Shown: piece after piece, positions 1 through 64,000 of the stretch
Layout: each line of letters starts with the position of its first letter
Numbering within the stretch: the first letter of the stretch is position 1
IMG/VR virus record: IMGVR_UViG_3300034170_000057
From: a virus
Taxonomy: Duplodnaviria > Caudoviricetes
Reading direction: 5' to 3' (one strand)
Length of the DNA stretch: 64,000 bases
Position numbers and translations under genes: made by a program
The notes under the pieces: generated by a model
Databases searched by the model: none
What the model was told of the DNA's origin: nothing
Seen by the model: the letters and a program-made list of their open reading frames with translations, nothing else

Positions 1-2
1 CG

Positions 3-209
3 AGTAAGCGCGCGTTTCTCACGGAAGCCACGACGTTCGGTTTGGATGAAAAATGTGATAGCGGAAAAGTCAGCGCTGAAATAGCTGCAATGCTGACGCA
101 ATTCCACTTCGGACCTGCACCGAAAGCGAAGCGCGCCAAAAAGCCTGCTGCCACAAAGGTTCCCGTGAAATTGCTCAAATCAAATACTGTAAAATCTAAT
201 AAGAAGTAA
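3..209 (+). CDS. 3' end of a hypothetical protein with a Lys/Ala/Pro-rich tail (partial, runs off the left edge)
   Basis: Frame 3 is open from base 3 to TAA at 207-209: ...FGPAPKAKRAKKPAATKVPVKLLKSNTVKSNKK*. Not in the ORF track. Confidence 0.6.
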   Translation, partial: SKRAFLTEATTFGLDEKCDSGKVSAEIAAMLTQFHFGPAPKAKRAKKPAATKVPVKLLKSNTVKSNKK

Positions 210-231
210 AACATTTCTTAGGAACCGCATC

Positions 232-858
232 ATGCTTGAGGTCAGTATCTTTGATAGACCGTTTGTAAACTCGTGCCGCGCTATTGCCGATGGTTTTTGC
301 CTTCACGATAACAGTCTCTACTATTTTGAAAACGGCACCGCAATCGGCTTTAATGAAAAGCGCCCCGGCACGACGCAGACCGATCAAGGGTACTGGCGTT
401 ACACTGGTGTGCGGGCATTAGGCGCCAAGGCCGCGAAAGTGGAATTGGATAAGGTCAATGCACAAAGCAAATTGATCAACTATGTGCGCAACAATTTCGA
501 TACCTACGTTGAGTCCGTAATGATCAGCGGTGATACCAGTGATATCTGGAAAAAGGTATTGGTATTGGTTGCGAATGATCGTGTGTACGTTCAATTCCCG
601 GACGTGCGCGGGCGTATCAGCCTGAAAGATCCGATCCTGCGTTTGCATACGAAAATGCAGCCGCTACCGATTACGGTCATGCCCGAGCTGATTGAAAAGC
701 TAATGGGGATTTGTGAAGCAGCAGATTTGCCGCTCGACTTTGACCCTGTGGAAGTAATCTGCAATGCGTATCGTGGAACCTGCAATTCCGGCCAGCATAT
801 TGCGGCCCACGGGTACGCGATGGTTCTCCTACTGCAAAACAAAATTCAAGGTATGTAA
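232..858 (+). CDS. hypothetical protein, 208 aa
   Basis: ORF track; fits the + strand gene chain and follows a motif-A site at 185. Confidence 0.7.
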   Translation: MLEVSIFDRPFVNSCRAIADGFCLHDNSLYYFENGTAIGFNEKRPGTTQTDQGYWRYTGVRALGAKAAKVELDKVNAQSKLINYVRNNFDTYVESVMISGDTSDIWKKVLVLVANDRVYVQFPDVRGRISLKDPILRLHTKMQPLPITVMPELIEKLMGICEAADLPLDFDPVEVICNAYRGTCNSGQHIAAHGYAMVLLLQNKIQGM

Positions 859-861
859 AAC

Positions 862-1551
862 GTGACCTATTCCGAATCGCAAGTAAACGATTTCCTAGAG
901 CAGTTGCTGGCCCTGCGTAGTAGTGGGCCGGTCTACAATCCGCACGTGAAAAACGGCCAGCTTCGTTACCGTTCGTGCATTCCCGGCAAACATCAAATCG
1001 TCGATCATCACAACGGCACCTACAACGTCACCGCCAGCGACGACACGGTTATGGTTGGCGTGCATGTTACGACCGGCGAAACCAAACTGTTTTATCCGCA
1101 TGAACTGGGCCACCTGAATATCATCGACAAGCCTGTGCAGGAAGTCAGCCCTTCGACGATTGATACCCATTCGAAATGGCTCCAGCATTACGCAGCCACC
1201 AACGTGCTGCCGGGCCTCGGTGGTATTTATTCCCACCACACAAACCATTTCCCGTATTTGGTTTTGGGCTACGCAAACGAAAGCGCACGCGACAGCAAAC
1301 GCGACGACTACCCGATCATCGTTGTGTACGTCGGCCAGAACGGAAAAGTTTGGGCGAAAACGTTGGATAACTTCAACGCAACCATGAATCCGGGCGGCAA
1401 TTTCCAGTTCGCAAATGACGCCGGGTTTAAATACTTGGGCGTTATCGAAAACAACCAAATCGCCAATGGCTGGATGACCAAGGAATTGGAAGCCGCCGTC
1501 AAAGAAGCCACGACCTCCAAGGACTCGGACAATGACCAGCAAAACGACTGA
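862..1551 (+). CDS. hypothetical protein with a C-terminal DUF1653-like domain
   Basis: GGIYSHH...YLVLGYANE...IVVYVGQNGKVWAKTLDNF matches the DUF1653 pattern G.Y.H.K...Y.V...A...E...VVY....G.VW.R...F. Confidence 0.55.
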   Translation: MTYSESQVNDFLEQLLALRSSGPVYNPHVKNGQLRYRSCIPGKHQIVDHHNGTYNVTASDDTVMVGVHVTTGETKLFYPHELGHLNIIDKPVQEVSPSTIDTHSKWLQHYAATNVLPGLGGIYSHHTNHFPYLVLGYANESARDSKRDDYPIIVVYVGQNGKVWAKTLDNFNATMNPGGNFQFANDAGFKYLGVIENNQIANGWMTKELEAAVKEATTSKDSDNDQQND

Positions 1552-2083
1552 TGTTTTCTATTCGTACCGTTACCGTTCGTGGGACTCCAATGTCTACTAC
1601 GGCAACGGCAGCCGGGAATTCTCCGACGTTCAAATACAAAGCGGCTGGGGCGAGTGGGAAACCATCGACGAAAAGAAATATAACGAAATCCTGACGTACC
1701 TCGAAGGTAAACATCCTTCGCATTATCAGGTACAGCGTCTCCAGTGCGAAATCCACGACAATGCCGCATTCGATCCGCGCCAGTGGATTGCAAAACAGTA
1801 TGCCGATCAGGATCGCGACCGTAAGCACTTGAAGGGGCAATCGCGTACACCGGTTTATCTGGTCAAGCGTCCGGAACCAGACGGCGGCGTTAGCCCGTGG
1901 CTGATGCTCACTGCAAAGGAATACGAAAACATTTCGCATCACAATTATAAAGATGCGAACGTGATCGAAACCCTTGTGGGCCAAGCGCACTACGGCACGA
2001 TCAGTGAATACCAGTACAACGGCACAACGCAAGCTGCGTTTGAATTCCACCCTGATTTCGCACACATGGAACCGAAGTCATGA
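1532..2083 (+). CDS. hypothetical protein, 183 aa
   Basis: ORF track; overlaps its neighbours in the co-directional chain. Confidence 0.65.
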   Translation: MTSKTTDVFYSYRYRSWDSNVYYGNGSREFSDVQIQSGWGEWETIDEKKYNEILTYLEGKHPSHYQVQRLQCEIHDNAAFDPRQWIAKQYADQDRDRKHLKGQSRTPVYLVKRPEPDGGVSPWLMLTAKEYENISHHNYKDANVIETLVGQAHYGTISEYQYNGTTQAAFEFHPDFAHMEPKS

Positions 2084-2403
2084 GTAAACCACTGCCACCC
2101 CTGAAAGTCTGGCGCAATTCGTATCAGGCACCCGGCAAAGAACCAACGTTTAGCGGTGGTTGGGTCATGGGCGACGATTGGCGCAAAAAGAAATGGTCTG
2201 GCCGGGATACGGTTATCGAATGCCGCACAATTCCCGGCACGGCATTTCACAGCGCCTCGTTTGCAGGCGGTGACGTGTATTTGGAATCGCACAAATTGTC
2301 CACGCGGAAATCCTACGAAAGCGCACAGTTCTTTTATGCCCTGACGCAGGAACCGTATGACGGCCCGGTCAATTACAAAGAGCAGCCACGCGATGACGAC
2401 TAA
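2080..2403 (+). CDS. hypothetical protein, 107 aa
   Basis: ATGA overlap with the upstream gene. Confidence 0.65.
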   Translation: MSKPLPPLKVWRNSYQAPGKEPTFSGGWVMGDDWRKKKWSGRDTVIECRTIPGTAFHSASFAGGDVYLESHKLSTRKSYESAQFFYALTQEPYDGPVNYKEQPRDDD

Positions 2404-2692
2404 TACTCTGATCAAATTGCTCGACGCGGATTCTGGCGTACTGACGCAGTATGGTTTTAAGTCCGTAGCGGTCTACACCGATTCGAAAGACATTGAATTT
2501 ATGTTCAAGCATAAAGACTTGAAACCTTTCGATTTGGTGCCGACGCACAACGAAGTTTTGAGTAGTGACCAGTTCGGCCACCGTCTCACTATCACCGATA
2601 TGGCAGACGGCTCGCAGCTGTTTTCTATCAGTGAAGAGCGCGACGAAAAGTGGTTCAATATTCACAAGGCAAAGCACTGGTTAATGCCATGA
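2393..2692 (+). CDS. hypothetical protein (start re-called to ATG 2393)
   Basis: In-frame ATG near the upstream stop. Confidence 0.6.
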   Translation: MTTNTLIKLLDADSGVLTQYGFKSVAVYTDSKDIEFMFKHKDLKPFDLVPTHNEVLSSDQFGHRLTITDMADGSQLFSISEERDEKWFNIHKAKHWLMP

Positions 2693-2901
2693 CAGAAATT
2701 CTACAACCTGCGCACCCGGATATTGTTCGGTTGCTGGATAAAACGCGTGGCAAAATGCCGACTCACGTCAACCTGATCGACAGTGAGTTTTACGGCTTCC
2801 CAATTATTTTAAAAGACGTGCAAGGCACCAGTGTTTACGCTATCGGTGAATCGGTAGATATGCAGTGGGTTATGCACCAACAGGAGACAGTAAATGTCTG
2901 A
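2689..2901 (+). CDS. hypothetical protein (start re-called to ATG 2689)
   Basis: ATGA overlap with the upstream stop at 2690-2692. Confidence 0.6.
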   Translation: MTEILQPAHPDIVRLLDKTRGKMPTHVNLIDSEFYGFPIILKDVQGTSVYAIGESVDMQWVMHQQETVNV

Positions 2902-4141
2902 TGACATGAAGAAAAAGAAAAAGAAAGTTGCTACGGAAGACGTGGCACCGAAAAAGAAAAAGAAAAAAGTAGTGGCCGAGGAAGAAACGACCACGAAAAA
3001 GAAAAAGAAAAAGGGTTTGGTAGCAAGCAAGGGCCTCGACCTCAAGCCGAAGAAAAAAGTCATGAAAGACTTGGGCCGTGATGTGTCGGGTACGCTCGCT
3101 GGCGACGACAAGCCGAAGAAAAAGAAAAAGGAAGTGGCGGCCCCTGAAATCACCCGCGTGCAACTTCCGGTCGAACAGGACGATTACATCATTGTCCAAG
3201 TCGGCAAGAAAAATAAACTGGTGTTCGCGCATAGCCCGAAACGCAACACAGGCTATCTGGAAGAGTCGCTGAATACCGATGAGCCCGTAGCCATTGAGTA
3301 CGACGGCAATACCCTGATCGCCAACCTCGGCAAAGATCCAAAGCCGGGTAAAGTTTTCGGCGTGGAAATCATGCCGCACCTCGGTGAAATCGACACGCCG
3401 ATTGGCCCTATGCACTTCTACCGTAAAGTGACCGACGCCGAGAAAGAAGCGCTCCGTATCGGTATCAAAAAAGCGCACAAGAAAATCGCTGATATTGATT
3501 TGGAAAAAGTCTTCCCGATCAGCCGTATCGAAGTACACAACCCGAAAGGTAAGTGGGCAGGCACCTACAGCGTCAACTTCAAGTCGGGCGAAGCGGTTGA
3601 CCTGATCAAACTCTTCCCGAAAATTCTGGAAGATCAAATCTACAACCAATACGTCATGGTTCACGAAATCGGCCACGGCATTTGGTATCGCTTCGTGCCT
3701 GAAAAGATCCGTGCGTTGTGGCTGGAACAGTACAACACAATGACCAAAGTCTCCAAGGCGAAAAAAGCCGATATGGAATCGTTGTGTCAGTCGCTGGTCA
3801 ATTCTCAAATGAGCATTCGCGAATTCCAACGCGACCTCGAAGAGGATGAACTGGCCCTGTTCAAAGAGGCGCTTTCGTACCTGAAGAAAGTTCACAAAAT
3901 GTCGCCAGAAGACGCGAACGTTCTGTTGAACCAAAACAGCAAAGTGCTGGCTGAAATCTGGCCGACTACCGCTTCGTTCTCCAACACGGATTCCGTGACG
4001 GCGCTCATGGGCGAATACGCGGGCACCAACGTACAGGAAATGTTCGCTGAAGCCTTCGCGCTTTCGCTGACCGGGAAACAAATCCCGAAAACTGTTCAGA
4101 AACTTCTGGATAAAACTCTCAAGGCGGCAATTGCCGAATAA
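2894..4141 (+). CDS. zincin-like metallopeptidase (HExxH) with a poly-Lys N-terminal extension
   Basis: VMVHEIGHGIW zinc motif plus downstream EYAGTNVQEMFAEAFA (third-ligand region typical of lethal-factor-like zincins). The first ~75 aa carry four K5-K8 runs. Confidence 0.7.
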   Translation: MSDDMKKKKKKVATEDVAPKKKKKKVVAEEETTTKKKKKKGLVASKGLDLKPKKKVMKDLGRDVSGTLAGDDKPKKKKKEVAAPEITRVQLPVEQDDYIIVQVGKKNKLVFAHSPKRNTGYLEESLNTDEPVAIEYDGNTLIANLGKDPKPGKVFGVEIMPHLGEIDTPIGPMHFYRKVTDAEKEALRIGIKKAHKKIADIDLEKVFPISRIEVHNPKGKWAGTYSVNFKSGEAVDLIKLFPKILEDQIYNQYVMVHEIGHGIWYRFVPEKIRALWLEQYNTMTKVSKAKKADMESLCQSLVNSQMSIREFQRDLEEDELALFKEALSYLKKVHKMSPEDANVLLNQNSKVLAEIWPTTASFSNTDSVTALMGEYAGTNVQEMFAEAFALSLTGKQIPKTVQKLLDKTLKAAIAE

Positions 4142-4150
4142 GGTTGAGAA

Positions 4151-4405
4151 ATGGATACCGAAAACGCGATGTTTTTCGGTGGGCCAGCGGACGGCGAGTG
4201 GCGGGAAGTTTTGAGTGAGGCGCCGCAGGTATTGGTGCGCAATGAATTCACAGCTGACCCCGATCCACTCGCCCAAAACGCGTGGGTCTACAAACGGCAC
4301 TTGCTGAAAGGGCCTAATGGTCGGGATTATCCGATCTACTGCACAGGCGCAATTGATCCGATCTACGCGATGTTTAAATCCTATCCTGTAGGTAAAAATA
4401 AATGA
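4151..4405 (+). CDS. hypothetical protein with an N-terminal FGGPADG motif
   Basis: ORF track; upstream GAGA; GGPxDG is common in small phage proteins. Confidence 0.6.
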   Translation: MDTENAMFFGGPADGEWREVLSEAPQVLVRNEFTADPDPLAQNAWVYKRHLLKGPNGRDYPIYCTGAIDPIYAMFKSYPVGKNK

Positions 4406-4656
4406 CGGCCTACCAATGGTTTGAAGTTCTTTACCAGCCGGTGGCTGCTGTACTTTTGTTCTTCGCGTTTACGACGGTTATCTACTGGCCTTCGCCACCA
4501 CCAAGGCAAACAAAGACGGCCAAGAAAAAGAAGAGCCGACGCCAGCGTAAAATGGAGCGTGAGATTTTCCGTCGTGCGATTGATGCGGGGGCATCGGACC
4601 ACGAAGCACGGAAAGCCGTTAGCCTGTACGTGGCACGCAGGCCCAAGATACTGTAA
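4402..4656 (+). CDS. small membrane protein with a basic C-terminal part
   Basis: Hydrophobic VAAVLLFFAFTTVIYW followed by KKKKSRRQRK; ATGA overlap. Confidence 0.6.
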   Translation: MTAYQWFEVLYQPVAAVLLFFAFTTVIYWPSPPPRQTKTAKKKKSRRQRKMEREIFRRAIDAGASDHEARKAVSLYVARRPKIL

Positions 4657-4659
4657 ATA
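4649..4659 (+). promoter_or_regulatory. motif A TACTGTAAATA upstream of the clamp loader
   Basis: One of five exact copies; ends 31 nt before the ATG. Confidence 0.6.
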
Positions 4660-4690
4660 TAACCTATACCCTCTGACTAAAGGCCGTGAC

Positions 4691-5878
4691 ATGGCAACCG
4701 ATAAAGTGAAGAAAAAGAAAACATTCAAATCCGATACCGAAGAGAATGTGAAAAAGGCCAAGAAGAAAACCAGCGAAAAGTCTGGTGAAAAGCTGACGCT
4801 GGAAACTTCGCAATTGGCGAACCTGTACCGCCCGCACAAGCTGGAAGACGTGGTGGGCCAAGACCACGTGCTGTCTGCAATCGAGGGCATGTTCAAACGT
4901 CAAAAGGTTCCGTCGTCGCTGATGTTTAGCGGCCAATACGGTTGCGGTAAAACAACGTTCGCTCTGATTTTCAGTCGGCAAGTGAACTGCGAAAAACTGA
5001 ACCTGTGTGGCAAGTGCTTTAGCTGCAAATTCAGCAAGCACCCGGACGTTTCCTATTACGATTGCGCGGTCGATGGTTCGATTGCCAGTATCCGGAATTT
5101 GATTTCGGCTGCGAACAATGCCCCGGCTACCCGTAAGCGCGTTCTGATCCTCGACGAAGTACACGCCCTGCGCGGCCCGTCTGAAAAGGCGCTGCTGACC
5201 GCAACTGAAAACCCATCACCGAATACAATCTGGATTTTGTGTACCACGAATCCGGAAGCTGTCCACAAAACGTTGGTCAGCCGTTGCACGCATTTTCGTC
5301 TCAAGCAAATCGACATTCCGACGCTGGTTGATCGGATGAAAGTGATCGCTGAAGCGGAAGGCCAGAAGATCAAAAAGGACGCTGTAAAAGCGTTGACCAC
5401 AATTGCAGAATCCAGTAACGGCTCTATGCGTGAAGCAGTGTCGAAGCTGGATATTTTTCTTTCTATCCTCGCTTCGGGCAAGAAATATAATCCAGACGAC
5501 CTTAGTTCGTTCGTGGATATCGAAGCAGATTTGGACGAAACCTCTGCGCACTTCTTGGCTGCTGTATTCCAGCGCGATTACGTCAAGATGGTGCAGGCTG
5601 CCAAGGTGTGTGGTGGCGTGCGTGGCCTGCTGAATAAAACCCGCTGGCTGATCGAATACCGCATTGGCATTCACACCGGCATGAACAAGTACGCGCCGTA
5701 TAACGGCAAGCTGTTCGACGCACTGGCAAAGCAGCACAAAATCAAAACCGGTATCAAGGGTTTGGTTCAACTGCAAAATTTGCTGTGTGAAATCGAACTT
5801 AAACTGAACACCGCGACCCTTGATGAAACGGTTGTGTTCTATTCCGGCGTTGGTGCATTTTTATCCGAGAATGAGTGA
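4691..5878 (+). CDS. dnaX: clamp loader AAA+ subunit, DNA polymerase III gamma/tau (DnaX)-like; start re-called to 4691 (395 aa)
   Basis: YRPHKLEDVVGQDHV, Walker A GQYGCGKTT, Cys cluster NCEKLNLCGKCFSC, Walker B ILDEVHAL, SRC motif, GSMREA sensor II. Confidence 0.9.
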   Translation: MATDKVKKKKTFKSDTEENVKKAKKKTSEKSGEKLTLETSQLANLYRPHKLEDVVGQDHVLSAIEGMFKRQKVPSSLMFSGQYGCGKTTFALIFSRQVNCEKLNLCGKCFSCKFSKHPDVSYYDCAVDGSIASIRNLISAANNAPATRKRVLILDEVHALRGPSEKALLTATENPSPNTIWILCTTNPEAVHKTLVSRCTHFRLKQIDIPTLVDRMKVIAEAEGQKIKKDAVKALTTIAESSNGSMREAVSKLDIFLSILASGKKYNPDDLSSFVDIEADLDETSAHFLAAVFQRDYVKMVQAAKVCGGVRGLLNKTRWLIEYRIGIHTGMNKYAPYNGKLFDALAKQHKIKTGIKGLVQLQNLLCEIELKLNTATLDETVVFYSGVGAFLSENE

Positions 5879-8058
5879 TGACAGACCTGTCCGCAAATGA
5901 GGTAGAACTGCTGTACGCAATCAAGAATGATCAAGGACGCACCCTGACATTTTACGGGGATGAACTGCGTAAGCACCATACCCAACTGGGGCGGGCACTT
6001 GAACGTCTGAAACTCGTAGGTTATGTGCGGGCGACTGAAAATAATCGCCTGTTCATTTCTGATGCTTTCCAACAGCGTCAAAAGGCCGAACCGGAACCGG
6101 AATCTATCGAAGAAACCGAGGAAGAACTGGCGCCGCTTGTTGACGTACCTGAAGACCAACCGGTTTTGAAAAAAGAACCGGAAACTTCACCCGTTTATGA
6201 GGCTGGTATGAAAGTCACGCCTGAAATGATCGCAGAATATATGGCCGATGGTGTTGACCGTACCGCCGCCGTAATCGCGCAGCACTTCGGCCACGCCAAA
6301 GGCACTACGCTGATCAATCCGCTGCGTAGGCTGGTTACTGACGGCACGCTGGTGAAAACTGGCACCGTTTATTCGCTTCCTGCCTCGATGATTGTCACCG
6401 TTGCGGAAGTTGAAGCTATTGCGGAAATCGCGAAAGAAGTCGAGCCCGCAGCTGAAGCCGAGGTCGAGGAAACTGACGACGAACTGGCGGCCAGACTGAT
6501 TGCGGTTCTGGAAAAGGACATACCAGCAGTTGAACCAGCTGCCGAAGAAATTCCTGCGCGGATGGTGGAATACCACAACGAAACATTGGCCGAAGACCGC
6601 GAAGCCGCCAAGGCTCATGCAGAAAAACCACGCGGCAATCTGCCTACGCTTTTCAATGGCGAACTTCAGAATCACATTCTGAAAAAGCGAGATAGTTTCA
6701 CCGCTGCTGAAGTCATGCTGGATTTCGCAGAAACGCACTACATCGACAAAGAACGCTTTATGGAAATCTTTGAAGACGTGGTAGGTAGCGGCGACCTGCT
6801 GTGCTGGGATGGCGCCGAGTTTATCGACCCTACGCTGGAATACGTGCCGGGTAGCCAGTACATTGTGTTGCGCAAAACCGATCCGACCGACGCAATCGGA
6901 ATCATGGATGAATATTGCGAAAACATCCATGAACCCTACAAACTTTTCGATATCGTAGAAACGACGCATATTCATCACGGCGATGTGCTGCGTTATTTGG
7001 CTGATTTCGATTACGACGTGACTGATCCGGAACACATCGTAAAAGGCCCGCACACGTCTGACGTTTCATACTCGCAAAAGACGGCGGTTAGCGCAGGCCC
7101 CCGCGCCGGGATGCATGCACCGAAGTCCGGAACTGGGCCGTGGCCGGTGACATTCAAATCGGATTTCCGCACAAAGGAATTTACTGCACGTCCTAAAGTG
7201 GATCGCGATGCACCGCTGATTAGCTACGCGATGATCGAAAGCCTCAAGCCTCAAGACATTACCGATTTCCTCGACGGTGGTGTGAAGCTCGAAGTTTTCA
7301 TCCGTAAATTTAATCTGCATCCAGACGACGAAGCGCATATCGTCGAAGTTTTGCTGCTGACCGGCGTTGCAGAACTTACTTCTGTTGAGGGTGTGGATTG
7401 GCTGTTTCTGAAAGGCTGCAATGCTGCACCGGCCAGCCCGAAAGAAGACCGGTTAATTACTGCGCGTGACCTCGATCCGACGTTGCCTGAAAATGGCCCG
7501 TCCGCTTTTGCGTTGCAGCAGAAAACTGGTGATATCGGTGACTTGTCCGCGCTGATGAAAGATGCTCTGCACAGCATCACCAGTTCTGAAGAGGATCGGT
7601 TGACCCGAGAGAAAATCGGCATACTGCGTAATCAAATTCTCGACGCATCTATTGGCGCACCGTCCACCATTTTCATGAGTCGCGAACTGGCGGAGGAACT
7701 GGGTGTTCCTATCACTGAATGCACTTGTGAACATCGCATTTTTGGTGATGAACTGCACGAAGACTTGTGCCCGGTTGCAGAACTGGAAAACGATTTGCTC
7801 GCTAAAGCCCCTTTGGAAAGCGGGGAACGCGGAAACACCGGTCCTACAGGCCCCGTCAACCACGATGGCCCTACAGGCCCCCAAGGGACGCCGGGTTATT
7901 ACTCTATGGGGATGTGTCACAAAGTATTCTGTAAAGATAAACAGCCGGACAAGCAATGGTCGCTGACCCTGAAAATGTTGGAAGAACGCCTGCGCTTTGA
8001 ATACCAAGGCAGCGCTGCTGACCAACTCCACGAAATCCGAAAATATCTGGAACCGTAA
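5875..8058 (+). CDS. 727-aa acidic protein with several winged-HTH-like segments and a short collagen-like Gly-X-Y stretch
   Basis: ORF track; TAAVIAQHFG...LRRLVTDGTLVKTG looks like a wHTH; GNTGPTGP...GPTGPQGTPG near the C-terminus. Confidence 0.6.
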   Translation: MMTDLSANEVELLYAIKNDQGRTLTFYGDELRKHHTQLGRALERLKLVGYVRATENNRLFISDAFQQRQKAEPEPESIEETEEELAPLVDVPEDQPVLKKEPETSPVYEAGMKVTPEMIAEYMADGVDRTAAVIAQHFGHAKGTTLINPLRRLVTDGTLVKTGTVYSLPASMIVTVAEVEAIAEIAKEVEPAAEAEVEETDDELAARLIAVLEKDIPAVEPAAEEIPARMVEYHNETLAEDREAAKAHAEKPRGNLPTLFNGELQNHILKKRDSFTAAEVMLDFAETHYIDKERFMEIFEDVVGSGDLLCWDGAEFIDPTLEYVPGSQYIVLRKTDPTDAIGIMDEYCENIHEPYKLFDIVETTHIHHGDVLRYLADFDYDVTDPEHIVKGPHTSDVSYSQKTAVSAGPRAGMHAPKSGTGPWPVTFKSDFRTKEFTARPKVDRDAPLISYAMIESLKPQDITDFLDGGVKLEVFIRKFNLHPDDEAHIVEVLLLTGVAELTSVEGVDWLFLKGCNAAPASPKEDRLITARDLDPTLPENGPSAFALQQKTGDIGDLSALMKDALHSITSSEEDRLTREKIGILRNQILDASIGAPSTIFMSRELAEELGVPITECTCEHRIFGDELHEDLCPVAELENDLLAKAPLESGERGNTGPTGPVNHDGPTGPQGTPGYYSMGMCHKVFCKDKQPDKQWSLTLKMLEERLRFEYQGSAADQLHEIRKYLEP

Positions 8059-10364
8059 TGATCGAGATTACCGGTAGCCGTTTTGGCGGTATCGTTTCGT
8101 ACAAAAAGGGTGAATTCGATTTCACTAACAACTGTGGCCTGACCACGGTTAGCGGGCACAACCGCGACTCGCAAATCTCCAAAGACCAAAACAACGGCGC
8201 CGGTAAATCTCTGCTGTTTTCTATGCTGCCTAACGTGCGTTTTGAACAGATGCCGTTGGCAGATACGAAAAAGAAAAACCGCATCCATTCGAAAGGCTCG
8301 TTCATCGAGTTCGACGTTAACAACCTCGGACATAAGTGGACGATCCGCCAGCAGGCCGGTGGCTATCAAATCTGGCGCGACGGCGAAGACCTGAAAGTTC
8401 GGGGCCAATCTAGTCAGCGTGCGCAAATTGAAGAAATCATTCCGATTACCCAAGACGAATGGTATTCCTATGTGCATCTGCAATCGCAAAAGAGATTGGA
8501 ATTCCTGTACGGCACACCACGTGCGCGAATGACCTATATCAGTGAGGTGTGGCGCCTCGATCAGTTCGACGTGCTGCGTCGGTTCTTTGAAAAGAAGATC
8601 GACGAAGTAAAAGTCGCACAGAACAAGTCGGATGCATTCAGCCACCAGCTGATGAATATCAACGATGCGCTGAATAAAAACGGCTGGAATAAGCAGCTGG
8701 AAAAGGAACTTAACGAAGCCAACGAAATCGTTAAAACCCAATCCAAGAAAGTCACGAAGTTGCAGACGCAGCGGCAGGAACTGAAAAGCCTGTCGAAGCA
8801 GGTCGAGTTCTATACGACCACGCGTGACAAGCTGAAAAAGTTGCAGGGTAAAATCCGATTCGATAAACCTACGCTGAAAGAGCAGTATCAACTGCACGAA
8901 GCGCTGGAGAAATTCGAAGAGGATAACGCCGAGTATGATCGCCGCTGTAAAAAGCTGGTGAAGAAACTCGACGAACTGGGCGACGGCGGTGATAGTAAAA
9001 CGCTGAAGAAACGTATCAAGGAAATCCGGAAAGAACTGGAAGGCCTCGAAACGGAAGACAAGCGTCTTGAGAAAGTCCGCGACAAGCACGACGCAGCTGT
9101 ACGCGAACTGGAAAACTTGGACGATCACGTCGATCCGGATTTGCGTAAATACTTGACGCAATGCAACAAAGAAAAAGTCGATCCAATGGAGGCGCTGAAA
9201 GAGGAATACAGCACCGCCAAAACGACGATGAAACTGGCTGACCTGCTACACGATCACGACGACGGCGCATGCCCGACGTGTATGCAGAAAATCAACCTGA
9301 AGGATTTGGAAAAGACCATTGCGAACGCCAAGAAGCGCAAAGGTAAAGCACACTCGATGATCCACGCGCTGGAACTGCGAATCACAAAGCAGGACAACAC
9401 GGATATCATCAAGGCCCTGAAGTTCGACGAACGTTCGTTCTACGCGGCTCGCAAGAAAATCAAGGCGCTCCGGGCTGAACTGGAAAAGCTCGAAGACCAA
9501 ATCGAAAACTCTGTGCGCTTCGATGAAATCACCGGGCAAATGGCTGACCTGAAAAAGCCTAAGCGGCCTAAGCAGGAACCGATTATCTCGGTTGAGAAAA
9601 TCGAACAGCAAGTGGAAATGATCGACGAAGCACGTCGCCTGAAAGCGCGGCTGTCTGAATTCGACGAAGCACCAGAAGACGACAATATCCTCAAGCGTCT
9701 GGCCGAAGTCGAAGCCAAGCTGGAAAAGGTCGAGAAAAAGTATTCCAAAGCTCACAAAGTAACCGTGCGCTATAGCTCGCTGCGTGCCGAATGGAAACTG
9801 CTGAAGAAACAGCGCGAAGAGGCCAGCGTCAAGGTCGAGGAATTTAAACCTCTGATCAAGAAAATGCAGCGCTTCAAAGTTCTGGTGAAAGCCTACAGCA
9901 ACAAAGGGCTGAAGCTGCACGCCATGCACGAAATCGTCTATGGCCTAGAGCAGAACTACAACAAATATGCACAGCTGATTTTCGCAGAGAATTTCAAGTT
10001 CAAAGTGGAAGCCAAAGAAGACGGCGTGCATATCATCGTAGACCGGGGCCAAGGCAACGTCAGCGATGTACGTTCGTTGTCCGGGGCCGAGTCCGATAGT
10101 TTCCGTCTGCTGCATTTCCTTGCGTGTGTGATCATGGCTAAGGACGCACGCCGGGTAAACTTGGCAATCCTCGACGAACCGGATGCACACATGGATGACG
10201 CGACTACCAGCCTATTCGTGGAGCGTTACATTCCGTTCCTGCGCAAGCTGGTGCCACAAGTGTTTATCATCACGCAAAAAGGTAAGCACCTGCACCCGAA
10301 TTGTTCTTACGTCACCGTTGAAAAACATAAGGGGGTTTCGAATGTCCGTTATGACGCGGCCTAG
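8058..10364 (+). CDS. SbcC/Rad50/T4 gp46-like recombination endonuclease ATPase subunit
   Basis: Walker A GHN(RDSQISKDQN)NGAGKS, Q-loop HLQSQ, long coiled coil with CPTC zinc hook, signature LSGAES, Walker B/D-loop ILDEPDAHMD, H-loop-position ITQ. Confidence 0.9.
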   Translation: MIEITGSRFGGIVSYKKGEFDFTNNCGLTTVSGHNRDSQISKDQNNGAGKSLLFSMLPNVRFEQMPLADTKKKNRIHSKGSFIEFDVNNLGHKWTIRQQAGGYQIWRDGEDLKVRGQSSQRAQIEEIIPITQDEWYSYVHLQSQKRLEFLYGTPRARMTYISEVWRLDQFDVLRRFFEKKIDEVKVAQNKSDAFSHQLMNINDALNKNGWNKQLEKELNEANEIVKTQSKKVTKLQTQRQELKSLSKQVEFYTTTRDKLKKLQGKIRFDKPTLKEQYQLHEALEKFEEDNAEYDRRCKKLVKKLDELGDGGDSKTLKKRIKEIRKELEGLETEDKRLEKVRDKHDAAVRELENLDDHVDPDLRKYLTQCNKEKVDPMEALKEEYSTAKTTMKLADLLHDHDDGACPTCMQKINLKDLEKTIANAKKRKGKAHSMIHALELRITKQDNTDIIKALKFDERSFYAARKKIKALRAELEKLEDQIENSVRFDEITGQMADLKKPKRPKQEPIISVEKIEQQVEMIDEARRLKARLSEFDEAPEDDNILKRLAEVEAKLEKVEKKYSKAHKVTVRYSSLRAEWKLLKKQREEASVKVEEFKPLIKKMQRFKVLVKAYSNKGLKLHAMHEIVYGLEQNYNKYAQLIFAENFKFKVEAKEDGVHIIVDRGQGNVSDVRSLSGAESDSFRLLHFLACVIMAKDARRVNLAILDEPDAHMDDATTSLFVERYIPFLRKLVPQVFIITQKGKHLHPNCSYVTVEKHKGVSNVRYDAA

Positions 10365-10638
10365 TCAGAAAACGCATTGGATGTGCATTCCGCATCCGAC
10401 GCACTGGTGGATTCAAGCGTTGCAAATGGTTCACGGTTTCCACGTTCGTTGTGAAGTGGATTTGCCCAAGCAAGAATACTCGATGGCGATGCTGCCTACC
10501 ATTATCCGTCAAATGACCGAAGCCGTGGAAGTGGAAAAAGCACGCGTAATGCAACTGATCGAAGAGAATCACAAAGATGCACTCGAAGAAACCGAAACTG
10601 AAGTCGAGAAAAGCGGAGAAGTTCCAACGCGGCATTGA
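10342..10638 (+). CDS. hypothetical protein (start re-called to ATG 10342, 98 aa)
   Basis: GGGGGT SD-like sequence upstream; the longer upstream part of the track ORF overlaps sbcC. Confidence 0.55.
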   Translation: MSVMTRPSQKTHWMCIPHPTHWWIQALQMVHGFHVRCEVDLPKQEYSMAMLPTIIRQMTEAVEVEKARVMQLIEENHKDALEETETEVEKSGEVPTRH

Positions 10639-10642
10639 GCGT

Positions 10643-10744
10643 ATGGAACGATACGCCGAAGCAACACGGGAACAGTTTGCACAGGCACTCGCACTGGGCA
10701 AAACCTTTGATCATACTGGGCCAATGGCCGGGAGAAACAAATGA
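10643..10744 (+). CDS. small ORF, 33 aa (MERYAEATREQFAQALALGKTFDHTGPMAGRNK)
   Basis: Starts 4 nt after the upstream stop and ends in an ATGA overlap with the next small ORF; below the track cut-off. Confidence 0.5.
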   Translation: MERYAEATREQFAQALALGKTFDHTGPMAGRNK

Positions 10745-10878
10745 ACAACAACGACCTGCGTATTCTGAAATTCCAGAACACCCTGACCTTTCATGCGGCC
10801 GCCGCGAACTTCCATTCCAAGGCCAACGGCATGACCAACTCCCTGAAAAAACAATTGAACAAAAAGCTCGGAAAATGA
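10741..10878 (+). CDS. small basic ORF, 45 aa (MNNNDLRILKFQNTLTFHAAAANFHSKANGMTNSLKKQLNKKLGK)
   Basis: GGAGA SD 5 nt upstream; ATGA overlaps at both ends. Confidence 0.65.
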   Translation: MNNNDLRILKFQNTLTFHAAAANFHSKANGMTNSLKKQLNKKLGK

Positions 10879-11600
10879 TCGTCTACGGCTTCGCGCATAC
10901 AGCGCCGGATAAAGTTTTGGTGCATCTTCGTGGACTCGGAGTGCCCCGCGCACAAATCGCGATGCTAGGTCACGATTTCGAAGCTCGTAAGCACCTGATT
11001 TTTATTGATGCTGCGAGTTTCGAAGCCGGTCGCGATCTTGCTGAAGTAGCGAACTGCATTTGCTACGTGTGCGACGATCCAATTTCCCTTGCGCCCTACG
11101 ATTTAATTCCTGCTGATTACAAGGCGGCTGAAGACTTTCACGTGGACGGCTACACGCTCACGGAATTTAAAACGCTGCCGGTATTCAAACAGGTCACGGG
11201 CGCCCGGAAGAAATTCGATATGATTCAGGTAGCCAAGAAGCACGCTTCTAGCCAGCTAACATTCTTCACAAATTTCATGACGTTTATCTACAGCATGCCG
11301 ATGCAAACGCACCAACTCCCGGTGCGACAACTCGCGTGTAAATGGTTGGCCTCTACCGAGACTTATCGGCAACTCACAAACCGAATCGAGAAGCTGCGCA
11401 AAGGCGTTTTCCTGACTGACAAACAGGTCGAACGTTTGGTGGCTCTGCTTAGTTCGGATGTTGTCGCGATTTATCGTGAAGGTCTGCAAATGGAAGGCGA
11501 CGAAGACGAAGTGGCGATGAAATTGAAAATCAGCGCCTACGAAATGCGTTACATCCGTGCAATCAATCGGGGCGCTGCTGAAGCGTTGATAGACCCATGA
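10875..11600 (+). CDS. hypothetical protein, 241 aa (start re-called from TTG 10635 to ATG 10875)
   Basis: ATGA overlap with the 45-aa ORF explains the upstream sequence better than the TTG extension. Confidence 0.65.
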   Translation: MIVYGFAHTAPDKVLVHLRGLGVPRAQIAMLGHDFEARKHLIFIDAASFEAGRDLAEVANCICYVCDDPISLAPYDLIPADYKAAEDFHVDGYTLTEFKTLPVFKQVTGARKKFDMIQVAKKHASSQLTFFTNFMTFIYSMPMQTHQLPVRQLACKWLASTETYRQLTNRIEKLRKGVFLTDKQVERLVALLSSDVVAIYREGLQMEGDEDEVAMKLKISAYEMRYIRAINRGAAEALIDP

Positions 11601-11749
11601 AAAACGTTGACGCCGAGAAACAAAAATTCAAGTTGCTGTGCCTGATAAAACACCGCTGGGCCAATTCGTCCGACCGTTGCAAGTGGGCGTGCTGGCGGTG
11701 TAAGCGCTGCAATAAAATCATTCACGTATTGGGAAGCGCACCGGAATGA
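11597..11749 (+). CDS. small Cys/His-rich protein, DUF1660-like, 50 aa
   Basis: MKNVDAEKQKFKLLCLIKHRWANSSDRCKWACWRCKRCNKIIHVLGSAPE; LC...H.W...CxRC pattern; ATGA overlaps at both ends. Confidence 0.6.
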   Translation: MKNVDAEKQKFKLLCLIKHRWANSSDRCKWACWRCKRCNKIIHVLGSAPE

Positions 11750-12264
11750 CCGATCAAAAATTCAATGTTGAAATCGAACGTGAACCTGAAACGGATTACG
11801 TTGGCGAAGCTCGGTGGTCGCCGTGTGCTGGTTTGGAACGCGGAACAATCGAAAATATTGGTTATGTCAAAGTGGATGATAGCGAGGCTCCGACTACCGA
11901 CGACTGGGAACGTATCACGAAACTCAAAATGGAAGCGATGGGAATTTCTGAAGAATTCCTGACGGGTGACGTACAGCTTATTCCTTTCTTTGATGGGGGT
12001 TTTGATAACCGTGTCACCGTATCACCAGCACGCAAGACATTCATAGACGAAACATTCCGCCGTGTAGTCAAGCGTACTATGCGCCCCAGCACGCACTGTA
12101 TCGCGACCCGCAACGGCGTCATGGCGTTAGGTAAGCGTTTCCGTTCTCTGCGACTGGCCCGCGTGTGGTACAAAAACATGATGGGCAATATCGAAATCAA
12201 ATTCGCGGATAAACCCGTGGTGCCTGATGAATCTTGGGTGCCGTTGGCAGAATATGGGAAATAA
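11746..12264 (+). CDS. hypothetical protein, 172 aa (carries FRSLRLA motif)
   Basis: ORF track; ATGA overlap. Confidence 0.65.
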   Translation: MTDQKFNVEIEREPETDYVGEARWSPCAGLERGTIENIGYVKVDDSEAPTTDDWERITKLKMEAMGISEEFLTGDVQLIPFFDGGFDNRVTVSPARKTFIDETFRRVVKRTMRPSTHCIATRNGVMALGKRFRSLRLARVWYKNMMGNIEIKFADKPVVPDESWVPLAEYGK

Positions 12265-12754
12265 ACTCGACACACGAGGTTGGGCTATGGTCGATCTTTC
12301 CGACAAGATCCTTTCGATTTCCACGCCACGTAAAGAAACACCGTGTCCGTTCGGCGGGCTTCTACCGAAGGTTAACCGGCGTTGGACAATGTGGAGTTTT
12401 CCGCCCACGTACCCGATGGATTTGCCGCAGCGGAAATGTGTGAAAGTTTCGGACGGTGAAGAAGAAATCATCGAGAAACAGCCGGTCGATGTGAGCGGGC
12501 TGGCAATCACCGGGCGAATCGGTTACATGACCGGGATGGTAATCCACTGTGATGCGTTCAGCGAACCTACGCCGCAATCCAAATACTATTTCATGCACAA
12601 GCACACGCCGAAGGGCGTTGAAGTGATCGTGTTTGAACGTGGTGTGGATAATGTGCATCACATGTACGAGTACCGAAGCGCCCGCGCCGCACGCGTCGAA
12701 ATGAAACGCTGCCGCATTCCTGAATACGCTTTCTATCGGACAAAAAGAAAATGA
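12254..12754 (+). CDS. hypothetical protein (start re-called to ATG 12254)
   Basis: In-frame ATG close to the upstream stop. Confidence 0.6.
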   Translation: MGNKLDTRGWAMVDLSDKILSISTPRKETPCPFGGLLPKVNRRWTMWSFPPTYPMDLPQRKCVKVSDGEEEIIEKQPVDVSGLAITGRIGYMTGMVIHCDAFSEPTPQSKYYFMHKHTPKGVEVIVFERGVDNVHHMYEYRSARAARVEMKRCRIPEYAFYRTKRK

Positions 12755-13143
12755 AACGGCACGAATACATTACCATCTGCGACGAAACGAATAACCCGCC
12801 GCAAATGGTCGAAGAAAACAATCTGGCACTCGACTTTGTGATCACTACGCCGGAACCAGAACGTGCCCGCTATGAGTGCGTGTGTGACGCGATTTGCGAT
12901 AACCCGGACGAGGCACTCGCCATGCGTATTCGTTCTTACCTGTTGCGCGCACTCGGTCGCGAAATCAAACGCCTCGGACAAAATCCCGAAGTGATTTGCC
13001 AGCAGCTGAATATTTCGAACAATCGCCTTGACGATATTTTGCAGGGCCGCATAGAACGTCTGAGCCGCGACCAGTTGACCGGCATGTGCAAACGTATCGG
13101 CCTGAGCGTTGATCGCCTCATGATGGAGGTGATGGAAAAATGA
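12751..13143 (+). CDS. XRE-family HTH protein (HigA2/HTH_37-like C-terminal domain)
   Basis: EIKRLGQNPEVICQQLNISNNRLDDILQGRIERLSRDQL resembles the HTH_37 pattern (...ISxxRVSxLxxGKIxxFSxDxL). Confidence 0.6.
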   Translation: MKRHEYITICDETNNPPQMVEENNLALDFVITTPEPERARYECVCDAICDNPDEALAMRIRSYLLRALGREIKRLGQNPEVICQQLNISNNRLDDILQGRIERLSRDQLTGMCKRIGLSVDRLMMEVMEK

Positions 13144-13556
13144 TCGGAAATATCGCACCGGAAGGCCTGCACAAATGGCAGCTGAAATTCGAGAATGTTC
13201 CGGCAGGACTCGACCTTCCTGAAATGGAAGTGCTAGCGAATGGTGCGCCGGGTATGCAGGGTATTTGTATCCAGATGAACCCACCGAACGACTGGCCGCG
13301 CACCACACAAAAAACAATCATGTCCATTACAGAAAGCAGTGTGCCGGTCGGTGCATTTCTTTCGCGCTGGCATGCGGCTGTCAAAGCCTCACACGAGGCA
13401 CCTTATCGGATCTACTCCACACGTCGTGGGGCATTCGTGGAATATCGTTACCCTTCCTTCCGATTACAATTCCGTTCGTTGCGGCTAGCTCAAGTGTTTG
13501 CGAAAAGCCACGCCATCGACTGGAACATCGAAACACTTGAGTATAAAAATGACTGA
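13140..13556 (+). CDS. hypothetical protein, 138 aa (carries FRSLRLA motif)
   Basis: ORF track; ATGA overlap. Confidence 0.65.
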   Translation: MIGNIAPEGLHKWQLKFENVPAGLDLPEMEVLANGAPGMQGICIQMNPPNDWPRTTQKTIMSITESSVPVGAFLSRWHAAVKASHEAPYRIYSTRRGAFVEYRYPSFRLQFRSLRLAQVFAKSHAIDWNIETLEYKND

Positions 13557-13926
13557 GCAAACTTACAGCAAAATGTACATTGCCGTTCTCGACGAAGCGC
13601 CTGATTACATGGTGCCTACGTTGGTTGCGCATTCCGTCCTGACCGCGCACGTCAAATTCGCAGAACCTAAACGCCTCGAATTTGGGCAACCCTCGAACAA
13701 GGAAATATATCTCGACTGGATGCAACACTCTTTTCGCAAGGTAACGTTGCGTGTGAACCGGCGTGAATTCGACAAAATCCGTGAGACGCTGACCTGTCAC
13801 CAAGGCCACGAAAACACCATCTGCAACGGCGAACCTTCGTGCCTTGTGGTGCTGCCTGTCCGAAGCGACAACGTGCCGAATGTTTTGAAATACGCAAAAC
13901 TTTGGAAACCAATCACCGGGGAATAA
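13549..13926 (+). CDS. peptidyl-tRNA hydrolase 2 (PTH2)-like protein (start re-called to 13549)
   Basis: KMYIAVLDEAPDYMVPTLVAHS, W....FRKVTLRVNRREF, LVVLP, LKYAKLW follow the PTH2 motif layout. Confidence 0.6.
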   Translation: MTEQTYSKMYIAVLDEAPDYMVPTLVAHSVLTAHVKFAEPKRLEFGQPSNKEIYLDWMQHSFRKVTLRVNRREFDKIRETLTCHQGHENTICNGEPSCLVVLPVRSDNVPNVLKYAKLWKPITGE

Positions 13927-13927
13927 C

Positions 13928-14173
13928 ATGGCCCGCAAAGATGTGACCGATCGTATGGTAGTTGACGCTTACGTGTGGTGCAGCGAATTGCAGTTGCGCC
14001 CGCTGGAGTACCTGACTATCACGACTGGCGAGCCTGAAAAGGTTTGCTGGCGCGCAATGGAACGCTCTTACGACCACGGCTACATCGAGTGCGGCGTCGG
14101 CCTTAACAGTGGTTGGGCTACCGAAAAAGGTATGGGATTACTCAAGCGAGAAAAACATAATGTCGATGCATGA
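13928..14173 (+). CDS. hypothetical protein, 81 aa
   Basis: ORF track; starts 1 nt after the upstream stop. Confidence 0.6.
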   Translation: MARKDVTDRMVVDAYVWCSELQLRPLEYLTITTGEPEKVCWRAMERSYDHGYIECGVGLNSGWATEKGMGLLKREKHNVDA

Positions 14174-14513
14174 ACTGTTGAAGCTGAAAATATCGTTTGA
14201 AGAAATCCGTATTCGTGGGCAGGAACCTATGGTCTACGTGGTCCGTGCCGAAGAGGATTCCGCGTGGATATTCGTCACCGAAATGATTGAGGGTGAATCA
14301 TGGGACGAAATCACACAGAAATATCCGACACTGATTGACCTACTGGCCTCTTTCTTCGTGTGTGAAGTTTGGGAAGCCGGGAGTCGCGGTGGTAATCGCA
14401 CTATCACTATTTCCAGCATTGAAGGTCACGAAGGTCTGTACGAATTCGATCCGGAAAATCCCCCGTCTTTGGATTGGGAAGCCACCCACAATCTTTCCGA
14501 GGTTTCAGCATGA
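14160..14513 (+). CDS. hypothetical protein (start re-called to 14160)
   Basis: In-frame ATG near the upstream stop. Confidence 0.6.
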   Translation: MSMHELLKLKISFEEIRIRGQEPMVYVVRAEEDSAWIFVTEMIEGESWDEITQKYPTLIDLLASFFVCEVWEAGSRGGNRTITISSIEGHEGLYEFDPENPPSLDWEATHNLSEVSA

Positions 14514-14821
14514 ATGCAGTTGTCGAAATGGACCGTGACGAACAAATCGAAATGCTGGCCGACCGCCTGAATCCACTGGATGTTCCGATGTTCCGGAAGC
14601 GTAGCGTGTACACCCCGCCCGCTGAAGCCTTCGACGAAATTCAGTACGAACGGAATCTCGGTGATGATTTCAATATTTACCACATCAAAACAAACGATAC
14701 GCTGGCAGAGATTGCCCCGCGTTTTGGTGTGGATGTTGATCGGCTCGCATTTATCAATAATATCGCTGATCCGAAAATCATTTACTTCGGTTCGTGTCTG
14801 CGCCTGAGACACAAATCATGA
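14510..14821 (+). CDS. LysM-domain protein (start re-called to 14510)
   Basis: YHIKTNDTLAEIAPRFGVDVDRLAFINNIADPKIIYFGSCLRL is a canonical LysM. Confidence 0.85.
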   Translation: MNAVVEMDRDEQIEMLADRLNPLDVPMFRKRSVYTPPAEAFDEIQYERNLGDDFNIYHIKTNDTLAEIAPRFGVDVDRLAFINNIADPKIIYFGSCLRLRHKS

Positions 14822-15204
14822 CTTCACTCGAAAACATGAACGCGCGCCACCTACTGGGGCAAATTCAGAAGCATATTGAAGCCGTCATTTCAGCACCACG
14901 TGACGTAAAGCTGGAACGTGAAGAATTCGGCAAGAGCGTTGACGAATATATGGAAGACCTCAAGGATCGCCGTGTTATCCACGATCCTTTTACGGCGCAG
15001 GTTGTGACCTACACAATCCACGATATTAAAAATCGCTGCGTTGTACGCCTCAACGATGCAGACGGCAGAAAGATAAAAGACCTCACGTTGTATGGGCGCC
15101 GTCGCGCACACTGGGTTGGGCGCCAGCAACTCGGCAACGTCTACACGGAATTTCAGATGTGTATGCCTTCTAAGCGCATTCAGTTCACAATCAGGCTGGA
15201 TTAA
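14818..15204 (+). CDS. hypothetical protein (start re-called to 14818)
   Basis: ATGA overlap with the LysM gene. Confidence 0.6.
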   Translation: MTSLENMNARHLLGQIQKHIEAVISAPRDVKLEREEFGKSVDEYMEDLKDRRVIHDPFTAQVVTYTIHDIKNRCVVRLNDADGRKIKDLTLYGRRRAHWVGRQQLGNVYTEFQMCMPSKRIQFTIRLD

Positions 15205-15210
15205 TCGACC

Positions 15211-15516
15211 ATGCACCATACTGTAAATAAGATGAAACGCGAACTGTGCGCAATTATTCTCAACGAATTAGAGCGTCAGGCACGGCCCATGCTGAAGGGT
15301 ATTCCACACTACCAGAAGCAGGCACGCATTCAATTATTTGTGCAGGGTCAATACCTGCGCATGGGCGGCCCGCTTAATCGCGAACTCACTCCATATTTCC
15401 ACGAATCAGTACCAGCCAACGAATGCGAAAAGCTGGTTGATGCAGACCTCGACGTGCTGATTGCCATCGCGGCTAAACTCGGCTACGCGCTGGAACTGAC
15501 GTGGCAACGCAAATAG
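15211..15516 (+). CDS. hypothetical protein with a possible HTH-like C-terminus (true start may be 15232)
   Basis: LDVLIAIAAKLGYALELTW resembles the end of XRE HTH domains. Confidence 0.5.
   Translation: MHHTVNKMKRELCAIILNELERQARPMLKGIPHYQKQARIQLFVQGQYLRMGGPLNRELTPYFHESVPANECEKLVDADLDVLIAIAAKLGYALELTWQRK
15219..15229 (+). promoter_or_regulatory. motif A TACTGTAAATA, ~300 nt upstream of the SbcD-like gene
   Basis: Exact copy. Confidence 0.5.
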
Positions 15517-15525
15517 GAACCCACC

Positions 15526-16575
15526 GTGGCAAACCCTTCGTTCGAAGCAGTATTCACCAGCGACTGGCATTTGACCGGCCTGAATAAACATTTCTCGGAT
15601 GGCGATGATCGCATTCTGGCCGAGGGTGAAAAGATCCTGCAATACGCGCTGAATAACGGTATTAAATACGTGATTATTCCGGGTGATATTTCTGATCACC
15701 CGAACCTGCCATTCGACACATACACCAAACTGTTTAACCTGCTCTACAAATACGACAAGCTGCTGACCATCATTTACGTGGCAGGCAATCACGACTTCGA
15801 AAACGTCGAGAAAATGTCGATGAATTTCATGTACCGTTTGAGCAAGACGCGTGCATTCAAAAACCTCAAAATCGTATTGAAACCGGAACGCGTGGAAATC
15901 GAAGGCGTGCCGGTAAACCTGTTGCCGTACCCGTGCCTGAAAACCCTGTCGAAAAAACAAGGTGCATTGAACGTCGCGCACGTGGAATACACCGGGGCAG
16001 TTGGTGACAATGGTCGCACGCTGAAAACAAAGCATGAATTGAAATCACATAAAAACGATTTCACAGTTAGCGGGCATATCCACCAATACCAGTACATGAA
16101 AGCGAAGCGCGCTCTGTATTGCGGGAATCCATTCCAAAAGAACTTTGGTGAGGCATTGCCTAAAGGGTTCGTGCATTTGCGTGCCACGTTGAACGGCGAC
16201 CGGATGGATGTGGAGCATAAATTCGTGGAGAATAAACCGGGGTTTACCCTGATTAATCTCCCTATTAATGACCTCAACGACCTGAAGAAACTGAAGCACG
16301 ATTCGAATATTCGTTACAAGCTGCATTTCGATCCTGAAGTGCCAATGCCTGCGGATCTAATGCTGCAATACCCGAACATTACCGGTGGTATTCATTGGTC
16401 TGGCGGTAAAGCAATTGATAGCTCGGAAATAGAAACAATTAAAATTGAACGGGCAGATATTGATCCTGAATTCGGATTGGAAGCATTCCTCGGTGCGGAA
16501 GGTTTGGATTTAAAAGAAATCAAATGGACGATGAAAGAGGTTAAGGCAGCCAAAAATGTCCTTGGGTTTTCCTGA
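15526..16575 (+). CDS. SbcD/Mre11/T4 gp47-like metallophosphoesterase nuclease subunit
   Basis: Motifs FTSDWHL, PGDISD, AGNHD, VAH, SGHIH; GTG start after AGGAA. Confidence 0.9.
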   Translation: MANPSFEAVFTSDWHLTGLNKHFSDGDDRILAEGEKILQYALNNGIKYVIIPGDISDHPNLPFDTYTKLFNLLYKYDKLLTIIYVAGNHDFENVEKMSMNFMYRLSKTRAFKNLKIVLKPERVEIEGVPVNLLPYPCLKTLSKKQGALNVAHVEYTGAVGDNGRTLKTKHELKSHKNDFTVSGHIHQYQYMKAKRALYCGNPFQKNFGEALPKGFVHLRATLNGDRMDVEHKFVENKPGFTLINLPINDLNDLKKLKHDSNIRYKLHFDPEVPMPADLMLQYPNITGGIHWSGGKAIDSSEIETIKIERADIDPEFGLEAFLGAEGLDLKEIKWTMKEVKAAKNVLGFS

Positions 16576-16609
16576 CCTGTACCGGAACTTTTAATTAATT
16601 CGGATAATA

Positions 16610-16625
16610 CTAATTTATTATTAGT
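16610..16625 (+). promoter_or_regulatory. motif B CTAATTTATTATTAGT upstream of the histone-like gene
   Basis: Intergenic; near-identical copy at 58491. Confidence 0.55.
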
Positions 16626-16687
16626 TGGTACGCATCGTGGCGCTACGATTAAGCCAACTACACACACCTTAATCGAGGAATGCAACG

Positions 16688-18133
16688 ATGGTAATGAAAG
16701 CCGTCCAAAAGAAAAAGGGCGCGGTGGCCATTAAAGAGGCCAAAAAAGGTAAAGTTTACCGCCGCAAAAACAAATCCAAGCTGAATAAGCTGGCCAAGCA
16801 GCGCTACAAGACCATGACCCCAGCTGAAAAGCTGAAGTTTCATGCGCGTCAGGTATTCACCAAGGCCATGCGCCACGGTGCTACCGAAGCTGAAGCGAAA
16901 AAAGTCGTAATGGCTTGGAAAAAACGCCGCAAGCACCGCGCCGCTGGTACTCATGCTGCTGGTCAAAAGCGTGAAGTGACTGCTGCACAGCGTCAAATCC
17001 GTGAACAAATCCGGAAAAAATCGCTGGGCCTGCAAAGCGCCCACCAGAAAGCACTGAGCAAAATTCGTTCTGCCAAAGTGCCGCCTGCAAAACGCGCCGC
17101 GATGCGTCAAGCCGAAAAAGCCAGCTACGCCAACGCACGTAAAACCCTCGCGGGCGAACGTACCAAGGCCGCTGCCAGCCACCGTCAGGCCATGAAGAAA
17201 ATCAAACCGAAGGGTAAATTCTCCCTGAAGTCCCTGATCAGTAACTACAAGGCCAAGCCGATCAGCACCCAAGGTAAACGTCTGGTTGATATCGGCGCGA
17301 AAGCGGCGAAAGACGGCGTTGCACGAATCGCTGCAAAGCATTTCGGTAATGCAAAACCAGCAGCCAAAAAAGCAGCTGGCGGCGTTACCAAAAAAGCGCC
17401 TAAAAGCGCTGCTGCCTCACCGGCTGCTGCACCGAAGAAAGTAGGCCGTCCGAAAAACGTCGGCACTACCCTTGGCGAAGGTGAAAAACCAACCCGCCGC
17501 GCACTCGGTAGCCCTACCAAAGCAAAACCAGCCGCCGCTGCTCCAGCAGCTGAAAAGCGTAAACCGGGCCGTCCGAAGAAAGTAGCCGCCGCTCCGGCTG
17601 CCGCTGCTGAAGCGAAACCGAAACGCAAATACACCAAGAAAGCCGTAGCCGCTCCAGCCGCTGCCCCAGCAGCTGAGAAACGCAAACCGGGCCGTCCGAA
17701 GAAAGTAGCTGCTGCCGCTCCGGCTGCCGCACCTGCCGCCGAAAAACGCAAACCGGGTCGTCCGAAAAAAGTCGCCGCTGAAGCTGCAAAACCTGCTGCT
17801 AAAGCTCCGGCCAAAAAGCCGACTAAATCCGCTGCTGCCAAGAAACCTGCCGCTGCCGCCCCAGCCGCTGAAAAGCGTAAACCGGGCCGTCCGAAAAAGG
17901 TAACTGAAGCCGCTGCCCCAGCAGCTGAGAAACGCAAACCGGGCCGTCCGAAGAAAGTAGCCGCTGCCGCTCCGGCTGCAAAGCCAGCAGCAAAAGCCAA
18001 AGCCAAGGAAAAAGCAGCAGCCAAAGCTCCGGCCAAAAAGCCGACTAAAGCCGCTGCCGCTAAACCGGCTGCCAAAGCAGCACCTGCCAAGAAAAAAGTT
18101 GGTGGCGCCGTTCCAAAAGCTAAATTCGGTTAA
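16688..18133 (+). CDS. histone-H1/HMGA-like basic DNA-binding protein with repeated AT-hook-like motifs (481 aa)
   Basis: Extremely K/A/P/R-rich; five EKRKPGRPKKV, one KVGRPK and one KRKYTKK; GAGGA SD; own promoter-like site and terminator. Confidence 0.8.
   Translation: MVMKAVQKKKGAVAIKEAKKGKVYRRKNKSKLNKLAKQRYKTMTPAEKLKFHARQVFTKAMRHGATEAEAKKVVMAWKKRRKHRAAGTHAAGQKREVTAAQRQIREQIRKKSLGLQSAHQKALSKIRSAKVPPAKRAAMRQAEKASYANARKTLAGERTKAAASHRQAMKKIKPKGKFSLKSLISNYKAKPISTQGKRLVDIGAKAAKDGVARIAAKHFGNAKPAAKKAAGGVTKKAPKSAAASPAAAPKKVGRPKNVGTTLGEGEKPTRRALGSPTKAKPAAAAPAAEKRKPGRPKKVAAAPAAAAEAKPKRKYTKKAVAAPAAAPAAEKRKPGRPKKVAAAAPAAAPAAEKRKPGRPKKVAAEAAKPAAKAPAKKPTKSAAAKKPAAAAPAAEKRKPGRPKKVTEAAAPAAEKRKPGRPKKVAAAAPAAKPAAKAKAKEKAAAKAPAKKPTKAAAAKPAAKAAPAKKKVGGAVPKAKFG
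17552..17959 (+). repeat. coding tandem repeat: five copies of gaaaagcgtaaaccgggccgtccgaagaaagt-like units with Ala/Pro spacers
   Basis: Copies differ mostly at synonymous positions, consistent with selection at the protein level. Confidence 0.85.
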
Positions 18134-18158
18134 TAGCTGAATAGGCTTTGATTCAAAC

Positions 18159-18198
18159 AAAAAACCCGTCTCTCTGTAAAAGGAGTGGCGGGTTTTTT
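18159..18198 (+). terminator. intrinsic terminator, possibly bidirectional
   Basis: AAAAAACCCGTC...GGCGGGTTTTTT. Confidence 0.8.
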
Positions 18199-18211
18199 GC
18201 TATCTAGACCA

Positions 18212-18219
18212 TAATTTAA
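18212..18219 (+). promoter_or_regulatory. motif B TAATTTAA
   Basis: Directly after a terminator, before the structural block at 18251. Confidence 0.55.
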
Positions 18220-18250
18220 TTGTATATCCACACATTCGGGTGTACGTGCA

Positions 18251-19249
18251 TTGCAAATACAATCAAAATACATTGATGATAATCCAAATATCATTGATTT
18301 GAAAAATGCCCGAAACGCAAACGAAGTCGTAACGGTATTAACCCGGATCAACACGGCTACCAGCGTTTTGGTTTCGAAATTCAACCAAAAGAAGCTGTCA
18401 TTTCTCAAAGTATCCGATGGTGTGGAAGCTCTGACATTCTGCGTCGATTCATTGGTAGAACTCCGTTGTGCGCGTGCTGCTGCGCAAGAGTTTAGCGATT
18501 CGAAACGTGATCGCTGTTTCCAAATGATTGCCGCACAAATGCAGACCATTCGCGCTTTCCAGAAAACTCTTATGGATTTGATTGACAGTGTTTGTTCTCC
18601 GCGAATGGACGAACACCTGAACTACCTTTCGGAAATTGTTTATAGTTTCCTATCAAAGATCAGCCACACCACGCAGCTGCATATTCGTTTACCGGGCTAT
18701 CAAATGATTTGCTTCCGAACCGATAGCGGCATACAGGATAAAAACGGATTCGTTAGCGGGCCAGTCACCGTCAAAGTGACGTTGTACGGCGGGCAGTACC
18801 GCATTGCAATCCCGGATACCCCGTTTGTATTGTCCGAAGAAACCGCCGTCGATACGGCAACGGATGTGCAGACGTATATCAAGGGCAACCTTTCCGATTT
18901 CGAATACATCGACAAACCGGTGCCGAAAGACGACAAATTGCTCGCTTCCAAACTGGTGAAAAGCGTCGATGTAACTGACGACCGTCTTAACGTTGTGTTG
19001 AAACCGTTTGTGAAGCCGGAAGATATCAATAAGTTTCTGACGCAGGTTCTGCCGTATCTCAAGCGTGCGGTAGATTTGCCGAATACTGATATCATCCATC
19101 GCGTGTCGCAGTACGGAAACAATTTCATGATTTCCTTTATCGTAGGTAAGCGGAAAATCTACGATGTGCGATCCCTGAACAAGCTGACGAAACTGCTGAA
19201 CGTCGGCAAAACAGAAAAAGACAAACTCAACACAATCATGGAATCCTAA
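18251..19249 (+). CDS. putative virion structural protein, 332 aa (TTG start)
   Basis: ORF track; TAATTTAA site upstream; first gene of a co-directional block. Confidence 0.55.
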   Translation: MQIQSKYIDDNPNIIDLKNARNANEVVTVLTRINTATSVLVSKFNQKKLSFLKVSDGVEALTFCVDSLVELRCARAAAQEFSDSKRDRCFQMIAAQMQTIRAFQKTLMDLIDSVCSPRMDEHLNYLSEIVYSFLSKISHTTQLHIRLPGYQMICFRTDSGIQDKNGFVSGPVTVKVTLYGGQYRIAIPDTPFVLSEETAVDTATDVQTYIKGNLSDFEYIDKPVPKDDKLLASKLVKSVDVTDDRLNVVLKPFVKPEDINKFLTQVLPYLKRAVDLPNTDIIHRVSQYGNNFMISFIVGKRKIYDVRSLNKLTKLLNVGKTEKDKLNTIMES

Positions 19250-20434
19250 ATGAAACAAGACCTGAGTTTCATCCAGCGTATGACGCCGGAACAGGCTGCG
19301 AAATACTACAACAAACGGAAAAGTTCGTACCGCCGTCTGCTGTCGAAATTTACCAGCCTGTTGCGCATTTTCTTCGGCAAGTCTTCCCGTTCGAATATCG
19401 CCACTGCATCCTCGGTTAAAGTCCGTGAAGTGCGCGGCGGTGCGGATAGCAAAGGCGGTGCCGGTGGCTTTGGGCTGTCCGTTCAAAAGGTCAAGATGCC
19501 CGGCCCGCGCCAACTGCAAAAGAGCCTCGACGCATTGGAAATGCGCGAATCCATTGACGAACTCGACGCCATTATCGACAAGTGCAATGCCACCGAAAAT
19601 GAGGGCATGAAAGCACTGGTCAAAGACATGATCAAAAACCGCAATGCTCTGGTGGAAGTTTACACCGAAGCGCTGCACGCCATGTCCGAAATGTCCGATA
19701 GTGCAATCCCTGACGAAGTGGGCGACCTGTTCAAACGCATTCAAAAGTATTTCGATGGTGTGGAAAAAACCCACATCGCGGGACGCAAGAAAGAGCATGC
19801 GGAAGCGGTGAAAGCTGCTAAAGACGCGGGCCTGTCGGAACCCACGGAACCCGATGAGGATGAACTCGCGTACTACCTCAACATCGGCACCAAAGACGGC
19901 GGCGTTGATTTCGTATTGAACTGCGACGTAACGCACTGGCGCAATTTCAGCGAAGGTTTCCACAAGGCGCTGACCGTCGTGGTCACTGCGCGTCTGGAGC
20001 CAACCGAAACCGCGTTCGCCATTCGCACCTACGTGAACATTCTTGATCGTGTGGCGCTGCCGTATCTGTACAACCTCGGCACCGAAATCAAAGGCGAAAA
20101 CACGGCGGCAATCGCGAAAAACTTCGTGAGTAATATCGACCGTGAAATTGCCCGTCATGACGTGGTGATGTTCGCTGCAAAAGCCGACCTCGCTGGTCTG
20201 GACGCAACCGAAGTCACAACCCGCCTGTCTGCAATCAAAGGCGTGTCCGGCGTCACCGTCGAAGCGAACGAAGTTATTCTGGAATTCCCGGATAATGATC
20301 GCAATGTTCAAGAAGCAGTTTTGAGCGTTTTCCGTGGCTTGCCAGTAATCAAAGCGCTGATCAAGAAAGGTTATACGCAGGCTCTGACCACTATTGATCA
20401 GAACGTTCATTCCTACAGCCTGACGCTGAAGTAA
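19250..20434 (+). CDS. putative virion (head) protein, 394 aa
   Basis: ORF track; contains IATASS motif shared with head proteins. Confidence 0.55.
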   Translation: MKQDLSFIQRMTPEQAAKYYNKRKSSYRRLLSKFTSLLRIFFGKSSRSNIATASSVKVREVRGGADSKGGAGGFGLSVQKVKMPGPRQLQKSLDALEMRESIDELDAIIDKCNATENEGMKALVKDMIKNRNALVEVYTEALHAMSEMSDSAIPDEVGDLFKRIQKYFDGVEKTHIAGRKKEHAEAVKAAKDAGLSEPTEPDEDELAYYLNIGTKDGGVDFVLNCDVTHWRNFSEGFHKALTVVVTARLEPTETAFAIRTYVNILDRVALPYLYNLGTEIKGENTAAIAKNFVSNIDREIARHDVVMFAAKADLAGLDATEVTTRLSAIKGVSGVTVEANEVILEFPDNDRNVQEAVLSVFRGLPVIKALIKKGYTQALTTIDQNVHSYSLTLK

Positions 20435-21340
20435 TTGCACTACTTCATTTCCAAGCCGTTAGATTTTCGTCTTTCGGCTTGGCCCCGTGGCGGCGATAAC
20501 TACATCACCACCTATAACACCGACCGTTATTTGATCGACATTAAAATGGTTCTCGATTATGTCGAAGAATCATTGAAGAAAACGCCGATGGCGTTCATCT
20601 TTAAAACCACGTTTACGCTGGTGAACATCTGGTCGATGTACAACAACATGAGCGTGGGGCTTGTCGATATGCCCCCGAAAGAAGTCCGGCGCACAGGCCT
20701 TGTGTTTACGTTCGCCCGGACGCTACGGAATAATGCTGACGTTCCAACCGTCAAGCACCAAACGTGGATGCGTGGCTATACCGCCATATGGGGAACAGCC
20801 GATAATCAGTCCGCAGATTTCATTAGCATTTCGATTCCGTTGAACATTCTGACACGTGCGCGCATGCAGCAAATGATGGAACGTGATCAGCGGTATTTGT
20901 ACGACATTGCAGGCGGATACACGAAAGCGATTATCCGGCAAAAGATCGGTTACACCGGTGGCGTTGAATCCACTGCTGGAAAACTCCTTTACCAGAATAT
21001 CCCAAGAGCCATGTTCTATACGGCCATGGATGATTGGAAATATGTTCTGGATTTCTGGAAGCGTATGCCCGATTTGTTGCATGTAGAATGGACGCCGAAA
21101 TTCATTGAATATTACGTCCGCTTTATTGCACCGAATCTGCCAATGCGCCGACGCAGTAAGTATTATGCACAGTACGAAGGTGAAGCGCAGGACAGCATTC
21201 GCGAATTCATTCTGCGTTTTGTGCAAAACCAAATCGAACCCGAGGAAGCTGGCCTAGCCGCGCTGCTGCCTTTGGAAGAATCCGCATTGCAAGATATTGA
21301 GACGCTAGTTGTTCAACTGTCTCAAGGGGTTGTGGAATGA
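20435..21340 (+). CDS. hypothetical protein, 301 aa (TTG start directly after the upstream stop)
   Basis: ORF track. Confidence 0.55.
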   Translation: MHYFISKPLDFRLSAWPRGGDNYITTYNTDRYLIDIKMVLDYVEESLKKTPMAFIFKTTFTLVNIWSMYNNMSVGLVDMPPKEVRRTGLVFTFARTLRNNADVPTVKHQTWMRGYTAIWGTADNQSADFISISIPLNILTRARMQQMMERDQRYLYDIAGGYTKAIIRQKIGYTGGVESTAGKLLYQNIPRAMFYTAMDDWKYVLDFWKRMPDLLHVEWTPKFIEYYVRFIAPNLPMRRRSKYYAQYEGEAQDSIREFILRFVQNQIEPEEAGLAALLPLEESALQDIETLVVQLSQGVVE

Positions 21341-22554
21341 CCACCGTTCACGAAGGCGCAACCTGTACAATTATCGAAGAGTTTTTCGACGACTTCGACG
21401 ATCCGGTAATCCCGACGGAAAATAGTCCGGCGCCGCTTGTTCGTTTGTTCGACACTGACAAATCGGTAATTGCCGAGGTTTACGCAAAGCCGTATCAAAG
21501 CCAGCCCGGTCACTGGATTGCAGATTTACCGATCCCGAATATGAACCTGCGTGACGCCGTTGATTTGGTTGCACGCTGGACGTTTTCTAGTGACGTTGGG
21601 CAGTATCAGGCACGTTCAATTATCACCGTGGAACCGGCGAGCGTTGGGCGTGAATCTGACGTGGTTATTATTTGCGGACGTGACACGCGCATGCAGTTGA
21701 GTGTGCCCGTCACGTACAAGCCGCCAGTAGCCGCGAAGAAAGCCGACATGGCCGCTGGCACCACCGCGAAGAAAGCAAAGGAGGGTGATCTATTAACGGT
21801 TTCTCTCTACTACAACAACAAAACGGTTTTCGCTGATTGGGACGTGGAAGACAAAGCAATTAAAGTCGAACGTCAAAAGAATCGTACCGTTATCGACATG
21901 CCTGCAATTATCGGTAATCCGCAAATGTTCCCTCTAACGATGCTGGTGGATCACACCCCAGCGCGTAAGATTGCCAAAACTACGATGACTTACAAAGTGT
22001 GGGCAATTACCCCGCAAATCCTGACGGCCAGCCGCCAGCTTGAGGATTACATTAACCGTGCGCGGATCGCGAACATTATTCCTGAATTGGAATACACGCA
22101 ATCCGATATCATGGAATATCTCTCGCGTGGGTTGAGTTTCTTCAACGGATTGCAGCCGAACATTACGAACTTTACCGGCACCAACATGCAAGGGCCTTTG
22201 CTCGATGCATGGCTGACTTGTTCGTGTATCTACGCGCTCGGTTCGCAGAACTTGGCCGAGGGTAGTTTGGCATTTGATTTCGGTGGGCAAACAGTCAGCT
22301 TGAACGTTGACCGAACCCCTGCAATCGAAAGCGCATTGGGCCGTATTGATGCGCAAATTGAAAGCCAAGTAAAACCGCTGAAAAAATTGTTAGGTCGTGC
22401 TGGTGCTTTGGGCGGCGATGGCAGTGTGGGCGGTGGCTTCATTGATTCAAGTCGTGCGTTCGGTATCCTTGGGATTTCGAATACTGCGATGACGCGTATA
22501 CCGGGTTATCCGGGACGTGGATCGACTGGCGGATTCTTCCGCAATTTCTTTTAA
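21337..22554 (+). CDS. putative virion protein, possibly head-tail adaptor/neck-like
   Basis: Helical C-terminal ~130 aa ending in a Gly-rich tail, reminiscent of neck/adaptor proteins; function is inference. Confidence 0.4.
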   Translation: MTTVHEGATCTIIEEFFDDFDDPVIPTENSPAPLVRLFDTDKSVIAEVYAKPYQSQPGHWIADLPIPNMNLRDAVDLVARWTFSSDVGQYQARSIITVEPASVGRESDVVIICGRDTRMQLSVPVTYKPPVAAKKADMAAGTTAKKAKEGDLLTVSLYYNNKTVFADWDVEDKAIKVERQKNRTVIDMPAIIGNPQMFPLTMLVDHTPARKIAKTTMTYKVWAITPQILTASRQLEDYINRARIANIIPELEYTQSDIMEYLSRGLSFFNGLQPNITNFTGTNMQGPLLDAWLTCSCIYALGSQNLAEGSLAFDFGGQTVSLNVDRTPAIESALGRIDAQIESQVKPLKKLLGRAGALGGDGSVGGGFIDSSRAFGILGISNTAMTRIPGYPGRGSTGGFFRNFF

Positions 22555-22573
22555 CGTGACGTGGGGCATAAAG

Positions 22574-22960
22574 ATGACCGAACAACCGATGACCGAACAG
22601 CAACTCAAAGATAAATATGATGTAGAAAATTGCACGTATTTGCAGCGTCTTCCGGAAGCCCTAGAAAAGGGCGTCATTGTTGACGATACCATTTTCCAAA
22701 ACATGGAAGAGGCGGCCACGCTTCTTAGCAAATCTAAATACGCGCTGCTTCACAATAAACCGTGGTCTGACATTATCGGTTCCAATGCGTGTGCGGCTGT
22801 ATTTGATCCGCTTACGAAATACTCATTGGTAATGGATGGAAGCCTCGGTCAAATGCTCGGTTGTCAGTTGTATACCGATGGTTTCATGGCTCCGCATTTG
22901 AAAGATAAAAGCCCGGAAACAATGGGCAAGGTTATCTTCGTGCCCCGCGACACTGAATAA
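22574..22960 (+). CDS. stand-alone paralog of part of the major capsid protein (128 aa; start re-called to 22574)
   Basis: 50-aa ungapped alignment to the MCP at 61820-62920 with 28 identities (WSDIIGSN...DP.TKY.L...G.LG...G.QL.TDGF.AP). Confidence 0.8.
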   Translation: MTEQPMTEQQLKDKYDVENCTYLQRLPEALEKGVIVDDTIFQNMEEAATLLSKSKYALLHNKPWSDIIGSNACAAVFDPLTKYSLVMDGSLGQMLGCQLYTDGFMAPHLKDKSPETMGKVIFVPRDTE

Positions 22961-22963
22961 ACG

Positions 22964-22971
22964 TAATTTAA
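22964..22971 (+). promoter_or_regulatory. motif B TAATTTAA
   Basis: Intergenic, before 22999. Confidence 0.55.
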
Positions 22972-22998
22972 TCATACATCCTCTGGAGATTCACCAAC

Positions 22999-23847
22999 AT
23001 GACTTTTAATGCCGCCAAAGCCCGTGATGCTCTGGTTACTTCCGGTAAGACCGCAGTAACCAAAGTCGAAATTCGCGAAGCATTCCCAATCGACGACCGT
23101 TTCATGCGTATCGTTGCCGTTGCCTCTGCTGGCGCCAGCGCCGAACAGGTTTACGCTGGTATCAAATCGCAATTCAAGGGCGTTACCCCGATTCACGGTA
23201 CGTTCGTTTCGCTCGCCGCTGAACCGACCCTGCACCACTTCGAAGGTATCGTCGGCGTCGTTTCCGAACGCGTTGTCGTGAACGAAGAAACTAAGGCCGC
23301 TAATTACAAAGCTGTCGCCGCCAACATGTACATGGACGCAGACGAAAATCTGTGGACTCTGCGCAAAACCCAAACCGGCGAAGTAATGGTTAAATCCATC
23401 TGCGCCGACGACGCTCTGGTAATGCAGCAACTGCTGGCCGTTGCCAAAACCGACCTGAACGATTTCAACAACAAAAATCTGCACATGCAATCTGCACAAG
23501 ATCGTGCAATGGTGCAGGGCGGTGATTTGATCACCTACGTTTCGCAACAGTCGGCTGACCTGCAAATGGCAATCGCCTGCGCCGCAATCGACAACGAAGA
23601 CGGTTCGCCTACTCCGGAAATTTTCGTTGTGCGTCCGAACGGTCAAACCGAAACCGTCCACCGCGAAATGATCGTTGTTACTGCTGGCGCTGTGCAGCTG
23701 GAAGCGGAAGAGGCGCAAGATTCCATCGCCGTTGCCTCGGCTGCCGACGTTGATCGCTTCGCGGCCTTCTACAGCCGCGTGTATGCCCGCCGTCCTGCGT
23801 TCTTTGAAGAATTCATGACCCGCGTTCGCGCTCACGTGTTCTTCTAA
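22999..23847 (+). CDS. putative abundant virion/head protein, 282 aa
   Basis: Own TAATTTAA site, GGAGA SD and terminator; codon usage like the MCP; several AVAS motifs. Confidence 0.6.
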   Translation: MTFNAAKARDALVTSGKTAVTKVEIREAFPIDDRFMRIVAVASAGASAEQVYAGIKSQFKGVTPIHGTFVSLAAEPTLHHFEGIVGVVSERVVVNEETKAANYKAVAANMYMDADENLWTLRKTQTGEVMVKSICADDALVMQQLLAVAKTDLNDFNNKNLHMQSAQDRAMVQGGDLITYVSQQSADLQMAIACAAIDNEDGSPTPEIFVVRPNGQTETVHREMIVVTAGAVQLEAEEAQDSIAVASAADVDRFAAFYSRVYARRPAFFEEFMTRVRAHVFF

Positions 23848-23865
23848 CAAAAAGCGGGAAATTCA

Positions 23866-23890
23866 GAAGGGGGCCATGCGCCCCCTTTTG
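23866..23890 (+). terminator. intrinsic terminator
   Basis: GAAGGGGGC-CATGC-GCCCCCTTTTG. Confidence 0.75.
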
Positions 23891-23926
23891 TCGGTTTGTG
23901 GTGCAATTTGCGGTTAGGGGGAATGT

Positions 23927-24715
23927 ATGGCTAAGGTGAAAAGTTCCGGTGTGAAAGTACGCACCGTGCGCGGGGGCGATGACGACGACGTTCGTGTTGA
24001 TGATCGCGGCAAACTTCGCAATAAACACCTTGACGACGGTCGTGGCCCATCCGTTAAGAAAAAGAAAAAGGTTAAAGTCGAAAAACACGAAGCAATCGTG
24101 ATCGAGGATAACACTTTCAAAGTTGGGCAAGATCCAATCAAGAAAAAGAAAAAGAAAGCGCTGGAAGGGGAATTGCTTCCCGGCTCCAAATCTCTGCGCA
24201 CAGAACTCATGTTGCCAGCTGGCGGCGTAGCTCTGAAAAAGAAAGCGAAAGGCAAAGCCACCACGATTGCAGCGGTGGAAGAATACGTACACCTACCGGC
24301 CCCGGTCGATGAATACGATGCGGAAACTCGCCGTATTTTTGAGCAATTGATTCAGACTGCTCAACGTCTCGAAGAACAGATGGAAGATCGCATTTACAAC
24401 AAAGACGTTTATGCGCTGAATACCATCTATTCGCAGATTCGCGAAGTGATTGCCGACCTGCGTGCAACCCGCGATATTTCTGCACAGGTTTCCGAACTGG
24501 AAGCGATTGTGATGCGTCCGTATCAGCAACTGATCGCACAAGGTTTTACCGATATTTACTTCCACATGATGGGCGCGATTTCCAAGTTTATCAAAGACGA
24601 AGACGAACGCGCAGAAGTACACAAAAAACTGAAAGATACTTTGGGTGAAGTTGCGGCCTCCGTGACTGAAGAATATCCAAAGGCATTGGATCGCATGAGG
24701 AAGGTATTGCTATGA
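23927..24715 (+). CDS. hypothetical protein with a poly-Lys N-terminal half and helical C-terminal half (terminase small subunit is one possibility)
   Basis: KKKKKVK and KKKKKKAL runs; directly upstream of an HNH gene. The TerS idea rests on context only. Confidence 0.55.
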   Translation: MAKVKSSGVKVRTVRGGDDDDVRVDDRGKLRNKHLDDGRGPSVKKKKKVKVEKHEAIVIEDNTFKVGQDPIKKKKKKALEGELLPGSKSLRTELMLPAGGVALKKKAKGKATTIAAVEEYVHLPAPVDEYDAETRRIFEQLIQTAQRLEEQMEDRIYNKDVYALNTIYSQIREVIADLRATRDISAQVSELEAIVMRPYQQLIAQGFTDIYFHMMGAISKFIKDEDERAEVHKKLKDTLGEVAASVTEEYPKALDRMRKVLL

Positions 24716-25065
24716 GGCCGACGCGTGTTGCCCCTAAACGGGTTAAGAGTGTTGCAAGCGGGCCGAAGAAAGCAAAAGTGGTGGCTAAAGTACGCCGCGC
24801 CTCTTCCGTTGTTTACGGCGACCGCTCCGAGTGGATGGCAATTCGTGCGAAGGTAATTGCACGCGACGGAAACAAATGCACGAAATGTCCGAACACCACT
24901 TATTTGCAGGTCGATCACATTCGCCCCGCCAGTGCTGGTGGACAGACCGTAATGCACAACCTGCGTACCCTTTGCGCCGACTGCCACGCCGCACAACACA
25001 GCAGCCGACATTCCAAACATCTAATCCTAGCGAAGAAGAAAAAAGATGCTAAAGATGCCACCTGA
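24712..25065 (+). CDS. HNH endonuclease
   Basis: W..IR..V..RDG.KCTKC....LQVDHIRPASAGGQTVMHNLRTLCADCHAAQH. Confidence 0.9.
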   Translation: MRPTRVAPKRVKSVASGPKKAKVVAKVRRASSVVYGDRSEWMAIRAKVIARDGNKCTKCPNTTYLQVDHIRPASAGGQTVMHNLRTLCADCHAAQHSSRHSKHLILAKKKKDAKDAT

Positions 25066-25729
25066 CATTGAGCCGGAATTCGCCGGTTCGTGGGAAGCGT
25101 TTTTAGAATTACCCGATGTAAAAAAACTTGAACCAAAAGTATTGAAAGAGTGTTTTCGAATCCTTTTGGGACAGGCTGGGGTAAAGGTCAAAACGCTCCA
25201 CACACTGAAGGATTTCTTTACTGTAAATAAACTGTATGGCGCATTCAATTCAGCGCTTACAGCCAAGTTTCTTTTGTATCATCTGAAACCCGTTAAGCAC
25301 ACGTTTGAAGTCGTGCTGGATGCTGACGACCTGACCAACGTTGTGTACGGTTTCAAGATCGTGGGCAAAGTTAAAATGAAAGCCCAACGGTTTAGCTTGG
25401 ATTATTTGCTGAATCGTTTGGTGCAGGTCAAGGTTCTAAAGGAATTGCCAGACACATTGCAGCTTGATCGACGCACCATCATGCGCGGCGGCGAAAAAAC
25501 TACAATCGTAGCTGATCGCTGCCCCGGAACAATCCGCCAAGTAAAACCTTGGCAGGAAAATGTGGTGGTTGTAAACCAAGCCATGAAAATCAGTATTGCG
25601 CGACTGAAAGGTGATCACCTCTATTTGCATTATGAGGTTTTCTTCCATACAGAAATGCCGCACTACCCGCTATTAGAAAAAGAACTCTTAGCCGTCTGGC
25701 GAAGGGCCTCAATTGGAGACTTACGATGA
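25046..25729 (+). CDS. hypothetical protein, 227 aa
   Basis: ORF track. Confidence 0.6.
   Translation: MLKMPPDIEPEFAGSWEAFLELPDVKKLEPKVLKECFRILLGQAGVKVKTLHTLKDFFTVNKLYGAFNSALTAKFLLYHLKPVKHTFEVVLDADDLTNVVYGFKIVGKVKMKAQRFSLDYLLNRLVQVKVLKELPDTLQLDRRTIMRGGEKTTIVADRCPGTIRQVKPWQENVVVVNQAMKISIARLKGDHLYLHYEVFFHTEMPHYPLLEKELLAVWRRASIGDLR
25219..25229 (+). promoter_or_regulatory. motif A TACTGTAAATA, intragenic, upstream of the SNF2-like helicase block
   Basis: Exact copy. Confidence 0.45.
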
Positions 25730-26142
25730 GCCTTAGTACCGCTCTGGATGGGATCGAAAGCATCCTGACCATTATCAAGAAGGGCGATGCGCCGCCTGAG
25801 AAAAAACTCGAAGCAATTAAAGACTTGGGCGAGATTTTGCGCAACGATATTCAGGATTTGGCCGACGCTGTTTACTCGGACTACGTACCTGAATTGCCGC
25901 CGATTTCATTCGACATGGAACTGGCGGTAAAGGATCTTCTCGAAGCCTTCCGTAAACAGGTATACAACAACCTCTACTGCTACTACGATTTGTCGCCATT
26001 CAGAGACGAACCCGATCCATACGTGCGTGTCGCAATTGCAACTGCGCTTGTGAAATATGCGCAGGAACAAAAACGCGAACCGAACTCGACGTGGGCCGCG
26101 ATCATCCAAACTGAAGGCGTGATTTCCGAGGGTGACGAATGA
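25726..26142 (+). CDS. hypothetical protein, 138 aa
   Basis: ATGA overlaps at both ends. Confidence 0.65.
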   Translation: MSLSTALDGIESILTIIKKGDAPPEKKLEAIKDLGEILRNDIQDLADAVYSDYVPELPPISFDMELAVKDLLEAFRKQVYNNLYCYYDLSPFRDEPDPYVRVAIATALVKYAQEQKREPNSTWAAIIQTEGVISEGDE

Positions 26143-29100
26143 ACCGTGCAATGTGGAAACAGAATCCAATCGCAGACGTGCTGCGTAAAAAACGTCTGGA
26201 ACTGCAACAGCAGGACGAACTGGCCGAACAGCTTGCCGCCTACGCCCGCGCCAATGGCGAAGACGATGACGAAAATGATGATGAAAACGATGACGGCGAT
26301 GACAGTTCCGAATTCGTAAAATCTATTCGTACCATTTCGCTCGAACCTGCGCGCAACATGGAATACGAATCCTTTTTCTATCCGAAAAAAGAACGTAACT
26401 TCTTGGTTCCTATTCTGGAATCGTTGAGCGACGTTACCGCAAATATCAACTTGTTTTTCCGGTTCATGCGTCTGTGCATGCAGAGCGCCAACCAGCTGTC
26501 GCAGTACAGTGAAGAGCAAGTCGAAGCGCGAATCTCTTCGATTTTTGTGCAGATTTTCCAATCGAAACGTACCTCCAGTTCTGTCGAACAGGACGTGGTG
26601 GCTTTCCTGCGTGCATCGCGCCGGACAGCGCATTCGTTTCACAACGTTTACCGTTCGAAGCGCTACAACGAAGGCCTCGATATCGTTTTGATGGGTGCAG
26701 GTGCTGACCCTGAGAAAGAAGGTCTGCCCGCGCCTTACTTCGGTGTGGAAGACTTCAAACTCGGTCGCAGCGAATATCTGGAAAGCAACAACACGCACCC
26801 GATGACGGATTTTGCCCGCCGTGGCAAATGGCAGTCTCCAATCGGTGAACGCATTATCGCCGCCGCTCGTGAAATCCACATGTTTTTGTGGGGCACCGTT
26901 GCCAGCAGCGAACGCATGATCCACCGTGGCATTCCGTTGAATACCAAATTCAGCGATATTGAACGCATTTGGGTGAAGAACACTGGCCTGAAATTGCCGA
27001 CCGCTGGTGAACTCATTACCGACATGGTAGTGAGCAACCCGTTTGCCGAACAGTTCCTGCAAATCGAAGTAATCAAGCAGCCAAGTCAGGCTGTGAAAAC
27101 CTTCACTGAAAAAGTTCGTAATACACGGCCAGCATTCAACGAACAGCAGTTGTCGCCCACCGCGATCAATTCGAAAATCGAAGACGCGTTGAACGGTGCT
27201 AATCCGAAAATCAGTCCTGAATCGGAATTGCTGAACGTTACGCTGCGTGCCTCGATCCGCTTCACGTTGGAATCCGACGTGGCGCATTTCGTTTCGCAGA
27301 CTCCGGAAAGCGCACGCCCTTCGCTGACCCGCACAAACTCGTGGTTCTCCCTGTACATCGCGCAGGTTCTGCGTGCCAAAGTATCCGGCACCGGTAAGGC
27401 GTACAAAGTCACGAACACTTCCGCAATTCGTATGGAACACATTCCGCGTTATGCCACCAGTGCATCCACGCTGAAACGAGTCCCTGCGCTGCGCGAACAG
27501 TTTGGCTACGTCGTCGAAAAAACCAAAGGCAACGCGGAAAACATGTTCATCACGCCGCAAGGCACGATGGCCGTTCGCCCAAGTATCGACGCACTGCAAA
27601 AAACTACGCTGGCTGAAGACTTCGAGAAAACTTCCGAAGAACTTCTGGAATTGCTGAGCCGCAATGAAATTCCACTGGCTGCTTTCCAAGACGACTACCG
27701 CGCCGAGAAATGGCCGTGGGTTGACGCGCAAGATTTGGAACGCATGCAGGAACTGGTAAAAGCACTGGATAACTTCGCAGGTTGCTCGCTCGGTTTCGAT
27801 TGGGATTTCGGGATCAACATTCAGGCAACTTCCACACCGGGCCGTACCATTACTTCGACTTCGGTCGGATCGGTAACGCCGGATTCTTTGGCTATCGCTG
27901 ACTGGCTTGGTTTTAACCTTGCCAACGAAGGCGAGAAACCAATGAAGCGTTCGTTTTCGCAGTCCATGTACACCCTGAGTCACGGTGAACATACTGCGTG
28001 GGCGTACAAGCGCGCAGAGGAACTTTACGGCGCAGCTGACGATCACCTGAAGTTTGCAAAAAGTGGCCTCGTTACGAATCTGGTCAATCTCTACATGCGG
28101 ATTGCCTACGTCGATAACAAAGCGCCACAACTTCCGGAATTGTTGGCCGGTGCAATGCGTGCCCTCAACTACCAGAAATTGCCGACCGAACAAGGTTTCG
28201 ATTTCAGTCAGGATTACACCAAATATCTGACGCAAGAAGGCACGTTGATCGACCGCCACAAGGGCAACGTTCGCGGGATTATTCTCGGCCTGCTGGAAAC
28301 AGCAATGGACATGGCGAGCGGCGCACAAGGCACGCACCTGTGGAATGAAACTTTCGAGAATTTGCGCAACGGTGATAAAACTCCGCGTGCATCGGAAGTC
28401 TCGCTAGAACTGGAAAACCATCCGGACTATTTCAACAGCACGATTTCGACCGCTGCTGAATTTGCCCGTCTGTATCGCTATTTCGGCGGCCAAGTTTTCA
28501 AGCAGATTCTGGACGCAATTAACAGCGTTGAAATCGAACACTTTGCAAACGCCAAGGGCGGCGAGCAAATTGTCGAACTGGGTGAAATGCCAGACAGCCC
28601 CGGTCGTCAGTATTCGATCAGCCTCACATTGCAGCCGAACGCCACGCTGTACAAAGACGTTCTGCCATTCGCTGTAATGCTTGGGAAATACGCGCCGAAC
28701 TCGGAAACGATTTTCGCGGAAGCAGCAGAGCAAGTTGAGTCGATTAAACCTGATCCGTCGTTTAGTTCCGACGATATCAAGTTCCCCGGCATGATTGGCG
28801 AAGACCGTGCGATTTTCCCGCACCAAGAAGACGTGCAAAGTTCGCTGCGTAAAAAGAATCCGCCAAACTTCGCGATTCTGGCACTGGCTCCCGGCGGTGG
28901 TAAAACCGGCCAAGGCATTATCGACATTGCTTGCCTCATGGCAGACATGAAAGAAGCGGGCCTCGTTGTACGTCCGCTGGTGATTTGCCCGAATGGTCTG
29001 ATCAACACGTGGTGCGAGGAAATGAAATATTTCCAAGGCGCCAATTGGAACGCTTTCCCGATCAGTTCCGACGTGCTGTCGCGCTGGACTGCCAAGAATG

Positions 29101-32100
29101 CACCGGGTGAAAAATTCCTGAGTGATCTTGCGGTTAACGCGCCACCGAACACGATTTTTATCAGTTCGATGACTTTCATTCAGGGCCGGAACACTCGCGT
29201 TTGTATCGGTAATGCGCAGGTTAACTTCTCGCAAAACCTTGAGCTGGTCCGTCGCCTCGGTTGCAACTATGTGGCAATCGACGAATCGCACAACCTGAAA
29301 TCTTTCAAATCTGCGCGTCACCGTGCGGTAAAAATTCTGACCTCCTCGACCACCGTCAAATGGCTGCGCCTGCTGACTGGTACGATCATGCCAGACCGTG
29401 CGAAAGATATCGAAGGGCAAATCGCGTTGAAAGCACCGCACGTTTTCCGTGCTGGTGATATCGCGAATATCAAGCCCGATCAGGAAGCGGAAAAAGACAG
29501 CGGCCAAGTGAAAATTGGTGATCGCATCATTACCACTTTTACACCGTTGAACGGTAAACGTGCGGTCGATAAACTCGGTCACTATATTTCGTTTATCGTG
29601 AAAGAGAAAAAAGACTGGGCCTACATGCTGCCGTCCGCAATCGAACGTTTTCACCCGGTTCCAATGGTGGACTATGAGGGTTCCGACGGTACGAGCGCGG
29701 TAGAAATCGAACAGCAAAAACTGCACGAACAGCTTTATCGTTTGGTACTCGACCGCACGTTGGAAGAAATGGAACCTTTGCTGCGCCAGAAAGCGAAAGC
29801 TGAAAAGCTCGCAGATAAAGGCGACGGCGACGACGAAGAGGACGAAGACGATAGCGACGGTAAAGGGCCGGATACCACCGATAACGACGCTGACTTTGCT
29901 GGCGACAAAATCAAACAGAAATTGTGGGAGAAAAACATCGCGCGTTTTGAACGCCTGATTATCTGCCCGCAGGAAGACGAAGCCTACGACGAAGTTTTCG
30001 GCTCGATGGGTGAAGGTTTTGTTTCGCGAAAAGCGAAGTACATCGCGAACCTGACTGCGCAACACTTTAACCCGCAGAAATGGAAACGTGGCGAGCGTTA
30101 TATCGAACTCGACCTCGTTGATTTCGAAGGTCAGCTGTACGTCGCACGAAAATATAATCCGGGCGAAACTCGTGTTGCAATTCCGGATGGTGCGAAGGGC
30201 AAAACCCCAGTCGAGGCTCCAGATTATTGGAAGCCGGAACCAAAGGGCAAGCTGATCATTATCACGCGTTACAACGCAAGCGCACGCGCAATTTACGAAG
30301 CGCTGCCGTCGAACTACCAGTCGATGGCTGTGAAATTCACCGGTGATGAACCGGATCGCGTGAAGGCTTTCAACGATTTCAAAACTGATGATCGCGTACA
30401 AATTCTGATCGCGAACGAACAAGGCATGTCCGAAGGCCATAACCTTCAATTGGCAAGCCGGATGATTCGTGCGGAAGCCCCGTGGGGGCCGGGTGCATTG
30501 GCTCAAACTGCTGCGCGTGTATGGCGTCCTGATGCGAAGGGTGCAATTGCAGCGGCGAAGGGTGAAGGCGGTCTGACCCGTGACGTGGTTTATCTGGATT
30601 GGGTACTCGCTGACAACACTATGGAAGTGCCGAAATTGGCGCGTGTTATTTCCAAGACTTTTGGTGTTGCACGAATCACCGAAGCATCGAATCCGTTGTA
30701 TCAGGAATTGTTGGCTTCCGTGGTTGTTCCAACGGAAAAAGAAGACGCACGTTTGTCGCTTAGCGTGGATATGCTCGCTTCCACTGCTGGCCTCGACGAC
30801 GAACCTTTTAACGAAATGGAAGACGCGTATCGTCGCCTCAACGCCGTCGAATCGAAAGAGTTCGCAGAAATGCGCAACACGATGAAAGCGGATATGTTGC
30901 CGATTGAAGGCGCTCCAAATCTGGAAGGCTCGGCGCGTATGGAACTTGTTCCTTTCGTTGCGAACCAGCCAATCCCCGACCAAAACAATTGGGGCCTGTT
31001 GAACGTCGAAGTTCTGATGCGTGACGCGGAACTGTTGAAAAACTATCGCGAAACTCTTCGCACTAAACCGGTTGTTACGGAATGGGGCACAGGGCGTATC
31101 GTTGGGTTCAACACTCGTGGCGGTAAGCTGTCGAGTTTGATTGTGAACTTGAAAAACCCACCATCCGGTATGGCTGGGCGTATCACCATTCAAACGAACA
31201 TGGCCTACATTGCACAACGCAATATCACGCCTGAGCAAGAAGCACGTTTCTTTGAAGTGTCGCTCGCTGGTACGGATACCGAAGAAAAACGCACAGCCTC
31301 TCGCCAAAAACGTTTGGAGGATCAGCAGAAGAAACAAGCTGAAGCCGAAGACCGTGAAGCACGGATCAAGAAAAGTCAGGAAACCGACAAGATCCGCGTT
31401 ATCAAGAAAGAGGCGAAAGACGGCGCGGTTCGCGAAGACAACGAGAAAAAAGGTCGCCCAATCAACGAGGGTATTTACGATACTGGCGGTACGGTGAAAA
31501 TCGGCGGGGGCAAGAAACTCAAAGCCACCGACAACCCGAAAGTCGGCGTCGTTGTGGAACAGGAAGAATTCCCGGAAGAGGCAGCAGAGGTTCCGGAAGT
31601 TTCGCTGTATCCTGCCTACTACCACGGGTTCGCAACACTGGAAGCAATTCCAGAAGGTGGCGATCCGCAGTTGAAGAAAGCTGGCTTCCAATTTACTCCG
31701 GCCTTCGCGTATATCAACGTTTCGAACAAGAAGAAATTCCACGCGATCTACGATTGGGTTTACGAAAACTTCGAAGTGAACGACAAATTGAACGACTTGT
31801 TTATGTCGATCAACAACGCGTTCGACGAAGGTCAGAAAAATACCCACAAGTTGTGGTATCGCTTGGAACTGGCACCGGTTTCTGAATTGCCAGCGTTCTT
31901 CAGCGTGCAGAAACGCATGAGCAGTAATCGTCGGGCCATTCGCGTGTTCCCGATCTTTACCGAAGAACACGTGATGTTGTGCGTGGACTTGCGGACTAAC
32001 CCCGGCATCATCAAGCACATCGGCAAAGCTATTCCGAATGCTGGCGCCAAGTGGATGAAATCTGACGGTGAATGGATGTACTTCGGGAAGAATAAAACCG

Positions 32101-32210
32101 ACCTGAAATCCAAGATTGCCGAAGTCGTGCGCAGCGGCATTAGCGTTTCGAACAAAGATCAGGCTCTGAAAGAGTTGTCCGAACTGACCTTCAAATATAA
32201 AACCCGCTAA
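26139..32210 (+). CDS. giant SF2 (SNF2-like) helicase/translocase, 2023 aa
   Basis: Q-motif FPHQE, Walker A LAPGGGKT, Walker B VAIDESH, motif III LTGT, motifs V-VI SEGHNLQ...W.P....QTAARVWR. Confidence 0.85.
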   Translation: MNRAMWKQNPIADVLRKKRLELQQQDELAEQLAAYARANGEDDDENDDENDDGDDSSEFVKSIRTISLEPARNMEYESFFYPKKERNFLVPILESLSDVTANINLFFRFMRLCMQSANQLSQYSEEQVEARISSIFVQIFQSKRTSSSVEQDVVAFLRASRRTAHSFHNVYRSKRYNEGLDIVLMGAGADPEKEGLPAPYFGVEDFKLGRSEYLESNNTHPMTDFARRGKWQSPIGERIIAAAREIHMFLWGTVASSERMIHRGIPLNTKFSDIERIWVKNTGLKLPTAGELITDMVVSNPFAEQFLQIEVIKQPSQAVKTFTEKVRNTRPAFNEQQLSPTAINSKIEDALNGANPKISPESELLNVTLRASIRFTLESDVAHFVSQTPESARPSLTRTNSWFSLYIAQVLRAKVSGTGKAYKVTNTSAIRMEHIPRYATSASTLKRVPALREQFGYVVEKTKGNAENMFITPQGTMAVRPSIDALQKTTLAEDFEKTSEELLELLSRNEIPLAAFQDDYRAEKWPWVDAQDLERMQELVKALDNFAGCSLGFDWDFGINIQATSTPGRTITSTSVGSVTPDSLAIADWLGFNLANEGEKPMKRSFSQSMYTLSHGEHTAWAYKRAEELYGAADDHLKFAKSGLVTNLVNLYMRIAYVDNKAPQLPELLAGAMRALNYQKLPTEQGFDFSQDYTKYLTQEGTLIDRHKGNVRGIILGLLETAMDMASGAQGTHLWNETFENLRNGDKTPRASEVSLELENHPDYFNSTISTAAEFARLYRYFGGQVFKQILDAINSVEIEHFANAKGGEQIVELGEMPDSPGRQYSISLTLQPNATLYKDVLPFAVMLGKYAPNSETIFAEAAEQVESIKPDPSFSSDDIKFPGMIGEDRAIFPHQEDVQSSLRKKNPPNFAILALAPGGGKTGQGIIDIACLMADMKEAGLVVRPLVICPNGLINTWCEEMKYFQGANWNAFPISSDVLSRWTAKNAPGEKFLSDLAVNAPPNTIFISSMTFIQGRNTRVCIGNAQVNFSQNLELVRRLGCNYVAIDESHNLKSFKSARHRAVKILTSSTTVKWLRLLTGTIMPDRAKDIEGQIALKAPHVFRAGDIANIKPDQEAEKDSGQVKIGDRIITTFTPLNGKRAVDKLGHYISFIVKEKKDWAYMLPSAIERFHPVPMVDYEGSDGTSAVEIEQQKLHEQLYRLVLDRTLEEMEPLLRQKAKAEKLADKGDGDDEEDEDDSDGKGPDTTDNDADFAGDKIKQKLWEKNIARFERLIICPQEDEAYDEVFGSMGEGFVSRKAKYIANLTAQHFNPQKWKRGERYIELDLVDFEGQLYVARKYNPGETRVAIPDGAKGKTPVEAPDYWKPEPKGKLIIITRYNASARAIYEALPSNYQSMAVKFTGDEPDRVKAFNDFKTDDRVQILIANEQGMSEGHNLQLASRMIRAEAPWGPGALAQTAARVWRPDAKGAIAAAKGEGGLTRDVVYLDWVLADNTMEVPKLARVISKTFGVARITEASNPLYQELLASVVVPTEKEDARLSLSVDMLASTAGLDDEPFNEMEDAYRRLNAVESKEFAEMRNTMKADMLPIEGAPNLEGSARMELVPFVANQPIPDQNNWGLLNVEVLMRDAELLKNYRETLRTKPVVTEWGTGRIVGFNTRGGKLSSLIVNLKNPPSGMAGRITIQTNMAYIAQRNITPEQEARFFEVSLAGTDTEEKRTASRQKRLEDQQKKQAEAEDREARIKKSQETDKIRVIKKEAKDGAVREDNEKKGRPINEGIYDTGGTVKIGGGKKLKATDNPKVGVVVEQEEFPEEAAEVPEVSLYPAYYHGFATLEAIPEGGDPQLKKAGFQFTPAFAYINVSNKKKFHAIYDWVYENFEVNDKLNDLFMSINNAFDEGQKNTHKLWYRLELAPVSELPAFFSVQKRMSSNRRAIRVFPIFTEEHVMLCVDLRTNPGIIKHIGKAIPNAGAKWMKSDGEWMYFGKNKTDLKSKIAEVVRSGISVSNKDQALKELSELTFKYKTR

Positions 32211-32255
32211 TGGGAAAAGGGCCAAGGAAGGCCCAATTAGCGACGGGAGAAAATA

Positions 32256-32642
32256 ATGCAAACTGGTAAAGTTGAACTGATGGCACAGCAGGTTGTTCTG
32301 GCGTTCCTCGGTTTTTACACCGGGGCAATCGACGGCATTTGGAGTGACGCTACGATCCGTGCTAAGCGCGCTTTCGAATACGACGATTCGTATGTGCCGG
32401 GTATTCCACACAATGGTCTGCCGTTCGCACTGAATGAGAAACTGCCGAAGGGCCTGTACTGGGAGAAAAAGGTGCTGAATCATCGCAACCTTACCCCGGA
32501 AAAAATGCAGGAAATCATCAAGTCTCGTTCGCGCACTACGCCGACCGTAACACCAATCAATCCGCAGAAAAATCAGGGCCAGCAAAAGCCTGTCACGCCT
32601 GTGGAAGAATCGGAGAATTCCGATGACGATGCACAAGAGTGA
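32256..32642 (+). CDS. peptidoglycan-binding-domain (PG_binding_1-like) protein
   Basis: QQVVLAFLGFYTGAIDGIWSDATIRAKRAFE matches LQ..L..LGY..G.IDG.FG..T..AV..FQ; GGGAGA SD. Confidence 0.7.
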   Translation: MQTGKVELMAQQVVLAFLGFYTGAIDGIWSDATIRAKRAFEYDDSYVPGIPHNGLPFALNEKLPKGLYWEKKVLNHRNLTPEKMQEIIKSRSRTTPTVTPINPQKNQGQQKPVTPVEESENSDDDAQE

Positions 32643-33108
32643 AATAGCGTTACATTACGCTTACATCAAGTCCGGTGGAAAACACTATCGGATTCTGGCC
32701 TCGAACTTTCCCCAGTTGATTGCAGGCCATGAGACCTCGGATATTTTCGGTTTCTTTGGTTTGGGTTCTGGTGAATTTTGGGGACCGCGAATTGAAGGGC
32801 TGGAAGAGGGTGTGTCGGTTGTCGAGATTCCCAACACCGAAGGCGCTTTGATGTTGTGGCGGGAAAGTCCGCGCTTTATCGGATTCATTGATGCAGAGCC
32901 GCACCATCGGCCAATGGTTATTTTGAAAGGTGGTGACAAAAGCGTTTATGAACTTCCGATCAATTGGGAAGTGTACACACAGTTGGGCGACAAGCTGCTA
33001 GCCACTGATATGCTGCGCACGCTTAGCCGCCGCTGGTGCTGCTACCCAACGCCAGAAGAGTACGACAGTCGCCTATCGGATATTCTTCGATTGGTTAACC
33101 TGTTTTGA
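32623..33108 (+). CDS. hypothetical protein, 161 aa
   Basis: ORF track. Confidence 0.6.
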   Translation: MTMHKSEIALHYAYIKSGGKHYRILASNFPQLIAGHETSDIFGFFGLGSGEFWGPRIEGLEEGVSVVEIPNTEGALMLWRESPRFIGFIDAEPHHRPMVILKGGDKSVYELPINWEVYTQLGDKLLATDMLRTLSRRWCCYPTPEEYDSRLSDILRLVNLF

Positions 33109-33162
33109 AGCACCCGGCCCTCGTTTCCTATTGGATTCGGGGGCTTCTTCGTTGTTGGAGAA

Positions 33163-33173
33163 AACTGTAAATA
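33163..33173 (+). promoter_or_regulatory. motif A variant AACTGTAAATA upstream of the DNA polymerase
   Basis: Intergenic; ends 33 nt before the ATG. Confidence 0.6.
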
Positions 33174-33206
33174 TACCGTAGGCCTAATCCCCTAACGGGT
33201 ATCTCT

Positions 33207-36170
33207 ATGAAGTATGAATATGTAGAGTTTTCCCACAAGTATGGCAAGGTGCTGAAGCAGTACGACATTACCGGATTCGATAACGTTGAACTAGCCAAGC
33301 ACGTAACCAAAAAAGCTCGTGGCAAAATTCTGTTTGTGTTGGACTACATGCCGGGCGAGGCGTTGCGCAAGCGGCGTATTCTCGATGGGGCGACCGGCGA
33401 TCTTATGCAGAACCTTTTTTGGGCTGCCGAAGAGTATTACAAAGCGCCGAACAAGTTGGACGATTACAACTGGTTGTGCATGAGTTATCACAGCTTCAAA
33501 ACCGTCGGCGGTGCGCCGGGGTTTATGGAGATTGCACAGCAAGAATTCAAGAAGCGTTTGGAATACATTATCTCGGTTTACAAACCGGATACGGTTGTGA
33601 CGTTCGGGTCTGATCCGACCAAAGCAATCAGCGGCGATTTTATCGCGCAGCACAAAAGCGAACGTGGTGTTTTGTGGCAACACTTCTACGGGGTGCCGAT
33701 CAAAGCCAGCGTTACGGTGAAGGGCGACACTCACAAATTCAATCACGTATCTACCCTGTCATTGCGCTCATTGCAGAAATCCGATGACTCGATGGCAGCA
33801 GCCGGTTACGTGGCGCGGAACCTGACGACCTGTCTTAATGACGGCGAGTTGATGTACAAGATTCCGAAGTTGGATTATAAGATCGTGATGGTTGATACGA
33901 TCAAGAAATTCGACAAGATGTTGAAAGACATTACCAACGCAGAATACGTGGCAATCGACACGGAAACGCGAAATCTAAAACGGAGGAAAAACTACACGGT
34001 GACGTGGCAGTTCGCGACGGATGCGGGGAAGGCGTATATCTTGCCTTTCCTGCATAAGGACACGCCATTCCTCCCGAAAGAAATTCAGTACATCAAAGAG
34101 AAGTTGCGTGACTACTTCGAATATAAATCGAAGAACAAATACAACCTCTACGCAAACGCCGCGTTCGACCTGATCGCTGCACGTCGTGACCTTGGTGTTC
34201 GTTTCTTCAAATGCAAACTGTGGTGTGTTATCTCGGCGGAATTCGCCAAGGATGAAAACCACAAAGCGATTCAAGGTATCAGCGGGCGGAACTATTATTC
34301 GCTGCTGAATATCACCATGCAATATGGTTGTCGTGCTTACTACGAATCCGATTTCGGTAAGGAACAGCGCGCATTCATTGCGGACATGGATCTAGAAGGG
34401 CCTGTGCTTACGTACATGGCCCTCGACGTTATTGTGCTGCTACACATCCAGAAATTGCAGCTGAAGCAGGCCAAGAAAATTGGCTATAAGAAATATGAAT
34501 CGCTCGTTACTGAGCAGCTGAGTGACCAGATTCACACGCTCTCCAATCTTGAATACAACGGCTCCTATGTCGATATCGACTGGTTGTTCAAACTCAAGTC
34601 GAAAGATTCACATATTGTGCGGGAGAAAAACCGCGTAATTAAAGCGCTGTACGAATCGGAAGGTGTGGCGAAAGCGAACAAGCTGCTGGCGAAGAAAACC
34701 GGCGTGCCTGCCATGGGCCTGTTCGGTCGAACGAAAACGAAGCTGTTCAAGATCAATAAGGACGAACACAAGCAGCTGCTGTTCTTCGAAGTGCTGAAAC
34801 TCAAGCCGCTGACGATGAACAAAAAGGGTCAGGGCAAGATCGACAAAGACTTCCAAAAGAAATACGAAGACGTACCGGAAGTTAAGCTGTTTACCGAACT
34901 GACCAAGATCGAAAAACTCTACAACGCATACGTGAAGAGCTTCATTAAAAAATGGGGCGAAGACGAAGACTTCCGATTCGACCGCTGCATGCGTCCTCGA
35001 TTCGGTTATCTCGATGTGGTTACGGGTCGAACATCGGCACGCGATCCAACGTTGCAGACAATTCCGTCGCGTAGTGAAATGGGTAAACTGATTAAACGAT
35101 TGTTCATTGCACCGAACGGTCGAATAATTATCAAGGTGGACTACTCGGCGCACGAAGTACGATGCTGGTCGCTGATTTCCGGCGATGGCGCGGTAGCCGA
35201 TGCATTCCGGATTGGTTTGAAATTGCGTGAGAAATTCAAGCGCAAACCAACCCTCGACCTTGCCCAAGAAATTGACCTGAAAGGTGACGTACACAAAATC
35301 AACGCCGCGTTCTTCTTCCGTAAGAAAATTCAGGAAGTTGACAAGGTGATGCGTCAAGCGGTTAAGCAGGTAATTTTCGGTCTGATTTACCAGCAAGGCG
35401 CGAAGGGTACAGCGAAGTCGATTAATGCCACGGTCGAAATGGTTGAAGAGCTGACGACACAGTTCTTTAAACGCTTCCCTGTTGGCGGTAAGTGGTTTGA
35501 GAAGGCCAAGGCACACGCACGTAAGCACCTGTACGTGGAATCGCCTGTGGGCCGTCGTCGTAACCTGTGGGCGTTGATCACGCCGCAATCGCATGAGGAC
35601 TCCGGCAACATCCTGTCGCGTTCCGAACGGCAATCTGTAAATAGCCCAGTACAGGGCATGGGTTCTGATTTCATGATGACGGGTGCCCGCTGCATTGAAC
35701 GTCGCCGGTTTGAGCATTTCCAGAAGACCGGTCACTATCCTGATTTCATTCAGGCAAATAGCGTACACGACTCCCTTGAATTCTCGTGTGCATACGAAGA
35801 CATTTGGCTGGCAATTCAGATGATCGAAGAGGGCCTGACCAACGACGTAGAACGCGAAATGATCGCACGTCACGATTTCAAGTTTGATATCCAATTGGAA
35901 ATCGACTTCGAATTCGGTCACTCGCTCGATAAGTGCGAAGGTTGGAATTACGCTTTGACTGGTGATTTCAAGACGAAAGATAAATACGCATTCAACGAAG
36001 TAATCATGAAAACTCTTCGGGGTCAGCGCGACGATCTAGGTTTCGATCTTGATCCAAACGCCACGTTCAAACAAATCATGGCGCGCATGAAAGAGGACGC
36101 ACCGGAATGGGCCTTGAAACAGAAAAACTTTTGGACGAAACAGGGTGTGAAGATCAAGGCTACGGCGTAG
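33207..36170 (+). CDS. polA: family-A DNA polymerase with a 3'-5' exonuclease and an N-terminal UDG-like domain
   Basis: Exo I DTET, Exo II NAAFD, Exo III YMALDV; TGRTSARDPTLQTIP; motif A DYSAHEVR; motif B RQAVKQVIFGLIY; motif C VHDS. The ~210-aa N-terminus has a UDG-like layout (KILFVLD...I..YKPDTVVTFG). Confidence 0.92.
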   Translation: MKYEYVEFSHKYGKVLKQYDITGFDNVELAKHVTKKARGKILFVLDYMPGEALRKRRILDGATGDLMQNLFWAAEEYYKAPNKLDDYNWLCMSYHSFKTVGGAPGFMEIAQQEFKKRLEYIISVYKPDTVVTFGSDPTKAISGDFIAQHKSERGVLWQHFYGVPIKASVTVKGDTHKFNHVSTLSLRSLQKSDDSMAAAGYVARNLTTCLNDGELMYKIPKLDYKIVMVDTIKKFDKMLKDITNAEYVAIDTETRNLKRRKNYTVTWQFATDAGKAYILPFLHKDTPFLPKEIQYIKEKLRDYFEYKSKNKYNLYANAAFDLIAARRDLGVRFFKCKLWCVISAEFAKDENHKAIQGISGRNYYSLLNITMQYGCRAYYESDFGKEQRAFIADMDLEGPVLTYMALDVIVLLHIQKLQLKQAKKIGYKKYESLVTEQLSDQIHTLSNLEYNGSYVDIDWLFKLKSKDSHIVREKNRVIKALYESEGVAKANKLLAKKTGVPAMGLFGRTKTKLFKINKDEHKQLLFFEVLKLKPLTMNKKGQGKIDKDFQKKYEDVPEVKLFTELTKIEKLYNAYVKSFIKKWGEDEDFRFDRCMRPRFGYLDVVTGRTSARDPTLQTIPSRSEMGKLIKRLFIAPNGRIIIKVDYSAHEVRCWSLISGDGAVADAFRIGLKLREKFKRKPTLDLAQEIDLKGDVHKINAAFFFRKKIQEVDKVMRQAVKQVIFGLIYQQGAKGTAKSINATVEMVEELTTQFFKRFPVGGKWFEKAKAHARKHLYVESPVGRRRNLWALITPQSHEDSGNILSRSERQSVNSPVQGMGSDFMMTGARCIERRRFEHFQKTGHYPDFIQANSVHDSLEFSCAYEDIWLAIQMIEEGLTNDVEREMIARHDFKFDIQLEIDFEFGHSLDKCEGWNYALTGDFKTKDKYAFNEVIMKTLRGQRDDLGFDLDPNATFKQIMARMKEDAPEWALKQKNFWTKQGVKIKATA

Positions 36171-36496
36171 ACGTAAGCGGCATGCGCATAACGGAATTTT
36201 CAGCCTCGGTGCATGGTGCGGATATCAACGATCCGCGCCTAGCTGACCTCTGCACATTCCTGCAAGCGCTGGTGTTTCGTTTGCAGGCCGTCGATACCGA
36301 TATGCCGGTCTACGCAACACAGGAATCCGTGGATGAGCTTCTGGATATTCTAGAGGCTCAAGTGGTCACGAAATTCAAATTGGTATTCGCGTGGGATGGT
36401 GTGATCGCCGTATGTGAGGAAACAGAAACCCTGAGCATGCTGATTCGAATGATCGGCTACGACCACGCAAACATTTTCGGATATACCCTACAATGA
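36107..36496 (+). CDS. hypothetical protein (start may be 36182)
   Basis: ORF track; ATGA overlap with the clamp gene. Confidence 0.5.
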   Translation: MGLETEKLLDETGCEDQGYGVDVSGMRITEFSASVHGADINDPRLADLCTFLQALVFRLQAVDTDMPVYATQESVDELLDILEAQVVTKFKLVFAWDGVIAVCEETETLSMLIRMIGYDHANIFGYTLQ

Positions 36497-37635
36497 AATT
36501 GATCGAAGGTAACGAACTAGAATTCGAGTGTAACGGTAAGGAATTTGCCTCAACACTTTCCAACATTATCAACGTGACGATGTACATCAAAGCGGACGAT
36601 GCCAAGTTTATTTTGGCGACACAAAAAGGCAAAGGTATTTTCCTGATTGGTTCGTCCACTGATGCACTGGCCTGTGCAAAGATCGGTGGTACTGCCACCA
36701 AATCGGGCACTGTGAAAATCGACGCGCCAACCCTGATCGGCCTGTTGAAATCTCGTGGTGACTGCCTGTTCAAAACGGGCGGCGGTCAAATCGCTTTCAA
36801 GGAAAAGAAAGGCAACTTCAAAGCGACGATCAACGTTACGGAATTCGACGCTGACGATATCCAGATGTTGGAACACCAATTGGTCGGCAAGAAAACCGAT
36901 CCAATGCCAAAGGATGTTGTGACGAAGTTGCGCGATGCTGTGAAGCGTGTGCGTCTTCAGGATTTCTATGGATCGTCGGAACTCCCGATCATCTTTGAAA
37001 TCGGCACAAAAGTCATGCGCGTGTACTGCCACGACGAACACCACGTGGCACTGTTCAAAACGAAAGTGAAGAACAACGCCCCGCTGAAAACTGCACTGCC
37101 TGCCAAAGCGTTTTCCGTGATCGAAAAGTTCATCCAATCCGACAAGATTAGTTTCTCGGTGGACTCCGGTCGGTTCCGTGCAACTGGTGCTGATTTCACC
37201 GTGTCGATTCCCGAAGGCCAGTTGCTTTATGGCGAAGTCGGGCAGGCGGTGATTTACAACAAAGCACTAGATGAAATGAAAGTTATGAGCGCCATGACCT
37301 TCGACACGAAAGCTGTCGATGTGGTTTCGAACATGGCGGTTCTGACTGACGGCGAAACGAAAATGGCGCTCGCTCTGGAAGAGGGCCACGTGAAAATGAG
37401 CGTGCAGGGCAAAGGCGGTCGTGTATCCGATGAATTCGAAGCCAACGTAACCGGGAAGGCCATGGATATTCGTGTTGACCCACGGATTTTTATGGATCTT
37501 TTTAATAAAGTATCCGGTATCGAAATCGACATGAACTTCTACAAGGTGCCCGGTGCAATGTCGGCCTATCGCCTTGTGACAAAAGTCGATGGCGGCACCC
37601 TGACTCTGGTCGGCACATATGATGAAGCGAAGTAG
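36493..37635 (+). CDS. dnaN: sliding clamp, DNA polymerase III beta (DnaN)-like
   Basis: 380 aa with a three-domain beta-alpha rhythm, C-terminal IRVDPRIFMDLF like DnaN I.FN..YL.D; next to the polymerase, with a DnaX-like loader in the window. Confidence 0.7.
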   Translation: MKLIEGNELEFECNGKEFASTLSNIINVTMYIKADDAKFILATQKGKGIFLIGSSTDALACAKIGGTATKSGTVKIDAPTLIGLLKSRGDCLFKTGGGQIAFKEKKGNFKATINVTEFDADDIQMLEHQLVGKKTDPMPKDVVTKLRDAVKRVRLQDFYGSSELPIIFEIGTKVMRVYCHDEHHVALFKTKVKNNAPLKTALPAKAFSVIEKFIQSDKISFSVDSGRFRATGADFTVSIPEGQLLYGEVGQAVIYNKALDEMKVMSAMTFDTKAVDVVSNMAVLTDGETKMALALEEGHVKMSVQGKGGRVSDEFEANVTGKAMDIRVDPRIFMDLFNKVSGIEIDMNFYKVPGAMSAYRLVTKVDGGTLTLVGTYDEAK

Positions 37636-38065
37636 CATTAGCCCGATATTTAGTCTGGCTGACACGTTCACCCACACCGTGCAGCAGATTGAAACTTTCG
37701 AAGATTTTGGATCGGCCCATGACGGCCACCATATCGGGCTGTTCTTCCGGAAACTAGTTGATCAACCAATGATGATCGACTATGAAAATCCTGAGCCGCT
37801 GAATCGCTTTTGCAAGATGTACAATTTCGTGAATAAGCGCCGTTCTGTCTACGGGCATTTGTTTGTAATCTCGGATGTTTCCAAGGTGGAACTGGCGCCT
37901 CACAAGATGGTGATTTCCTGTAACAAAAAGGAACGCTACGATTCGTCGCAGCACCCGATCACGACCTACCGACAAAAACTGTTAATATTCAAGAGCAGCA
38001 CAGGTTCCGTGCTGGCCCTGAGTGGCAACGCAGTATCTCCTTACCTTGTGACTGAGGCTGTTTAA
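37619..38065 (+). CDS. hypothetical protein, 148 aa
   Basis: ORF track. Confidence 0.55.
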   Translation: MMKRSSISPIFSLADTFTHTVQQIETFEDFGSAHDGHHIGLFFRKLVDQPMMIDYENPEPLNRFCKMYNFVNKRRSVYGHLFVISDVSKVELAPHKMVISCNKKERYDSSQHPITTYRQKLLIFKSSTGSVLALSGNAVSPYLVTEAV

Positions 38066-38449
38066 ATGCGCTACTTCGAAGAAACCGAACACGGCGAATT
38101 GCTGTGTGCGATGATCTACACGTTTGCCAAGGTCTGCGGGGTTTTGCATTACCCGCATTGGGAACAGCAAGCCACGGCTGACCGCCTGCGCTATTCCGAG
38201 GCGTTGCAGGAATTGGGGGAAATGATTCACGACCACCAATCGCAATTCAAAGAAGACGAACAGATGGCACCGTTCGACGCGAGTATCTGGTATCGCGCCA
38301 ACTGGCGGATCTTTCCATGGTGCGATCCCGAGTATTCCAACCTGACCGAAATCAATCAAGAATTCGTGTTGAGTACAGCGGAATTCAGTATCGCAATGGC
38401 TGGGCATTACGGCACCCAACTTGAGCCGGAAGAGGACGTAAATGAGTAG
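38066..38449 (+). CDS. hypothetical protein, 127 aa
   Basis: TAAATG stop-start junction; GAGG upstream. Confidence 0.65.
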   Translation: MRYFEETEHGELLCAMIYTFAKVCGVLHYPHWEQQATADRLRYSEALQELGEMIHDHQSQFKEDEQMAPFDASIWYRANWRIFPWCDPEYSNLTEINQEFVLSTAEFSIAMAGHYGTQLEPEEDVNE

Positions 38450-38987
38450 TCGTGAAGAATGGAAGGCGATCCGGCGCATACTGAAAAAGAACCCGCGCTA
38501 TCAGCAGTTCCTCGAAAACTTTCGGGGCAACCCGGCATACAATATTGATTTCGAGGAATTCCACCAAGAATTACAACGCCTTCACACCACACGACTAACC
38601 CGTGAATTGAAGCGTAAGAAATCCCGCTCGTTCCCGGAAAAAGCCTTGGACGCAATGCTGCAAGATCAATCGACGCGCAGCCGCTGTGCTGAAATCCTCG
38701 GCCAATGTACCAAGATCAGCAGCGCCATGGACCGCAACCTATCCAAGCTGCGCGATTACCTGTGTTCTGAATATTCGGATTCGCTGAAACGAGTCGGTAC
38801 ACAGGTCGAACGGAAATCTTTTGTGGAAGCGCTCATGCGTGACTTCTACGATTTCTTTGACGAAGTAAAAACGCTGGAGAAATCCGCCAGCATTGTTATC
38901 GAAGATATCGACAAAGCGAACTACATGTTCAAGAACCTTGTCGAAATCATTAAAGTCCTCTCACGACCTGAGCAAGTAATCCTATGA
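38442..38987 (+). CDS. all-helical protein, possibly a UvsY-like recombination mediator
   Basis: Coiled-coil character, size and position near a UvsW-like helicase; inference only. Confidence 0.4.
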   Translation: MSSREEWKAIRRILKKNPRYQQFLENFRGNPAYNIDFEEFHQELQRLHTTRLTRELKRKKSRSFPEKALDAMLQDQSTRSRCAEILGQCTKISSAMDRNLSKLRDYLCSEYSDSLKRVGTQVERKSFVEALMRDFYDFFDEVKTLEKSASIVIEDIDKANYMFKNLVEIIKVLSRPEQVIL

Positions 38988-39298
38988 AAACGGCATTCGT
39001 GTACGCAGAAAAAGAAGTGTCCAACGACGAACTATTCGAGCGCTTCAAGGGCACTCGCATTACTCGGTGCAACAGTATCATTATGCTGGACACCGAAGGT
39101 TCGACCGATGACCTTCAACAATTTCACGACGAAATTGAAGAGTACACGAATGCATCGCATGAGCCTGTGCTGGTCGCGGTTTATACCGAAGACCTCGGCA
39201 TGCTTCGCGGTATTGTTTTCGCTCTGCTGGAACGCGGGCTGTCTGTGGTTTTTGAACTGGACGATTATCAACGGAAAATGATTGGTGAATCCAAATGA
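38984..39298 (+). CDS. hypothetical protein, 104 aa
   Basis: ATGA overlap. Confidence 0.6.
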   Translation: MKTAFVYAEKEVSNDELFERFKGTRITRCNSIIMLDTEGSTDDLQQFHDEIEEYTNASHEPVLVAVYTEDLGMLRGIVFALLERGLSVVFELDDYQRKMIGESK

Positions 39299-39618
39299 CC
39301 GAAGTGTCTACCGCTACACCGAAAAATATTCTGGTTGTCGTGCATGACCACATGACTGCGCCGGAAAATCTGCGCACGATGTTCAGCAATTGCCGCAACC
39401 GTTTCAACGAAGTGTTCCAGTCCCAACTGGATGACGTGAACGATTTGTGGCCGCTCATGCACAATACAGCGGACGCACATCCGGGTTCGTTCATCGTATT
39501 CGAATTGCAGCTGGCAAATCCCGATGTGATCCGCGCCGCACAACGCTACGTGTTTACCGAACTGCCCAGCATTACGCTAGCGCATAGTCCGCTATTGGGG
39601 CCGCTCTTAAACGACTGA
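39295..39618 (+). CDS. hypothetical protein, 107 aa
   Basis: ATGA overlap. Confidence 0.6.
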   Translation: MTEVSTATPKNILVVVHDHMTAPENLRTMFSNCRNRFNEVFQSQLDDVNDLWPLMHNTADAHPGSFIVFELQLANPDVIRAAQRYVFTELPSITLAHSPLLGPLLND

Positions 39619-39646
39619 TACATACACCTTTATCCGAAGTGAGTGC

Positions 39647-41326
39647 ATGGGAAAAATAATCGTATCGGATAAGATGTACATTCCGAAATTCGACCTCAAG
39701 GAAAGGCTAGTCACGAAGGAATATTCACATGACTTCTTTTCTGATATGGGTTGTCGAAGTTGCGAGCTACGGCCAGAGCGTCCGGTAGCAGCCTGTAAGG
39801 GTTGTGAGAACTTTAACGGTTCATACCGGCTGGCCCGCGCTGCTGTAATCGGGAATAAAGAGTACATCGGCCTACCACTAGGCGACCGGCAAAACATCGA
39901 AGAAAAAATGCGCATTGATTTCGACGACTACAAAATCGTCGATAAGCGCACACGTGCCCCCTTCGATTACAAAGTCAAAATCGACTTAGGCGAAGACCGC
40001 GATTGGTTTAGCTATCAGCTCAAAACCGTTAAGCGAATGAAAGAGGCCAAGTACGGCCTTTTCGTGCTTCCGCCCCGTTCCGGTAAATCGCTTACTGCAT
40101 TAAAACTGGCAATCGAACTAGGACATAAAGTTCTGTTGATGGCCGACCAATACGACTTCCTGAATCAATTCATCGGGGATATCGAAGAGTCCACCAACCT
40201 GCCAAGATTGCAGGAACGGACGGGCAAAAAGCTGTACGGATTTATCAAGTGCGTCGAAGACCTCGAAGACATTCAAATCGGGATCATCACCTACCAAAGT
40301 TTCCTGAGCAAGAATGGTAAAAAGCTGCTGAAAGCGTGCAACAAAACTTTCGGCACCGTGGTAGTGGACGAAGTGCAGGCAACGGGCGCGCCCGAGTTTG
40401 CGAACGTCATGAACAATCTGAAAATGCGTTACCGCTTCGGCTGTACCGGTACTGAGAAACGCAAGGACGGCAAAGACAAAATCACCACGTTGGTAATCGG
40501 TGAAGTTAAGTCCAAGATCCTGCGTGCGCAGCTGGTTGCAAAAATGCTGGCGGTTGATACCGGCATGAAATCGAAAGGTGTGTTCAAAGGCAAACCGGGT
40601 TTTGTGAAGCTGGGCAAATCGCTGGCGAATCACAAGAAGCGAAACGAATTCATTATCCAGTGGATTCTGAAAGACCTTGAGGCCGGACACAGCATCGTAA
40701 TTCCCTGCCATTTCAAACAACACATTTTCGATATCGTGAAGCGCGTTAATACGCTGGTCGGTTACGAAGTGGCGGCTGCCTTTGTTGGTGGCGGTGGCAA
40801 GAAAAACAAGTTGGAACGTGACCACATTAAAAAGATGGCGAACGAACGGAAAATTCGTGTTGTTGTCGGTATCCGTCGCCTGTTGCAGCGCGGTATCAAC
40901 ATCAAGCCATGGTCATGCCTGTACTACATCATGCCGATGAACAACGAACCAAACTGGAAACAGGAAAGTTCGCGTATTTTGACGCCTGATCCTGACAAGC
41001 GACAACCCATAATTCGTTTCTTCGTGGACACGGGCGCGCAAGCCTCATTGAAGTATTGTGCGAACACGTGGAAACAGGCATTGGAATTTAAACACCAGCC
41101 GACCGAAGTTGCTGAAGAGCGTATGAAATTGTGGTTACGAAATGTGAAGCGTGATATTGGGGAAGACTACGAACCTGACGAACAGGTCGAAGTTTCCAAG
41201 GTCGCGCACAATGACGGCGCAAGTATGTTCGGTGGTATGTTCGCCAAGTTGGGCGCGGGCATTCGCAAACAGAAGAACGAAAACAAGGCTGAGAGAAAAT
41301 CGAAATGGGCGAAGAAAAACAAGTAG
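39647..41326 (+). CDS. UvsW/XPB-like SF2 DNA helicase with an N-terminal Cys4 motif
   Basis: YQ Q-motif, Walker A PPRSGKS, DEVQ, GCTGTEKRKDG, RGINIK..., QESSRILTP; CRSC...CKGC zinc site. Confidence 0.8.
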   Translation: MGKIIVSDKMYIPKFDLKERLVTKEYSHDFFSDMGCRSCELRPERPVAACKGCENFNGSYRLARAAVIGNKEYIGLPLGDRQNIEEKMRIDFDDYKIVDKRTRAPFDYKVKIDLGEDRDWFSYQLKTVKRMKEAKYGLFVLPPRSGKSLTALKLAIELGHKVLLMADQYDFLNQFIGDIEESTNLPRLQERTGKKLYGFIKCVEDLEDIQIGIITYQSFLSKNGKKLLKACNKTFGTVVVDEVQATGAPEFANVMNNLKMRYRFGCTGTEKRKDGKDKITTLVIGEVKSKILRAQLVAKMLAVDTGMKSKGVFKGKPGFVKLGKSLANHKKRNEFIIQWILKDLEAGHSIVIPCHFKQHIFDIVKRVNTLVGYEVAAAFVGGGGKKNKLERDHIKKMANERKIRVVVGIRRLLQRGINIKPWSCLYYIMPMNNEPNWKQESSRILTPDPDKRQPIIRFFVDTGAQASLKYCANTWKQALEFKHQPTEVAEERMKLWLRNVKRDIGEDYEPDEQVEVSKVAHNDGASMFGGMFAKLGAGIRKQKNENKAERKSKWAKKNK

Positions 41327-41547
41327 TTCTGACCGACCGTCAAATCGCAGAAATGTCGAAAGAGCAGCAGAAAGAATTGCTGATGACTAACCTGCGCCAG
41401 CTTATGCTCACTGATCGGAAAGCAGGGGAGAAATTCCTCAAGATGTTGAACCCGGATCTTGAACCGGTCAACACCAACGAACTGTTTCAGCGCGGACGTA
41501 AGCTCAATCGTGCGGAACGTCGGGCACAGAAACACCGAGGTAAATAA
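41305..41547 (+). CDS. hypothetical protein, 80 aa
   Basis: ORF track. Confidence 0.55.
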   Translation: MGEEKQVVLTDRQIAEMSKEQQKELLMTNLRQLMLTDRKAGEKFLKMLNPDLEPVNTNELFQRGRKLNRAERRAQKHRGK

Positions 41548-41549
41548 TC

Positions 41550-41882
41550 ATGTTTTCACGTGCGCAACGATTGCGTTTCTACAAGTGGCTCAAAGGTTGG
41601 GCCGCTAGAAAAGAACGTAAAGCGGATATGGAACGCCGCTTTAGCACCCTGTGCTGTCCGCACTGCAACACGTGGGATTCCAATATGCCTAACCGTCGCT
41701 GGGAAGGCATGAATCCAAATACACCAACGCCGCAACACGACCAGTTTAAATGCGGGCAGTGTGGGCAATGGACAACTTGGCTGGATACCGGGATGGGCAG
41801 AGCCCTCGACGATCCGGCATTCCCTGATAACCGACCGCAATGGGTCGAAGTGAAACCGAAAAATGAAGGATCTGATACGTAA
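41550..41882 (+). CDS. zinc-ribbon protein
   Basis: CPHCNTW...FKCGQCGQWTTW. Confidence 0.65.
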   Translation: MFSRAQRLRFYKWLKGWAARKERKADMERRFSTLCCPHCNTWDSNMPNRRWEGMNPNTPTPQHDQFKCGQCGQWTTWLDTGMGRALDDPAFPDNRPQWVEVKPKNEGSDT

Positions 41883-42147
41883 ACTTTTTGGTATCCGCAA
41901 TTACGAAGAGGACTTCGACGCGGGTGTTAAATATGTAAAATCTGAATTGCGCAAATACGGCAAAAACAATCTGATGGAAAATAGTCGGTTGTGGGCTGAG
42001 TGTGATTCGAGTGGTTTTGACCCTACGGGCTATGACGCGGGTATGCGACAGGCTCTGAAAACTTACGATATTCCACACCCTTTTGATCAGGTGAATTATG
42101 GAACACGAATCGCCGCTACCGATGCTGACTGTGGTTGTAAACGGTAA
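41863..42147 (+). CDS. hypothetical protein, ~94 aa
   Basis: ORF track; F..G......F..G-type pattern. Confidence 0.55.
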   Translation: MKDLIRKLFGIRNYEEDFDAGVKYVKSELRKYGKNNLMENSRLWAECDSSGFDPTGYDAGMRQALKTYDIPHPFDQVNYGTRIAATDADCGCKR

Positions 42148-42439
42148 GTCCGAACAGCGGCCCCTTGAATGCATCCAGACAATGAGGGACGGGCGAACTC
42201 GCACGGTTCCTCGGCTACGGGTTGGTGAAGAGGCGCATTACACCGTGGATGGTGGGATTGTGATTACGACGTACCCGATTCCACCTTCTGATTACGTGAC
42301 CGAAATTCGTTTCGAACCGGGTAGCGGCGAGTACCCTAAATACATCGTCACTTATGCGGACGGTCACGAACGGGAAGTATCAAAAGAATATGCAGAATCC
42401 CTGCACAAAGAAATGGAGGAACGTCATGCAAAGTTTTAA
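42098..42439 (+). CDS. hypothetical protein (start may be 42122)
   Basis: ORF track. Confidence 0.55.
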   Translation: MEHESPLPMLTVVVNGKSEQRPLECIQTMRDGRTRTVPRLRVGEEAHYTVDGGIVITTYPIPPSDYVTEIRFEPGSGEYPKYIVTYADGHEREVSKEYAESLHKEMEERHAKF

Positions 42440-42580
42440 TCGCGGGTGCAGTATTCCACCGAACGGCTGGCCGCAACGCCAGCTGGAAGAAATGGAAATT
42501 TACCTTGCTCGGATGGCAATCGAGGGCAGTGCCCTTGCCGTTTCTGCGCACGTTCCTACAGGCCTTACAGCGGCTCGAAA

Positions 42581-42591
42581 TACTGTAAATA
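42581..42591 (+). promoter_or_regulatory. motif A TACTGTAAATA upstream of the DnaC-like gene
   Basis: Exact copy; ends 36 nt before the ATG. Confidence 0.55.
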
Positions 42592-42627
42592 AACCATATC
42601 CATCCACTTACACTACGGGGCACTCTG

Positions 42628-43503
42628 ATGGCAAGGGAACTCAAGCCAGCCAAGAAGCGCACACTGTCCTCGGAACTGAAAATGTCCAAGGAGGACAAAC
42701 CGCTCAAGAAACTTAAATTCGAGCGGGAGGAAGAAGAGGCCAGTAAAGAACGGGAAGAAAAAACCAGTTCTATCCAACCGCGCCGCCGTGCCGTAGTGGA
42801 GAAAGTAAACAGCATAAGAAAGCCGAAGGGAAAGGTTAGCGCACCATCGCGCATGCCTGCACCATCCCTGAAATTCCGTTTTGATTCGGATCGCGTGAAA
42901 CTGCTGAAGTCGCAAGGTGTGGACGGTACTGCATTGCAAGTAATGCGTAGCCCGTTTCTGCTGGATGACGCGCTTGTCTCCATTACTCCGATGGTGCCGA
43001 AATGGTTGCCCGAGGATTACCAGATTGCAAAAACCAGTGTGAAGCGACAGATTGAAACCTGTTATCGCATGCTGACAAATCCGTTGCATGGTTCGCCAAT
43101 TATTGGCATTGGTTCCATGGCAACAGACGAACGTGCAAAGTTTATGGCAATGAGCATTATGGATGCAGCCATTGATCAGCAGCGTTCGGGTTCACACAAA
43201 GGTAAACTGCTTCCGGTGTGGCACCGGGTATTTGGCGGATACCAAGACGAATTGCGTGATGAAAAACAACGTCGAAACATTTCGATGGTTATCATTGCAA
43301 ATGTGGGACCAGACTCGACGCCGCATAAGCTGGAAAAGGTGCGGGACTTGCTGGAGAAGTACGACAATATTCCGCGAATCGTTGTAGTGAACGGGTGCGA
43401 CCCGGTTACTTTCTTTGCGGAGAAAATGCGAATGCCGATGCAGTTTGCTTTGATGCTCAATAGCAAGCGCAGTGATAAAGCCGACTTGATGGACATTTTA
43501 TGA
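42628..43503 (+). CDS. degenerate DnaC/IstB-like P-loop protein with a basic N-terminus
   Basis: MVIIANVGPDSTPHKLEKVRDLLEKYDNIPRIVVVNG parallels DnaC LLIIDDLG.E..T....E.L..LL......PTIVTTN, but both Walker motifs are altered. Confidence 0.45.
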   Translation: MARELKPAKKRTLSSELKMSKEDKPLKKLKFEREEEEASKEREEKTSSIQPRRRAVVEKVNSIRKPKGKVSAPSRMPAPSLKFRFDSDRVKLLKSQGVDGTALQVMRSPFLLDDALVSITPMVPKWLPEDYQIAKTSVKRQIETCYRMLTNPLHGSPIIGIGSMATDERAKFMAMSIMDAAIDQQRSGSHKGKLLPVWHRVFGGYQDELRDEKQRRNISMVIIANVGPDSTPHKLEKVRDLLEKYDNIPRIVVVNGCDPVTFFAEKMRMPMQFALMLNSKRSDKADLMDIL

Positions 43504-44282
43504 TCTCACTCGATAAGTTCGAAGAAATCAAAACCGACGAAGCCAACCTACACCGATTCATTGCAATGCTGGAACACGGCTACAGCTGGCTTAGCGCCAA
43601 GTGTATGCACGCGCTCGGCGGCGTAGGTGATGGTATCTACGAAGACGAAGAAAACGAAAGCGATTTCCCGGAAGAAACCGAAGCTGATAAGAATTTGGCG
43701 CCGGACGATATGCGCCGGACAATCATTAAAGCCAAGATCGAAGCACTCGATGATTTCGATCCGCATAAATTCGAAGACCCGGATTATTTCGACGAACCAA
43801 TCGAGTTTGATGAATTCAATCCAGATGAACCGGCCCCATTCAAAGAGCCGGCCGACGAAGCCCCTGCAATTGCGGATCTATACCGGAAGATCAAACAGCT
43901 TTCGCATCCGGACAAGATCATGCGTTTCAGCGCCGCCGACAAAGTGTTAATCGTTGAGATATTCCACGAATCAACCGAATTCATGGAAGACGACAATCTG
44001 GAAGCATTGGTATTCTGTTATGCCAAGCTACTGATCATTCGTCACGAACCACACCGCATTCCGGATTACGTTGAGGAATTCATTCGCAAACGTCATACGC
44101 AAATCTTGCGGCATATGGCGTTCCTTATGGAAAAGCCTTTTACCGAGGCAATTCTCGCATGGCGCGATGGCAATGAAGCGTGGGCAATTGTCCTGTTTAA
44201 ACGTTACCTGAAAGAAGAAGCACGCAATGATGAATTGAATCGCCAGCATGCACAATCCGATGAAGAGTATTTCAAGGATTAA
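43500..44282 (+). CDS. J-domain (DnaJ-like) protein
   Basis: IADLYRKIKQLSHPDK (helix II + HPD loop) followed by a helix-III-like IFHESTE; acidic linker upstream. Confidence 0.7.
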   Translation: MISLDKFEEIKTDEANLHRFIAMLEHGYSWLSAKCMHALGGVGDGIYEDEENESDFPEETEADKNLAPDDMRRTIIKAKIEALDDFDPHKFEDPDYFDEPIEFDEFNPDEPAPFKEPADEAPAIADLYRKIKQLSHPDKIMRFSAADKVLIVEIFHESTEFMEDDNLEALVFCYAKLLIIRHEPHRIPDYVEEFIRKRHTQILRHMAFLMEKPFTEAILAWRDGNEAWAIVLFKRYLKEEARNDELNRQHAQSDEEYFKD

Positions 44283-44304
44283 TCATTACAAATGCAATAC
44301 AATG

Positions 44305-44329
44305 AGGGGGCCTATATGGCCCCTTTTTT
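44305..44329 (+). terminator. intrinsic terminator ending the replication block
   Basis: AGGGGGCC-TATAT-GGCCCCTTTTTT. Confidence 0.8.
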
Positions 44330-44351
44330 GTTGCCTGAAATCCCCTTTGCG

Positions 44352-44359
44352 TAATTTAA
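44352..44359 (+). promoter_or_regulatory. motif B TAATTTAA
   Basis: Between a terminator and the tail sheath gene. Confidence 0.6.
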
Positions 44360-44425
44360 ATACAGGAAATGCGTTTATTCGCGATTCTTATTTCCCGTAT
44401 TCCAACCATATAAGGGGTTTCATCC

Positions 44426-46066
44426 ATGGCTTTTACTAACTCCAGTGCTGGGGTTTATGATCAGGATCGCGATGTAAGCGGACGCGGTTCACCGGTCATT
44501 AGTTCTATCGCAGCAGCTGTAATCGAGGCCGGTCGCGGCTCCACGTCGGAATGGATTTACGTTACCGACAAACAAGATTTGCAGGAAAAGTTCGGTGTTA
44601 AGGACTATTCCAAATACGGTTACGGCATGCATTGTGCTGAACACGTTTTGGCACAAACTGCAATGTGGCTCAAACGCGCAACAAACGCGGCCACCGCCCG
44701 TACCGCTGGCGCTTATTTGAGCGTTGACGATACCGCTGCATCGGAACCAGTTTTGAAGCTGGTGAATTTCGACGACGGTTCGAATAAACCCCAAGGCGTA
44801 TTGGGCAATCCGCTCGACGTACTGGGTTTCAACGTGAGTGATGCGGGCGTTAAAAACGTATTGCTTTACGTTTGTGCAAATTCGCCGGGTGAATGGGCAA
44901 CCACAATTACCGTTCGCGTGCGTCCGGGCAATCCAGAAGGCACCGAGGTTGGCGAGTACACCGACGCTACCCATTTCTATCTGGAAGTTTTCCTGAATTA
45001 TCAGGGCAGCTCCAGCCTTCCGGTTGAATCCTATCTGTGTTCGCGTAAATACGAACTGGATGGCGAAGGCAATCAGATGTTTGTCGAGTCGCGTGTAAAC
45101 TCGTTCTCGCAATACATCAAAGTGAAAAACAACACGCTTTGCCCAGCTGTTGAAATTCACACCACCACGTTCGAAAAACTCGATGGTGGTAACGATGGCG
45201 TTCGCGCTACCGAAGCCGAAGTTATTAACGCGTGGGACGGTATCGACGACACCGATCAATACGCGGTTCAAATGCTGGTTGGTTGCGGCCAAGAAAGCCC
45301 GGTTGTTCATCGTCGTCAGGATACCGTGGCTCAAACCCGTGGTGATGCGATTTCGATCATCGACCTGCCGTATGCATTCGAGGAAGTTTCGCGTGCAGTG
45401 AATTACCGTCGCAATACGCTGAACCTGAGTTCCAGCTATTCGGCAATGTACGGCCCGCGTGGTCAAATCACCGACGACATTTCGGGCAAGAAGTTTTTCT
45501 GCCCTATTTCCGGTTTGGTTGCCGCGCAATACGCGTTTACCGACCGCGTTCGTGCCTACTACTGGGCACCGGCTGGTTTGAATCGTGGTCAGGTAAAAGT
45601 CACGGATCTTTCCAAGAAATACTCGTTGCGTGAGCGTAACGCTTTGCAACAGGCGCAAATCAACTACGTGCGTCGGATTCCGGGCCGTGGTTTCGTGATC
45701 ATGGAACAGCTGACTTTGCAGAATTTCGCGTCTGGTTTCCAGAACGTGAACGTGCGTCGTCTGGTTAACGGTATCAAGGCAATGATCCGCAAAGCCTTCT
45801 TGCCGTCGGTATTTAACCCGGCTGACGATTACGAACGCAAACAGCTGAAAAACATCGTTGACGCCGAAGCAGCCTCGGTTAAACGCGGTCGTGGTTTGTA
45901 CGAATGGGAAACCGTTTGCGACAGCCGGAACAACAAACCGGCAGATATTGCGAATAACGATATCAACCTCGATTTCGTAATCGACCCAAGCATTCCGGCC
46001 AGCCGTGCTTCCCTGACCGCCGATATCCGTAACGCCGGTTCCTCTATCAACTTCCAAGAGAATTAA
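44426..46066 (+). CDS. contractile tail sheath protein
   Basis: N-terminal AGVYDQDRD, WAPAGLNRG, LQQAQINYV, QLTLQ...NVNVRRL, VCDSRNN..DI.NN.....F.I.P: gp18-like pattern. Confidence 0.9.
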   Translation: MAFTNSSAGVYDQDRDVSGRGSPVISSIAAAVIEAGRGSTSEWIYVTDKQDLQEKFGVKDYSKYGYGMHCAEHVLAQTAMWLKRATNAATARTAGAYLSVDDTAASEPVLKLVNFDDGSNKPQGVLGNPLDVLGFNVSDAGVKNVLLYVCANSPGEWATTITVRVRPGNPEGTEVGEYTDATHFYLEVFLNYQGSSSLPVESYLCSRKYELDGEGNQMFVESRVNSFSQYIKVKNNTLCPAVEIHTTTFEKLDGGNDGVRATEAEVINAWDGIDDTDQYAVQMLVGCGQESPVVHRRQDTVAQTRGDAISIIDLPYAFEEVSRAVNYRRNTLNLSSSYSAMYGPRGQITDDISGKKFFCPISGLVAAQYAFTDRVRAYYWAPAGLNRGQVKVTDLSKKYSLRERNALQQAQINYVRRIPGRGFVIMEQLTLQNFASGFQNVNVRRLVNGIKAMIRKAFLPSVFNPADDYERKQLKNIVDAEAASVKRGRGLYEWETVCDSRNNKPADIANNDINLDFVIDPSIPASRASLTADIRNAGSSINFQEN

Positions 46067-46071
46067 TTCCA

Positions 46072-46716
46072 ATGGAAAAACAACTCGTAGATATTCGCGA
46101 GTCGATGCGTGTCCTTTCGGACATTCAGAATCTCGACGAAACCAACCCGATCCCGATCCGCATCCAGAATTCGACCGTTCGCCGTGTGACCACCGTTGTG
46201 TGCGCATTGCGTGAACCGTACAACGAAATTCTGCCACTCAATGTGGTTTGGTTCGATTTCAACCCGAACCACGGCGCGTTCTACAACACCGCACGCCGTC
46301 GCGTTTCGAAAAACCCTGATGTGGCAAACGGCACAACCCATACGTGGGAAGTGATCGACACAATGGCGCAGTTTAACGCCGACCAGTTTTACGACGCGGA
46401 AGACTCTGCGATTCTGGCGCAGCATGACCCGATTCCGGGCGCGACTACGGCTGTCCTTGGTATCGCACGCCTGAGCGTTGCGCCGAAGGATGCAGCGGCC
46501 CCTATCGCTGTTGGTGAAGGTGATTCGCGTCTGACCGACGCCCGCAAACCAACCGATCACACGCACGCGGAAAAACCGGCTACGCAACTGAAAACCAAAA
46601 CTGGCGTTGTTACCATTTCCGGCAGTGCAACGCCGGTTATCGGTGCGACCCTGATTTTCAGCGGCAATAACACTGCTGGATGGCGCCAGCTGACTTCTAC
46701 CGACATTCAGAAATAA
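46072..46716 (+). CDS. virion fibre/whisker-associated protein (paralog of the N-terminal module of 46726-49053)
   Basis: Shares P.NV.W...PNH and PI.VG..D.R...R...HTH with the next gene. Confidence 0.65.
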   Translation: MEKQLVDIRESMRVLSDIQNLDETNPIPIRIQNSTVRRVTTVVCALREPYNEILPLNVVWFDFNPNHGAFYNTARRRVSKNPDVANGTTHTWEVIDTMAQFNADQFYDAEDSAILAQHDPIPGATTAVLGIARLSVAPKDAAAPIAVGEGDSRLTDARKPTDHTHAEKPATQLKTKTGVVTISGSATPVIGATLIFSGNNTAGWRQLTSTDIQK

Positions 46717-46725
46717 GGAGTCGTC

Positions 46726-49053
46726 ATGACGCTGACCGAGTTTGTTGACGAGAAAATCGCGATTGCTTTGAACTATCGCGGTCTCTCGAAATTCAACCCG
46801 GTCGAGATTATCATCGAGGGCAACGCGAAGAAATTCGTAGTCCTCGTTTCTCTTCTCGAACCGGATACCTTGACCGTTCCGTATAACGTGACGTGGATTA
46901 ACGCTGATCCAAATCACGCAGACTACAAAGTCCTGATGCGCCGTGTTGACGCAGAAAAATACGACGATAAGGATTACCGTGGTTCGTGGTCGGTTCTTTC
47001 CACCGTGGAAGAAATCTACAACGAAGAACAGTATTTCAAAAAGGAAGCTGATCCGATTCTCGGCGCAGTTCCTGATTTCCGCCCACCATTGGCGTCGGTT
47101 GACCGTTTCGGCGGTTTCAAACTTTCGCAAGGTTCGGTAATCGTTAATCCGTTGTCGCCTATCGTGGTTGGTGATAACGATCCACGCATGAGCAACCCAC
47201 GCGAAGCGCTGCCCCACACCCACGGCGATATTCCCCGCACCATGCTTTCCTGTGGTGATGGTTCGGATAATTATGTGACTGTGAATGGCACCGATCCGAG
47301 TGACGGTTCTTTGCTGTTTATCACCGAAGAAACCGAAGACGGAAACTTCATTGCCGAATGGCTTCCGCCTACCACCGAATTTGCGTACCTCGGCCCACGC
47401 CCTGTTTCGCTTTCGGTTGTTGGCCCAGCAGAGAAAGTTCCGGGTAATACCAATCACGTGTTGCGCTCTGACGTAACCATGGATGACGGCACGAAGGTTT
47501 TCAGCGTGCAGGCGACGTGGGAAGTTGTGGGCAATAGCGAACACGGCACAATCAATCCTGCTACCGGTGTTTTCCATGCTGGTTTGGTTGCGGTTGATAC
47601 GCCGGTAACTGTTCGTTCGTCGTGGAAACATCCGGAAAGTGGCGACACTGTTTTCATGGATTTCGTGATTACCATTATTGGTGATCCATCGCTGGTCCTT
47701 TTGGATCACATCGAAATCGTTGGCCCGACTGAGTTCCTGAAATCGGAAATCGGAAACTACACCGTTAAAGCCACTTACAGCGACGGCTCGTTCGCCACTG
47801 TTACGCCAAACGCGTTTGTTTCCAGCAATTCGAATGCCGGTTCTTTTGTTGGTGGTGTTTTGACTCCACGCCCGACGCAAATTCGTGACGTGACCACCAA
47901 ACTGTCGGCAACCTTCGCGAGCGCGGGTATTACTCGCACTGCAACGCTCGACGTGAATATCAAAGATCCAAACGTTTACCCTGCGTCGATTGCAATCACT
48001 GGGCCGAACACCGTTGATCAGGCCGCGACTGTTGACCTGAATGCACACGTTGTTTTCACTGATGCTTCCGAAGCCGATGTGAACGCACTGTGGACTTTGA
48101 CCAGTGGGACTTATGCGACCATTGATCAAACTGGTTTGCTGACCGCGAAACCTTTCACCGTGCCGGGTAGCAAAAACGTTGAAGTAAACGTTTCGTACAC
48201 CCAAAACGGCGTGACCGTAACTGCGAAGAAAACCATCGCAATTGCCGACACGAAAAACTGGCCTGTATCGGCTGCAATTACCGGTGTGAATTCCATCGCA
48301 CCACTGGAAACCAAACAGTACGTTTACACTGTGACGTACAGCGACGGTTCGCACGTGGATAAAATTCCGGGCGAATGGACAACCTCGGATGCAACGAAAG
48401 CCACTGTTGACGCAGAAGGCCAAGTGACCGGCGTTGCAAACGGCGTAGTTAACGTGCGTGCGACGTATAGCGAAGACGGTGTAAACCTGAACGCGACGAA
48501 AGCAATCACTGTAGAAACTGGCGTGGTAACAATTCCGCCAGCGCGTTACGGCGTAGCGATGTTCTCCAACAAGGAATTTACTGGCGGCCCGATTGTCAGC
48601 GAAATTACTCAAGAAGACCGCGACTACGGTGTGACCGATGAGACCTCCGCTAGTGGGCGTCAATACACCCATTGGACCGGCCTCGCTGACTTCGTTTCGA
48701 AAGTCATGACCAACACCGTCGATATCAAAACCGATGGCGTTGCGAAAAATATCGAAACCACAATCACGGTTGACGATTATGTTTACCTGATGTGGGATGC
48801 CCGCGCTGGCGACACGTTTATCGTGGACTTGCAGAACTCGTTCAACGTTACTTTCGACGGTATCAATTACCGCAACGATGTGATTGGTAACGAACAAGGT
48901 CTGCCGGGTTACGATGCAAACTTGCCGAAACAACTCACCGTGCAGTTTGACGATGGGACTGGCGTCCGTCCGTGGATTATCGTTCGTAGTGAGGCAACGA
49001 CTCTTCCAGAGTTTAGCCCGCGCACAAACGGTTACTCCATTAAATACGTGTAA
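46726..49053 (+). CDS. virion protein with tandem Ig-like (Big_2-type) domains
   Basis: Repeated I.GP..V...(ATYSDG|VTYSDG|VFTDA)...W..S..ATID..G..T units; AAGGAG SD. Confidence 0.8.
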   Translation: MTLTEFVDEKIAIALNYRGLSKFNPVEIIIEGNAKKFVVLVSLLEPDTLTVPYNVTWINADPNHADYKVLMRRVDAEKYDDKDYRGSWSVLSTVEEIYNEEQYFKKEADPILGAVPDFRPPLASVDRFGGFKLSQGSVIVNPLSPIVVGDNDPRMSNPREALPHTHGDIPRTMLSCGDGSDNYVTVNGTDPSDGSLLFITEETEDGNFIAEWLPPTTEFAYLGPRPVSLSVVGPAEKVPGNTNHVLRSDVTMDDGTKVFSVQATWEVVGNSEHGTINPATGVFHAGLVAVDTPVTVRSSWKHPESGDTVFMDFVITIIGDPSLVLLDHIEIVGPTEFLKSEIGNYTVKATYSDGSFATVTPNAFVSSNSNAGSFVGGVLTPRPTQIRDVTTKLSATFASAGITRTATLDVNIKDPNVYPASIAITGPNTVDQAATVDLNAHVVFTDASEADVNALWTLTSGTYATIDQTGLLTAKPFTVPGSKNVEVNVSYTQNGVTVTAKKTIAIADTKNWPVSAAITGVNSIAPLETKQYVYTVTYSDGSHVDKIPGEWTTSDATKATVDAEGQVTGVANGVVNVRATYSEDGVNLNATKAITVETGVVTIPPARYGVAMFSNKEFTGGPIVSEITQEDRDYGVTDETSASGRQYTHWTGLADFVSKVMTNTVDIKTDGVAKNIETTITVDDYVYLMWDARAGDTFIVDLQNSFNVTFDGINYRNDVIGNEQGLPGYDANLPKQLTVQFDDGTGVRPWIIVRSEATTLPEFSPRTNGYSIKYV

Positions 49054-49057
49054 CGTG

Positions 49058-49093
49058 AAAGCGGGTTGTCCAATTTCGGGCACCCCGCTTTTT
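49058..49093 (+). terminator. intrinsic terminator
   Basis: AAAGCGGG-TTGTCCAATTTCGGGCA-CCCCGCTTTTT. Confidence 0.7.
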
Positions 49094-49119
49094 CCGTTGA
49101 ATATGGAGAATATTTTCTC

Positions 49120-50787
49120 ATGGCCGATCCTAGCTTTGAGGAACTGTGGCCTGTCCAACTGGATTTGGTTGGTCCCGGTGCTCCAATAGCGGAGCGTTCG
49201 ACTTTTCAAATGCGGGCAGTCGTTACTTTTGACGACAATTCGCAACACGAAGTCGAGGCAGAATGGTCTGTTGCTTCCGAACAGTACGGCACGATTACCC
49301 TGAGTGGTTTGTTTACTGCTGGATCGGTGCAGGCTGGTACGCGCCCGGTTCAAGTTTTGTGCAGGTATTACCACGCAGGTTCGGATTCCACGCTGACGGC
49401 AACAGTTGTTATTAACGTGCGGGATATTGATACACCGCCCGCCCTGATTTCTATTTCCATCGGCGGTAAACCCGAGGTGGAGAAAAACACAATTGAACCA
49501 TACGTAATTACAGCGAATTACGACAATGGCTCAAGCGCAATCGTTGTACCGACCACTTTTGTTTCCAGTCGCCCCAGTGTCGCCACAATTGACACTACGG
49601 GTTTAGCGCATTTCCAAAAGATTCGCGGTTCTGCAATGGTTCGATTCACCGCCTCTTACGCAGAGCATGGTGTGACGCGCCAGATTTTCATGGACATTCT
49701 GGTTGTCGATTCTTCGATTTATCCGGTTAAGGCTTTTGTGATCGGGCCGACAATTGTTACGGAGCGCGGACGGGCTAGTTTTGGTCTGGATGTTCTTTTT
49801 GACAATGGCAAAAATAATGAGGTTGTTGCTAATTGGATCAGCACCAATCCATTGGCCGGTACGATTTCATGCACGGGCGTTTTCTGCGCCGACGCAGTTG
49901 AAGGTGTGGTTTCCACCACGATTATTGGCACCTTCGAATTTGATGGAATCGTCACTAGTGCGTCAATTGAATTAAGCGTCGTCGGCCTCACGGTGCGCGC
50001 TGAAGCAATTGAAATCGAAGGCCCTCCGAAAGTGCGCGAAGGCTTGGTTGTTCAATATTACACGACGTTGATTTTCAGTGACGGCACGCGTAAATCCGTA
50101 GTGGCGAAAATCCACACGGTGACGACTGTGGGCCACCTTGACGACGGCAACCAATTCTATGCGGCGCCTAAAGTTGAAGCGGAAACTCCCGTTAATCTCA
50201 TGGCGTATTACGAAAACCTTTCGGCTTATAAAACCATTGACGTTGTGCCGTCCACTACGCTGCCTGTCAGTTCGTGGATTGAATTGCGCTCGCCAATGTA
50301 CGTCGGTGAATATCAGTCGCTTAAATTCCACGTCGTTTATGCAGACGGTACAGACATTGTGCTGCCCGCTAAGTGGACGCTTTCCAATAACCATATCGCG
50401 TCGATTTCCAATGCTGGAGTTTTACACGCGGTGCAGGTAATGGAAACCGCAGAACTGACTATTTACGCTGCGCTGTCAATTAGCGGTGTTGAATTGGAAG
50501 CGAGTTTGCCCGTGACCCTTATCGACAATCGCACGTACCCAATCCATACCCGCATAGAAGGGCCGGAAACGTTACGTGCAATGGTGCCCACTATGTACAG
50601 GGCGCTAGTCGAATTCAGTGATGGTTCCGAACGCGTAGCAAGTGCTTTGTGGTTCTGCTCTGACGACAACGTTTCAGTCGTTCTCGGCGTTGTTACCGCA
50701 ACCGTTCCCGGCACTTACATGCTGCAAACTTCCTACACTCTCCAACACGAAACAGTCACCGCGACGAAAGAGATTATTGTGACATGA
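49120..50787 (+). CDS. Ig-like repeat virion protein (start re-called to ATG 49120, 555 aa)
   Basis: About six repeats of I.GP..V.E......V.F(D/S)DG....V.A.W; GGAG SD; the track's TTG start lies inside the terminator. Confidence 0.8.
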   Translation: MADPSFEELWPVQLDLVGPGAPIAERSTFQMRAVVTFDDNSQHEVEAEWSVASEQYGTITLSGLFTAGSVQAGTRPVQVLCRYYHAGSDSTLTATVVINVRDIDTPPALISISIGGKPEVEKNTIEPYVITANYDNGSSAIVVPTTFVSSRPSVATIDTTGLAHFQKIRGSAMVRFTASYAEHGVTRQIFMDILVVDSSIYPVKAFVIGPTIVTERGRASFGLDVLFDNGKNNEVVANWISTNPLAGTISCTGVFCADAVEGVVSTTIIGTFEFDGIVTSASIELSVVGLTVRAEAIEIEGPPKVREGLVVQYYTTLIFSDGTRKSVVAKIHTVTTVGHLDDGNQFYAAPKVEAETPVNLMAYYENLSAYKTIDVVPSTTLPVSSWIELRSPMYVGEYQSLKFHVVYADGTDIVLPAKWTLSNNHIASISNAGVLHAVQVMETAELTIYAALSISGVELEASLPVTLIDNRTYPIHTRIEGPETLRAMVPTMYRALVEFSDGSERVASALWFCSDDNVSVVLGVVTATVPGTYMLQTSYTLQHETVTATKEIIVT

Positions 50788-52082
50788 TTATTTCCCTTGC
50801 CGCATCACCTGCTGATTTCAAGCAGTTCGAATGGATGTACAACGCGGGTAAAAGTTTTAAATTGCGGCTGGACGATACGCCTGTCACGGTCGAGGCTGAC
50901 GATTTGGTCGGTTTCCGTAAAGCAACACGGGGGCCGACCGCTGGCGCGTATCAAGTGGTACTCGCCAAATACCCGCAAAAGATATACCGGTCGATCAAAC
51001 AGGAACAGGTCGATAAATTCATCAAGCAATTCAAAGAGTACAAGGGGATTCCGGAAGCGCCAAAAAAGGAAGGCGCACGGCACCAGTACATGCGGAAAAA
51101 CCAGTTGGAAAATGATCGTCAGGAATCACAGTTTTATGTGAGCCCGTCGAAGCCTCGTGAAGTTCACAGCTACGACCGCGACGATTACCAATGGCGAAAG
51201 GTAATGCACCCTGTGAACGTGGCAACCAAGCATCACGGGACAACCCGTGCCACTATTCGACCGGGTGACATTGTGGGCATGCGCTACCTGCGCAAATCCC
51301 ATGGTGGTTATGTGATTATGCCAAACGGCGAACGCGTGTTGATTTCGCATGAACTGTACGAAGAAATCACGAACAATACCGACATTGAACCGCGTGCCCA
51401 GCAGCAGACGGGACTTGTTGAATTTGCCGAGTTGGCAAAGTCACTTCCTATCCGCTCGCGTGCAATTAAAATCCCGCGTAAACCACGTGACGTTATGACA
51501 CGCGTTTCCCGCACGGGCGTAACCGAAACCGCGAAGCATGTGGCGCGCAATAAGCCACTGACCACCACTTTCGATTACAAAGATATCGACGAAGATTTCG
51601 CATTCGAACCAGAAGACGAAGAAAACCTGTTGAATCCACCTGAAGAACAGGAAGATTTCCCGGATGAAGGGGCGTCTAATACTGTAAATAAAGGAGAAGA
51701 ACCGGGTATTACTTCGCTTGACGACGAAGACTTCGAAGAGGAAGACGATCCAGAAATGGACTTCCACAAAGATCAGGAAACCGATGAGGATGGCGAGCCA
51801 ATCGAGGATGACACCGAAGTAATTGCACAGGAAGGACAAGTGCTGATTGCGCGGGATAATGCCGAGTGGGTAATCGTCAGCCAAGAAGAGCATAACATGT
51901 CGGAAACGCTTGTGCTTTTCAACGAGGAATCCAAAGCTCTTCGTCATTACAAAGTACCGCTCGGTGAAGACTTGCGGAATCTGAAATCTGTTACGGTCGG
52001 TCGCATTATTACTGGCCCTGAGTTGGACAAGATTTTGGAAAAGGCCGCTGACCTTGAAATGACTGCTGGGAAACGTCTATGA
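50784..52082 (+). CDS. hypothetical protein, 432 aa, with a basic N-terminal half and a long acidic linker
   Basis: ORF track; starts MIISLAAS like 58644. Confidence 0.65.
   Translation: MIISLAASPADFKQFEWMYNAGKSFKLRLDDTPVTVEADDLVGFRKATRGPTAGAYQVVLAKYPQKIYRSIKQEQVDKFIKQFKEYKGIPEAPKKEGARHQYMRKNQLENDRQESQFYVSPSKPREVHSYDRDDYQWRKVMHPVNVATKHHGTTRATIRPGDIVGMRYLRKSHGGYVIMPNGERVLISHELYEEITNNTDIEPRAQQQTGLVEFAELAKSLPIRSRAIKIPRKPRDVMTRVSRTGVTETAKHVARNKPLTTTFDYKDIDEDFAFEPEDEENLLNPPEEQEDFPDEGASNTVNKGEEPGITSLDDEDFEEEDDPEMDFHKDQETDEDGEPIEDDTEVIAQEGQVLIARDNAEWVIVSQEEHNMSETLVLFNEESKALRHYKVPLGEDLRNLKSVTVGRIITGPELDKILEKAADLEMTAGKRL
51680..51690 (+). promoter_or_regulatory. motif A TACTGTAAATA, ~390 nt upstream of the ligase
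   Basis: Exact copy. Confidence 0.5.
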
Positions 52083-54019
52083 AATTCACGCTTGAACAAA
52101 AGCGAGCAATGCGCCGCGATCCTTTAGCGTTCGCGAAAACGTACAAACTTCCGCAGCTGAGTGCGATCCTCGCAGAACTGGATGATCGTTATCAGGAAAA
52201 TGCGCCAGTTGTTACGGATGAAATCTACGATATCATGGACGATTATCGCTGGACGATTTCGAAACGTGCAAAAAGCGCAAAGGATGTTGGCGGTACTAAA
52301 AACGTCGATATCGTTCTCGAAGTTCCGATGGCAAGTCTCGATAAGTTTCACACGCTGACGGAAAGTCGCCGCCTCGCTTTTATGAAGGCAACGAGCTACA
52401 CCCTGAGCGACAAGGAAGACGGAATTTCTTTGTCGATCACCTACCAAGATGGGGCGCCGATTCTGGCTACCACACGCGGTAAGAAAGGCACGGTTGGTAA
52501 GAACGTGTCGAAGATTATTCCACACCTACGAATTCCGAAAACAATTCCGTACAAAGGGCGATTCATTGTCCGTGCGGAATTCACGATTGATAAAACCACA
52601 TTCAAGAAGTATTTCCCCGACGATAAGACTGGCCGCAATACAGCGGGCGGTTTGCTGAACCGGGACGTAGTGCATGAACATGCGAAGAAATTCCGCACCG
52701 TCTGCTACGAAATTCTTTTGGGTAAAGGTGCAGGCATTCCACTCAACGAACAATTGGCGATTCTCGAACGCTATAAATTCGATGTGGTGCCTCACATTGT
52801 GGTGAAGAAAATCACGCAAGAAGCGTTGGTGAAATATCACGATCAGCGTAAGCAGGAATCAGGCCGGGATATCGACGGCGTGGTGGTTGCGCAGAACGTG
52901 AAGTATCGGGCCGGTGAAGGCTATCCCGATCACTCCTACGCATTCAAGATCAACAGCATTGCAAACTCGGTCGTCGTGCCGGTTAAAGATGTGTTGTTTG
53001 CAGAAAGCCGCCTCGGTAAATTGAGCCAGCGAATTGAGATTGAACCCACCATTATTGGCGGCGTAGAAGTCTCGTTTTTCACTGCGCACAATTACGAATA
53101 TATCGAGAAGGGTTACAGTCGGGAACAAGTGAAGAAGAACGGCGGCAAGGCACCGTATAAACCGCGACCATTGAACAAAGGCGCGATAATTCGCTGCGTG
53201 CGTTCTGGCGATGTGATTCCGTACATCATGGAAGTGGTGGAAGGTGCGAAAAAGCCAGCAGTACCGACCATTCCTAACGAACGCAAAGGCGCGTTCCTGT
53301 ACGCGGTGCATGAGGGCAAATCCGACCTGCGCCAGATTAAAGAACTCACGTATTTTTTCACTGTGTTGGAAGTTGACGGCGTGAAGCAAGGTGTAGTTAC
53401 CAAGCTCGTTAACGCTGGTTACGATACGGTGCGTAAAATCCTCGATATGGACTTGGCCGATATCAAGAATCTGCCAGCTTACGGCGAAACATCTGCCGTC
53501 AAGTTGCATAAGGCCCTGAAGACCGTTAAATCCAAAATGACTTTCCTAAACGTTGCCCAAGGTTCCGCCGCTTTTGGCGAGGGTATCGGTGAAAAACGTT
53601 TGCAGCTTTTGTTCGACGAAATTCCGGAACTGCTCGACACACAATGGAATGACTCGCAGCTGGCACGACGTATCCGGGACGTTAAAGGTTTCGATAAACT
53701 GGCAGACCAAATTGCCGGGAACCTGAATGCTTTCGTTAAATTCTGCAAGCGTAATGGGATTAAACTTGTTGCGGCTAAAAAAGCGGAAGTAGTCGGTTCT
53801 AAAATGAAAGGTCAGTCGGTGCTGTTTACTTCTGTGCGCGATGCAGAGGCGCAGGCATGGATTGTTGCGAACGGCGGTAAGATCGCCTCCACCGTTAATC
53901 AGGCGACGTTGCTGATTACCAAGGACGCGGACGCCTCAAATAAAAAGACCGTCGAAGCAGAATCCAAAGGAATCCCCGTACAACCAATCGACACTTTTCG
54001 CAACAAACACGGAATATAA
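52079..54019 (+). CDS. ligA: NAD-dependent DNA ligase
   Basis: PMASLDK, motif I KEDG, TRG...G.NV, DIDGVV, AFK, SRLG...P...GGV...T.HN, RSGDVIP, HhH repeats, C-terminal BRCT. Confidence 0.92.
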   Translation: MKFTLEQKRAMRRDPLAFAKTYKLPQLSAILAELDDRYQENAPVVTDEIYDIMDDYRWTISKRAKSAKDVGGTKNVDIVLEVPMASLDKFHTLTESRRLAFMKATSYTLSDKEDGISLSITYQDGAPILATTRGKKGTVGKNVSKIIPHLRIPKTIPYKGRFIVRAEFTIDKTTFKKYFPDDKTGRNTAGGLLNRDVVHEHAKKFRTVCYEILLGKGAGIPLNEQLAILERYKFDVVPHIVVKKITQEALVKYHDQRKQESGRDIDGVVVAQNVKYRAGEGYPDHSYAFKINSIANSVVVPVKDVLFAESRLGKLSQRIEIEPTIIGGVEVSFFTAHNYEYIEKGYSREQVKKNGGKAPYKPRPLNKGAIIRCVRSGDVIPYIMEVVEGAKKPAVPTIPNERKGAFLYAVHEGKSDLRQIKELTYFFTVLEVDGVKQGVVTKLVNAGYDTVRKILDMDLADIKNLPAYGETSAVKLHKALKTVKSKMTFLNVAQGSAAFGEGIGEKRLQLLFDEIPELLDTQWNDSQLARRIRDVKGFDKLADQIAGNLNAFVKFCKRNGIKLVAAKKAEVVGSKMKGQSVLFTSVRDAEAQAWIVANGGKIASTVNQATLLITKDADASNKKTVEAESKGIPVQPIDTFRNKHGI

Positions 54020-54021
54020 AT

Positions 54022-54339
54022 ATGAACACCGTAGCAAGCGTCCAATCTATGCTGGCCCGTGACTACCCGTACAACGTAAAGCTAGTAGAGCATCATGAAA
54101 AACCCGATTTGCCTCCGCGCTTGAGCCTGTTGGTTTTTGGCGAGCAAAACGGTTTGGCTGTTGTGACTCTGGAACGCTCCACCGCTTGGGGCATTTCGGA
54201 TATCAAAACCAACAACCATTATCGCAACGTAATGTGGCCCAACGATCATAAACTTCCGCCTACGGCTGAAGGTGCAGAGGGCCTTGTGAAATCCATCATG
54301 GAAAGCATTTCCGCTTTCGATAAACTGCGGGTTAAGTAA
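54022..54339 (+). CDS. hypothetical protein, 105 aa
   Basis: ORF track. Confidence 0.6.
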   Translation: MNTVASVQSMLARDYPYNVKLVEHHEKPDLPPRLSLLVFGEQNGLAVVTLERSTAWGISDIKTNNHYRNVMWPNDHKLPPTAEGAEGLVKSIMESISAFDKLRVK

Positions 54340-55497
54340 ATGAAAATTGCCGTGTACGCGATTGCGAAAGATGAACAACACAACGTTGAAACTTGGCTGG
54401 AAAATGTGAAGGATGCAGACGGCATCTTTGTTCTGGACACTGGGAGCAAAGACGCCACAATAGGCCTGCTGGAAGCGGGCGGCGCTGTAGTCAACCAGAT
54501 GCACACCGGTAAAACATTCCGGTTCGACCACGCCCGTAATGAGGCAATGGCATATATTCCAAATGACTACGACGTTTGCGTTTCTCTCGATTTCGATGAA
54601 CGTTTGTCCCCCGATTGGCGGGAAGTAATCGAAACACAATTCACAGATGAAATGACTACAGCCAATTACACGTTGGTTTATTCGCACGATTCGGAAGGGA
54701 ACATTTTAATGTCCTATCCGCGCCTTGCGATTCACCGTCGCAACACATGTACATGGCAATACCCGGTGCATGAAATACTGATTGCGCATGAAGCTGGACA
54801 GAAGCCTACCCTGCCAATCGCTACAGTGCATTACGGCAATCCAAAACCGTCCGGGCATTATATCGACCTGCTTAAAATCGCATACGACGAAAACCCAAAA
54901 GACGCACGCAACGTGCAGTACCTTGCACGCGAATACTGCGGTATGGGTAATTTCTCTATGGCGATCCCGCTTTATCAGCAACACGTGGACATGGAAGAAT
55001 CTGCGCCATTCCGTGCAGAGAGCTGTATGCGCATTGCGCAAATGTCCGAAGATTTCGCGACCGTAGAATGGTGGTATCGTCACGCAATTCAACATTGCAA
55101 CAATATCCGTGAACCGTTCTGCAAACTCGCACAGTTTTATCTCAAGCACGGCAAGTACGAACACGCGATTGCGTGCGTCAAGTCTGCGCTGGAACTCGAA
55201 AAGCCAGATTACGATATGATTTTCGAGGATATGTATTACGCAGGCACGTGGTGTGATCACATGCTTATGGCCTGTTACCAACAACTCGGACATTACCGTT
55301 TCGCTACGCAGCACCGCGACAATTTGTTGCGTATGCATTTGAACGGAAATATCCCGGTAGATATTGCAAGCGACATTGTGCAATTGAACCAGACAATTCA
55401 GGAAGTCTTCTATGATTATTGCTCTAGCGTGGGCGTTCAAGGACGAATCGCACGTGAAGGAAATGGCAACGTGGCAGAAACGCCTGAGCAAGGCTGA
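54340..55497 (+). CDS. GT2-family glycosyltransferase with C-terminal TPR-like repeats
   Basis: MKIAVYAIAKDE, VLDTGSKDAT, FDHARNEA, DxD motif SLDFDE, W.YPVHE, then helical repeats (YLARE, A..WY..AI...REPF..LA). Confidence 0.85.
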   Translation: MKIAVYAIAKDEQHNVETWLENVKDADGIFVLDTGSKDATIGLLEAGGAVVNQMHTGKTFRFDHARNEAMAYIPNDYDVCVSLDFDERLSPDWREVIETQFTDEMTTANYTLVYSHDSEGNILMSYPRLAIHRRNTCTWQYPVHEILIAHEAGQKPTLPIATVHYGNPKPSGHYIDLLKIAYDENPKDARNVQYLAREYCGMGNFSMAIPLYQQHVDMEESAPFRAESCMRIAQMSEDFATVEWWYRHAIQHCNNIREPFCKLAQFYLKHGKYEHAIACVKSALELEKPDYDMIFEDMYYAGTWCDHMLMACYQQLGHYRFATQHRDNLLRMHLNGNIPVDIASDIVQLNQTIQEVFYDYCSSVGVQGRIAREGNGNVAETPEQG

Positions 55498-56740
55498 GTT
55501 TCTGAAACTCTCGAAGAGCGGGAAAGAGCGATACATTAAACTCTACCCGCATTCGAGTCACCGTTTCCTCATGACCGGTAATGTCGATCCGGATAATATC
55601 GAAAAGAAAGCACCGGCCCCCACTGGTGCTGCTCGATTCAAATCCGAGGACGAAATTCAACAGCAGCGCAAACAGCGTATTGCGACCCGCAAAGATATTT
55701 CGGACTACAACAAAACGAATGTCGCGGTAATCAATCCGCAATCTTTGCAGGCTCTCGATCAGGTAAAAGACAGCCACCTACGCGAAGCATCCGACAATAT
55801 CCAACGCAATAAGAAAGATATTGTGTCGGCTGTGCGTCAGCAGCAAAAGAAACTCCCGAACATGTACGGCAAAGGCTTGGGCGCCGTTCGGGATCTGGTA
55901 TCCGGTGAACAGCACCCGGACGATATGAGTACCACGCAAAAGCACGCAATGCAGCGCGTTTTGGGCGGCGTTGCGACCATGGCCCTTATGGGTGCTGGCA
56001 TCTTGGCGTGTGGCATGGCTGCTGCGCCGCTGGGCGTTCTTATCGGTGCAGGCCTGTTTAACGTGTGGGCCGGTTCGAAGCACGGTAAAAACCTGCGTGA
56101 CGATATCGACGAATTGCGTGCAGCACGTGAGAAGAAACGTCGTGCAGAACGTAAAGAAAACGGTTTCGACGTGGACGATGATGAGCCCCTGACTGCACGG
56201 CGTGGTTCCGCACAGAAAGATCGTGAAGAACTGGCGAAGAAAAAGAAAGAATCCGAAAAACGTTCGAAAAAGAACAACAAGGAAAGCGATTACAAAGCCG
56301 CTGCGTCTTCGGTATTTACGCCGAACACTTCCACGGAAATGACCGACGATCAAACTATCGGCCTGATTCTGGATCACGTTTCGGACGTGCTGAAATACCA
56401 ATCGGTTAAGGATTTCCAAGAGCATCGCGACGAAATGTTCGCTAATGCCAGCGCGACCCTGCCGAAAGAGGATTTCAACGAACTGCGTTATCTGCTGACC
56501 TATGCACATTGTCGCGATTACACCCCGGTCGGTGATGGCGTTTCGTTTAGCTGTGCAGGCGGTTATCCAACACTGGAAAAACTGTTTAAACGCATGGGTT
56601 ACATTGTCAGCGCTTCGGAAGTTGGCGATCAGGTTGCGTACCATTTTGATAATGGGAAAGGCCGCGCAACGTTGGGCAAATTCGACGACAATTTCTATAT
56701 TCGTTACGAAGGTGATTTCGATTACCGCACCGTTCTTTAG
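55412..56740 (+). CDS. putative virion (ejection-type) protein with a hydrophobic helical hairpin
   Basis: VLGGVATMALMGAGILACGMAAAPLGVLIGAGLFNVW inside a charged protein; AAASS and ANASA motifs. The start is uncertain (86-nt overlap). Confidence 0.55.
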   Translation: MIIALAWAFKDESHVKEMATWQKRLSKAEFLKLSKSGKERYIKLYPHSSHRFLMTGNVDPDNIEKKAPAPTGAARFKSEDEIQQQRKQRIATRKDISDYNKTNVAVINPQSLQALDQVKDSHLREASDNIQRNKKDIVSAVRQQQKKLPNMYGKGLGAVRDLVSGEQHPDDMSTTQKHAMQRVLGGVATMALMGAGILACGMAAAPLGVLIGAGLFNVWAGSKHGKNLRDDIDELRAAREKKRRAERKENGFDVDDDEPLTARRGSAQKDREELAKKKKESEKRSKKNNKESDYKAAASSVFTPNTSTEMTDDQTIGLILDHVSDVLKYQSVKDFQEHRDEMFANASATLPKEDFNELRYLLTYAHCRDYTPVGDGVSFSCAGGYPTLEKLFKRMGYIVSASEVGDQVAYHFDNGKGRATLGKFDDNFYIRYEGDFDYRTVL

Positions 56741-56748
56741 GAGGTTAC

Positions 56749-57087
56749 ATGCTCACGTTTTTGAGTGATCCTGACGAACGTCATTTGCCCATGCATGAGC
56801 GCACCACGGTTTGGGTTTGCGATGGCGATAAACGCATTGCAACCCTTGCCGCTGTGCCTGACGAAAGCGCAAACCGTTCGCAGCAAACCGCAATGTGGAC
56901 CGCAAAAATCCACCACAAACAATTCGATCCTTTCGATCATGATCAAGAATTGGACGAAGAAAATCCAAACGTTCATGTGGCACAAAGTGAGGAAGGATTA
57001 CTATCGCTGAATAATCCGAATAAGCTGGCAATTGCAGACGCCCGCCAGTGGGTGCGCGATCATTACACTGGAGGTTCCAAAAAATGA
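56749..57087 (+). CDS. hypothetical protein, 112 aa
   Basis: AGGAGG SD. Confidence 0.7.
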   Translation: MLTFLSDPDERHLPMHERTTVWVCDGDKRIATLAAVPDESANRSQQTAMWTAKIHHKQFDPFDHDQELDEENPNVHVAQSEEGLLSLNNPNKLAIADARQWVRDHYTGGSKK

Positions 57088-57905
57088 TTGTCGATCAACA
57101 CGGAAACGATATAGGCAATATGTCGCTAGCGTTCAATTTCGGTACGCCAGTTTCGACCATTGAACTCAACGGCGCTCGTTTGAACGAAGCCGGACAGCTG
57201 CCTATCAGCGCAGAGTTTTCTGGCACTGGTGAAGCGGTAACGCTGGAAGCAAACACGTGGCTGCGCCGTGCTGCTGAATATCACAATCTTTCGCGCAATA
57301 TTAACGATTACATTTTGGTGGCCGTTCCTGCAATGGTTACGCGCCTCCCCAATACCAATGGGGATTCCGTAGACCTTAAGCAATTCACCGCGTGGAATGA
57401 ACCGTGCGCACGCATGGCTTACAAAACGTGGGAAGGCCGCCCGATGTATATCGAACACCAGCACAAACCTGAATGGGTTCGTGGTCTGATTTTCGGTACG
57501 TTTATGCGCCCGACGCCGTTCAAAAACATCGAGAAATTGGTAATGCTCGCAGCCCTCGACCGCACCCGCGATCAGGTTCGTTGTGCGCGTGTTCTGAAAC
57601 GTGAATTGAACACGTATTCCATGGGCATGATGTACAGCGCTTATCAGTGTTCCGTTTGCGGGCATATTGCCGGTAAAGGAATCGGTGCGCCGTGCAGCCA
57701 TACGCGACCGGGTAAACCGACATATCGTTTGACCGATGGCCGTTTGGTTTATCGCCGTTGCATGAATATCACAGGTTTCGAATTGTCGCTGCTGGAAAAC
57801 GTTGGTGGTCGCCACGGCCAAGACGGGTACACGCAAGGCTTTGGTGATCCGTCCTATGTTTCCGCAATCGGGGATATTATTCTCGATCCGAAATCAATGC
57901 AGTAA
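57084..57905 (+). CDS. putative prohead (capsid maturation) protease with a Cys/His zinc insert (start re-called to 57084)
   Basis: PNTNGD, YIEHQH (His), YSMG (Ser), CSVCGH...CSH, GFELS...DP..VSA: layout of HK97/assemblin-fold proteases of large phages; upstream of scaffold and MCP; GGAGG SD. Confidence 0.65.
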   Translation: MIVDQHGNDIGNMSLAFNFGTPVSTIELNGARLNEAGQLPISAEFSGTGEAVTLEANTWLRRAAEYHNLSRNINDYILVAVPAMVTRLPNTNGDSVDLKQFTAWNEPCARMAYKTWEGRPMYIEHQHKPEWVRGLIFGTFMRPTPFKNIEKLVMLAALDRTRDQVRCARVLKRELNTYSMGMMYSAYQCSVCGHIAGKGIGAPCSHTRPGKPTYRLTDGRLVYRRCMNITGFELSLLENVGGRHGQDGYTQGFGDPSYVSAIGDIILDPKSMQ

Positions 57906-57916
57906 AGGGGATTTAA

Positions 57917-58060
57917 ATGGCCGAAGTATTGTGGCGAATCAAGATGCACCGTCGTGCTGAAATCACTGCGGTGTTTCTCGGCACCTATCGACCACGCGGC
58001 ATGTATGCGAGCTTTGGTGCATACGTTGTACCTCGTGAAATCGGTGTTGGTGAAGGTTGA
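57917..58060 (+). CDS. small ORF, 47 aa (MAEVLWRIKMHRRAEITAVFLGTYRPRGMYASFGAYVVPREIGVGEG)
   Basis: AAAGGGG SD; fills the gap after the protease; below the track cut-off. Confidence 0.5.
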   Translation: MAEVLWRIKMHRRAEITAVFLGTYRPRGMYASFGAYVVPREIGVGEG

Positions 58061-58205
58061 AAACCAACGAAGAATTGCCGCCCGGACATAAGCAGAAAAA
58101 CCAAGATCCTCCGAAGGATAATCACGAAGATGATTGGTCAAACGGCTGGTAAACATTCAAAGGTCTACATGCGATAGCCCATCACATTCCCGTGGTGGGC
58201 GTCGA

Positions 58206-58481
58206 ATGCAGATTAAGCGAATGTCCTACGATAAAGAACAGAAACAATTGCAGCGGTTTCATGTGGCACGCGTTATTCAACGCCGCGTTAAAGCATGGAA
58301 CCATTACCCAAATGGAACCGATACGCTCAAGCCATCTAATAAGTGGAATAAGCGCAACGCATTCAATTGCGGTCAATCGAACTGTTGGATGTGCGGCAAC
58401 CCTCGGCGTGTTAAAGGCGAAGTAACCATTCATGAATTGGTTGCAATCGAATCGTTTGAATACGCACTGAAACACATCTGA
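58206..58481 (+). CDS. small basic protein with a CxxxxCxxCGNPRR motif (start re-called to 58206)
   Basis: NCGQSNCWMCGNPRRVKGEVTIHE, a pattern common in small phage hypothetical proteins. Confidence 0.6.
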   Translation: MQIKRMSYDKEQKQLQRFHVARVIQRRVKAWNHYPNGTDTLKPSNKWNKRNAFNCGQSNCWMCGNPRRVKGEVTIHELVAIESFEYALKHI

Positions 58482-58490
58482 AAAACGTCG

Positions 58491-58506
58491 CTAATTTATT
58501 AATAGT
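58491..58506 (+). promoter_or_regulatory. motif B CTAATTTATTAATAGT
   Basis: 15/16 match to 16610; precedes the sRNA candidate. Confidence 0.5.
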
Positions 58507-58589
58507 CTACGAGGGTAGGCTTGTTGTATCTCTTTATGTCACAGCATTTTAGCCCATACAGGTTCCCCCGCCTGTGTGGGCTTTTTTTT
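58500..58589 (+). ncRNA. candidate ~90-nt small RNA
   Basis: Promoter-like CTAATTTATTAATAGT (15/16 identical to the site before the histone-like gene), 5' hairpin GTCTAC-GAGG-GTAGGC, U-rich linker, strong terminator; no credible ORF. Confidence 0.45.
58551..58589 (+). terminator. intrinsic terminator
   Basis: AGCCCATACAGG-TTCCCCCG-CCTGTGTGGGCT-TTTTTTT. Confidence 0.9.
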
Positions 58590-58610
58590 GTCCAAAATAA
58601 CTGTTTGCCC

Positions 58611-58618
58611 TAATTTAA
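58611..58618 (+). promoter_or_regulatory. motif B TAATTTAA
   Basis: Between a terminator and the head module. Confidence 0.55.
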
Positions 58619-58643
58619 ACATGTAGCATCAAGGAGTCTGCTA

Positions 58644-59006
58644 ATGGAAATGTTCATTGCGTTAGCAGCCTCGCCATTGTCTGATATGCACCAGCCCAAA
58701 ACATTTGATTTTCGTAGTCTGAAGCATCATTTGCATAACATTCAAGAAATCCGAAAGGGTTTAGTTCATTGCGAAATCAACTACGATCACGAATGTAATG
58801 GCAAGCCGCATCATAGCGCCCGCGTTGACTTCGTTTCTGATATGGGTACAGGTAGCATTCAATTCACCCTTGAAGAAACGAATTGGAAATACGAGGGTGA
58901 AACGGATATTAATGGCGAAAACACGAAATACGCAGGGTATACCGCACACAATTCTGTGCAAGCGGTTTGCCGCAAGGTTCGTGGGCTGCTGTTGAAACTA
59001 CTCTGA
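58644..59006 (+). CDS. hypothetical protein, 120 aa (head module)
   Basis: AAGGAG SD; TAATTTAA site at 58611; starts MEMFIALAAS. Confidence 0.7.
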   Translation: MEMFIALAASPLSDMHQPKTFDFRSLKHHLHNIQEIRKGLVHCEINYDHECNGKPHHSARVDFVSDMGTGSIQFTLEETNWKYEGETDINGENTKYAGYTAHNSVQAVCRKVRGLLLKLL

Positions 59007-59074
59007 AGTTTTTGAACTTTGTAATTTTTAAACGTGAGGTATAAAAACCCACAAACTCTTAAATGGAGTGAACC

Positions 59075-61030
59075 ATGTCGAATCGAAAATCGCGCCTGCG
59101 CGGCATCGTCGTTATGGCTGATAACCAAGAGCAAGCAATGGAGCTTTTCAGCGCTGTCGCTTCCGGCACCTATCGCGTTATGGAAAGTAAAAGCGGCGAT
59201 TTTGCCGTTGCTACTGCCATTTCGGATATGCAACTTCTGAACCCGATTGACGGCGAAGAAATGGTTGCAGTTGCGGATGCGGATAAGCATGAAATGGTGG
59301 CTGTAGCCTCGAATGCTGGTGAGGATATGGACGCATTCTATCAAGCCTGCTCTAGCGGTTGCGGCGCACACGTTATTACTGACAGTCTTGAACTGTTGGA
59401 TAAATGCCCAGCTTGCGCTTCCGACCTCCCAAAAATGGAAGACGCTGACTTGAAAACGAACTCTCAACCAAAAGAATTGCTGCTCGCCGTAGCAACTGAT
59501 CGCGTTTCTGCTGTTGAAGCATTCCGCGCTCTGGCCTCTGGCGAATGCGAGACTTTCGCCGCTAAATGCGACGACGTGATGGTGATTTCGAACCAACCAA
59601 TCAACTTCGATATTTACAAAAATATCCCAGCTGTTGCGGTTGCCGAATACACCCCACAACTGGCCGTGGCATCCAGCGCCACCGAAGACGGCAAATTGAA
59701 GGTGCATTACCTGACCACCGCTAGCGATAGCGGCCAAGAAATGCACATCATCGCCAGCAATCCCTCCCCGATTTTCTGCCCTGTTACCAACATGGGCCTC
59801 GTTGATCCGGAAGACGAAATGAGCGCAGAGCAAAAAGCTACTGCAAGCGCTGATTTCCTCGGCACTGCTGCCAAGTGCAAAGCCTCTGACGAAGAGGAAG
59901 AAGAGGACGAAGACGAAGACGAAGACGAAGACTTCGACGACGAAGACGAAGAGGAAGAAGACAGCGAAGAGGAAGAAGAGGAAGACGAAGACGACAACGA
60001 AGAAGAGGAAGAAGATGACGACGATCTTTCCCTCGGTCTGGCTGCCTCGAAAAAAGGCAAAAAGAAAAAAGGCGGCGTAAAGCGCAAGGTAAAACCTGAA
60101 ATGGCTACCGCAAACGCACAAACCGACGCAATCGTACCGGCTGCCGAACAGGCCCCGGCTGTTGCTGTCGCAACCGAACAAACCGAAGCAGAACAAGCCG
60201 CAGCACCAGTTGTTGCCGCTGTTGTTGAAACCACGGCTCCGGTCGAAGTTTCCGCTTCTTTCGTTTCCATCGCCAGCGCCGAAATGAAAGAAAATTCTGT
60301 TGATGTTAATTATGTAGGTAACGTCCAAGGCGAACCTACGTGGATGGCATTTCACAACGGTATTCCTTTCGCGAAAGCAATTGCTTCGGCTTCCGAAAAC
60401 CCTGCCACTTTTGCTGATCCAGCAATTGGCCGTGCTTTCAAAGCAATCGCCAGTGAACAAGGCGTGCATGCTGCGTTGGAACAACTTCGTTTCGAAGAAA
60501 TCAAACCGGTTCTGCAAATCGAACAGGTTGTTGCGGAACAAATTCAATCGCAAGTTACCGAACAAGGTAACGTGCTGGCTGAAGCAACCGCACGCGATAA
60601 ATCGGAACTCGCAACCCGCTACGAATCCGCTCTGGCGACGGCTGCACACGGTATTAACACCGGTTATTTCCGTGACATGAGCAACCCGATTGTGACCGCG
60701 CTCGCTTCCTCTTTGGAAGACGTAGGTCTGGCCGGTGCTGCTGAACTTCTGCAACGTGCTTTCATTGATCACTCGCCGGAATACCATGCCAGCATCTTGG
60801 CAAAGGCCGCTGAAATCATGCAGTACGAGCAAGTGGTTCAAAACCAGATGGCAACCGCCGTAACGCAAATCGAACCGAAAAACGTGGCTACCGCGTCCTC
60901 GCTTTCGATGGGCCGAGCGGTTCAACGTCCTGCGCAAGTGCAACAAGAAAACGTGATCGCGACCGCTTCGGCTGAGCAACCACAAAACACCGACTTCCAA
61001 AGCAAGCTGAAAGGCTTGAAACTGTTCTAA
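59075..61030 (+). CDS. putative prohead scaffold/core protein, 651 aa
   Basis: Between protease and capsid genes; Ala-rich, ~35-residue D/E block followed by KKGKKKKGG, many A[VT]AS motifs, amphipathic C-terminus FQSKLKGLKLF. Confidence 0.6.
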   Translation: MSNRKSRLRGIVVMADNQEQAMELFSAVASGTYRVMESKSGDFAVATAISDMQLLNPIDGEEMVAVADADKHEMVAVASNAGEDMDAFYQACSSGCGAHVITDSLELLDKCPACASDLPKMEDADLKTNSQPKELLLAVATDRVSAVEAFRALASGECETFAAKCDDVMVISNQPINFDIYKNIPAVAVAEYTPQLAVASSATEDGKLKVHYLTTASDSGQEMHIIASNPSPIFCPVTNMGLVDPEDEMSAEQKATASADFLGTAAKCKASDEEEEEDEDEDEDEDFDDEDEEEEDSEEEEEEDEDDNEEEEEDDDDLSLGLAASKKGKKKKGGVKRKVKPEMATANAQTDAIVPAAEQAPAVAVATEQTEAEQAAAPVVAAVVETTAPVEVSASFVSIASAEMKENSVDVNYVGNVQGEPTWMAFHNGIPFAKAIASASENPATFADPAIGRAFKAIASEQGVHAALEQLRFEEIKPVLQIEQVVAEQIQSQVTEQGNVLAEATARDKSELATRYESALATAAHGINTGYFRDMSNPIVTALASSLEDVGLAGAAELLQRAFIDHSPEYHASILAKAAEIMQYEQVVQNQMATAVTQIEPKNVATASSLSMGRAVQRPAQVQQENVIATASAEQPQNTDFQSKLKGLKLF

Positions 61031-61045
61031 TCGGAGAAATTCCCC

Positions 61046-61783
61046 ATGATCGTTGATAAATACACTCGCGCTTTCAACACCGAATTCCGCGACGTTGAAC
61101 CCGGCCTCGACCTGCGTGAAGACGGCCAAGCGCTCGTTTTCTCGAAAGTGAATGGCCGTACTTACGTGCGCCCATCGCAAGGCGTTACTGGCGAAATCTT
61201 CGCCGGTATTTCCGTGAACCGGAACACCCCGCCTTCGTTCCTGCCGAAAATCGTTTCCGGTTCCATCGTTCCGGAAAGCGGCGTTGTTGACCTCGGTCGT
61301 CTGCCACTGAATGGCCAAATGCTGGTTAAAGTCGGCGGCGACGTTCTGGAAATTTCCGCTGCTGCGCCTGTTGAAGGCAAAGTGCAAAGCGTCGGCACCA
61401 AACTGTATTTCTTCACCGGCACTCCAGCCAACGGCGGCACCCCTGCTGTTCCGGGCGATACCGGCAAAGAACTGTTTGTGCAGATGATGTACGAACCGAC
61501 CGTTTCCGAAGCCAAAACCGTGCGCGGTGATGCGCCAATCGGCGGCCTGTCGAGTTCCGAACTGGGCCGCATTGCGGTACTGACCCGTGCCGAATCCGTC
61601 GCTACCACTTTCTACGACGCCGCTGCCGATTGGTCGAACGTTCTGCGTCCGAAATTGGGCGTTGACGGTAAATTCACTTCGAGCGGTCCCGGCGAAATCG
61701 TCAACACTGTGTTGGTTCTGCAAACCCCAGTGGCTGACGCTTCTTCCTACGGCCCTCTGGTCGTCAAAATCACCAACGCTTAA
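61046..61783 (+). CDS. putative capsid decoration/minor head protein, 245 aa
   Basis: Immediately upstream of the MCP; beta-rich; GGAGA SD; highly expressed codon usage. Confidence 0.55.
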   Translation: MIVDKYTRAFNTEFRDVEPGLDLREDGQALVFSKVNGRTYVRPSQGVTGEIFAGISVNRNTPPSFLPKIVSGSIVPESGVVDLGRLPLNGQMLVKVGGDVLEISAAAPVEGKVQSVGTKLYFFTGTPANGGTPAVPGDTGKELFVQMMYEPTVSEAKTVRGDAPIGGLSSSELGRIAVLTRAESVATTFYDAAADWSNVLRPKLGVDGKFTSSGPGEIVNTVLVLQTPVADASSYGPLVVKITNA

Positions 61784-61819
61784 TCGCGGATCATTCGAAA
61801 ATCTTTGGAGATACAAAAC

Positions 61820-62920
61820 ATGTTGAACAAAATTCAAGGCGCCCGGATGGTACTGGCTGGTACTGGTGATCCGCTCGAATCCCTGCGTTATTCGAAAGGT
61901 GGTGAACTGGCCCTGTCCGCCAGCACCGGCGAATTCAACGCCAGCTCGCAAAAAGACCTCGCGCTGCAAATCGGTCGTTTGATGCAGGCTGTACAAAGCG
62001 GCGTGATCGTTCCTGAAGCTCAACAAATGGCAACCGCTTCGACTCGCGAAGATCGTCGCGATATCATGCGCGAAGCAATGGCTTCCGACGAAAACTGGAA
62101 AGCACTGGGCGCGAACATTGCGCAACAGGTTTACGAGCAATCCGAGCGCGACGGTTTCCTGCGTAAACTTTCGCAAGGTAACACCCTGCGTCAGGGCGAA
62201 GTACAACGCGTTCCAATGCCTCCGCATGATTCGATGGCAGTTGTTGCCACCGGCCCTGCTGGCGTCGGCTACCAGAACATTCGCGCACGTCAATTCCTGC
62301 CTGCCGAATTCGAAATCATCGCCAACGTTCGCGTAAACGCGCTGGACATGGAACAGGTTTCGGGCGATCTGCTGGAACACGCTTACAACGACGCGCTGCA
62401 ATCCATGATGGTGCAGGAAGACCGTCTGTGGAAAATCGCAGCTGACGCAACTGTCGGCATGATGAACCCAATCGAATACATCGCGGGCGAACTGACCACC
62501 AAAAACCTTGGTCGTCTGCGCACCGCTGTGACCGACTGGAACCTGCCCGCAACCACCGCGATCATTTCGAACGATTACTGGTCCGATATCATCGGTTCGA
62601 ACGATTTCGCAACCATGCTCGATCCGATCACCAAGTACGACTTGGCTCTGAACGGCCAGCTGGGTACGCTGGTTGGTCTGCAACTGCTGACCGATGGTTT
62701 CCGCGCACCGAACCAAAAGGTTCTGGATCGTGGCGAAATCTACGTTGTTGCCAGCCCTGAACACCACGCCGCGTACAGCACCCGTGGCGGTATCCAATCC
62801 CGTCCGGTTGACTACGCGCACGAAGGTTCGACCGCCAAAGGCTGGATGCTGTCCGAAGCGTTCTCGTTCGTTCTCGCCAACAACCGTTCCGTAGTGAAAG
62901 GTAAGCGTCTGGTTCGTTAA
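61820..62920 (+). CDS. major capsid protein (HK97 fold; start re-called to ATG 61820, 366 aa)
   Basis: Size, position after scaffold/decoration genes, strong codon bias, GGAG SD; E-loop-like LRQGEVQRVP, backbone helix LLEHAYNDALQSMMVQEDRLW, C-terminal GWMLSEAFSFVLANNRSVVKG. Confidence 0.8.
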   Translation: MLNKIQGARMVLAGTGDPLESLRYSKGGELALSASTGEFNASSQKDLALQIGRLMQAVQSGVIVPEAQQMATASTREDRRDIMREAMASDENWKALGANIAQQVYEQSERDGFLRKLSQGNTLRQGEVQRVPMPPHDSMAVVATGPAGVGYQNIRARQFLPAEFEIIANVRVNALDMEQVSGDLLEHAYNDALQSMMVQEDRLWKIAADATVGMMNPIEYIAGELTTKNLGRLRTAVTDWNLPATTAIISNDYWSDIIGSNDFATMLDPITKYDLALNGQLGTLVGLQLLTDGFRAPNQKVLDRGEIYVVASPEHHAAYSTRGGIQSRPVDYAHEGSTAKGWMLSEAFSFVLANNRSVVKGKRLVR

Positions 62921-63000
62921 TTAATCTCCGCGTCGGTTGAAGTGAAAAGGAGCGCCCCTTTAAATTTCAACCGGCGTTAGATTCTTCTGGAGATTATACG

Positions 63001-63534
63001 ATGGACATTCAGGCTCTTTTTTCACTTGCGGCATTGTGTTGCAAAAACGGAAGAGACGAATTGGCAATCCAAGTGCTTAAACAGATTTGTGATTGCGATG
63101 AATTTTCTTCGGTCCTGAACAGTTCGCTAATGCCTGCATTGAATGGTGTTTCGGCACCAGACTGTGCAACGGTTCCGATTGCTGAAAGTGGCAATGAAGG
63201 GCAAGTCGATGGACTCGATAGTTATGTCGATTACGTCGAAGAAACTTCCCCGACTGTGACCAAGTTCGGCACTGCTCCAAATTCGGAAAACTCCATCAAC
63301 CCTTCGTTGCATGGAACTGATAGCACTGCGCTTCGCCAGATTCTGTCGATTGCTTCCGCTGTCTACGTACAAAAGCAGTATCTGGAAGAGGGTGAGGTAA
63401 TTATCCTCGATCCACAATTATCGGCTTTTGCTTCTGTTGACCTCGAACCCTACGACGATGAATCGTTGGTAGTTCGCGGTAAACCGCAAGCGATGCAACC
63501 GCTTATTCCGGGCCGTATCAGGATCACGCTGTAA
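63001..63534 (+). CDS. hypothetical protein, 177 aa
   Basis: GGAGA SD; followed by a terminator. Confidence 0.65.
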   Translation: MDIQALFSLAALCCKNGRDELAIQVLKQICDCDEFSSVLNSSLMPALNGVSAPDCATVPIAESGNEGQVDGLDSYVDYVEETSPTVTKFGTAPNSENSINPSLHGTDSTALRQILSIASAVYVQKQYLEEGEVIILDPQLSAFASVDLEPYDDESLVVRGKPQAMQPLIPGRIRITL

Positions 63535-63536
63535 CG

Positions 63537-63572
63537 AAAAGGCCGCTGTGAGAAATCACGACGGCCTTTTTT
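63537..63572 (+). terminator. intrinsic terminator
   Basis: AAAAGGCCG-CTGTGAGAAATCACGA-CGGCCTTTTTT. Confidence 0.85.
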
Positions 63573-63591
63573 GTTTTTGGAGGCAGAAAAT

Positions 63592-64000
63592 ATGACTGAT
63601 ACGCCAGCCCAAGAGAAATTTCGGGATGTATTAAAAAGTCGTGACTTGCTAGGCAATCAAAGTTTTAAACAGACGCATTTGTTTACCTCGTTCGCCGCCA
63701 TCCGTGCGTCGTTCAAACGATATTTTAAACTTGAGGATTTGCCGTTCGTTCACAACAACGATGCAAAGATGGTGCAACGGTCGAAGCTGGTGCCGACGTA
63801 TCCCTATGCCTACGTGAGCGTGAACAGCATTGCAAAGACTGAGGCTCATTTGCTATCGACGACAATTCGCCGTCGTGGCTCCGGGGATGTTCTGGATGGC
63901 TCGAATAGCCAAATCACCCGGCTGCATTATTTCCCAATTACACTTCGTTATGAACTCCACTACATCACGAACGATTATTTCGATGCGATCCGTTTCATCG
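63592..64000 (+). CDS. 5' part of a putative neck/tail-terminator-like structural protein (partial)
   Basis: GGAGG SD; open to the window end: MTDTPAQEKFRDVLK...YPYAYVSV...FPITLRYELHYITNDYFDAIRFI. Confidence 0.6.
   Translation, partial: MTDTPAQEKFRDVLKSRDLLGNQSFKQTHLFTSFAAIRASFKRYFKLEDLPFVHNNDAKMVQRSKLVPTYPYAYVSVNSIAKTEAHLLSTTIRRRGSGDVLDGSNSQITRLHYFPITLRYELHYITNDYFDAIRFI

Follow-up and report, generated by a model that had tools for sequence, protein, structure and literature searches.

The T4 late promoter, TATAAATA, works with the sigma factor gp55, gp33 and the sliding clamp gp45, and extended -10 promoters of the sigma-70 type carry TGnTATAAT. Phage sigma factors such as phiEco32 gp36 and SPO1 gp28 or gp33/34 retarget the host core enzyme to phage-specific motifs and thereby establish temporal classes of genes. 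A further relevant system is that of phage Lu11, whose GenBank record (NC_017972 / JQ768459) lists 16-nt features termed 'putative middle/late promoter' that start exactly at CTGTAAATA and precede, among others, the genes for DNA polymerase gp097, gp084 and the endonuclease gp112. This prediction dates from 2012, and a full-text literature search combining the motif with the phage context found no experimental support for it. The element that we analyzed here, Motif A (TACTGTAAATA), is not new, as it is already annotated in Lu11: It has CTGTAAATA at its 5' end, is co-oriented with the genes whose starts it precedes, and occupies orthologous places, the annotated features including the counterparts of our sites 15219, 33163, and 42581.

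Occurrence of Motif A in the Window

We use the term window for the whole 64-kb stretch of DNA under analysis. Our scan of the window confirmed five exact copies of TACTGTAAATA, all on the plus strand, at 4649, 15219, 25219, 42581, and 51680, where the original prediction had placed them; the further core copies that it had listed near 33165 and 35635 and the variant at 185 were likewise present on rescan (Table 1). Allowing at most one mismatch to TACTGTAAATA yielded six matches versus 0.41 expected from dinucleotide shuffles, none of which reached six, and the sixth of these matches is AACTGTAAATA at 33163, also on the plus strand. The core CTGTAAATA occurs seven times, exclusively on the plus strand, versus 0.18 expected and a shuffle maximum of one; the copy at 35635 is the one that lies beyond those contained in the six near-matches. 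One conserved variant, AAAAACTGTTAATA with a C at 37979, had previously been missed. Within the window, the copies are regularly spaced at ~8-10 kb.

Table 1. Motif A copies and an associated hairpin in the window. Distances run from the 3' end of the motif to the start of the downstream gene; scores refer to the site-derived matrix.
Feature	Position	Strand	Local context	Downstream	Conservation and orthologous positions
Motif A variant TACTGTAAAAT	185..195	+	17.6 bits	ATG 232, 36 nt	HRDY3 168137; Lu11 97507
Motif A exact	4649..4659	+	contains the stop codon (TAA) of ORF 4402-4656	clamp-loader ATG 4691, 31 nt	HRDY3 172551; Lu11 93610
Motif A exact	15219..15229	+	between stop 15204 and ATG 15232 (small ORF)	SbcD-like gene (15526), ~296 nt	Lu11 85320-85335 (GenBank 'putative middle/late promoter', immediately 5' of gp112 endonuclease)
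Motif A exact	25219..25229	+	within ORF 25046-25729; N4-GTA next	ORF 25726-26142; 2023-aa helicase	HRDY3 192688; Lu11 75249
Terminator-like GC-rich hairpin with U-rich tail	33116..33161	+	adjoins the candidate polymerase promoter on its upstream side; fold energy -25 kcal/mol, z = -2.9		stem kept, with changes, in HRDY3 and Lu11
Motif A AACTGTAAATA	33163..33173	+	intergenic; top matrix score, 25.7 bits; predicted start near 33180	DNA polymerase ATG 33207, 33 nt	Lu11 67310-67325 (annotated promoter)
Weaker Motif A copy ATCTGTAAATA	35633..35643	+	within polymerase gene; 13.2 bits	clamp gene	HRDY3 203077; Lu11 64854 (there CTGTAAACA)
Candidate variant AACTGTTAATA	37977..37987	+	20.7 bits	ATG 38066, 78 nt	HRDY3 205415; Lu11 62521; 21-nt identical block; one further base differs in Lu11
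Motif A exact	42581..42591	+	intergenic	ATG 42628 (phrog_20094 protein), 36 nt	Lu11 57718-57733 (annotated promoter)
Motif A exact	51680..51690	+	within ORF 50784-52082	NAD-ligase gene, 388 nt	HRDY3 219471; Lu11 48800

The claimed gaps of 31-36 nt between motif and start codon agreed with our own measurements at four sites. A start codon lies 10-60 nt away from 38% of the sites versus 14% of random positions, a crude comparison because the control is inflated by in-frame internal starts. Three sites (25219, 35633, and 51680) are located deep within ORFs, and ~40% of all Motif A sites sit within ORFs. The conservation of such intra-ORF copies could partly be owed to coding, and at 35633 coding constraint may be its cause.

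Conservation in Related Jumbo Phages

The window belongs to a jumbo phage that shares ~79% identity with Pseudomonas phage HRDY3 and ~77% with Lu11, the Lu11 value coming from an alignment of the polymerase gene alone; a 47-nt word searched for exactly gave no match in viral_contigs. For each of the nine window sites, HRDY3 and Lu11 both carry an orthologue in collinear position. HRDY3 contains 15 copies on the plus strand and three on the minus strand (controls: 0 and 1), with the three minus-strand copies falling within its all-minus gene block, and Lu11 contains eight on the plus strand and 25 on the minus strand (controls: 0 and 2). Judged by our own gene models, which are based on codon usage, 57 of 58 exact copies are co-oriented with the genes, and the single exception is in effect co-oriented as well, because it precedes, by 30 nt, an isolated primase gene on the minus strand. 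With the site-derived matrix at a threshold of at least 12 bits, 132 sites in the three genomes (window, HRDY3, and Lu11) run with the genes and two against them. Of the 64 sites in HRDY3, 28 are intergenic, as are 27 of the 58 in Lu11, versus ~10% expected (p ~1e-11 and ~1e-13, respectively); these intergenic copies often stand just past terminators and 25-36 nt ahead of start codons. Moreover, in the alignment of window, HRDY3, and Lu11, Motif A is the only long invariant block upstream of both the polymerase gene and the gene at 42628, the block at the polymerase site being GAAAACTGTAAATA. In view of the shuffle results, the bias toward one strand, and the intergenic enrichment, we rejected chance or coding bias as the origin of Motif A.

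Across the relatives, the motif is distributed neither independently of orientation nor at random. Its alignment with the genes even in minus-strand blocks, its intergenic and post-terminator placement, and its status as the sole invariant upstream block support the phage-specific promoter that had originally been proposed. A signal acting on the RNA (processing, stability, or translation) would also be compatible with co-orientation, and a role of the DNA apart from transcription (replication, packaging, recombination, or modification) would agree with the regular spacing in the window. However, several copies directly follow terminator hairpins, where upstream RNA is unexpected, the distance to the start codon is fixed and a conserved RTA resembling a start site follows, and the orientation follows the gene blocks and does not switch about a single origin, so that we consider explanations of this kind extremely improbable. 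Transcription is instead very likely to start at Motif A.

Assembled contigs from one peat metatranscriptome (X1) contain 99% of the stretch; contigs of this kind cannot show starts. They leave 33117-33187 and 44299-44394 uncovered, which correspond to a terminator plus Motif A and a terminator plus TAATTTA, respectively, and a DNA-type run (X2) spans both; the coincidence is suggestive, but as assembly gaps in one study these interruptions do not count as evidence. Sites 25219, 35633, and 42581 are bridged by X1 contigs without a break.

Architecture of the Motif

The full motif reads aAAACTG-TAAATA-N4-RTA, with R-T-A conserved 4 nt past Motif A. No -35 element is conserved, and the sequence preceding the A-tract carries no information content. 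TAATTTA (Motif B) is likewise built as a hexamer followed by N4-RTA. In the proposed mechanism, TAAATA would act as a -10-like hexamer at -12 to -7 in the geometry of the sigma-70 family, AAACTG would form an upstream extension at -18 to -13, and the A of RTA, ~7 nt past Motif A, would be the first transcribed base. A start at this base, predicted near 4666, 33180, and 42598 in the window, would result in leaders of ~25-30 nt.

This arrangement differs from the established promoter types with which we compared it. We found neither a TTGACA-like hexamer 16-18 nt upstream nor a TG at -15/-14 combined with TAnnnT, as sigma-70 consensus and extended -10 promoters would have, and matches to the sigma-70 consensus are depleted on the sense strand. 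T4 middle (MotA-dependent) promoters have a conserved activator box near -30 plus a sigma-70 -10; in Motif A, counting from the predicted start, no position from -45 to -19 is conserved. At -10, Motif A has TGTAAATA in place of the T4 late TATAAATA, and exact TATAAATA is not enriched: Counted with and against the genes, it occurs 1/0 times in the window, 0/2 times in HRDY3, and 5/1 times in Lu11, with 0.9-3.7 expected. The likeness to the T4 late promoter that had been suggested amounts only to the two sequences being one base apart.

Genes Downstream of Motif A

The labels initially given to the downstream genes hold for the clamp loader, the family A DNA polymerase, the SbcD-like phosphoesterase, the clamp, and the NAD ligase. 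The label 'DnaC-like' does not: The product of 42628-43503 matches phrog_20094, which is annotated as 'DNA polymerase', and returned no Pfam match. In the window, replication and repair genes follow Motif A, whereas virion genes follow TAATTTA. When the annotated parts of HRDY3 and Lu11 are included, Motif A is found before genes for polymerase, clamp loader, SbcD, SSB, primase, topoisomerase, and ligase. TAATTTA rather than Motif A precedes the tail sheath, head, and connector units, and the structural-gene stretches of HRDY3 yielded no Motif A copy. In HRDY3 and Lu11, Motif A additionally heads arrays of small hypothetical or accessory genes as well as the operons containing the phage sigma genes, and one site comes after the portal gene.

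The view that Motif A serves replication and not virion genes is thus borne out for the replication and repair genes of the window, with TAATTTA standing before the virion genes; specificity for replication fails on the small hypothetical arrays, the sigma operons, and the post-portal locus. Because the virion genes have an element of their own, TAATTTA, of identical geometry in front of them, Motif A is, as judged from gene content, the mark of a non-virion class that is broader than replication. A phage late promoter, equivalent to T4 TATAAATA and recognized by a gp55-like factor, would account for the one-base distance between the two elements and their shared compactness without a -35, for the wording 'middle/late' in the Lu11 record, and for the site past the portal gene in HRDY3 and Lu11. 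We nevertheless consider it very unlikely in view of the replication and repair genes behind Motif A, the virion units behind TAATTTA, the unenriched TATAAATA, and the empty structural stretches of HRDY3. We favor Motif A as the probable core promoter of the non-structural (replication, repair, and accessory) genes in Lu11/HRDY3-like jumbo phages, and its timing is, with only slightly less assurance, expected to be early or middle rather than late.

A Candidate Sigma Factor and the Wider Phage Group

Motif A extends to more distant hosts: We counted 31 copies in Erwinia phage Y3, 28 in Dickeya phage AD1, and 24 in Yersinia phage fHe-Yen9-02, and NCTB has 22 copies of AACTGTAAA. The SSB gene is preceded by Motif A in all four. 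The same divergent sigma family (phrog_17569) is encoded by Lu11 (gp174), HRDY3 (133536-134573), Y3, AD1, fHe-Yen9-02, and NCTB; its gene lies outside the window. The family scores above the Pfam cut-off for Sigma70_r2, and a fold search with its predicted structure retrieved E. coli sigma-70 chains, while a comparison with the PDB by sequence alone gave no match. PaBG encodes the sigma, yet Motif A is only weakly enriched there. The presence of a conserved sigma-70-family factor in the relatives supports a phage-specific promoter, and we propose that this factor would direct the host RNA polymerase core to Motif A. Recognition by a phage sigma rather than by host sigma-70 appears somewhat the better supposition.

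The position of the sigma gene complicates this assignment. In Y3, AD1, and fHe-Yen9-02 Motif A is found 32 nt upstream of it, and in Lu11 and HRDY3 tandem Motif A sites stand at the head of the operon containing the gene. A second sigma-like protein is encoded at 124727-125830 in HRDY3 and as gp184 in Lu11. Consequently, the sigma would either auto-activate after a first supply from another source, or another factor would read Motif A and the sigma Motif B; that its own gene is behind Motif A seems to count against a gp174-type sigma as the simple reader. The alternative is that the host sigma-70 holoenzyme reads Motif A, either unaided, Motif A being an unusual extended -10 promoter, or assisted by a phage activator or appropriator, as with MotA/AsiA in T4, and that the phage sigma serves the late TAATTTA class. 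Both sigma-like genes lying downstream of Motif A is what one would expect of products of its class, T-12 and A-11 of the hexamer fit sigma-70, and no separate class of sigma-70-type early promoters was found on the sense strand, so that Motif A must have a reader from the outset of infection. Against this, there is no -35 and no conserved box near -30, the hexamer has A at -7, where T is critical, its TG stands one base outside the extended -10 register, no Motif A site passed the sigma-70 consensus scans, and Motif B (TAATTT) is nearer to the TAnnnT pattern than Motif A is. On balance, recognition by the host holoenzyme seems unlikely to us.

Returning to the phage sigma, one may speculate, with slightly more reserve still, that the whole Lu11-like programme runs on two versions of a single -35-less core, TAAwTw-N4-RTA: AAACTG-TAAATA for all non-structural genes and TAATTTA for virion genes, with no sigma-70-type early promoters. 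Since both phage sigma-like genes are behind Motif A, the first round would then need a virion-delivered sigma or an unrecognised reading by the host holoenzyme. If true, this would be a takeover logic that has no description for jumbo phages lacking an RNA polymerase. Beyond this conjecture, the two motifs suggest a map of transcription units for an uncultivated giant phage, with replication, repair, and accessory units behind Motif A and virion units behind TAATTTA. Lu11-like phages of Pseudomonas, Erwinia, Dickeya, and Yersinia have retained one promoter word and one divergent sigma family, which makes the group a convenient subject for work on the redirection of the host enzyme by jumbo phages that lack an RNA polymerase of their own.

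Comparison with Known Systems

Motif A shares with the Lu11 'putative middle/late promoter' its sequence, orientation rule, and orthologous places, and the Lu11 promoters are likewise predictions. They differ in that, within the two stretches of Lu11 that we inspected, annotation is confined to features at or next to gene boundaries, and the intragenic orthologues of 25219 and 51680 as well as the TAATTTA class carry no annotation. With the T4 late promoter, Motif A has in common its compactness, an A/T-rich element of the -10 type, and the lack of a -35, TGTAAATA being one base off TATAAATA, and, as predicted, a specificity factor supplied by the phage to the host core. In contrast to it, Motif A needs the AAACTG extension and stands before replication and accessory rather than virion genes, and the sigma of the Lu11 group is not gp55-sized, comprising 340 aa with sigma2 and a C-terminal helical domain. 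According to a review, gp33 orthologues are present in jumbo phages of the Lu11-like group (PMC7824862). Extended -10 promoters resemble Motif A in their independence of a -35, a TG just 5' of a TA-initial hexamer, and a start ~7 nt past the hexamer, whereas the TG of Motif A adjoins the hexamer one base off register, its -7 is A, and it has an invariant C and an A-tract upstream. The promoters of the phiEco32 and SPO1 sigma factors follow the same logic with different motifs and sigma lineages, and the assignment of factor to motif in the Lu11 group is putative.

Motif A Recurs in the Window and Its Relatives

All copies of the repeated word Motif A reported in the original prediction were recovered (the exact TACTGTAAATA sites, the cores at 33165 and 35635, and the variant at 185), and they far exceed the shuffle expectation: with at most one mismatch, the 11-mer TACTGTAAATA occurs six times in the window (G+C 50%) versus 0.41 expected from dinucleotide shuffles, and the 9-mer core CTGTAAATA seven times versus 0.18 expected, with a shuffle maximum of 1. 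Every window copy of TACTGTAAATA, AACTGTAAATA and CTGTAAATA is on the + strand. Because codon-usage models place 66 of 66 genes on that strand as well, this bias cannot tell transcription from other polar processes.

Table. Positions of Motif A, the second word Motif B and annotated Lu11 promoter features.
Feature	Location	Strand	Source
Motif A, exact TACTGTAAATA	4649, 15219, 25219, 42581, 51680	+	word search
Motif A, AACTGTAAATA	33163	+	word search
Motif A, 9-mer core only, CTGTAAATA	35635	+	word search
Motif A, variant TACTGTAAAAT	185		word search
Collinear window sites (position of C)	187, 4651, 15221, 25221, 33165, 35635, 42583, 51682; variant 37979		comparison with HRDY3 and Lu11
Motif B, TAATTTA(W)-N3-RTA	16611, 18212, 22964, 44352, 58492, 58611	+	window
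Lu11 promoter features starting at CTGTAAATA	before DNA polymerase gp097, gp084, gp087, gp112 endonuclease, gp143, gp164, gp192 (after portal)		GenBank
Lu11 promoter features starting at variant CTGTAAATT/G	before gp151; before SSB gp176		GenBank

The best relatives of the window phage are the Pseudomonas phages HRDY3 (313.7 kb; 79% identity across 64% of a 20-kb probe) and Lu11 (280.5 kb; 77% identity across the polymerase gene). They are members of the 'Lupandier' jumbo myophages, a group that encodes a sigma-70-like factor and has no RNA polymerase of its own (PMC7412058; PMC7824862). Each of the nine sites in the window is matched by a collinear site in both genomes. Before the polymerase gene, a terminator-like hairpin is followed by the conspicuous invariant run GAAAACTGTAAATA and then by a diverged leader; ahead of the gene at 42628, the sole long invariant run is TACTGTAAATAA. 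The copy embedded in the gene of a KMPT-N domain protein (Pfam PF20294; 50784–52082), 388 nt before the ligase gene, is kept in HRDY3 and Lu11.

Orientation and Placement

In whole genomes, where the strand blocks differ, the orientation of Motif A tracks the genes. HRDY3 holds 18 copies of CTGTAAATA (15 +, 3 −; reversed-word controls 0 and 1), the three minus copies all lying within its all-minus gene block at 110–159.6 kb, and Lu11 holds 33 (8 +, 25 −; controls 0 and 2). Scored against gene models that recover the annotated strand blocks, 57 of 58 exact copies in the window, HRDY3 and Lu11 are co-oriented with the local genes; the lone exception is effectively co-oriented too, because it lies 30 nt upstream of the single minus-strand primase gene of Lu11. 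A matrix refined from the exact sites and applied at a threshold of at least 12 bits gave 132 copies along genes versus 2 opposed in the three genomes. Even against longest-ORF models, placement outside gene models is enriched over the roughly 10% expected, with 28 of 64 sites in HRDY3 (p ~1e-11) and 27 of 58 in Lu11 (p ~1e-13).

The GenBank record of Lu11 already carries 16-nt features annotated as 'regulatory / promoter / putative middle/late promoter', whose first base falls exactly at CTGTAAATA; three of them are orthologues of the window sites at 15219, 33163 and 42581. A literature search, whose coverage did not extend to the Lu11 genome announcement, found no paper discussing or testing the motif. 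Other phages, too, are rich in exact CTGTAAATA: Erwinia phage Y3 has 31 copies against 1 for the control, Dickeya phage AD1 28 against 1, and Yersinia phage fHe-Yen9-02 24 against 3. NCTB carries 22 copies of AACTGTAAA, and PaBG shows slight enrichment. The SSB gene is preceded by AAACTGTAAA in Y3, AD1, fHe-Yen9-02 and NCTB, and by AAACTGTCAATA in PaBG. As judged from sequence, Motif A is a real, well-behaved predicted phage promoter motif, and its window copies are a new instance of the putative promoter family already annotated in Lu11.

Gene Classes Headed by Motif A and Motif B

Motif A stands upstream of the clamp loader, an SbcD-like gene, the giant helicase block, the DNA polymerase, the clamp region, a phrog_20094 protein and the NAD ligase in the window. 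The phrog_20094 gene (42628–43503) had been called DnaC-like, a label we could not uphold, as it has no Pfam match and matches a family labelled 'DNA polymerase'. Motif B, of the TAATTTA class, precedes the tail sheath (44426), the connector/head block, the units at 18251 and 22999 and other virion units. It runs along versus against genes in 6/0 cases in the window, 18/1 in HRDY3 and 18/2 in Lu11, and it is not annotated in the examined parts of the Lu11 record.

The proposed contrast between replication and virion genes thus holds in the window, but Motif A heads other genes too: small hypothetical gene arrays and a Nudix hydrolase in HRDY3 (1–50 kb), the operons with both sigma-like genes, and, in tandem with TAATTTA, the region after the portal gene. 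For this reason, Motif A is better described as a putative non-structural (early or middle) promoter.

A Candidate Reader of Motif A

The original prediction envisaged a phage sigma factor or activator, and a sigma family was found outside the window in the relatives; in HRDY3 coordinates its gene lies about 34 kb upstream. By tblastn, one family matching phrog_17569 is common to HRDY3, Lu11, Y3, AD1, fHe-Yen9-02, NCTB and PaBG and occurs in 84 phage records; its Sigma70_r2 score exceeds the Pfam cut-off. In a structure model built from 40 homologues (mean pLDDT 80.9), a disordered linker separates a large, helical N-terminal part from a small helical domain at the C terminus. A Foldseek comparison of this model with the PDB ranks E. 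coli sigma-70 chains first (probability 1.00, E ~5e-4).

This sigma factor is the likely reader of Motif A. The assignment is not secure, because the gene for this sigma factor is itself preceded by Motif A (at a distance of 32 nt in Y3, AD1 and fHe-Yen9-02) and no sigma-70-type early class was seen in consensus scans of the window and HRDY3. The sigma factor could instead be a product of Motif A and read TAATTTA; Motif A could then be read by the host holoenzyme with another factor, or by a second sigma-like protein. The latter (HRDY3 124727–125830, minus), encoded between topoisomerase and DnaB helicase, scores 19–20 bits for Sigma70_r2, below the Pfam cut-off, and its Lu11 orthologue gp184 has no Pfam match.

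In close relatives among metagenome contigs (L043–L045, up to 314 kb), the phrog_17569 sigma gene is flanked by genes at 9238–9747 and 11231–11857 with precomputed Pfam matches to Tad2-like and Tad3, both anti-Thoeris sponge families.

Architecture of the Element

Strong hairpins with T-runs close transcription units at 44304–44330, 18160–18200, 23870–23900 and 33116–33161, each followed within ~20–40 nt by a copy of Motif A or Motif B. Peat metatranscriptome contigs cover 99% of the stretch, leaving 33117–33187 and 44299–44394 alone uncovered. Each gap comprises a terminator plus promoter motif, and a DNA-type run crosses both; since contigs cannot show starts, the gaps carry no evidential weight.

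Alignment of the 58 exact sites revealed an A-rich extension 5' of Motif A (A/T, A/T and A at the three positions before the C, −3 to −1) and no conservation further upstream; a −35-like element is therefore absent. Four nucleotides past Motif A, purine-T-A is conserved, its A being present at 43 of the 58 sites, so the full element reads aAAACTG-TAAATA-N4-RTA. Motif B shares this geometry as TAATTT-N4-RTA.

A sigma-70 consensus scan detected none of the Motif A sites in the window, sense-strand matches of at least 10/12 were found neither there nor in the whole of HRDY3, and consensus matches are depleted at 30001–46000 (5 versus 16 ± 3.8 in shuffles). If the A of RTA is taken as +1, TAAATA would occupy −12 to −7, in equal register with the −10 hexamer of the sigma-70 family; T−12 and A−11 of that hexamer would be retained in Motif A, with A at −7.

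Follow-up and report, generated by a model that had tools for sequence, protein, structure and literature searches.

A polycationic protein with AT-hook-like repeats in Lu11-like jumbo phages, a candidate DNA-coating internal head protein

The gene at positions 16688-18133 (+ strand) of the window analysed here, a 64,000-nucleotide stretch of a Lu11-like giant Pseudomonas phage, encodes a protein of 481 aa (P0001). We propose that this protein coats DNA, is made late and in very large amounts and most likely belongs to the head interior, where it would be packaged with the genome (probability of about 0.6). This proposal is favoured by the charge of the protein, its Lys/Ala/Pro tail, the selection acting on its hook peptide, a relative that passes the Pfam AT_hook model, a homologue found in the virions of phage PaBG, its promoter class, its synteny and the plentiful A/T tracts of the phage DNA.

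The coding sequence (16688..18133, + strand) was defined by ORF calling, and orthologues of its product were found. A Shine-Dalgarno sequence read from the DNA (GAGGA, 16675..16679, + strand) lies 8 nt 5' of the ATG at 16688, and both the Shine-Dalgarno region (TAATCGAGGAA) and the position of the start codon are kept in Lu11 and HRDY3. The initial annotation had described a 481-aa product rich in Lys, Ala, Pro and Arg, which agrees with the measured composition (A 28%, K 22%, P 9%, R 7%), and the computed pI and net charge are 11.6 and +117, respectively. The architecture is bipartite: an all-helical N-domain of ~215 aa is followed by a disordered Ala/Lys/Pro tail of ~260 aa. The anatomy, conservation, hook selection, synteny and regulatory motifs reported for this gene are observations of the present analysis. 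Long reverse-strand ORFs overlap the gene (e.g. 17245-18090 and 17417-18160); they are by-products of its repetitive GCN, AAR and CCG codons.

The N-domain (aa 1-220; 16688..17347, + strand) is basic, all-helical and conserved, according to alignments and AlphaFold2 modelling. Its landmarks are a motif invariant in the alignments, AMRHGATEAEAKK, at aa 60-72, a long helical hairpin at aa 90-171 and the motif ISxxGKRL at aa 192-199. The basic helical character that had been attributed to this part of the protein is reproduced by the models, which are all-helical with a mean pLDDT of 82 for the isolated domain and values >90 for residues 11-170 of the full-length protein; bridge residues are few and isolated, and no beta wing is present. 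Fold searches with the N-domain revealed no recognisable DNA-binding or capsid-targeting fold. Foldseek against the PDB gave no match at E <1, the wide VIA-align search returned only generic helical hairpins (Z <=10.8, which is under the noise level for helical models), the best TM of the ESM-Atlas shape search was <=0.41 and the Atlas feature search gave nothing usable. Neither the complete protein nor either half of it gave a useful match in Pfam, PHROGs or NCBIfam, and no Pfam family was reported for P0001 at E <=1.

The tail (aa 221-481; 17348..18130, + strand) is a disordered polycation made mainly of Ala, Lys and Pro (A 35%, K 23%, P 14%), with a pLDDT of ~40, no predicted secondary structure, no Asp and a basic C-terminus. 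The five repeats and the KVGRPK and KRKYTKK elements announced by the initial annotation were all located. From the N- to the C-terminus, and all on the + strand, the tail contains a degenerate hook, KKVGRPKNV, identified by motif reading (aa 250-258; 17435..17461), hook unit 1 (aa 288-299; 17549..17584), the basic motif KPKRKYTKK (aa 310-318; 17615..17641), which recurs in the relatives P0019 and P0029, and then hook units 2 (aa 329-340; 17672..17707), 3 (aa 351-362; 17738..17773), 4 (aa 394-405; 17867..17902) and 5 (aa 413-424; 17924..17959). The five units, delimited by motif and codon comparison, are the same peptide, AEKRKPGRPKKV, and all the nucleotide positions at which they vary (8/8) are third codon positions, so that the hook peptide is under selection. 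The tail holds six GRP tripeptides where 0.12 would be expected from composition (10,000 composition-preserving shuffles, maximum 3). All six cores are flanked by Lys/Arg, and five of them lie within KRKPGRPKK. Variation of the repeat number across relatives, suggested beforehand as a check, is indeed found, with 0 to 7 GRP cores per family member.

At its C-terminus the tail carries a conserved tip, KKKVGGAVPKAKFG (18089..18130, + strand; family consensus GGAVPKxxF(S/A/G)), in which G473, A474 and K477 are invariant in a 15-sequence alignment; the tail that precedes it is hypervariable. The tip may be a docking peptide, and no docking of it was seen in the full-length AlphaFold2 model. The hypervariable, cassette-like organisation of the tail suggests selection from host DNA-binding defences. 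An 'A-A-E' sequence ahead of the hooks was considered as a prohead-protease site and dropped, its glutamate context being that expected from the A/K/P-rich composition.

The likeness of P0001 to HMGA and other AT-hook proteins (Pfam PF02178) resides in the GRP core flanked by Lys/Arg, the Pro/Ala-rich disordered context and the multivalent array. The full AT-hook core is Arg-Gly-Arg-Pro (PMC12430185), whereas P0001 contains PGRP five times, VGRP once and no full RGRP core. Moreover, the Pfam AT_hook HMM matched neither P0001 nor its segments, even at E <=10. The AT-hook-like designation first given to the repeats holds for the GRP flanked by Lys/Arg and does not extend to the complete core or the Pfam model. 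Since PGRP has one Arg fewer per hook than RGRP, insertion into the minor groove is less certain. RGRP is present in the relatives HRDY3, P0005, P0017 and P0018, and P0017 passes the Pfam AT_hook model, which matches it in 6 stretches and scores it at 42.8 bits (cut-off 17.4). As for plant AHL proteins, the RGRPAGSKNK of relatives has the type-I pattern, as has the RGRPAGSKNKPK found in relatives other than P0017, and P0001 has an RKY-type unit. HMGA proteins are small and fully disordered, carry three RGRP hooks and end in an acidic tail; P0001 has none of these traits, and it combines PGRP hooks devoid of the first Arg with a large folded N-domain. The resemblance between its hooks and eukaryotic AT-hooks is likely a convergence, without sign of common descent.

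The tail is comparable to the Lys/Ala/Pro-rich disordered polycationic tails of linker histone H1 (C-terminal tail), Chlamydia Hc1/Hc2 and Pseudomonas AlgP, and the DNA-compaction role proposed for H1-like proteins would be common to P0001. Linker histones H1/H5 possess a winged-helix globular domain, which P0001 does not have, and P0001 possesses GRP hooks in addition. No match to P0001 was obtained for Linker_histone (Pfam), Hc1 (PF07432) or other Pfam/NCBIfam families, and no H1/H5 chain was present among the fold-search rows for the N-domain, which is a weak test alone. What can be kept of the H1/HMGA-like description is thus the K/A/P-rich disordered tail; with neither winged helix, acidic tail nor Pfam match, P0001 is not a homologue of these proteins. 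H1-like PF07432 genes have been described in the large phages called 'moraphages', with the speculation that their products compact the genome for packaging (PMC12619734). In our literature searches on AT-hooks in jumbo phages or virions, no earlier account of a phage protein of the P0001 type came up.

The family is tiny, with 13 cluster representatives among 1.84 billion proteins and 15 close relatives of P0001, and it is confined to Lu11/HRDY3/PaBG-like jumbo phages. P0001 has the features of its members, that is, a helical N-domain with AMRHGATEAEAKK and ISxxGKRL, a post-sbcD position, the box, the hairpin and the terminator. Lu11 gp110 (AFH14642) and HRDY3 XDJ15192 are orthologues with N-domain identities of 55-61% and with similar architecture and synteny. 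Lu11 gp110 has six GRP cores, three KRKPGRPKK-type units among them, whereas HRDY3 XDJ15192 has two canonical RGRGRPK hooks, unlike those of P0001 in both type and number. The order sbcD, gap, 16688-type gene, gap, conserved genes was found on every contig long enough to include both neighbours, and the conserved downstream genes run into a head-tail-connector block where the contig extends far enough. The slot is thus bordered on one side by sbcC and sbcD, a recombination/repair module, and on the other by a structural-type block including the head-tail connector. In Dickeya and Erwinia relatives the equivalent slot is occupied by a basic protein (AD1_184), which was rejected as a homologue (hhalign probability <1%) and is a positional analogue only.

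The gene appears to form a monocistronic unit, preceded by a late-type TAATTTA box and, near the 5' end, a two-tier hairpin, and closed by a terminator of its own. The box (16611..16617, + strand), promoter-like and of the late/structural class, lies 77 nt 5' of the start codon and is present upstream of the orthologue in 13/13 loci, PaBG included. In the window, TAATTT[AT] occurs eight times on the + strand and never on the - strand, and six of the eight sites fall within the 6.5% of the DNA that is non-coding (P about 2e-6). Other copies lie ahead of genes 18251 and 22999, of the tail sheath gene (44426) and of the head module (58644/59075). The dedicated promoter-like site of the initial annotation is real in that its motif is conserved, confined to one strand and over-represented between genes, and the link drawn with the structural class stands, given that the same box precedes the tail sheath gene and the head module. 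The next TAATTTA box (18212..18218, + strand), that of the downstream gene 18251-19249, marks the end of the unit on its 3' side. The terminator that had also been postulated is an intrinsic one, AAAAAACCCGTC...GGCGGGTTTTTT (18158..18199, + strand; -27.9 kcal/mol, z -4.8), and none of 200 shuffles folded equally well (0/200). A stem-loop followed by a T-run is found 3' of the gene in 10 of the 11 loci with enough sequence past the stop codon; from locus to locus the stem sequence changes and the pairing persists, as in PaBG (GGCCCGAG.../...CTTGGGCC).

The 5' leader (16622..16660, + strand) folds into a two-tier stem-loop, with an outer stem TAGTTGGT/GCCAACTA, an inner stem ATCGT/ACGAT and an apical loop GGCGCT at 16639-16644, a hexamer that is invariant in 11/13 loci. 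Pairing is kept in four different inner stems (ATCGT/ACGAT, ATCGC/GCGAT, ACCTT/AAGGT and AAACGT/GCGTTT), and the outer stems of PaBG and of the loci L012 and L013 are unrelated in sequence yet still complementary. No Rfam family matches this hairpin, which probably either stabilises the mRNA or serves as a regulatory operator and which, with its GGCGCT loop, is essentially unique to this gene within the window. A covarying hairpin with an invariant loop, found at a single gene, suggests a specific RNA-protein contact, and P0001 might accordingly bind RNA or ribosomes; as a helical polycation it would act on mRNA or rRNA and might repress its own message via the GGCGCT hairpin. Basic helical proteins of such composition also resemble ribosomal proteins. 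We give this explanation a very small chance, because DNA is the classical partner of AT-hook/GRP motifs and K/A/P tails and because the virion association of the PaBG homologue fits DNA better; autoregulation, for its part, would be compatible with a DNA-coating protein and would not replace it.

The PaBG homologue, gp191 (PaBG_00191, AGS82067.1, UniProt S5VV97; no annotated function), was reached through BFVD and synteny. Its homology to the P0001 N-domain is indicated by Foldseek (E 3.5e-4), and hhalign aligned P0001 and gp191 over 165 columns with a probability of 93.7% (E 2e-7). Both genes have the post-sbcD position, the TAATTT box, the GGCGCT leader hairpin and the terminator, and both products end in a Lys/Ala-rich basic tail. 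In contrast, gp191 is only ~28% identical to P0001, has 332 aa, and its tail is built of AKKAATKAAKP-type repeats without GRP hooks. This protein is one of the 14 Coomassie-visible proteins of CsCl-purified PaBG virions, where it is listed alongside bona fide structural proteins (PMC7412058, Table 1), and it was found in multiple gel bands, which the authors read as proteolysis (PMC7412058). The identity of the two entries was confirmed by mass, the value computed for PaBG_00191 being 35,272.47 Da and that published for gp191 35,272.92 Da. Within the family, virion presence is known for PaBG gp191 alone, a protein 28% identical to P0001. Because this virion-proven member is devoid of hooks, the hooks are to be regarded as accessory and not as a core feature of the family, and its visibility in purified virions leads us to see P0001 as an internal protein of the head, expressed late and bound to DNA.

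Proteins this basic could also co-purify with virions or DNA non-specifically. The PaBG signal would in that case be carry-over on DNA, and P0001 would be purely intracellular, either organising or condensing replicating phage DNA (as a condensate, a replication-factory scaffold or a packaging substrate) or compacting or silencing the host nucleoid. The DNA-binding anatomy fits this role equally well, and the gene is located at the junction of the sbcC/sbcD module and the structural-type block. In addition, the slot is filled in the enterobacterial relatives by a basic protein without homology to P0001, as if a polycation were generally required at this place. We nonetheless consider an unpackaged protein unlikely on balance, given that gp191 is Coomassie-visible beside structural proteins in CsCl-purified particles and that the promoter box is common to tail-sheath and head genes, host takeover factors being usually early genes.

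Proteolysis, as read by the PaBG authors from the several gel bands, would also suit a head-assembly scaffold or core, in which the N-domain builds the prohead core, the prohead protease cuts the protein and only fragments stay in the mature head. The elongated helical hairpin of the N-domain is typical of scaffolding proteins, and the promoter is of the late class. This role seems highly improbable to us: scaffolds are normally acidic or neutral, unlike a protein with a pI of 11.6 and a net charge of +117, the gene is ~40 kb away from the head module (protease-like gene and MCP, 59-63 kb) and no conserved cleavage motif was demonstrated. The MCP N-terminus showed no clear common motif, and no capsid-targeting or protease-site signal was established in P0001.

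As a DNA-coating head protein, P0001 would use its folded basic N-domain, the constant part of the family, for capsid incorporation and/or DNA binding, and its disordered tail to neutralise phosphate charge in the manner of the histone H1 C-terminal tail. The five or six GRP hook units would enter the minor groove of A/T tracts; the 64-kb window has one tract of >=6 bp for every 156 bp. Hook binding would be multivalent and biased to the ~50%-GC phage genome over the GC-rich Pseudomonas chromosome. P0001 would probably exit the capsid with the DNA and coat it at entry, if T4 internal proteins and phiKZ inner-body proteins are taken as a guide. Of the DNA condensation for packaging suggested by the initial annotation, we retain the packaged-with-DNA branch, which the presence of the syntenic gp191 in PaBG virions supports; its other branch, a protective nucleoid or condensate in place of the phiKZ-type nuclear shell, is speculative. 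For the present phage, DNA binding, a preference for the minor groove and A/T, packaging, and ejection with the DNA are inferred.

The T4 proteins IPI, IPII and IPIII and the adenovirus core proteins VII and mu are basic, packaged with the genome at high copy and often processed, and the phage ones are ejected with the DNA. Together with the phiKZ inner-body proteins, they are functional analogues of P0001 without sequence or fold similarity. Internal proteins of the T4 type bear a capsid-targeting sequence at the N-terminus, which the prohead protease removes. The PHROG scan of P0001 gave no match to internal or ejected head proteins, and the BFVD rows named 'internal virion protein' were weak (E of at least 0.4). 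AT-hook-type motifs are not known in T4 internal proteins, phiKZ inner-body proteins or adenovirus core proteins. The phiKZ inner-body proteins are likewise packaged with the genome and ejected with the DNA (PMC13282480).

A jumbo phage that has neither a nucleus nor an inner body of the phiKZ type must neutralise and organise 250-310 kb of head DNA and protect this DNA at entry. The family described here is a concrete and abundant candidate for that role, and an experimentally tractable one because Lu11, HRDY3 and PaBG are cultured isolates. In it, a bacterial virus would combine an AT-hook array of the eukaryotic style with an H1-like tail. A bolder picture, which we regard as decidedly unlikely as a whole, is that of a 'phage chromatin', of which hundreds of copies would pre-coat A/T tracts in the capsid, enter with the DNA and block AT-seeking xenogeneic silencers (MvaT/MvaU) and nucleases. 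Its output would be set by autogenous binding to the GGCGCT hairpin, and its tail would evolve as co-circulating phages exchange hook cassettes in an arms race against DNA-binding defences of the host. If true, a protein coat would here do what the nucleus does for Chimalliviridae. Late gene regulation in the Lu11/PaBG group can also be approached through the invariant-loop leader hairpin and the TAATTTA box. The orthologues Lu11 gp110 and HRDY3 XDJ15192 are both annotated 'hypothetical protein'.

The open reading frame at 16688-18133 (+), which the initial annotation had proposed as a gene for a 481-aa protein, is real and was confirmed in the sequence. A GAGGA Shine-Dalgarno motif lies 8 nt upstream of the start at 16688 and this start is kept in phages Lu11 and HRDY3; a public gene call (P0004, 479 aa) starts at an ATG two codons downstream. 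Long antisense ORFs across the gene are artefacts caused by its repetitive codons. A four-codon out-of-frame mini-ORF (ATG CAA CGA TGG TAA, 16680-16694) overlaps the start codon. The protein is composed at 66% of K, A, P and R, with a computed pI of 11.6 and a computed net charge of +117. Its tail contains, exactly as first described, five identical AEKRKPGRPKKV repeats, one KKVGRPKNV and one KPKRKYTKK; it has six GRP cores, whereas shuffling of the tail gives 0.12 on average.

Peptide identity among the five hook units (GRP-core units of the tail) extends over 16 residues (AAPAAEKRKPGRPKKV). Since all eight variable positions in their DNA are third codon positions (8/8), the motif is maintained by selection and does not merely reflect fresh duplication. 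The AT-hook core is Arg-Gly-Arg-Pro (PMC12430185), whereas the window hooks read Pro-Gly-Arg-Pro, and the Pfam AT_hook model gave no match to them even at E <= 10. Among the relatives, P0017, with six RGRP hooks, passes this model (42.8 bits versus a cut-off of 17.4), and single hooks of HRDY3 and P0005 fall near the cut-off. We therefore describe the window protein as "AT-hook-like" and its family as "AT-hook". In several relatives, KKRGRPAGSKNKPK matches the type-I hooks of plant AHL proteins (RGRP then GSKNK), and the RKY unit of the window recalls the type-II pattern.

Searching 5.8 billion proteins by word index returned 15 family members, and a profile search run exhaustively over 1.84 billion cluster representatives returned 13 (10 with E <= 1e-10); judged from these searches, the family is very small and confined to a single lineage of phages. 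All members share an N-domain of ~215 aa, in which AMRHGATEAEAKK is invariant and ISxxGKRL near-invariant, followed by a basic, hypervariable Ala/Lys/Pro tail that ends, in the closer members, with a conserved tip (GGAVPKxxF). AlphaFold2 predicted the N-domain as an all-helical bundle including an 80-residue helical hairpin (mean pLDDT 82 when modelled alone, >90 for residues 11-170 in the full-length model) and tail residues 221-481 as disordered. Fold searches of solved and predicted structures outside the family found only generic helical hairpins resembling the N-domain; BFVD matches included Lu11 gp110 (E 9e-16) and the PaBG protein S5VV97 (E 3.5e-4).

The window phage is a jumbo Pseudomonas phage with distant DNA-level kinship to Lu11 and HRDY3, whose syntenic orthologues, gp110 (429 aa, six GRP cores) and XDJ15192 (432 aa, two RGRGRPK hooks), are both annotated "hypothetical protein". 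The upstream neighbour encodes an SbcD-like nuclease (15526-16575), and downstream a series of conserved genes of unknown function extends towards the head-tail connector (21337). The order sbcD, gap, AT-hook-like gene, gap and the same downstream gene run was found in every contig spanning both neighbours, and the gaps (112 nt before and 117 nt after the gene) are conserved as far as PaBG. In the enterobacterial relatives of this phage group, namely Dickeya phage AD1_184 (L004:4736-5425) and some 55 records of Erwinia, Dickeya, Yersinia and Salmonella phages, the slot after sbcD holds a different, non-homologous and very basic protein, with gaps on both sides, an N-terminal AKP-rich tail and a helical core. 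This protein looks like a functional replacement for the AT-hook-like protein.

Units of the KRKPGRPKK type number five in the window, three in Lu11 (N-domain 55% identical to the window), five in P0013 (58%) and two in P0029 (44%). They number zero in the nearest relatives (N-domains 84-92% identical), whose tails have RGRPAGxKNK and KKDGTPAKKRGRKPK units in their place; the KPKRKYTKK unit is common to P0029 and the window. As the tail modules are out of step with the N-domain tree, the tails resemble mosaics assembled from short basic modules in a shared pool, and the sequences suggest that tail cassettes are exchanged by recombination. Among metagenomic members (P0029, P0019 and P0013 versus P0005-P0010), motif types are common to distant N-domains at 44-58% identity and missing from near-identical ones at 84-92%, and further module types occur (GTRKSxxxxxW, MGPNDGPQISKNRLTRRRN and KAKRAYNKKPK). 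Zero hooks were found in PaBG gp191; hooks are accessory, and the constant core is the N-domain with the polycationic tail.

This divergent homologue (PaBG_00191), encoded directly downstream of PaBG sbcD, aligns to the family profile over 165 columns (hhalign probability 93.7%, E 2e-7). A gp191 ("Unknown", 35,272.92 Da) is among the 14 Coomassie-visible proteins of CsCl-purified PaBG virions, with peptides in several gel bands, a pattern that the authors ascribed to proteolysis (PMC7412058). Because the same paper elsewhere names sbcD "gene 191" (PMC7412058), masses were compared: those computed are 35,272.47 Da for PaBG_00191 and 40,444 Da for sbcD (PaBG_00190), so that the virion protein is the homologue and not sbcD. 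This detection is the sole experimental datum on the family; with it, our reading moves from a DNA-binding protein of some kind to a probable internal head protein that is packaged along with DNA. Of the other readings, an intracellular-only nucleoid or condensate protein is unlikely and a scaffold or core protein still less probable. We favour (probability about 0.6) a late protein, made in abundance, that covers the phage genome and enters the capsid with it. The tail would neutralise phosphate charge, the hooks would contribute multivalent contacts with the minor groove of A/T tracts, and the N-domain would bring a conserved function, capsid incorporation or DNA binding. In this 50%-GC genome, A/T tracts of 6 bp or longer are found once per 156 bp; they should be several-fold rarer in a GC-rich Pseudomonas chromosome. 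By analogy with T4 and phiKZ (PMC13282480), the protein could plausibly be ejected along with the DNA. An RNA-binding role for this basic protein is very improbable, and the initial idea of an alternative to the nuclear shell is speculative. The 651-aa product of 59075-61030 (+), whose gene lies shortly before those for a virion structural protein and the MCP, matches phrog_20988 ("ATPase", E 1.6e-191) and, weakly, a PHROG of head maturation proteases (E 7e-4). This product is a candidate prohead protease, with the AT-hook-like protein as a possible substrate.

A TAATTT(A/T) box lies 77 nt upstream of the start codon, with a second copy ahead of the next gene. The window contains eight such sites on the + strand and none on the - strand, where ~9 are expected from base composition, which implies selection against spurious antisense copies. 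Non-coding DNA makes up 6.5% of the window, yet holds 6/8 sites (P about 2e-6). The remaining boxes (+) stand ahead of 22999, of the tail-sheath gene (44426) and of the head module (58644/59075) upstream of the MCP gene (61805). The promoter class initially claimed to be common to this gene and structural genes is thus supported by the tail-sheath and head-module boxes, and we infer a late promoter, by analogy with T4's TATAAATA. At 58492-58592 (+), a TAATTTA box precedes a strong terminator-like hairpin (CCCATACAGG...CCTGTGTGGGCTTTTTTTT) by ~60 nt, with no ORF in between; this element, immediately ahead of the head module, may represent a small RNA.

A two-tier leader stem-loop (16622-16660, +) starts five nucleotides past the TAATTTA box of the AT-hook-like gene. 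Its apical hexamer GGCGCT is invariant in 11/13 loci, its inner stem has four covarying versions, and its outer stem is unrelated in sequence yet complementary in PaBG, L012 and L013 (compared loci); Rfam gave no match to this hairpin. A hairpin situated at or close to the mRNA 5' end would suit the stabilisation of a transcript expressed at a very high level, and the invariant loop also allows a protein-binding operator. A strong terminator (-27.9 kcal/mol, z -4.8) follows the gene, with conserved structure and varying sequence across loci.

The components are of known kinds (AT-hooks, H1-like tails, internal head proteins), and a role in DNA compaction for packaging has been put forward, as speculation, in a 2025 paper for H1-like (PF07432) genes from a different lineage of large phages (PMC12619734). 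No prior description of the family was found in the literature searched; what is new is the family itself, with a novel conserved N-domain and a cassette-like hook array, which also combines a homologue present in virions with a dedicated regulatory leader.

A single look-alike of the leader hairpin occurs in the window, on the - strand directly after the MCP stop codon (62935-62975; GGCGCT loop 62951-62956; outer stem GGTTGAA/TTCAACC, inner AAAGG/CCTTT). About 0.3 such 5-bp hairpins are expected by chance among 39 GGCGCT sites, so this one may be either a chance occurrence or a relative of the leader element.

Follow-up and report, generated by a model that had tools for sequence, protein, structure and literature searches.

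A recurring A-[VT]-A-S motif in the head proteins of a Lu11-like jumbo phage: a probable cleavage code of its predicted prohead protease

Head genes and the predicted protease

The window, that is, the whole stretch of 64,000 nucleotides analysed here, belongs to a Lu11-like jumbo Pseudomonas phage; the motif-bearing genes, the protease gene and all the motif sites described below lie on its + strand. The gene for the major capsid protein (MCP; 366 aa, HK97 fold; phrog_2522, E 3e-115) is found at 61820-62920 and that for a prohead (head maturation) protease, a serine protease, at 57084-57905. Between the two, a gene at 59075-61030 encodes a 651-aa protein, here termed scaffold-like for this position and for its many motif copies, its PHROG/RefSeq label being 'ATPase'; besides a domain at its N-terminus and a conserved, helical one at its C-terminus, it contains zinc-ribbon modules, an acidic run (~60 Asp/Glu) and a patch rich in Lys. 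A 442-aa protein with a hydrophobic segment is encoded just upstream of the protease (55412-56740), and two further head-cluster proteins, of 394 aa (19250-20434) and 282 aa (22999-23847, phrog_17573), are encoded elsewhere, the latter adjoining the connector gene (21337-22554) and an MCP mini-paralog.

The protease reading frame is open from GTG 57048, and relatives start at ATG 57084. Its product matches phrog_18299, 'head maturation protease' (E 5e-95), and gave no significant sequence match to Pfam protease families or, by hhalign, to T4 gp21. The AF2 model (pLDDT 80) finds its best PDB match in T4 gp21 (5JBL, Z 9.7, rmsd 3.0 over 138 aa), with herpesvirus proteases next (Z 5-6.6); as modelled, the enzyme has the T4 gp21/herpesvirus assemblin fold. 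His137 and Ser191 are invariant across 50 homologues and 54 residues apart, as compared with 55 between His85 and Ser140, which are taken here to be the catalytic residues of T4 gp21. The assemblin-like His/Ser layout proposed at this locus in the preliminary description agrees with this. The protease itself (57084-57905) carries no copy of the motif in its own sequence, which, like the lack of a significant sequence match, speaks against the cleavage reading proposed below.

Frequency of the motif

A recurrence of A-[VT]-A-S in head proteins had been described beforehand, and all the strings listed are present in the genes named, including KAAASS in the 55412 protein. Ten strict copies are observed in the window versus 1.22 expected from each protein's own composition (Poisson P ~7e-7, for a pattern chosen post hoc and by eye), and eight permuted orders of the motif residues, at 0-2 copies each against the same expectation, show no enrichment; the excess foreseen therefore survives correction for composition. 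Six of the ten copies reside in the scaffold-like protein, one in the MCP and three in two head-cluster proteins, while strict A[VT]AS is absent from the remaining ~66 + strand open reading frames of the window. The scaffold-like protein alone has its six strict copies versus 0.16 expected, and ~8 copies of the relaxed motif versus 1.3; beyond it the excess in the window is modest (4 versus ~1.06). Codons vary among the copies, which places the action of the motif at the level of protein.

Along the same line, the whole genome of Lu11 holds 19 copies of A[VT]AS versus 5.4 expected; ten of eleven permuted controls give 4-8 and the eleventh, [VT]ASA, which overlaps the motif, gives 14. The Erwinia phage Y3 has a dialect of its own, S[EQ]S[SG], with 16 copies versus 5.3 expected, seven of them in the homologue of the scaffold-like protein. 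Mere chance, or the low-complexity composition of Ala-rich proteins, is a scarcely credible source of the motif: its carriers are Ala-rich (16% in the scaffold-like protein, 15.6% in the 22999 protein) and the pattern was picked by eye, but the composition-corrected probability, the flat permuted controls, the enrichment replicated in Lu11 and Y3, the conserved positions described below and the lack of any strict copy in the 16688 protein, with 27.7% Ala, all speak against it. On the other hand, the use of the motif to identify head proteins genome-wide, as had been envisaged, is limited by the ~5 chance matches expected per genome. Motif hits in the tail-fibre region are not conserved, and the proteins of that region are clearly chance carriers.

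Motif sites and their conservation

The strict copies of the scaffold-like protein start at aa 27, 76, 197, 255, 605 and 629, and its sites are positionally conserved, with turnover of letters, across 12 lineages. Two of them, referred to as B and C, each find support in 10 of 11 relatives, where random positions average 1.6. Site B (AVAS, aa 76-79; 59300-59311), followed ~10 aa later by the first zinc ribbon, has [AS]x[AS]S within four alignment columns in those relatives (AVAS, ATAS, SLAS, SESS, SNSS); site C (AVAS, aa 197-200; 59663-59674), which precedes the second, degenerate zinc-ribbon module, is kept in all six distant relatives among the ten (AVAS, AIAS, SLSS, ASAS, ALAS, ATAS, ALSS). 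Site D (ATAS, aa 255-258; 59837-59848), upstream of the acidic run, is conserved among close relatives as ATAS or AVAS; a near-variant follows at 59873-59887 (KCKAS), and most lineages have a second site directly before the acidic run (ALAS or ATAS, then DD). The Lys-rich patch is flanked by the near-variants E (GLAAS, 60035-60049) and F (MATAN, 60101-60115), in whose columns relatives carry strict sites (LSLAS, LSVSS, ESESS and ESESG at E; MATAS, VATAS, EATAS and VAVAS at F). In the variable C-terminal tail, site G (ATAS, aa 605-608; 60887-60898) is ATAS, ATAA, SVAS or NASS in close relatives, and site H (ATAS, aa 629-632; 60959-60970), 20 aa before the C-terminus, is strict in 8 of 11 relatives (ATAS, AVAS, SIAS, ATAS in PaBG, SQSS, SESS).

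A different behaviour is seen at copy A (AVAS, aa 27-30; 59153-59164). It is part of a conserved helix-like segment, EQA..F.AVA.G, and in distant relatives becomes AVAT, AAAK, AVAQ, KTAT or QTAV with no switch to S-x-S; judging from these sequences, it is probably a structural helix and not a cut site. Other copies embedded in conserved folded segments (the zinc-ribbon CPACAS, helix-embedded AIAS and ALAS) may, like this one, never be cut.

Outside the scaffold-like protein, the 282-aa protein has AVAS at aa 40 (23116-23127), which is AVAS in HRDY3, ATAS in Lu11 and ITAS in PaBG, and again at aa 244 (23728-23739), a site that takes the forms AVAS, ATAS and ATAA and, in Y3 and JA29, VSAA. The 394-aa protein starts with a conserved basic leader of ~50 aa ending in ATAS (aa 51; 19400-19411), likewise ATAS in HRDY3 and Lu11 and ATAA in PaBG, at an overall identity of 33-75%. 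Relaxed sites of the 55412 protein, AAAS (56297-56308) and ANAS (56441-56452), correspond in relatives to AVAS, AVAF, AAAS or TAAS and to ATAS, ASAS or AGAS, respectively. The N-terminus MIISLAAS (50784-50807) and its sisters MIIALAWAF (55412-55438) and MEMFIALAAS (58644-58673) are encoded by different codons and conserved in relatives, the first and the last being as first described; the Y3 counterpart, M-x-I-F-[VI]-S-L-S, stands at the start of at least seven proteins without other similarity to one another. By analogy with T4, these N-termini look like a short shared leader.

Across Lu11, HRDY3, PaBG, NCTB, the Dickeya and Erwinia phages and metagenomic relatives, the motif positions are kept and the letters drift in a lineage-coordinated manner (AVAS, ATAS, AIAS, SLSS, SESS, SESG, SQSS), the aligned sequences giving [AS]-x-[AS]-[SAG] as the general form of which A-[VT]-A-S is one dialect. 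A case in point is the portal N-terminus, where the motif always immediately precedes the conserved core: ATAA in Lu11 and HRDY3, ATAG in PaBG, ALAS in NCTB, STSS in JA29 and SESS in Y3. Similarly, a small zinc-ribbon protein has ATAS twice in Lu11, and SQSS and SESS at the aligned positions in Y3. The switch from A-x-A to S-x-S is thus common to unrelated proteins (portal, small zinc-ribbon protein and 8-residue leaders), and is not compositional drift, for the proteome Ala content of Lu11 and Y3 is nearly the same (8.7% and 8.4%).

No residue but Ala or Ser occupies the third position at any site, and the fourth is the most tolerant (S, A, G or N, and in relatives even H or F). This bears on a further reading, in which the motif is an O-glycosylation acceptor sequon for the GT2-type glycosyltransferase encoded at 54340-55497. 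Its gene, beside the protease, invariably belongs to the head module of the relatives examined, and the motif mostly ends in Ser; nevertheless, the reading is highly improbable, as Ser gives way to Ala, Gly or Asn at conserved sites (ATAA and ATAG of the portal, ATAN of the scaffold-like protein) with positions 1 and 3 fixed, as most copies reside in a protein not seen in PaBG virions, and as a sequon leaves the loss of MCP mass in PaBG (see below) unexplained.

The capsid protein site and the proposed cleavage

MATAST occupies aa 70-75 of the MCP, as originally noted and confirmed by counting from ATG 61820, with the motif A71-T-A-S74 at 62030-62041. The AF2 model of the protein (pLDDT 85) dips in confidence at aa 61-80, its HK97-fold matches (Z 14-17) begin at aa 73-76, and the sequence match to the Gp27 MCP of PDB 6WKK starts at aa 76, equivalent to chain aa 6; in the model, the motif site therefore sits where the HK97 fold begins. 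The site is ATAS or AIAS in all close relatives although the linker is variable, and variants of the small-x-small-small type are seen in most of 120 homologues; the linker of some others has no clear small-x-small site (e.g. PEVKVS). A cut at the predicted A73/S74 bond would remove 73 aa, a calculated 18.9% of MCP mass, which fits the ~20% that the MCP of PaBG is reported to lose on maturation, an approximate mass figure only (PMC7412058). The PaBG homologue of the scaffold-like protein is missing among 14 Coomassie-visible virion bands.

It is also conceivable, if rather improbable, that the motif is a conserved but uncleaved docking, hinge or linker element, either a small-residue linker between domains or an epitope bound by scaffold, portal or chaperone. 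The sites do lie at domain boundaries, and a zinc-ribbon module comes after several of the copies, in the scaffold-like protein as well as in the small protein of Lu11 and Y3, which suggests a motif-plus-ribbon module. Against this stand the order-dependent enrichment, the concerted switch of letters across unrelated proteins without compositional shift, the loss of MCP mass in PaBG and the missing virion band.

A-[VT]-A-S is therefore probably the local form of the recognition and cleavage motif [AS]-x-[AS]-[SAG] for the phage's own predicted prohead protease. The analysis shows that the motif is enriched, that its positions are conserved while Ala turns to Ser in step within lineages, what fold the protease has and that the MCP site falls at the fold boundary; that cleavage occurs, and at which bond, I infer. 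During prohead maturation, the protease would remove the N-terminal 73 residues of the MCP, cut the scaffold-like protein at ~7 linker sites into small pieces and trim leaders or tails from the 19250, 22999 and 55412 proteins; in relatives, ~55 residues would be trimmed off the portal N-terminus. The short MIIALA / AS leaders and their like may have a role similar to that of the capsid-targeting sequences of T4. Related giant-phage proteases are known to process numerous head proteins at a single short motif, in SPN3US after AXE (PMC10052503). The cleavage-code reading of the preliminary description thus stands as the best supported, by conservation, the start of the MCP fold, the mass loss in PaBG and the protease fold with its invariant His and Ser, except for the scaffold copy at aa 27; the A/S bond it proposes is to be taken as a prediction.

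The scissile bond would most likely lie between the third and fourth residues (A-x-A / S), given the strict third and the tolerant fourth position. Within the same protease code, a cut after the fourth residue (A-x-A-S / x), by which the mature MCP would start at T75 and not at S74, is a less likely register that still merits consideration: the residue after Ser is usually small or acidic too (G, N, S, A, T or D), and no computed result fixes the bond. However, P1 is usually the most constrained position of a protease site, a role better filled by the third residue, and herpesvirus assemblin, of the same fold, cuts A/S.

Comparison with known systems

A close parallel is the T4 gp21 system, in which L/I-x-E sites are cut in gp23, gp22 and the internal proteins, IPI-III bearing a capsid-targeting sequence. 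Shared features are the modelled protease fold, the gene order protease, scaffold, MCP, the N-terminal MCP piece of 65-75 aa that would be removed, a scaffold with many sites, and short N-terminal leaders ending in the motif. Unlike in T4, Ala or Ser and not Glu occupies the fixed motif positions, the scaffold-like protein, at 651 aa, includes zinc ribbons and a long run of acidic residues, and the protease has no sequence-level family match to its T4 counterpart.

Herpesvirus assemblin (MEROPS S21) cuts (V/L/I)-x-A/S at its M and R sites, and resembles the phage enzyme in fold as well as in the predicted scissile A/S bond with a hydrophobic or small residue two positions upstream; yet the phage enzyme is far closer in fold to gp21 and is not fused to its scaffold, and the likeness in specificity may be convergent. 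With HK97 gp4/gp5 are shared the MCP fold (Z ~15) and an N-terminal extension ending at the fold start, whereas HK97 has a delta domain of 102 aa and no separate scaffold, in place of the 73-aa piece and separate scaffold-like protein seen here.

Finally, the prohead proteases of the giant phages phiKZ (gp175), 201phi2-1 and SPN3US (gp245) follow an A/S/G-x-E code. These are likewise jumbo myoviruses in which one short motif, with a small residue at its first position, marks the MCP, the portal and many other head proteins. In the phage described here, which belongs to the separate Lu11/PaBG 'Lupandier' lineage, the code is predicted from sequence and has Ala or Ser, where those phages have Glu, at its third position, the likely P1.

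Results

The tetrapeptide A[VT]AS occurs ten times in the window, namely six times in the scaffold-like protein (59075-61030), twice in the product of ORF 22999, and once each in those of ORF 19250 and of the major capsid protein (MCP) gene; it is absent from the other ~66 ORFs, including 16688 despite its Ala richness. All strings quoted in the preliminary description were found in the window, and the motif is enriched once each protein's own composition is taken into account, with 10 copies against 1.22 expected (P about 7e-7, for a pattern chosen post hoc). Eight other residue orders yield 0-2 copies each, and A-x-A-S overall is found 28 times against 9.6 expected; outside the scaffold-like protein the excess of A[VT]AS in the window is modest (4 vs about 1.06 expected). 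Different copies use different codons, which rules out a DNA-level repeat and identifies the motif as a protein-level feature. The product of 16688-18133 (481 aa, 27.7% Ala) is Lys- and Pro-rich and histone/AT-hook-like, with repeated KRKPGRPKK units.

Genome-wide tests covered Lu11 and the Erwinia phage Y3. The Lu11 genome was assembled from pieces and, because it has very long antisense ORFs, its genes were called by a codon-usage log-odds model. Similar ORFs overlie real + strand genes in the window (58859-62821, 28404-32636 and 46063-49374, all on the - strand; 1320, 1410 and 1103 aa, respectively): TTA, CTA and TCA are seldom used as sense codons (2.1, 3.1 and 2.5 per 1000), so the codon-aligned antisense frame stays open, and longest-ORF gene callers pick the wrong strand in both the window and Lu11. 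A[VT]AS is found 19 times in Lu11 against 5.4 expected, while permuted controls give 4-8 copies in ten of eleven cases, the eleventh ([VT]ASA, 14 copies) overlapping the motif itself. The Y3 scaffold homologue repeats another tetrapeptide, S[EQ]S[SG], which is found 16 times in that genome against 5.3 expected, seven of the copies being within the homologue. These excesses leave chance so improbable an explanation of the motif as to be nearly negligible, even if it does account for the matches in Lu11 gp244 and in Y3 tail-fibre proteins, which neither paralogues nor orthologues retain. With about five chance matches per genome, the strict motif is a weak stand-alone predictor, and the proposal that it would single out head proteins genome-wide is limited by this background.

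The scaffold-like protein was aligned across 12 lineages, namely the window, Lu11, four metagenomic contigs (L016-L019), PaBG, L020, NCTB, L021, the Dickeya phage JA29, and Y3. At shared linker positions the letters read AVAS, ATAS, AIAS, SLAS, SLSS, ASAS, ALAS, SESS, SESG or SQSS. At sites B (aa 76) and C (aa 197), [AS]x[AS]S lies within 4 columns in 10 of the 11 relatives, vs an average of 1.6 relatives when random window residues undergo the same test. Conserved sites also flank the acidic run on either side and follow the Lys-rich patch, and two more fall within the C-terminal tail; the near-variants KCKAS, GLAAS and MATAN occupy three of these places in the window. Copy A (aa 27) is probably structural, judging from its position within a conserved helix-like segment and from the fact that no aligned lineage switches it to S-x-S; copies inside folded segments may be unused as cut sites.

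After its N-terminal domain, this protein continues with zinc-ribbon modules (C..GCG.H...CPAC; in this phage the second of them is degenerate), an unbroken run of about 60 Asp/Glu residues and a Lys-rich patch, and it ends in a C-terminal domain that is helical. Its PHROG/RefSeq label of 'ATPase' is unsupported, no ATPase family being found in a Pfam search, and the PaBG homologue is absent from the 14 visible virion bands. In HRDY3 the gene is annotated as two neighbouring 'ATPase' CDSs, one for each half (L001 10890-10960). A natural domain split was rejected, as the break, next to site F, is a frameshift of one base within an A-run of the Lys-rich patch; it reflects either an error in sequencing or a site of slippage.

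The motif is also retained in other carriers. In 19250 the site at aa 51 reads ATAS in the window, HRDY3 and Lu11, and ATAA in PaBG. The first site of 22999 is AVAS in the window and HRDY3, ATAS in Lu11 and ITAS in PaBG; the second is AVAS in the window, ATAS in HRDY3, ATAA in Lu11 and VSAA in Y3 and JA29. In 55412 the first site (AAAS in the window) is absent from HRDY3 and reads AVAF in Lu11, AVAS in L016/L017, AAAS in L018 and TAAS in L019, and the second is ANAS in the window, ASAS in HRDY3, ATAS in Lu11 and AGAS in L016/L017. The N-terminal ~55 residues of the portal protein (phrog_16240) are unconserved apart from a single site, immediately ahead of the conserved core, that reads ATAA in Lu11 and HRDY3, ATAG in PaBG, ALAS in NCTB, STSS in JA29 and SESS in Y3. 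Likewise, a zinc-ribbon protein of 70-74 aa has ATAS twice in Lu11, and SQSS and SESS at the aligned positions of Y3. Annotated as 'DNA ligase' (L030 8132-8353, Lu11 gp235; Y3 5416-5628), it has both copies in its N-terminal half, and its gene lies among tail genes in Lu11, whereas in Y3 it immediately precedes the portal gene. A proteome-wide compositional shift from Ala to Ser is rejected, overall Ala content being nearly equal in Lu11 and Y3 (8.7% vs 8.4%). The coordinated switch in unrelated proteins is the strongest argument for a protease code; that the motif is instead a docking or linker element is considered unlikely.

The MCP (61805/61820-62920, +; PHROG major head protein) adopts the HK97 fold, with Z 14-17 to HK97, D3, T7, HRP29 and encapsulins, in an AF2 model of pLDDT 85 whose confidence dips at aa 61-80. 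The motif is A71-T72-A73-S74, and matches to the HK97 fold start at model residues 73-76; in the 280-residue chain of 6WKK, the sole sequence-similar solved capsid protein, residue 6 aligns to aa 76 of the query (no paper mentioning this PDB entry was found). The N-terminal extension thus lies outside the fold, and its removal is predicted from the motif: a cut after A73 would take off a calculated 18.9% of the MCP mass. The PaBG MCP loses about 20% of its mass on maturation (PMC7412058), and a cut at its aligned A-V-A|A would account for a calculated 20.6%. Across 120 MCP homologues the linker is variable, and a small-x-small-small string stands just before the conserved RRE helix in most, with a few lacking it. 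The 147-aa ORF 22517-22960 (+), which by PHROG match resembles part of the MCP, aligns to phrog_2522 (major head protein family) at positions 208-255 only and is a truncated MCP paralogue beside the head-tail connector gene (21337-22554, +; PHROG match); its counterparts are gp106 in Lu11 (287 aa, 'major head protein') and a 146-aa protein annotated as 'endolysin' in PaBG.

Another peculiar feature is the presence of short N-terminal leaders on three window proteins, MIISLAAS (50784), MIIALAWAF (55412) and MEMFIALAAS (58644), which are kept in relatives and encoded by different codons. At least seven Y3 proteins begin with M-x-I-F-[VI]-S-L-S and have no other mutual similarity. Leader-bearing proteins share nothing beyond the leader, which ends in A-L-A or S-L-S; the three in the window represent the A-L-A version of those in Y3. 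Internal proteins of T4 bear a 10-residue capsid-targeting sequence ending in the gp21 motif, and the leaders parallel it as short N-terminal peptides on unrelated proteins with the motif at the end; by this analogy they are candidate prohead-targeting, clipped peptides. The product of 55412-56740 has a long Gly/Ala-rich hydrophobic stretch (~aa 184-220) resembling a membrane-type segment, then a highly charged region and two relaxed motif sites, and could therefore be a head protein that is internal or ejected.

The head maturation protease (57048/57084-57905, +) has phrog_18299 as its sole family match. No match in Pfam (Peptidase_S77/U9, S78, S21) was obtained at E <= 0.01, none of its 111 homologues has a Pfam domain, and Pfam gave no useful match for the MCP, the scaffold-like protein, 22999 or 19250 either. 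A PDB profile search with the protease alignment found nothing, hhalign of its profile against T4 gp21 was not significant, and Foldseek of the model against PDB gave weak E-values (0.065). By VIA-align, the best match of the AF2 model (pLDDT 80) is T4 gp21 (5JBL; Z 9.7, rmsd 3.0 Å, 138/166 residues); the model has the characteristic gp21/assemblin beta-barrel fold of MEROPS clan SH. The His/Ser layout of the enzyme had been described as assemblin-like; herpesvirus proteases match the model at Z 5-6.6, below T4 gp21. In 50 homologues His137 and Ser191 never vary, and their contexts (YIEH and YSMG, 54 residues apart) resemble ELNH(85) and VSSRG(140) of T4 (spacing 55), where His85 and Ser140 are the catalytic residues.

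Two jumbo myoviruses of 280-314 kb match the head module at the DNA level, Pseudomonas phage HRDY3 with 79% identity and phage Lu11 with 78%; all window genes are on the + strand. A search with the MCP retrieved 96 phage records, among them those of PaBG, NCTB, the JA phages of Dickeya and Y3-like phages of Erwinia; this is the 'Lupandier' group (PMC7412058). The order protease, scaffold-like protein (+; PHROG match), virion structural protein (61046-61783, +; PHROG match) and MCP is identical in Lu11, HRDY3, JA29, Y3 and loci L016-L021. A GT2-type glycosyltransferase (54340-55497, phrog_13126), with faint TPR matches in some relatives, stands beside the protease in all relatives examined. Glycosylation of head proteins by this enzyme is possible; that the motif is its sequon, as such proximity might suggest, is highly improbable.

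Discussion

By analogy with T4 and with SPN3US, every mapped cut of the latter coming after AXE (PMC10052503), the simplest reading of the motif is as the recognition site of the phage's own prohead protease. Positions 1 and 3 are Ala or Ser, position 2 is free and position 4 is Ser, Ala, Gly or Asn; since 1 and 3 are fixed and 4 is tolerant, P1 would be the third residue (A-x-A|S), as the preliminary description had it. An even chance is given to a gp21-fold protease whose P1 specificity has come to favour a small residue in place of Glu, so that it would cut A|S in the manner of assemblin, with a substrate set co-evolved between dialects. This set would comprise MCP, portal, scaffold, internal proteins and the 8-residue targeting leaders, with A-x-A in Lu11, HRDY3 and the window and S-x-S in the Erwinia and Dickeya phages.

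No publication describing a cleavage motif for the Lu11/PaBG group was found in a literature search, the Dickeya JA phage paper contains no proteomics, and no processing map is known for these jumbo phages. The motif and the short leaders would predict where the mature MCP, portal and scaffold fragments begin or end, as well as head-packed proteins not yet recognised in the group; if the reading is true, head cargo becomes readable from sequence, and protease-substrate co-evolution testable by swapping enzymes between lineages. Moreover, the coordinated change from A-x-A to S-x-S in all head substrates between sister lineages would offer a clean natural example of such co-evolution.

The prohead proteases of T4-like and phiKZ-like phages cut after Glu, their code being x-x-Glu, whereas here the fixed positions of the conserved motif are Ala/Ser, and Glu is confined to the variable middle position of the dialect used by the Erwinia and Dickeya phages. 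A gp21-fold enzyme recognising small-x-small would broaden the known specificity range of prohead proteases and tie the phage enzymes closer to herpesvirus assemblin, which cuts A|S, although the likeness of the predicted cut may be convergent.

Follow-up and report, generated by a model that had tools for sequence, protein, structure and literature searches.

A free-standing copy of the axial-domain (A-domain) core of an HK97-fold major capsid protein (MCP) is encoded by a separate small gene in a stretch of jumbo phage DNA of 64,000 nucleotides (the window), part of a phage related to the Pseudomonas phages HRDY3 and Lu11 (76–78% identity by megablast). To judge from its sequence, this mini-MCP gene arose long ago when a piece of an MCP gene was captured, and the piece then became a family of its own with single-domain, tandem-domain and fused members. 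Full-length MCP paralogs are known, whereas a family of MCP paralogs consisting of one domain only is apparently undescribed. The gene occupies positions 22574..22960 on the + strand and encodes an acidic protein of 128 aa (14.4 kDa, pI 4.8). The frame is open throughout, homologues share its start Met in the alignment, and translation yields the protein quoted in the initial annotation of this DNA, which had described a 128-aa intact ORF lying 39 kb from the MCP gene; the latter is found 38.8 kb downstream. The GC content of the gene is 45.7%, compared with 51–54% in its flanks. A Pfam search of the mini protein returned nothing but noise at E ≤1, and no Pfam family was assigned to the mini protein, the MCP or 10 distant small relatives. 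The cement and decoration models PF22758 (Phage_cement), PF23982 (XM1_gp53) and PF23968 (Phage_cement_3) gave no sequence match to it. Its nearest named neighbours in a language-model atlas are cement-protein clusters at a similarity of 0.81, a value that is not meaningful, as shuffled proteins get there one-third of the time.

The MCP of the window is a 371-aa protein with the HK97 fold, encoded at 61805..62920 (+). It matches phrog_2522 ('major head protein') with E 3e-115 over positions 3–317 of 318, and the solved HK97-fold capsid of the Gp27 MCP (PDB 6wkk) with E 1.7e-7 from residue 81 onward, which is consistent with the trimming of roughly 20% of the PaBG MCP by proteolysis (PMC7412058). 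Codons 53–127 of the mini gene (22730..22954, +) correspond to MCP codons 248–319 (62546..62761, +). BLASTP aligns mini residues 57–110 to MCP residues 252–305 without gaps, with 30 of 54 residues identical (E 1e-19), and the ungapped alignment with 28/50 identities from which the initial annotation started is nested within this match. Comparison of the mini-family alignment (A2) with an alignment of 36 MCPs (A3) by hhalign matched mini residues 53–127 to MCP residues 248–319 over 72 columns with a probability of 99.4% and E 8e-22, a span that takes in the weak similarity noted earlier beyond the core (KVIFVP against EIYVVA). Searched alone against PHROGs, the mini protein has phrog_2522 as its sole match (E 6e-9), at profile positions 208–255 of 318. 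The A-domain core motifs W-x-D-I-I-G, D-P-x-T-K-Y, G-x-L-G and T-D-G-F are present in the mini protein and conserved across A2 and A3; along codons 53–127 the order is W-x-x-I-I-G-S, D-P, G-x-L-G, T-D-x-F and V-I-F-V. The intact ORF and the BLASTP and hhalign matches agree with its earlier description as a stand-alone paralog of part of the MCP. On these matches the mini protein clearly contains the MCP A-domain core but is not a full-length member of phrog_2522.

At the DNA level the shared segment of the two genes has 57% nucleotide identity and 35% identity at third codon positions, and the longest identical run is 12 nt, so that the relationship appears to be an old one kept at the protein level. 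The overall identity and the short shared run rule out a recent duplication of, or gene conversion with, the MCP gene, and the mini gene is judged not to be a recent copy of the MCP gene of the window phage. The same two values led to rejection of the idea that the segment is a homing-endonuclease target copy; an HNH gene close by occurs even in those relatives from which the mini gene is missing.

Codons 1–52 (22574..22729, +) form a family-specific N-terminal part in the alignments (A1 and A2) and carry a conserved C-x-Y-F / RLPEALEKG motif. The hhalign match covers residues 53–127 only, with zero profile-level similarity to the MCP in residues 1–52. A weak BLAST match between mini residues 23–50 and MCP residues 56–80 (E 0.007; score equalled in 2 of 1000 shuffles) is probably due to chance, since the profile comparison does not recover it, and local alignment of the N-terminus with the spine-helix region of the MCP was no better than with shuffled sequences. 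MCP residues 1–247 and 320–371 are missing from the mini protein. Consequently, as had been argued before, it should be unable to build a shell: with neither the arms that make lattice contacts nor the P-domain, it is predicted not to form capsomers.

An AlphaFold model built from 7 close sequences (pLDDT 51) was unusable and was replaced by a run with a 23-sequence alignment, which gave a compact model with a pLDDT of 92.4 and a pTM of 0.83. The model starts with helices at residues 8–19 and 21–32; the rest of the chain is an alpha/beta unit comprising strands 34–37, 54–59, 77–79, 90–94, 97–101 and 119–124 and a helix at 44–53. In a fold search of the ESM Atlas, 10 of 10 rows among the matches listed, with one row per family set, were capsid proteins or carriers of capsid Pfam domains (TM by query 0.53–0.63; 103–122 of 128 residues aligned). 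Matches in BFVD included Lu11 gp106 (TM 0.86) and the Motura MCP (E 5e-4). Solved capsids gave weak matches with Z ≤4.7 (LME-1, lambda gpE, 3bqw 188–289, 80alpha 173–247 and HK97 199–331), in which the aligned capsid ranges span the A-domain and in some cases also the spine helix; the Pelota/eRF1 C-domain tied with them. Foldseek searches against PDB, AFDB clusters and Swiss-Prot gave no match at E ≤0.001. Because the matches to solved structures are weak, the assignment to the A-domain, which the initial annotation had proposed, is drawn from the strong sequence homology, with the uniformly capsid-related Atlas matches in support. The annotation had also stated that the N-arm, the E-loop and the backbone helix are lacking. 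The absence of the first two was confirmed; that of the backbone helix is doubtful, as helices 8–32 align opposite the spine-helix region in the weak HK97 199–331 match (Z 2.5), and the N-terminal helices of the model may tentatively be regarded as standing in for the MCP spine helix. Prediction of a complex of the mini protein with the MCP scored 0.01 against a mark of 0.32, a result that gives no verdict and was counted neither way.

The mini gene lies in a slot that is bordered on the left by the gene of a 405-aa protein of a 'head-tail connector / head-to-tail joining' family (21337..22554, +; phrog_17327, E 1.5e-174), syntenic in all relatives, and on the right by that of a 282-aa protein of phrog_17573 (22999..23847, +; E 1.3e-81), likewise placed by synteny, with gaps of 19 bp upstream and 38 bp downstream. 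A search of 5.8 billion proteins returned six relatives of the mini protein with 127–169 aa and 55–80% identity. Four were traced to contigs of 22–314 kb, and each was encoded between phrog_17327 and phrog_17573 genes. The ORF was intact and in the same slot in five metagenomic relatives (L003–L008), with pairwise dN/dS of 0.18–0.38, compared with 0.04–0.24 for three neighbour genes; calculated by thirds (N-terminal, core and C-terminal), dN/dS of the mini gene was 0.19–0.34. Frameshifts or absence in relatives together with dN/dS near 1 had been named at the outset as the signs of a decaying duplication. The intact frame and the dN/dS values in the five syntenic relatives argue against decay. 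Part of the group does lack the gene in the slot: in HRDY3 and Erwinia phage Y3 the flanking genes are 50–60 bp apart with no gene between them, and PaBG has an unrelated M15 peptidase there. In Lu11 the slot holds gp106. The HRDY3 protein XDJ15055.1, picked up in a profile scan as a remote family member, was set aside as unconfirmed (hhalign probability 9%). From this record of intact copies, dN/dS and empty slots, the mini gene appears to be functional in Lu11-like jumbo phages, as an accessory gene that they can do without.

Comparison of close relatives points to rapid turnover of alleles. Between L003 and L008 the flanks are 0.98–1.0 identical, identity falls to 0.4–0.8 exactly across the mini gene, and it returns to 1.0 at the end of the gene; at the protein level the mini proteins share 56% aa identity and their neighbours 99–100%. 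The gene is thus exchanged between near-identical phages in the manner of a cassette with sharp borders. The alleles end in one of two alternating forms, ...VIFVPRDTE and ...VIFVLHDAFKEFWNDELKQFVI. A relative from a biofilm metagenome that is 98.5% identical carries the mini gene. A rhizosphere metagenome run contains a relative with a diverged allele in the slot as well as a 372-nt contig (depth 3.2) that matches the window allele, and two alleles may therefore occur in one sample. The MCP of the window shares 92% identity with its HRDY3 counterpart and 86% with the Lu11 MCP, whereas the mini protein is 49% identical to Lu11 gp106 over residues 7–125, and on this comparison the mini gene evolves several times faster than the MCP gene.

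The gene is not a one-off. A profile search with the mini family among 1.84 billion representatives gave 104 hits and revealed a broad and old family of about 30 members. The A2 HMM matches the protein P0001 end to end (E 1.5e-50), and 32 hits in 30 proteins, both repeats of Lu11 gp106 among them, cover almost all of the model (starting at position ≤20 and ending at ≥115). Members of the family, of about 110–170 aa or in tandem copies, carry a C-x-Y-F helix at the N-terminus, then the A-domain core, and at the C-terminus a strand of the V-I-F-V-P-R type, a form to which the mini protein conforms. The hits include close relatives of the mini protein, proteins of 112–151 aa with the same architecture and a terminal I-x-F-V-P-R strand, the two-domain proteins P0011 and P0012, the latter a tandem duplication, and P0015, which is fused to a long lysine-rich tail. 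Several further groups of small proteins have only the core motif in common with the family; for two of these (P0044 and P0078) the contigs are too short to inform on context. Full MCPs of 350–390 aa were matched at about residues 245–305. A WD40 protein (P0022) was discarded as a repeat-driven false positive. A tree of a 73-column core separates 25 of the 30 rows spanning the full-length model from a clade that contains all 39 MCPs, with weak support; an AU test does not reject a single origin (p-AU 0.196). The window mini protein clusters with its syntenic relatives and repeat 1 of Lu11 gp106 (SH-aLRT 95), apart from the window MCP. The genes of more distant relatives of 112–118 aa stand in series of small genes, in the company of a DNA methylase, a DUF7487 gene that recurs and thymidylate-synthase-like genes, and one has a Tad2-like gene 4.5 kb away; the gene content suggests an accessory setting and not a head module.

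Among 50,697 cultured-phage records, a family member was found in Lu11 only, a phage of Pseudomonas putida whose MCP is of the phrog_2522 type, as in the window. Lu11 gp106 (YP_006382636) shares with the mini gene both its family and its place after the connector gene. It differs in being a tandem duplication of the mini domain (287 aa) with a C-terminal FKHLWNAELKQFVI tail, whereas the mini protein is a single domain. RefSeq names gp106 'major head protein', while GenBank labels it 'hypothetical protein'. By its domain content gp106 is not an MCP, and the RefSeq name is wrong, an artefact of partial similarity to the MCP that can mislead MCP-based phage taxonomy and is corrected here. With respect to the phrog_2522 MCPs of the Lu11/PaBG group, the mini protein has a homologous A-domain core and a predicted fold that superposes best on MCP models. 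It represents about 20% of such a protein (72/371 residues), being devoid of the propeptide, N-arm, E-loop, P-domain sheet and C-terminal strands; in addition, it has 52 N-terminal residues and a conserved C-terminal motif of its own, and is dispensable.

Known systems resemble the mini gene in part. The T4 vertex protein gp24 is a full-length MCP paralog used as a special capsomer subunit. It is likewise a duplicated capsid gene retained by selection for a second role, but proteins of the gp24 type preserve the complete HK97 fold and become part of the shell, whereas the mini protein keeps one domain and should be unable to enter it. T4 Hoc is a dispensable, hypervariable decoration protein of the capsid. 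Decoration and cement proteins, including T4 Hoc and Soc, are small, often dispensable, variable and head-associated; they differ from the mini protein in that they are not derived from the MCP and have no sequence match to it. Host defences that read capsid proteins are also known: CapRel is triggered by MCP, and Lit by the Gol peptide of T4, a free MCP fragment that activates this defence rather than blocking it. Avs-type STAND sensors have been reported to bind MCP folds (bioRxiv 10.64898/2026.01.04.697583). With CapRel, Lit and Avs, host immunity reads unassembled MCP, and a soluble MCP domain would meet the surface concerned; the difference from Gol is that this known free fragment switches defence on, while the mini protein is proposed to block it. 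A full-text literature search for truncated, paralogous or decoy phage capsid proteins found nothing equivalent and no phage-encoded decoy derived from an MCP.

The mini gene is part of a tightly packed, co-oriented block (18251–23847). The first gene of this block and the gene of a 2023-aa SNF2 protein just downstream are, by synteny, homologues of PaBG gp191 and of the giant 221-kDa helicase gp202, both of which are virion proteins (PMC7412058, Table 1), and late expression of the block is therefore suggested. A block with homologues of virion proteins also recalls phage P1, in which packaged Dar proteins are located on the inner capsid surface (PMC12810830). The 'middle/late promoter' 16-mer of Lu11 has no match in the window with ≤3 mismatches allowed, and scans for sigma-70 promoters and terminators were at or near the level of shuffled sequence. 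The region is found at 100% identity in a peat metatranscriptome library as contigs only, which may represent the source sample or carried-over DNA and are not proof of transcription.

With a confidence that stays somewhat short of even, we favour the reading that the mini protein mimics the MCP axial domain in soluble form and is directed at a partner that changes fast and is probably a host factor. The protein would present an MCP-like axial-domain surface to a partner that normally contacts this domain. This partner would itself be variable and not part of the capsid. The most plausible candidate is a host protein, such as an immune sensor, by which unassembled MCP is recognised or used, and the mini protein would titrate or block it. 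A variable, non-capsid partner seems the more probable because the MCP is almost invariant, while the mini gene shows presence and absence, duplication, fusion and bounded allele replacement. Cassette exchange, the empty or replaced slot, the tandem and fused forms, the rhizosphere alleles, the low GC content and the contrast of a slow MCP with a fast mini protein are dynamics of the conflict type, and the evolutionary pattern leans to such a role without settling the choice among the decoy, the plug or size regulator and the chaperone that the initial annotation had proposed. The accessory clusters of the 112–118-aa relatives, with the Tad2-like gene seen once, were counted on the same side. 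This pattern is not specific, however, since dispensable and hypervariable decoration proteins such as T4 Hoc exist too, and a decoy is mechanistically non-trivial because a free MCP fragment such as Gol can switch a defence on. The mimic reading is further weakened by the low scores against solved capsids and their tie with the Pelota/eRF1 C-domain, and by the late-looking operon with virion-protein homologues, which fits a capsid-associated role equally well.

Docking of the free A-domain on the phage's own MCP is the main rival to the mimic reading and a close one, possible though doubtful. The mini protein would then be a non-essential, variable minor head component, placed at capsomer centres, acting as an inner-surface anchor for packaged proteins or serving as a transient modulator of assembly. 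The packed, co-oriented block with its PaBG virion homologues and the head-tail connector family of the upstream neighbour favour such a role. Adjacent A-domains make the central contacts of HK97-type capsomers, as stated for P1 (PMC12810830), and the tandem two-domain forms would suit side-by-side packing. Against docking, the mini protein changes far faster than the MCP that it would bind (about 49–56% versus 86–92% identity), HRDY3, Y3 and PaBG do without it in the slot, and the distant 112–118-aa members have clusters of small accessory genes around them instead of a head module. It is unlikely, but deserves consideration, that the A-domain scaffold has been repurposed for a task unrelated to the capsid, such as binding of nucleic acid or of a host or phage protein, with the residues shared with the MCP serving folding only. 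The shared W, DP, G-x-L-G and T-D-x-F are conserved throughout the MCP family and do look like residues that determine the core fold, the most conserved segments of the mini family (RLPEALEKG and PHLKDKSPET-GKVIFV) are not conserved in MCPs, and Pelota/eRF1 C-domain and L7Ae-like alpha/beta proteins score level with capsids in fold searches. The non-capsid fold matches are nevertheless all insignificant (E >0.05, Z ≤4.7), the family is confined among cultured phages to one whose MCP is of the window's type, and an identity of 56% across 54 residues is high if nothing but the fold was retained through a divergence in which third codon positions became randomised. A dominant-negative inhibitor of capsid assembly, directed at co-infecting related phages or satellites as exclusion at the assembly stage, would have the classic design of a truncated subunit that keeps one oligomer interface and has no lattice arms, and the possible pair of alleles in the rhizosphere run and their swapping as cassettes would accord with it; it is nonetheless improbable, as a poison that tells a competitor's MCP from the phage's own is hard to envisage with MCPs 86–92% identical, and no evidence of satellites was seen. 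A decaying partial MCP duplicate or a chance ORF with no function has in its favour the slots of relatives that lack the gene, and is so improbable that it was rejected: none of the syntenic relatives examined has a broken ORF, dN/dS values lie at 0.18–0.38, the family has some 30 members with enough alignment signal for a pLDDT-92 model, and protein similarity to the MCP has been retained while third codon positions became randomised.

Few viral proteins have been studied as thoroughly as HK97-fold capsid proteins, yet a selected family that consists of the axial domain only was not found described in the literature searched. If the mini protein does mimic unassembled MCP towards host sensors, it would represent a new class of counter-defence and help to explain how bacteria read capsid proteins. 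A docking role on the capsid would instead amount to a new way of building head accessory proteins out of the shell protein. Both readings are directly testable in Lu11, the only cultured carrier.

In the neighbouring accessory island of the window, three small ORFs lie side by side that carry a motif remotely like the MCP core and pieces resembling a tail sheath, namely a possible second, remote MCP-core copy at 12227–12754 and C-terminal pieces of a tail sheath at 12751–13556. On account of this island a wider strategy has been entertained, and is considered quite unlikely, in which jumbo phages of the group would keep soluble copies of virion-protein modules that blunt host sensors; these would comprise the MCP axial domain at 22574–22960 and possibly the two island segments, with the allele turnover of the mini gene as the footprint of an arms race.

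A 175-aa ORF at 12227-12754 (+), located in an accessory island between sbcC-like and sbcD-like genes, contains a sequence, PVDVSGLAITGRIGYMTGMVIHCDAFSEP, that is a remote copy of the core motif of the MCP. This ORF was matched by the profile of the free-standing A-domain family with an E-value of 2.6e-5 (hmmsearch) and aligned with a probability of 72-75% to both the MCP alignment and the mini alignment (hhalign). The product may be a second capsid-derived small protein, far more diverged. In Pseudomonas phage Lu11, gp106 (287 aa; L002 7548-8411, corresponding to NC_017972 77477-78340) is named 'major head protein' in RefSeq. The protein is the mini A-domain module in tandem duplication and not an MCP; the true Lu11 MCP lies at 37459-38553.

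The tail sheath (44426-46066, phrog_23) also has small relatives in the window, namely two adjoining ORFs resembling its C-terminal part. Residues 4-36 of the ORF at 12751-13143 (+) resemble sheath residues 492-524 (14/33 identical, E 3e-7), with an HTH domain (phrog_2339) coming directly after them, and residues 14-91 of the ORF at 13140-13556 (+) resemble sheath residues 428-508 (26% identity, E 6e-6). No such similarity to the window's sheath is seen for the ORF at 14794-15204, which had been called sheath-like in the initial annotation. Three consecutive tail-type genes at 46072-50787 (+), encoding 214, 775, and 573 aa, are paralogous to each other, with mutual identities of 27-29% and E-values of 1e-17 to 1e-24 (phrog_13325 and phrog_14098).

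The slot occupied by the mini gene is filled in phage PaBG by gp196, an M15 peptidase (L014 7240-7680), which makes the junction that follows the connector-family gene a hot spot where accessory genes insert. Over window positions 22578-22890 in run X3, from a rhizosphere metagenome, a related phage with a depth of ~34 carries a diverged mini-gene allele, and a 372-nt contig with a depth of ~3 shows a 97% match to the window's allele. Two slot alleles may occur together in this sample. Distant family members of 112-118 aa recur in small-gene clusters on five metagenome contigs (L011 and L020-L023), from phages with no match among cultured phages. A DUF7487 (PF24308) gene of 164-167 aa lies near these clusters, and some of the contigs also carry a DNA methylase gene, genes resembling thymidylate synthase or, at L022 2795-3475, a Tad2-like gene.

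The window also encodes a 332-aa protein (18251-19249, +) and a 2023-aa SNF2-type protein (26139-32210, +), homologous to PaBG gp191 and gp202 (221 kDa), respectively. Both PaBG proteins are virion proteins (PMC7412058), and by analogy the whole block may encode packaged proteins. In this it would resemble the Dar system of P1, which includes the giant protein DarB.
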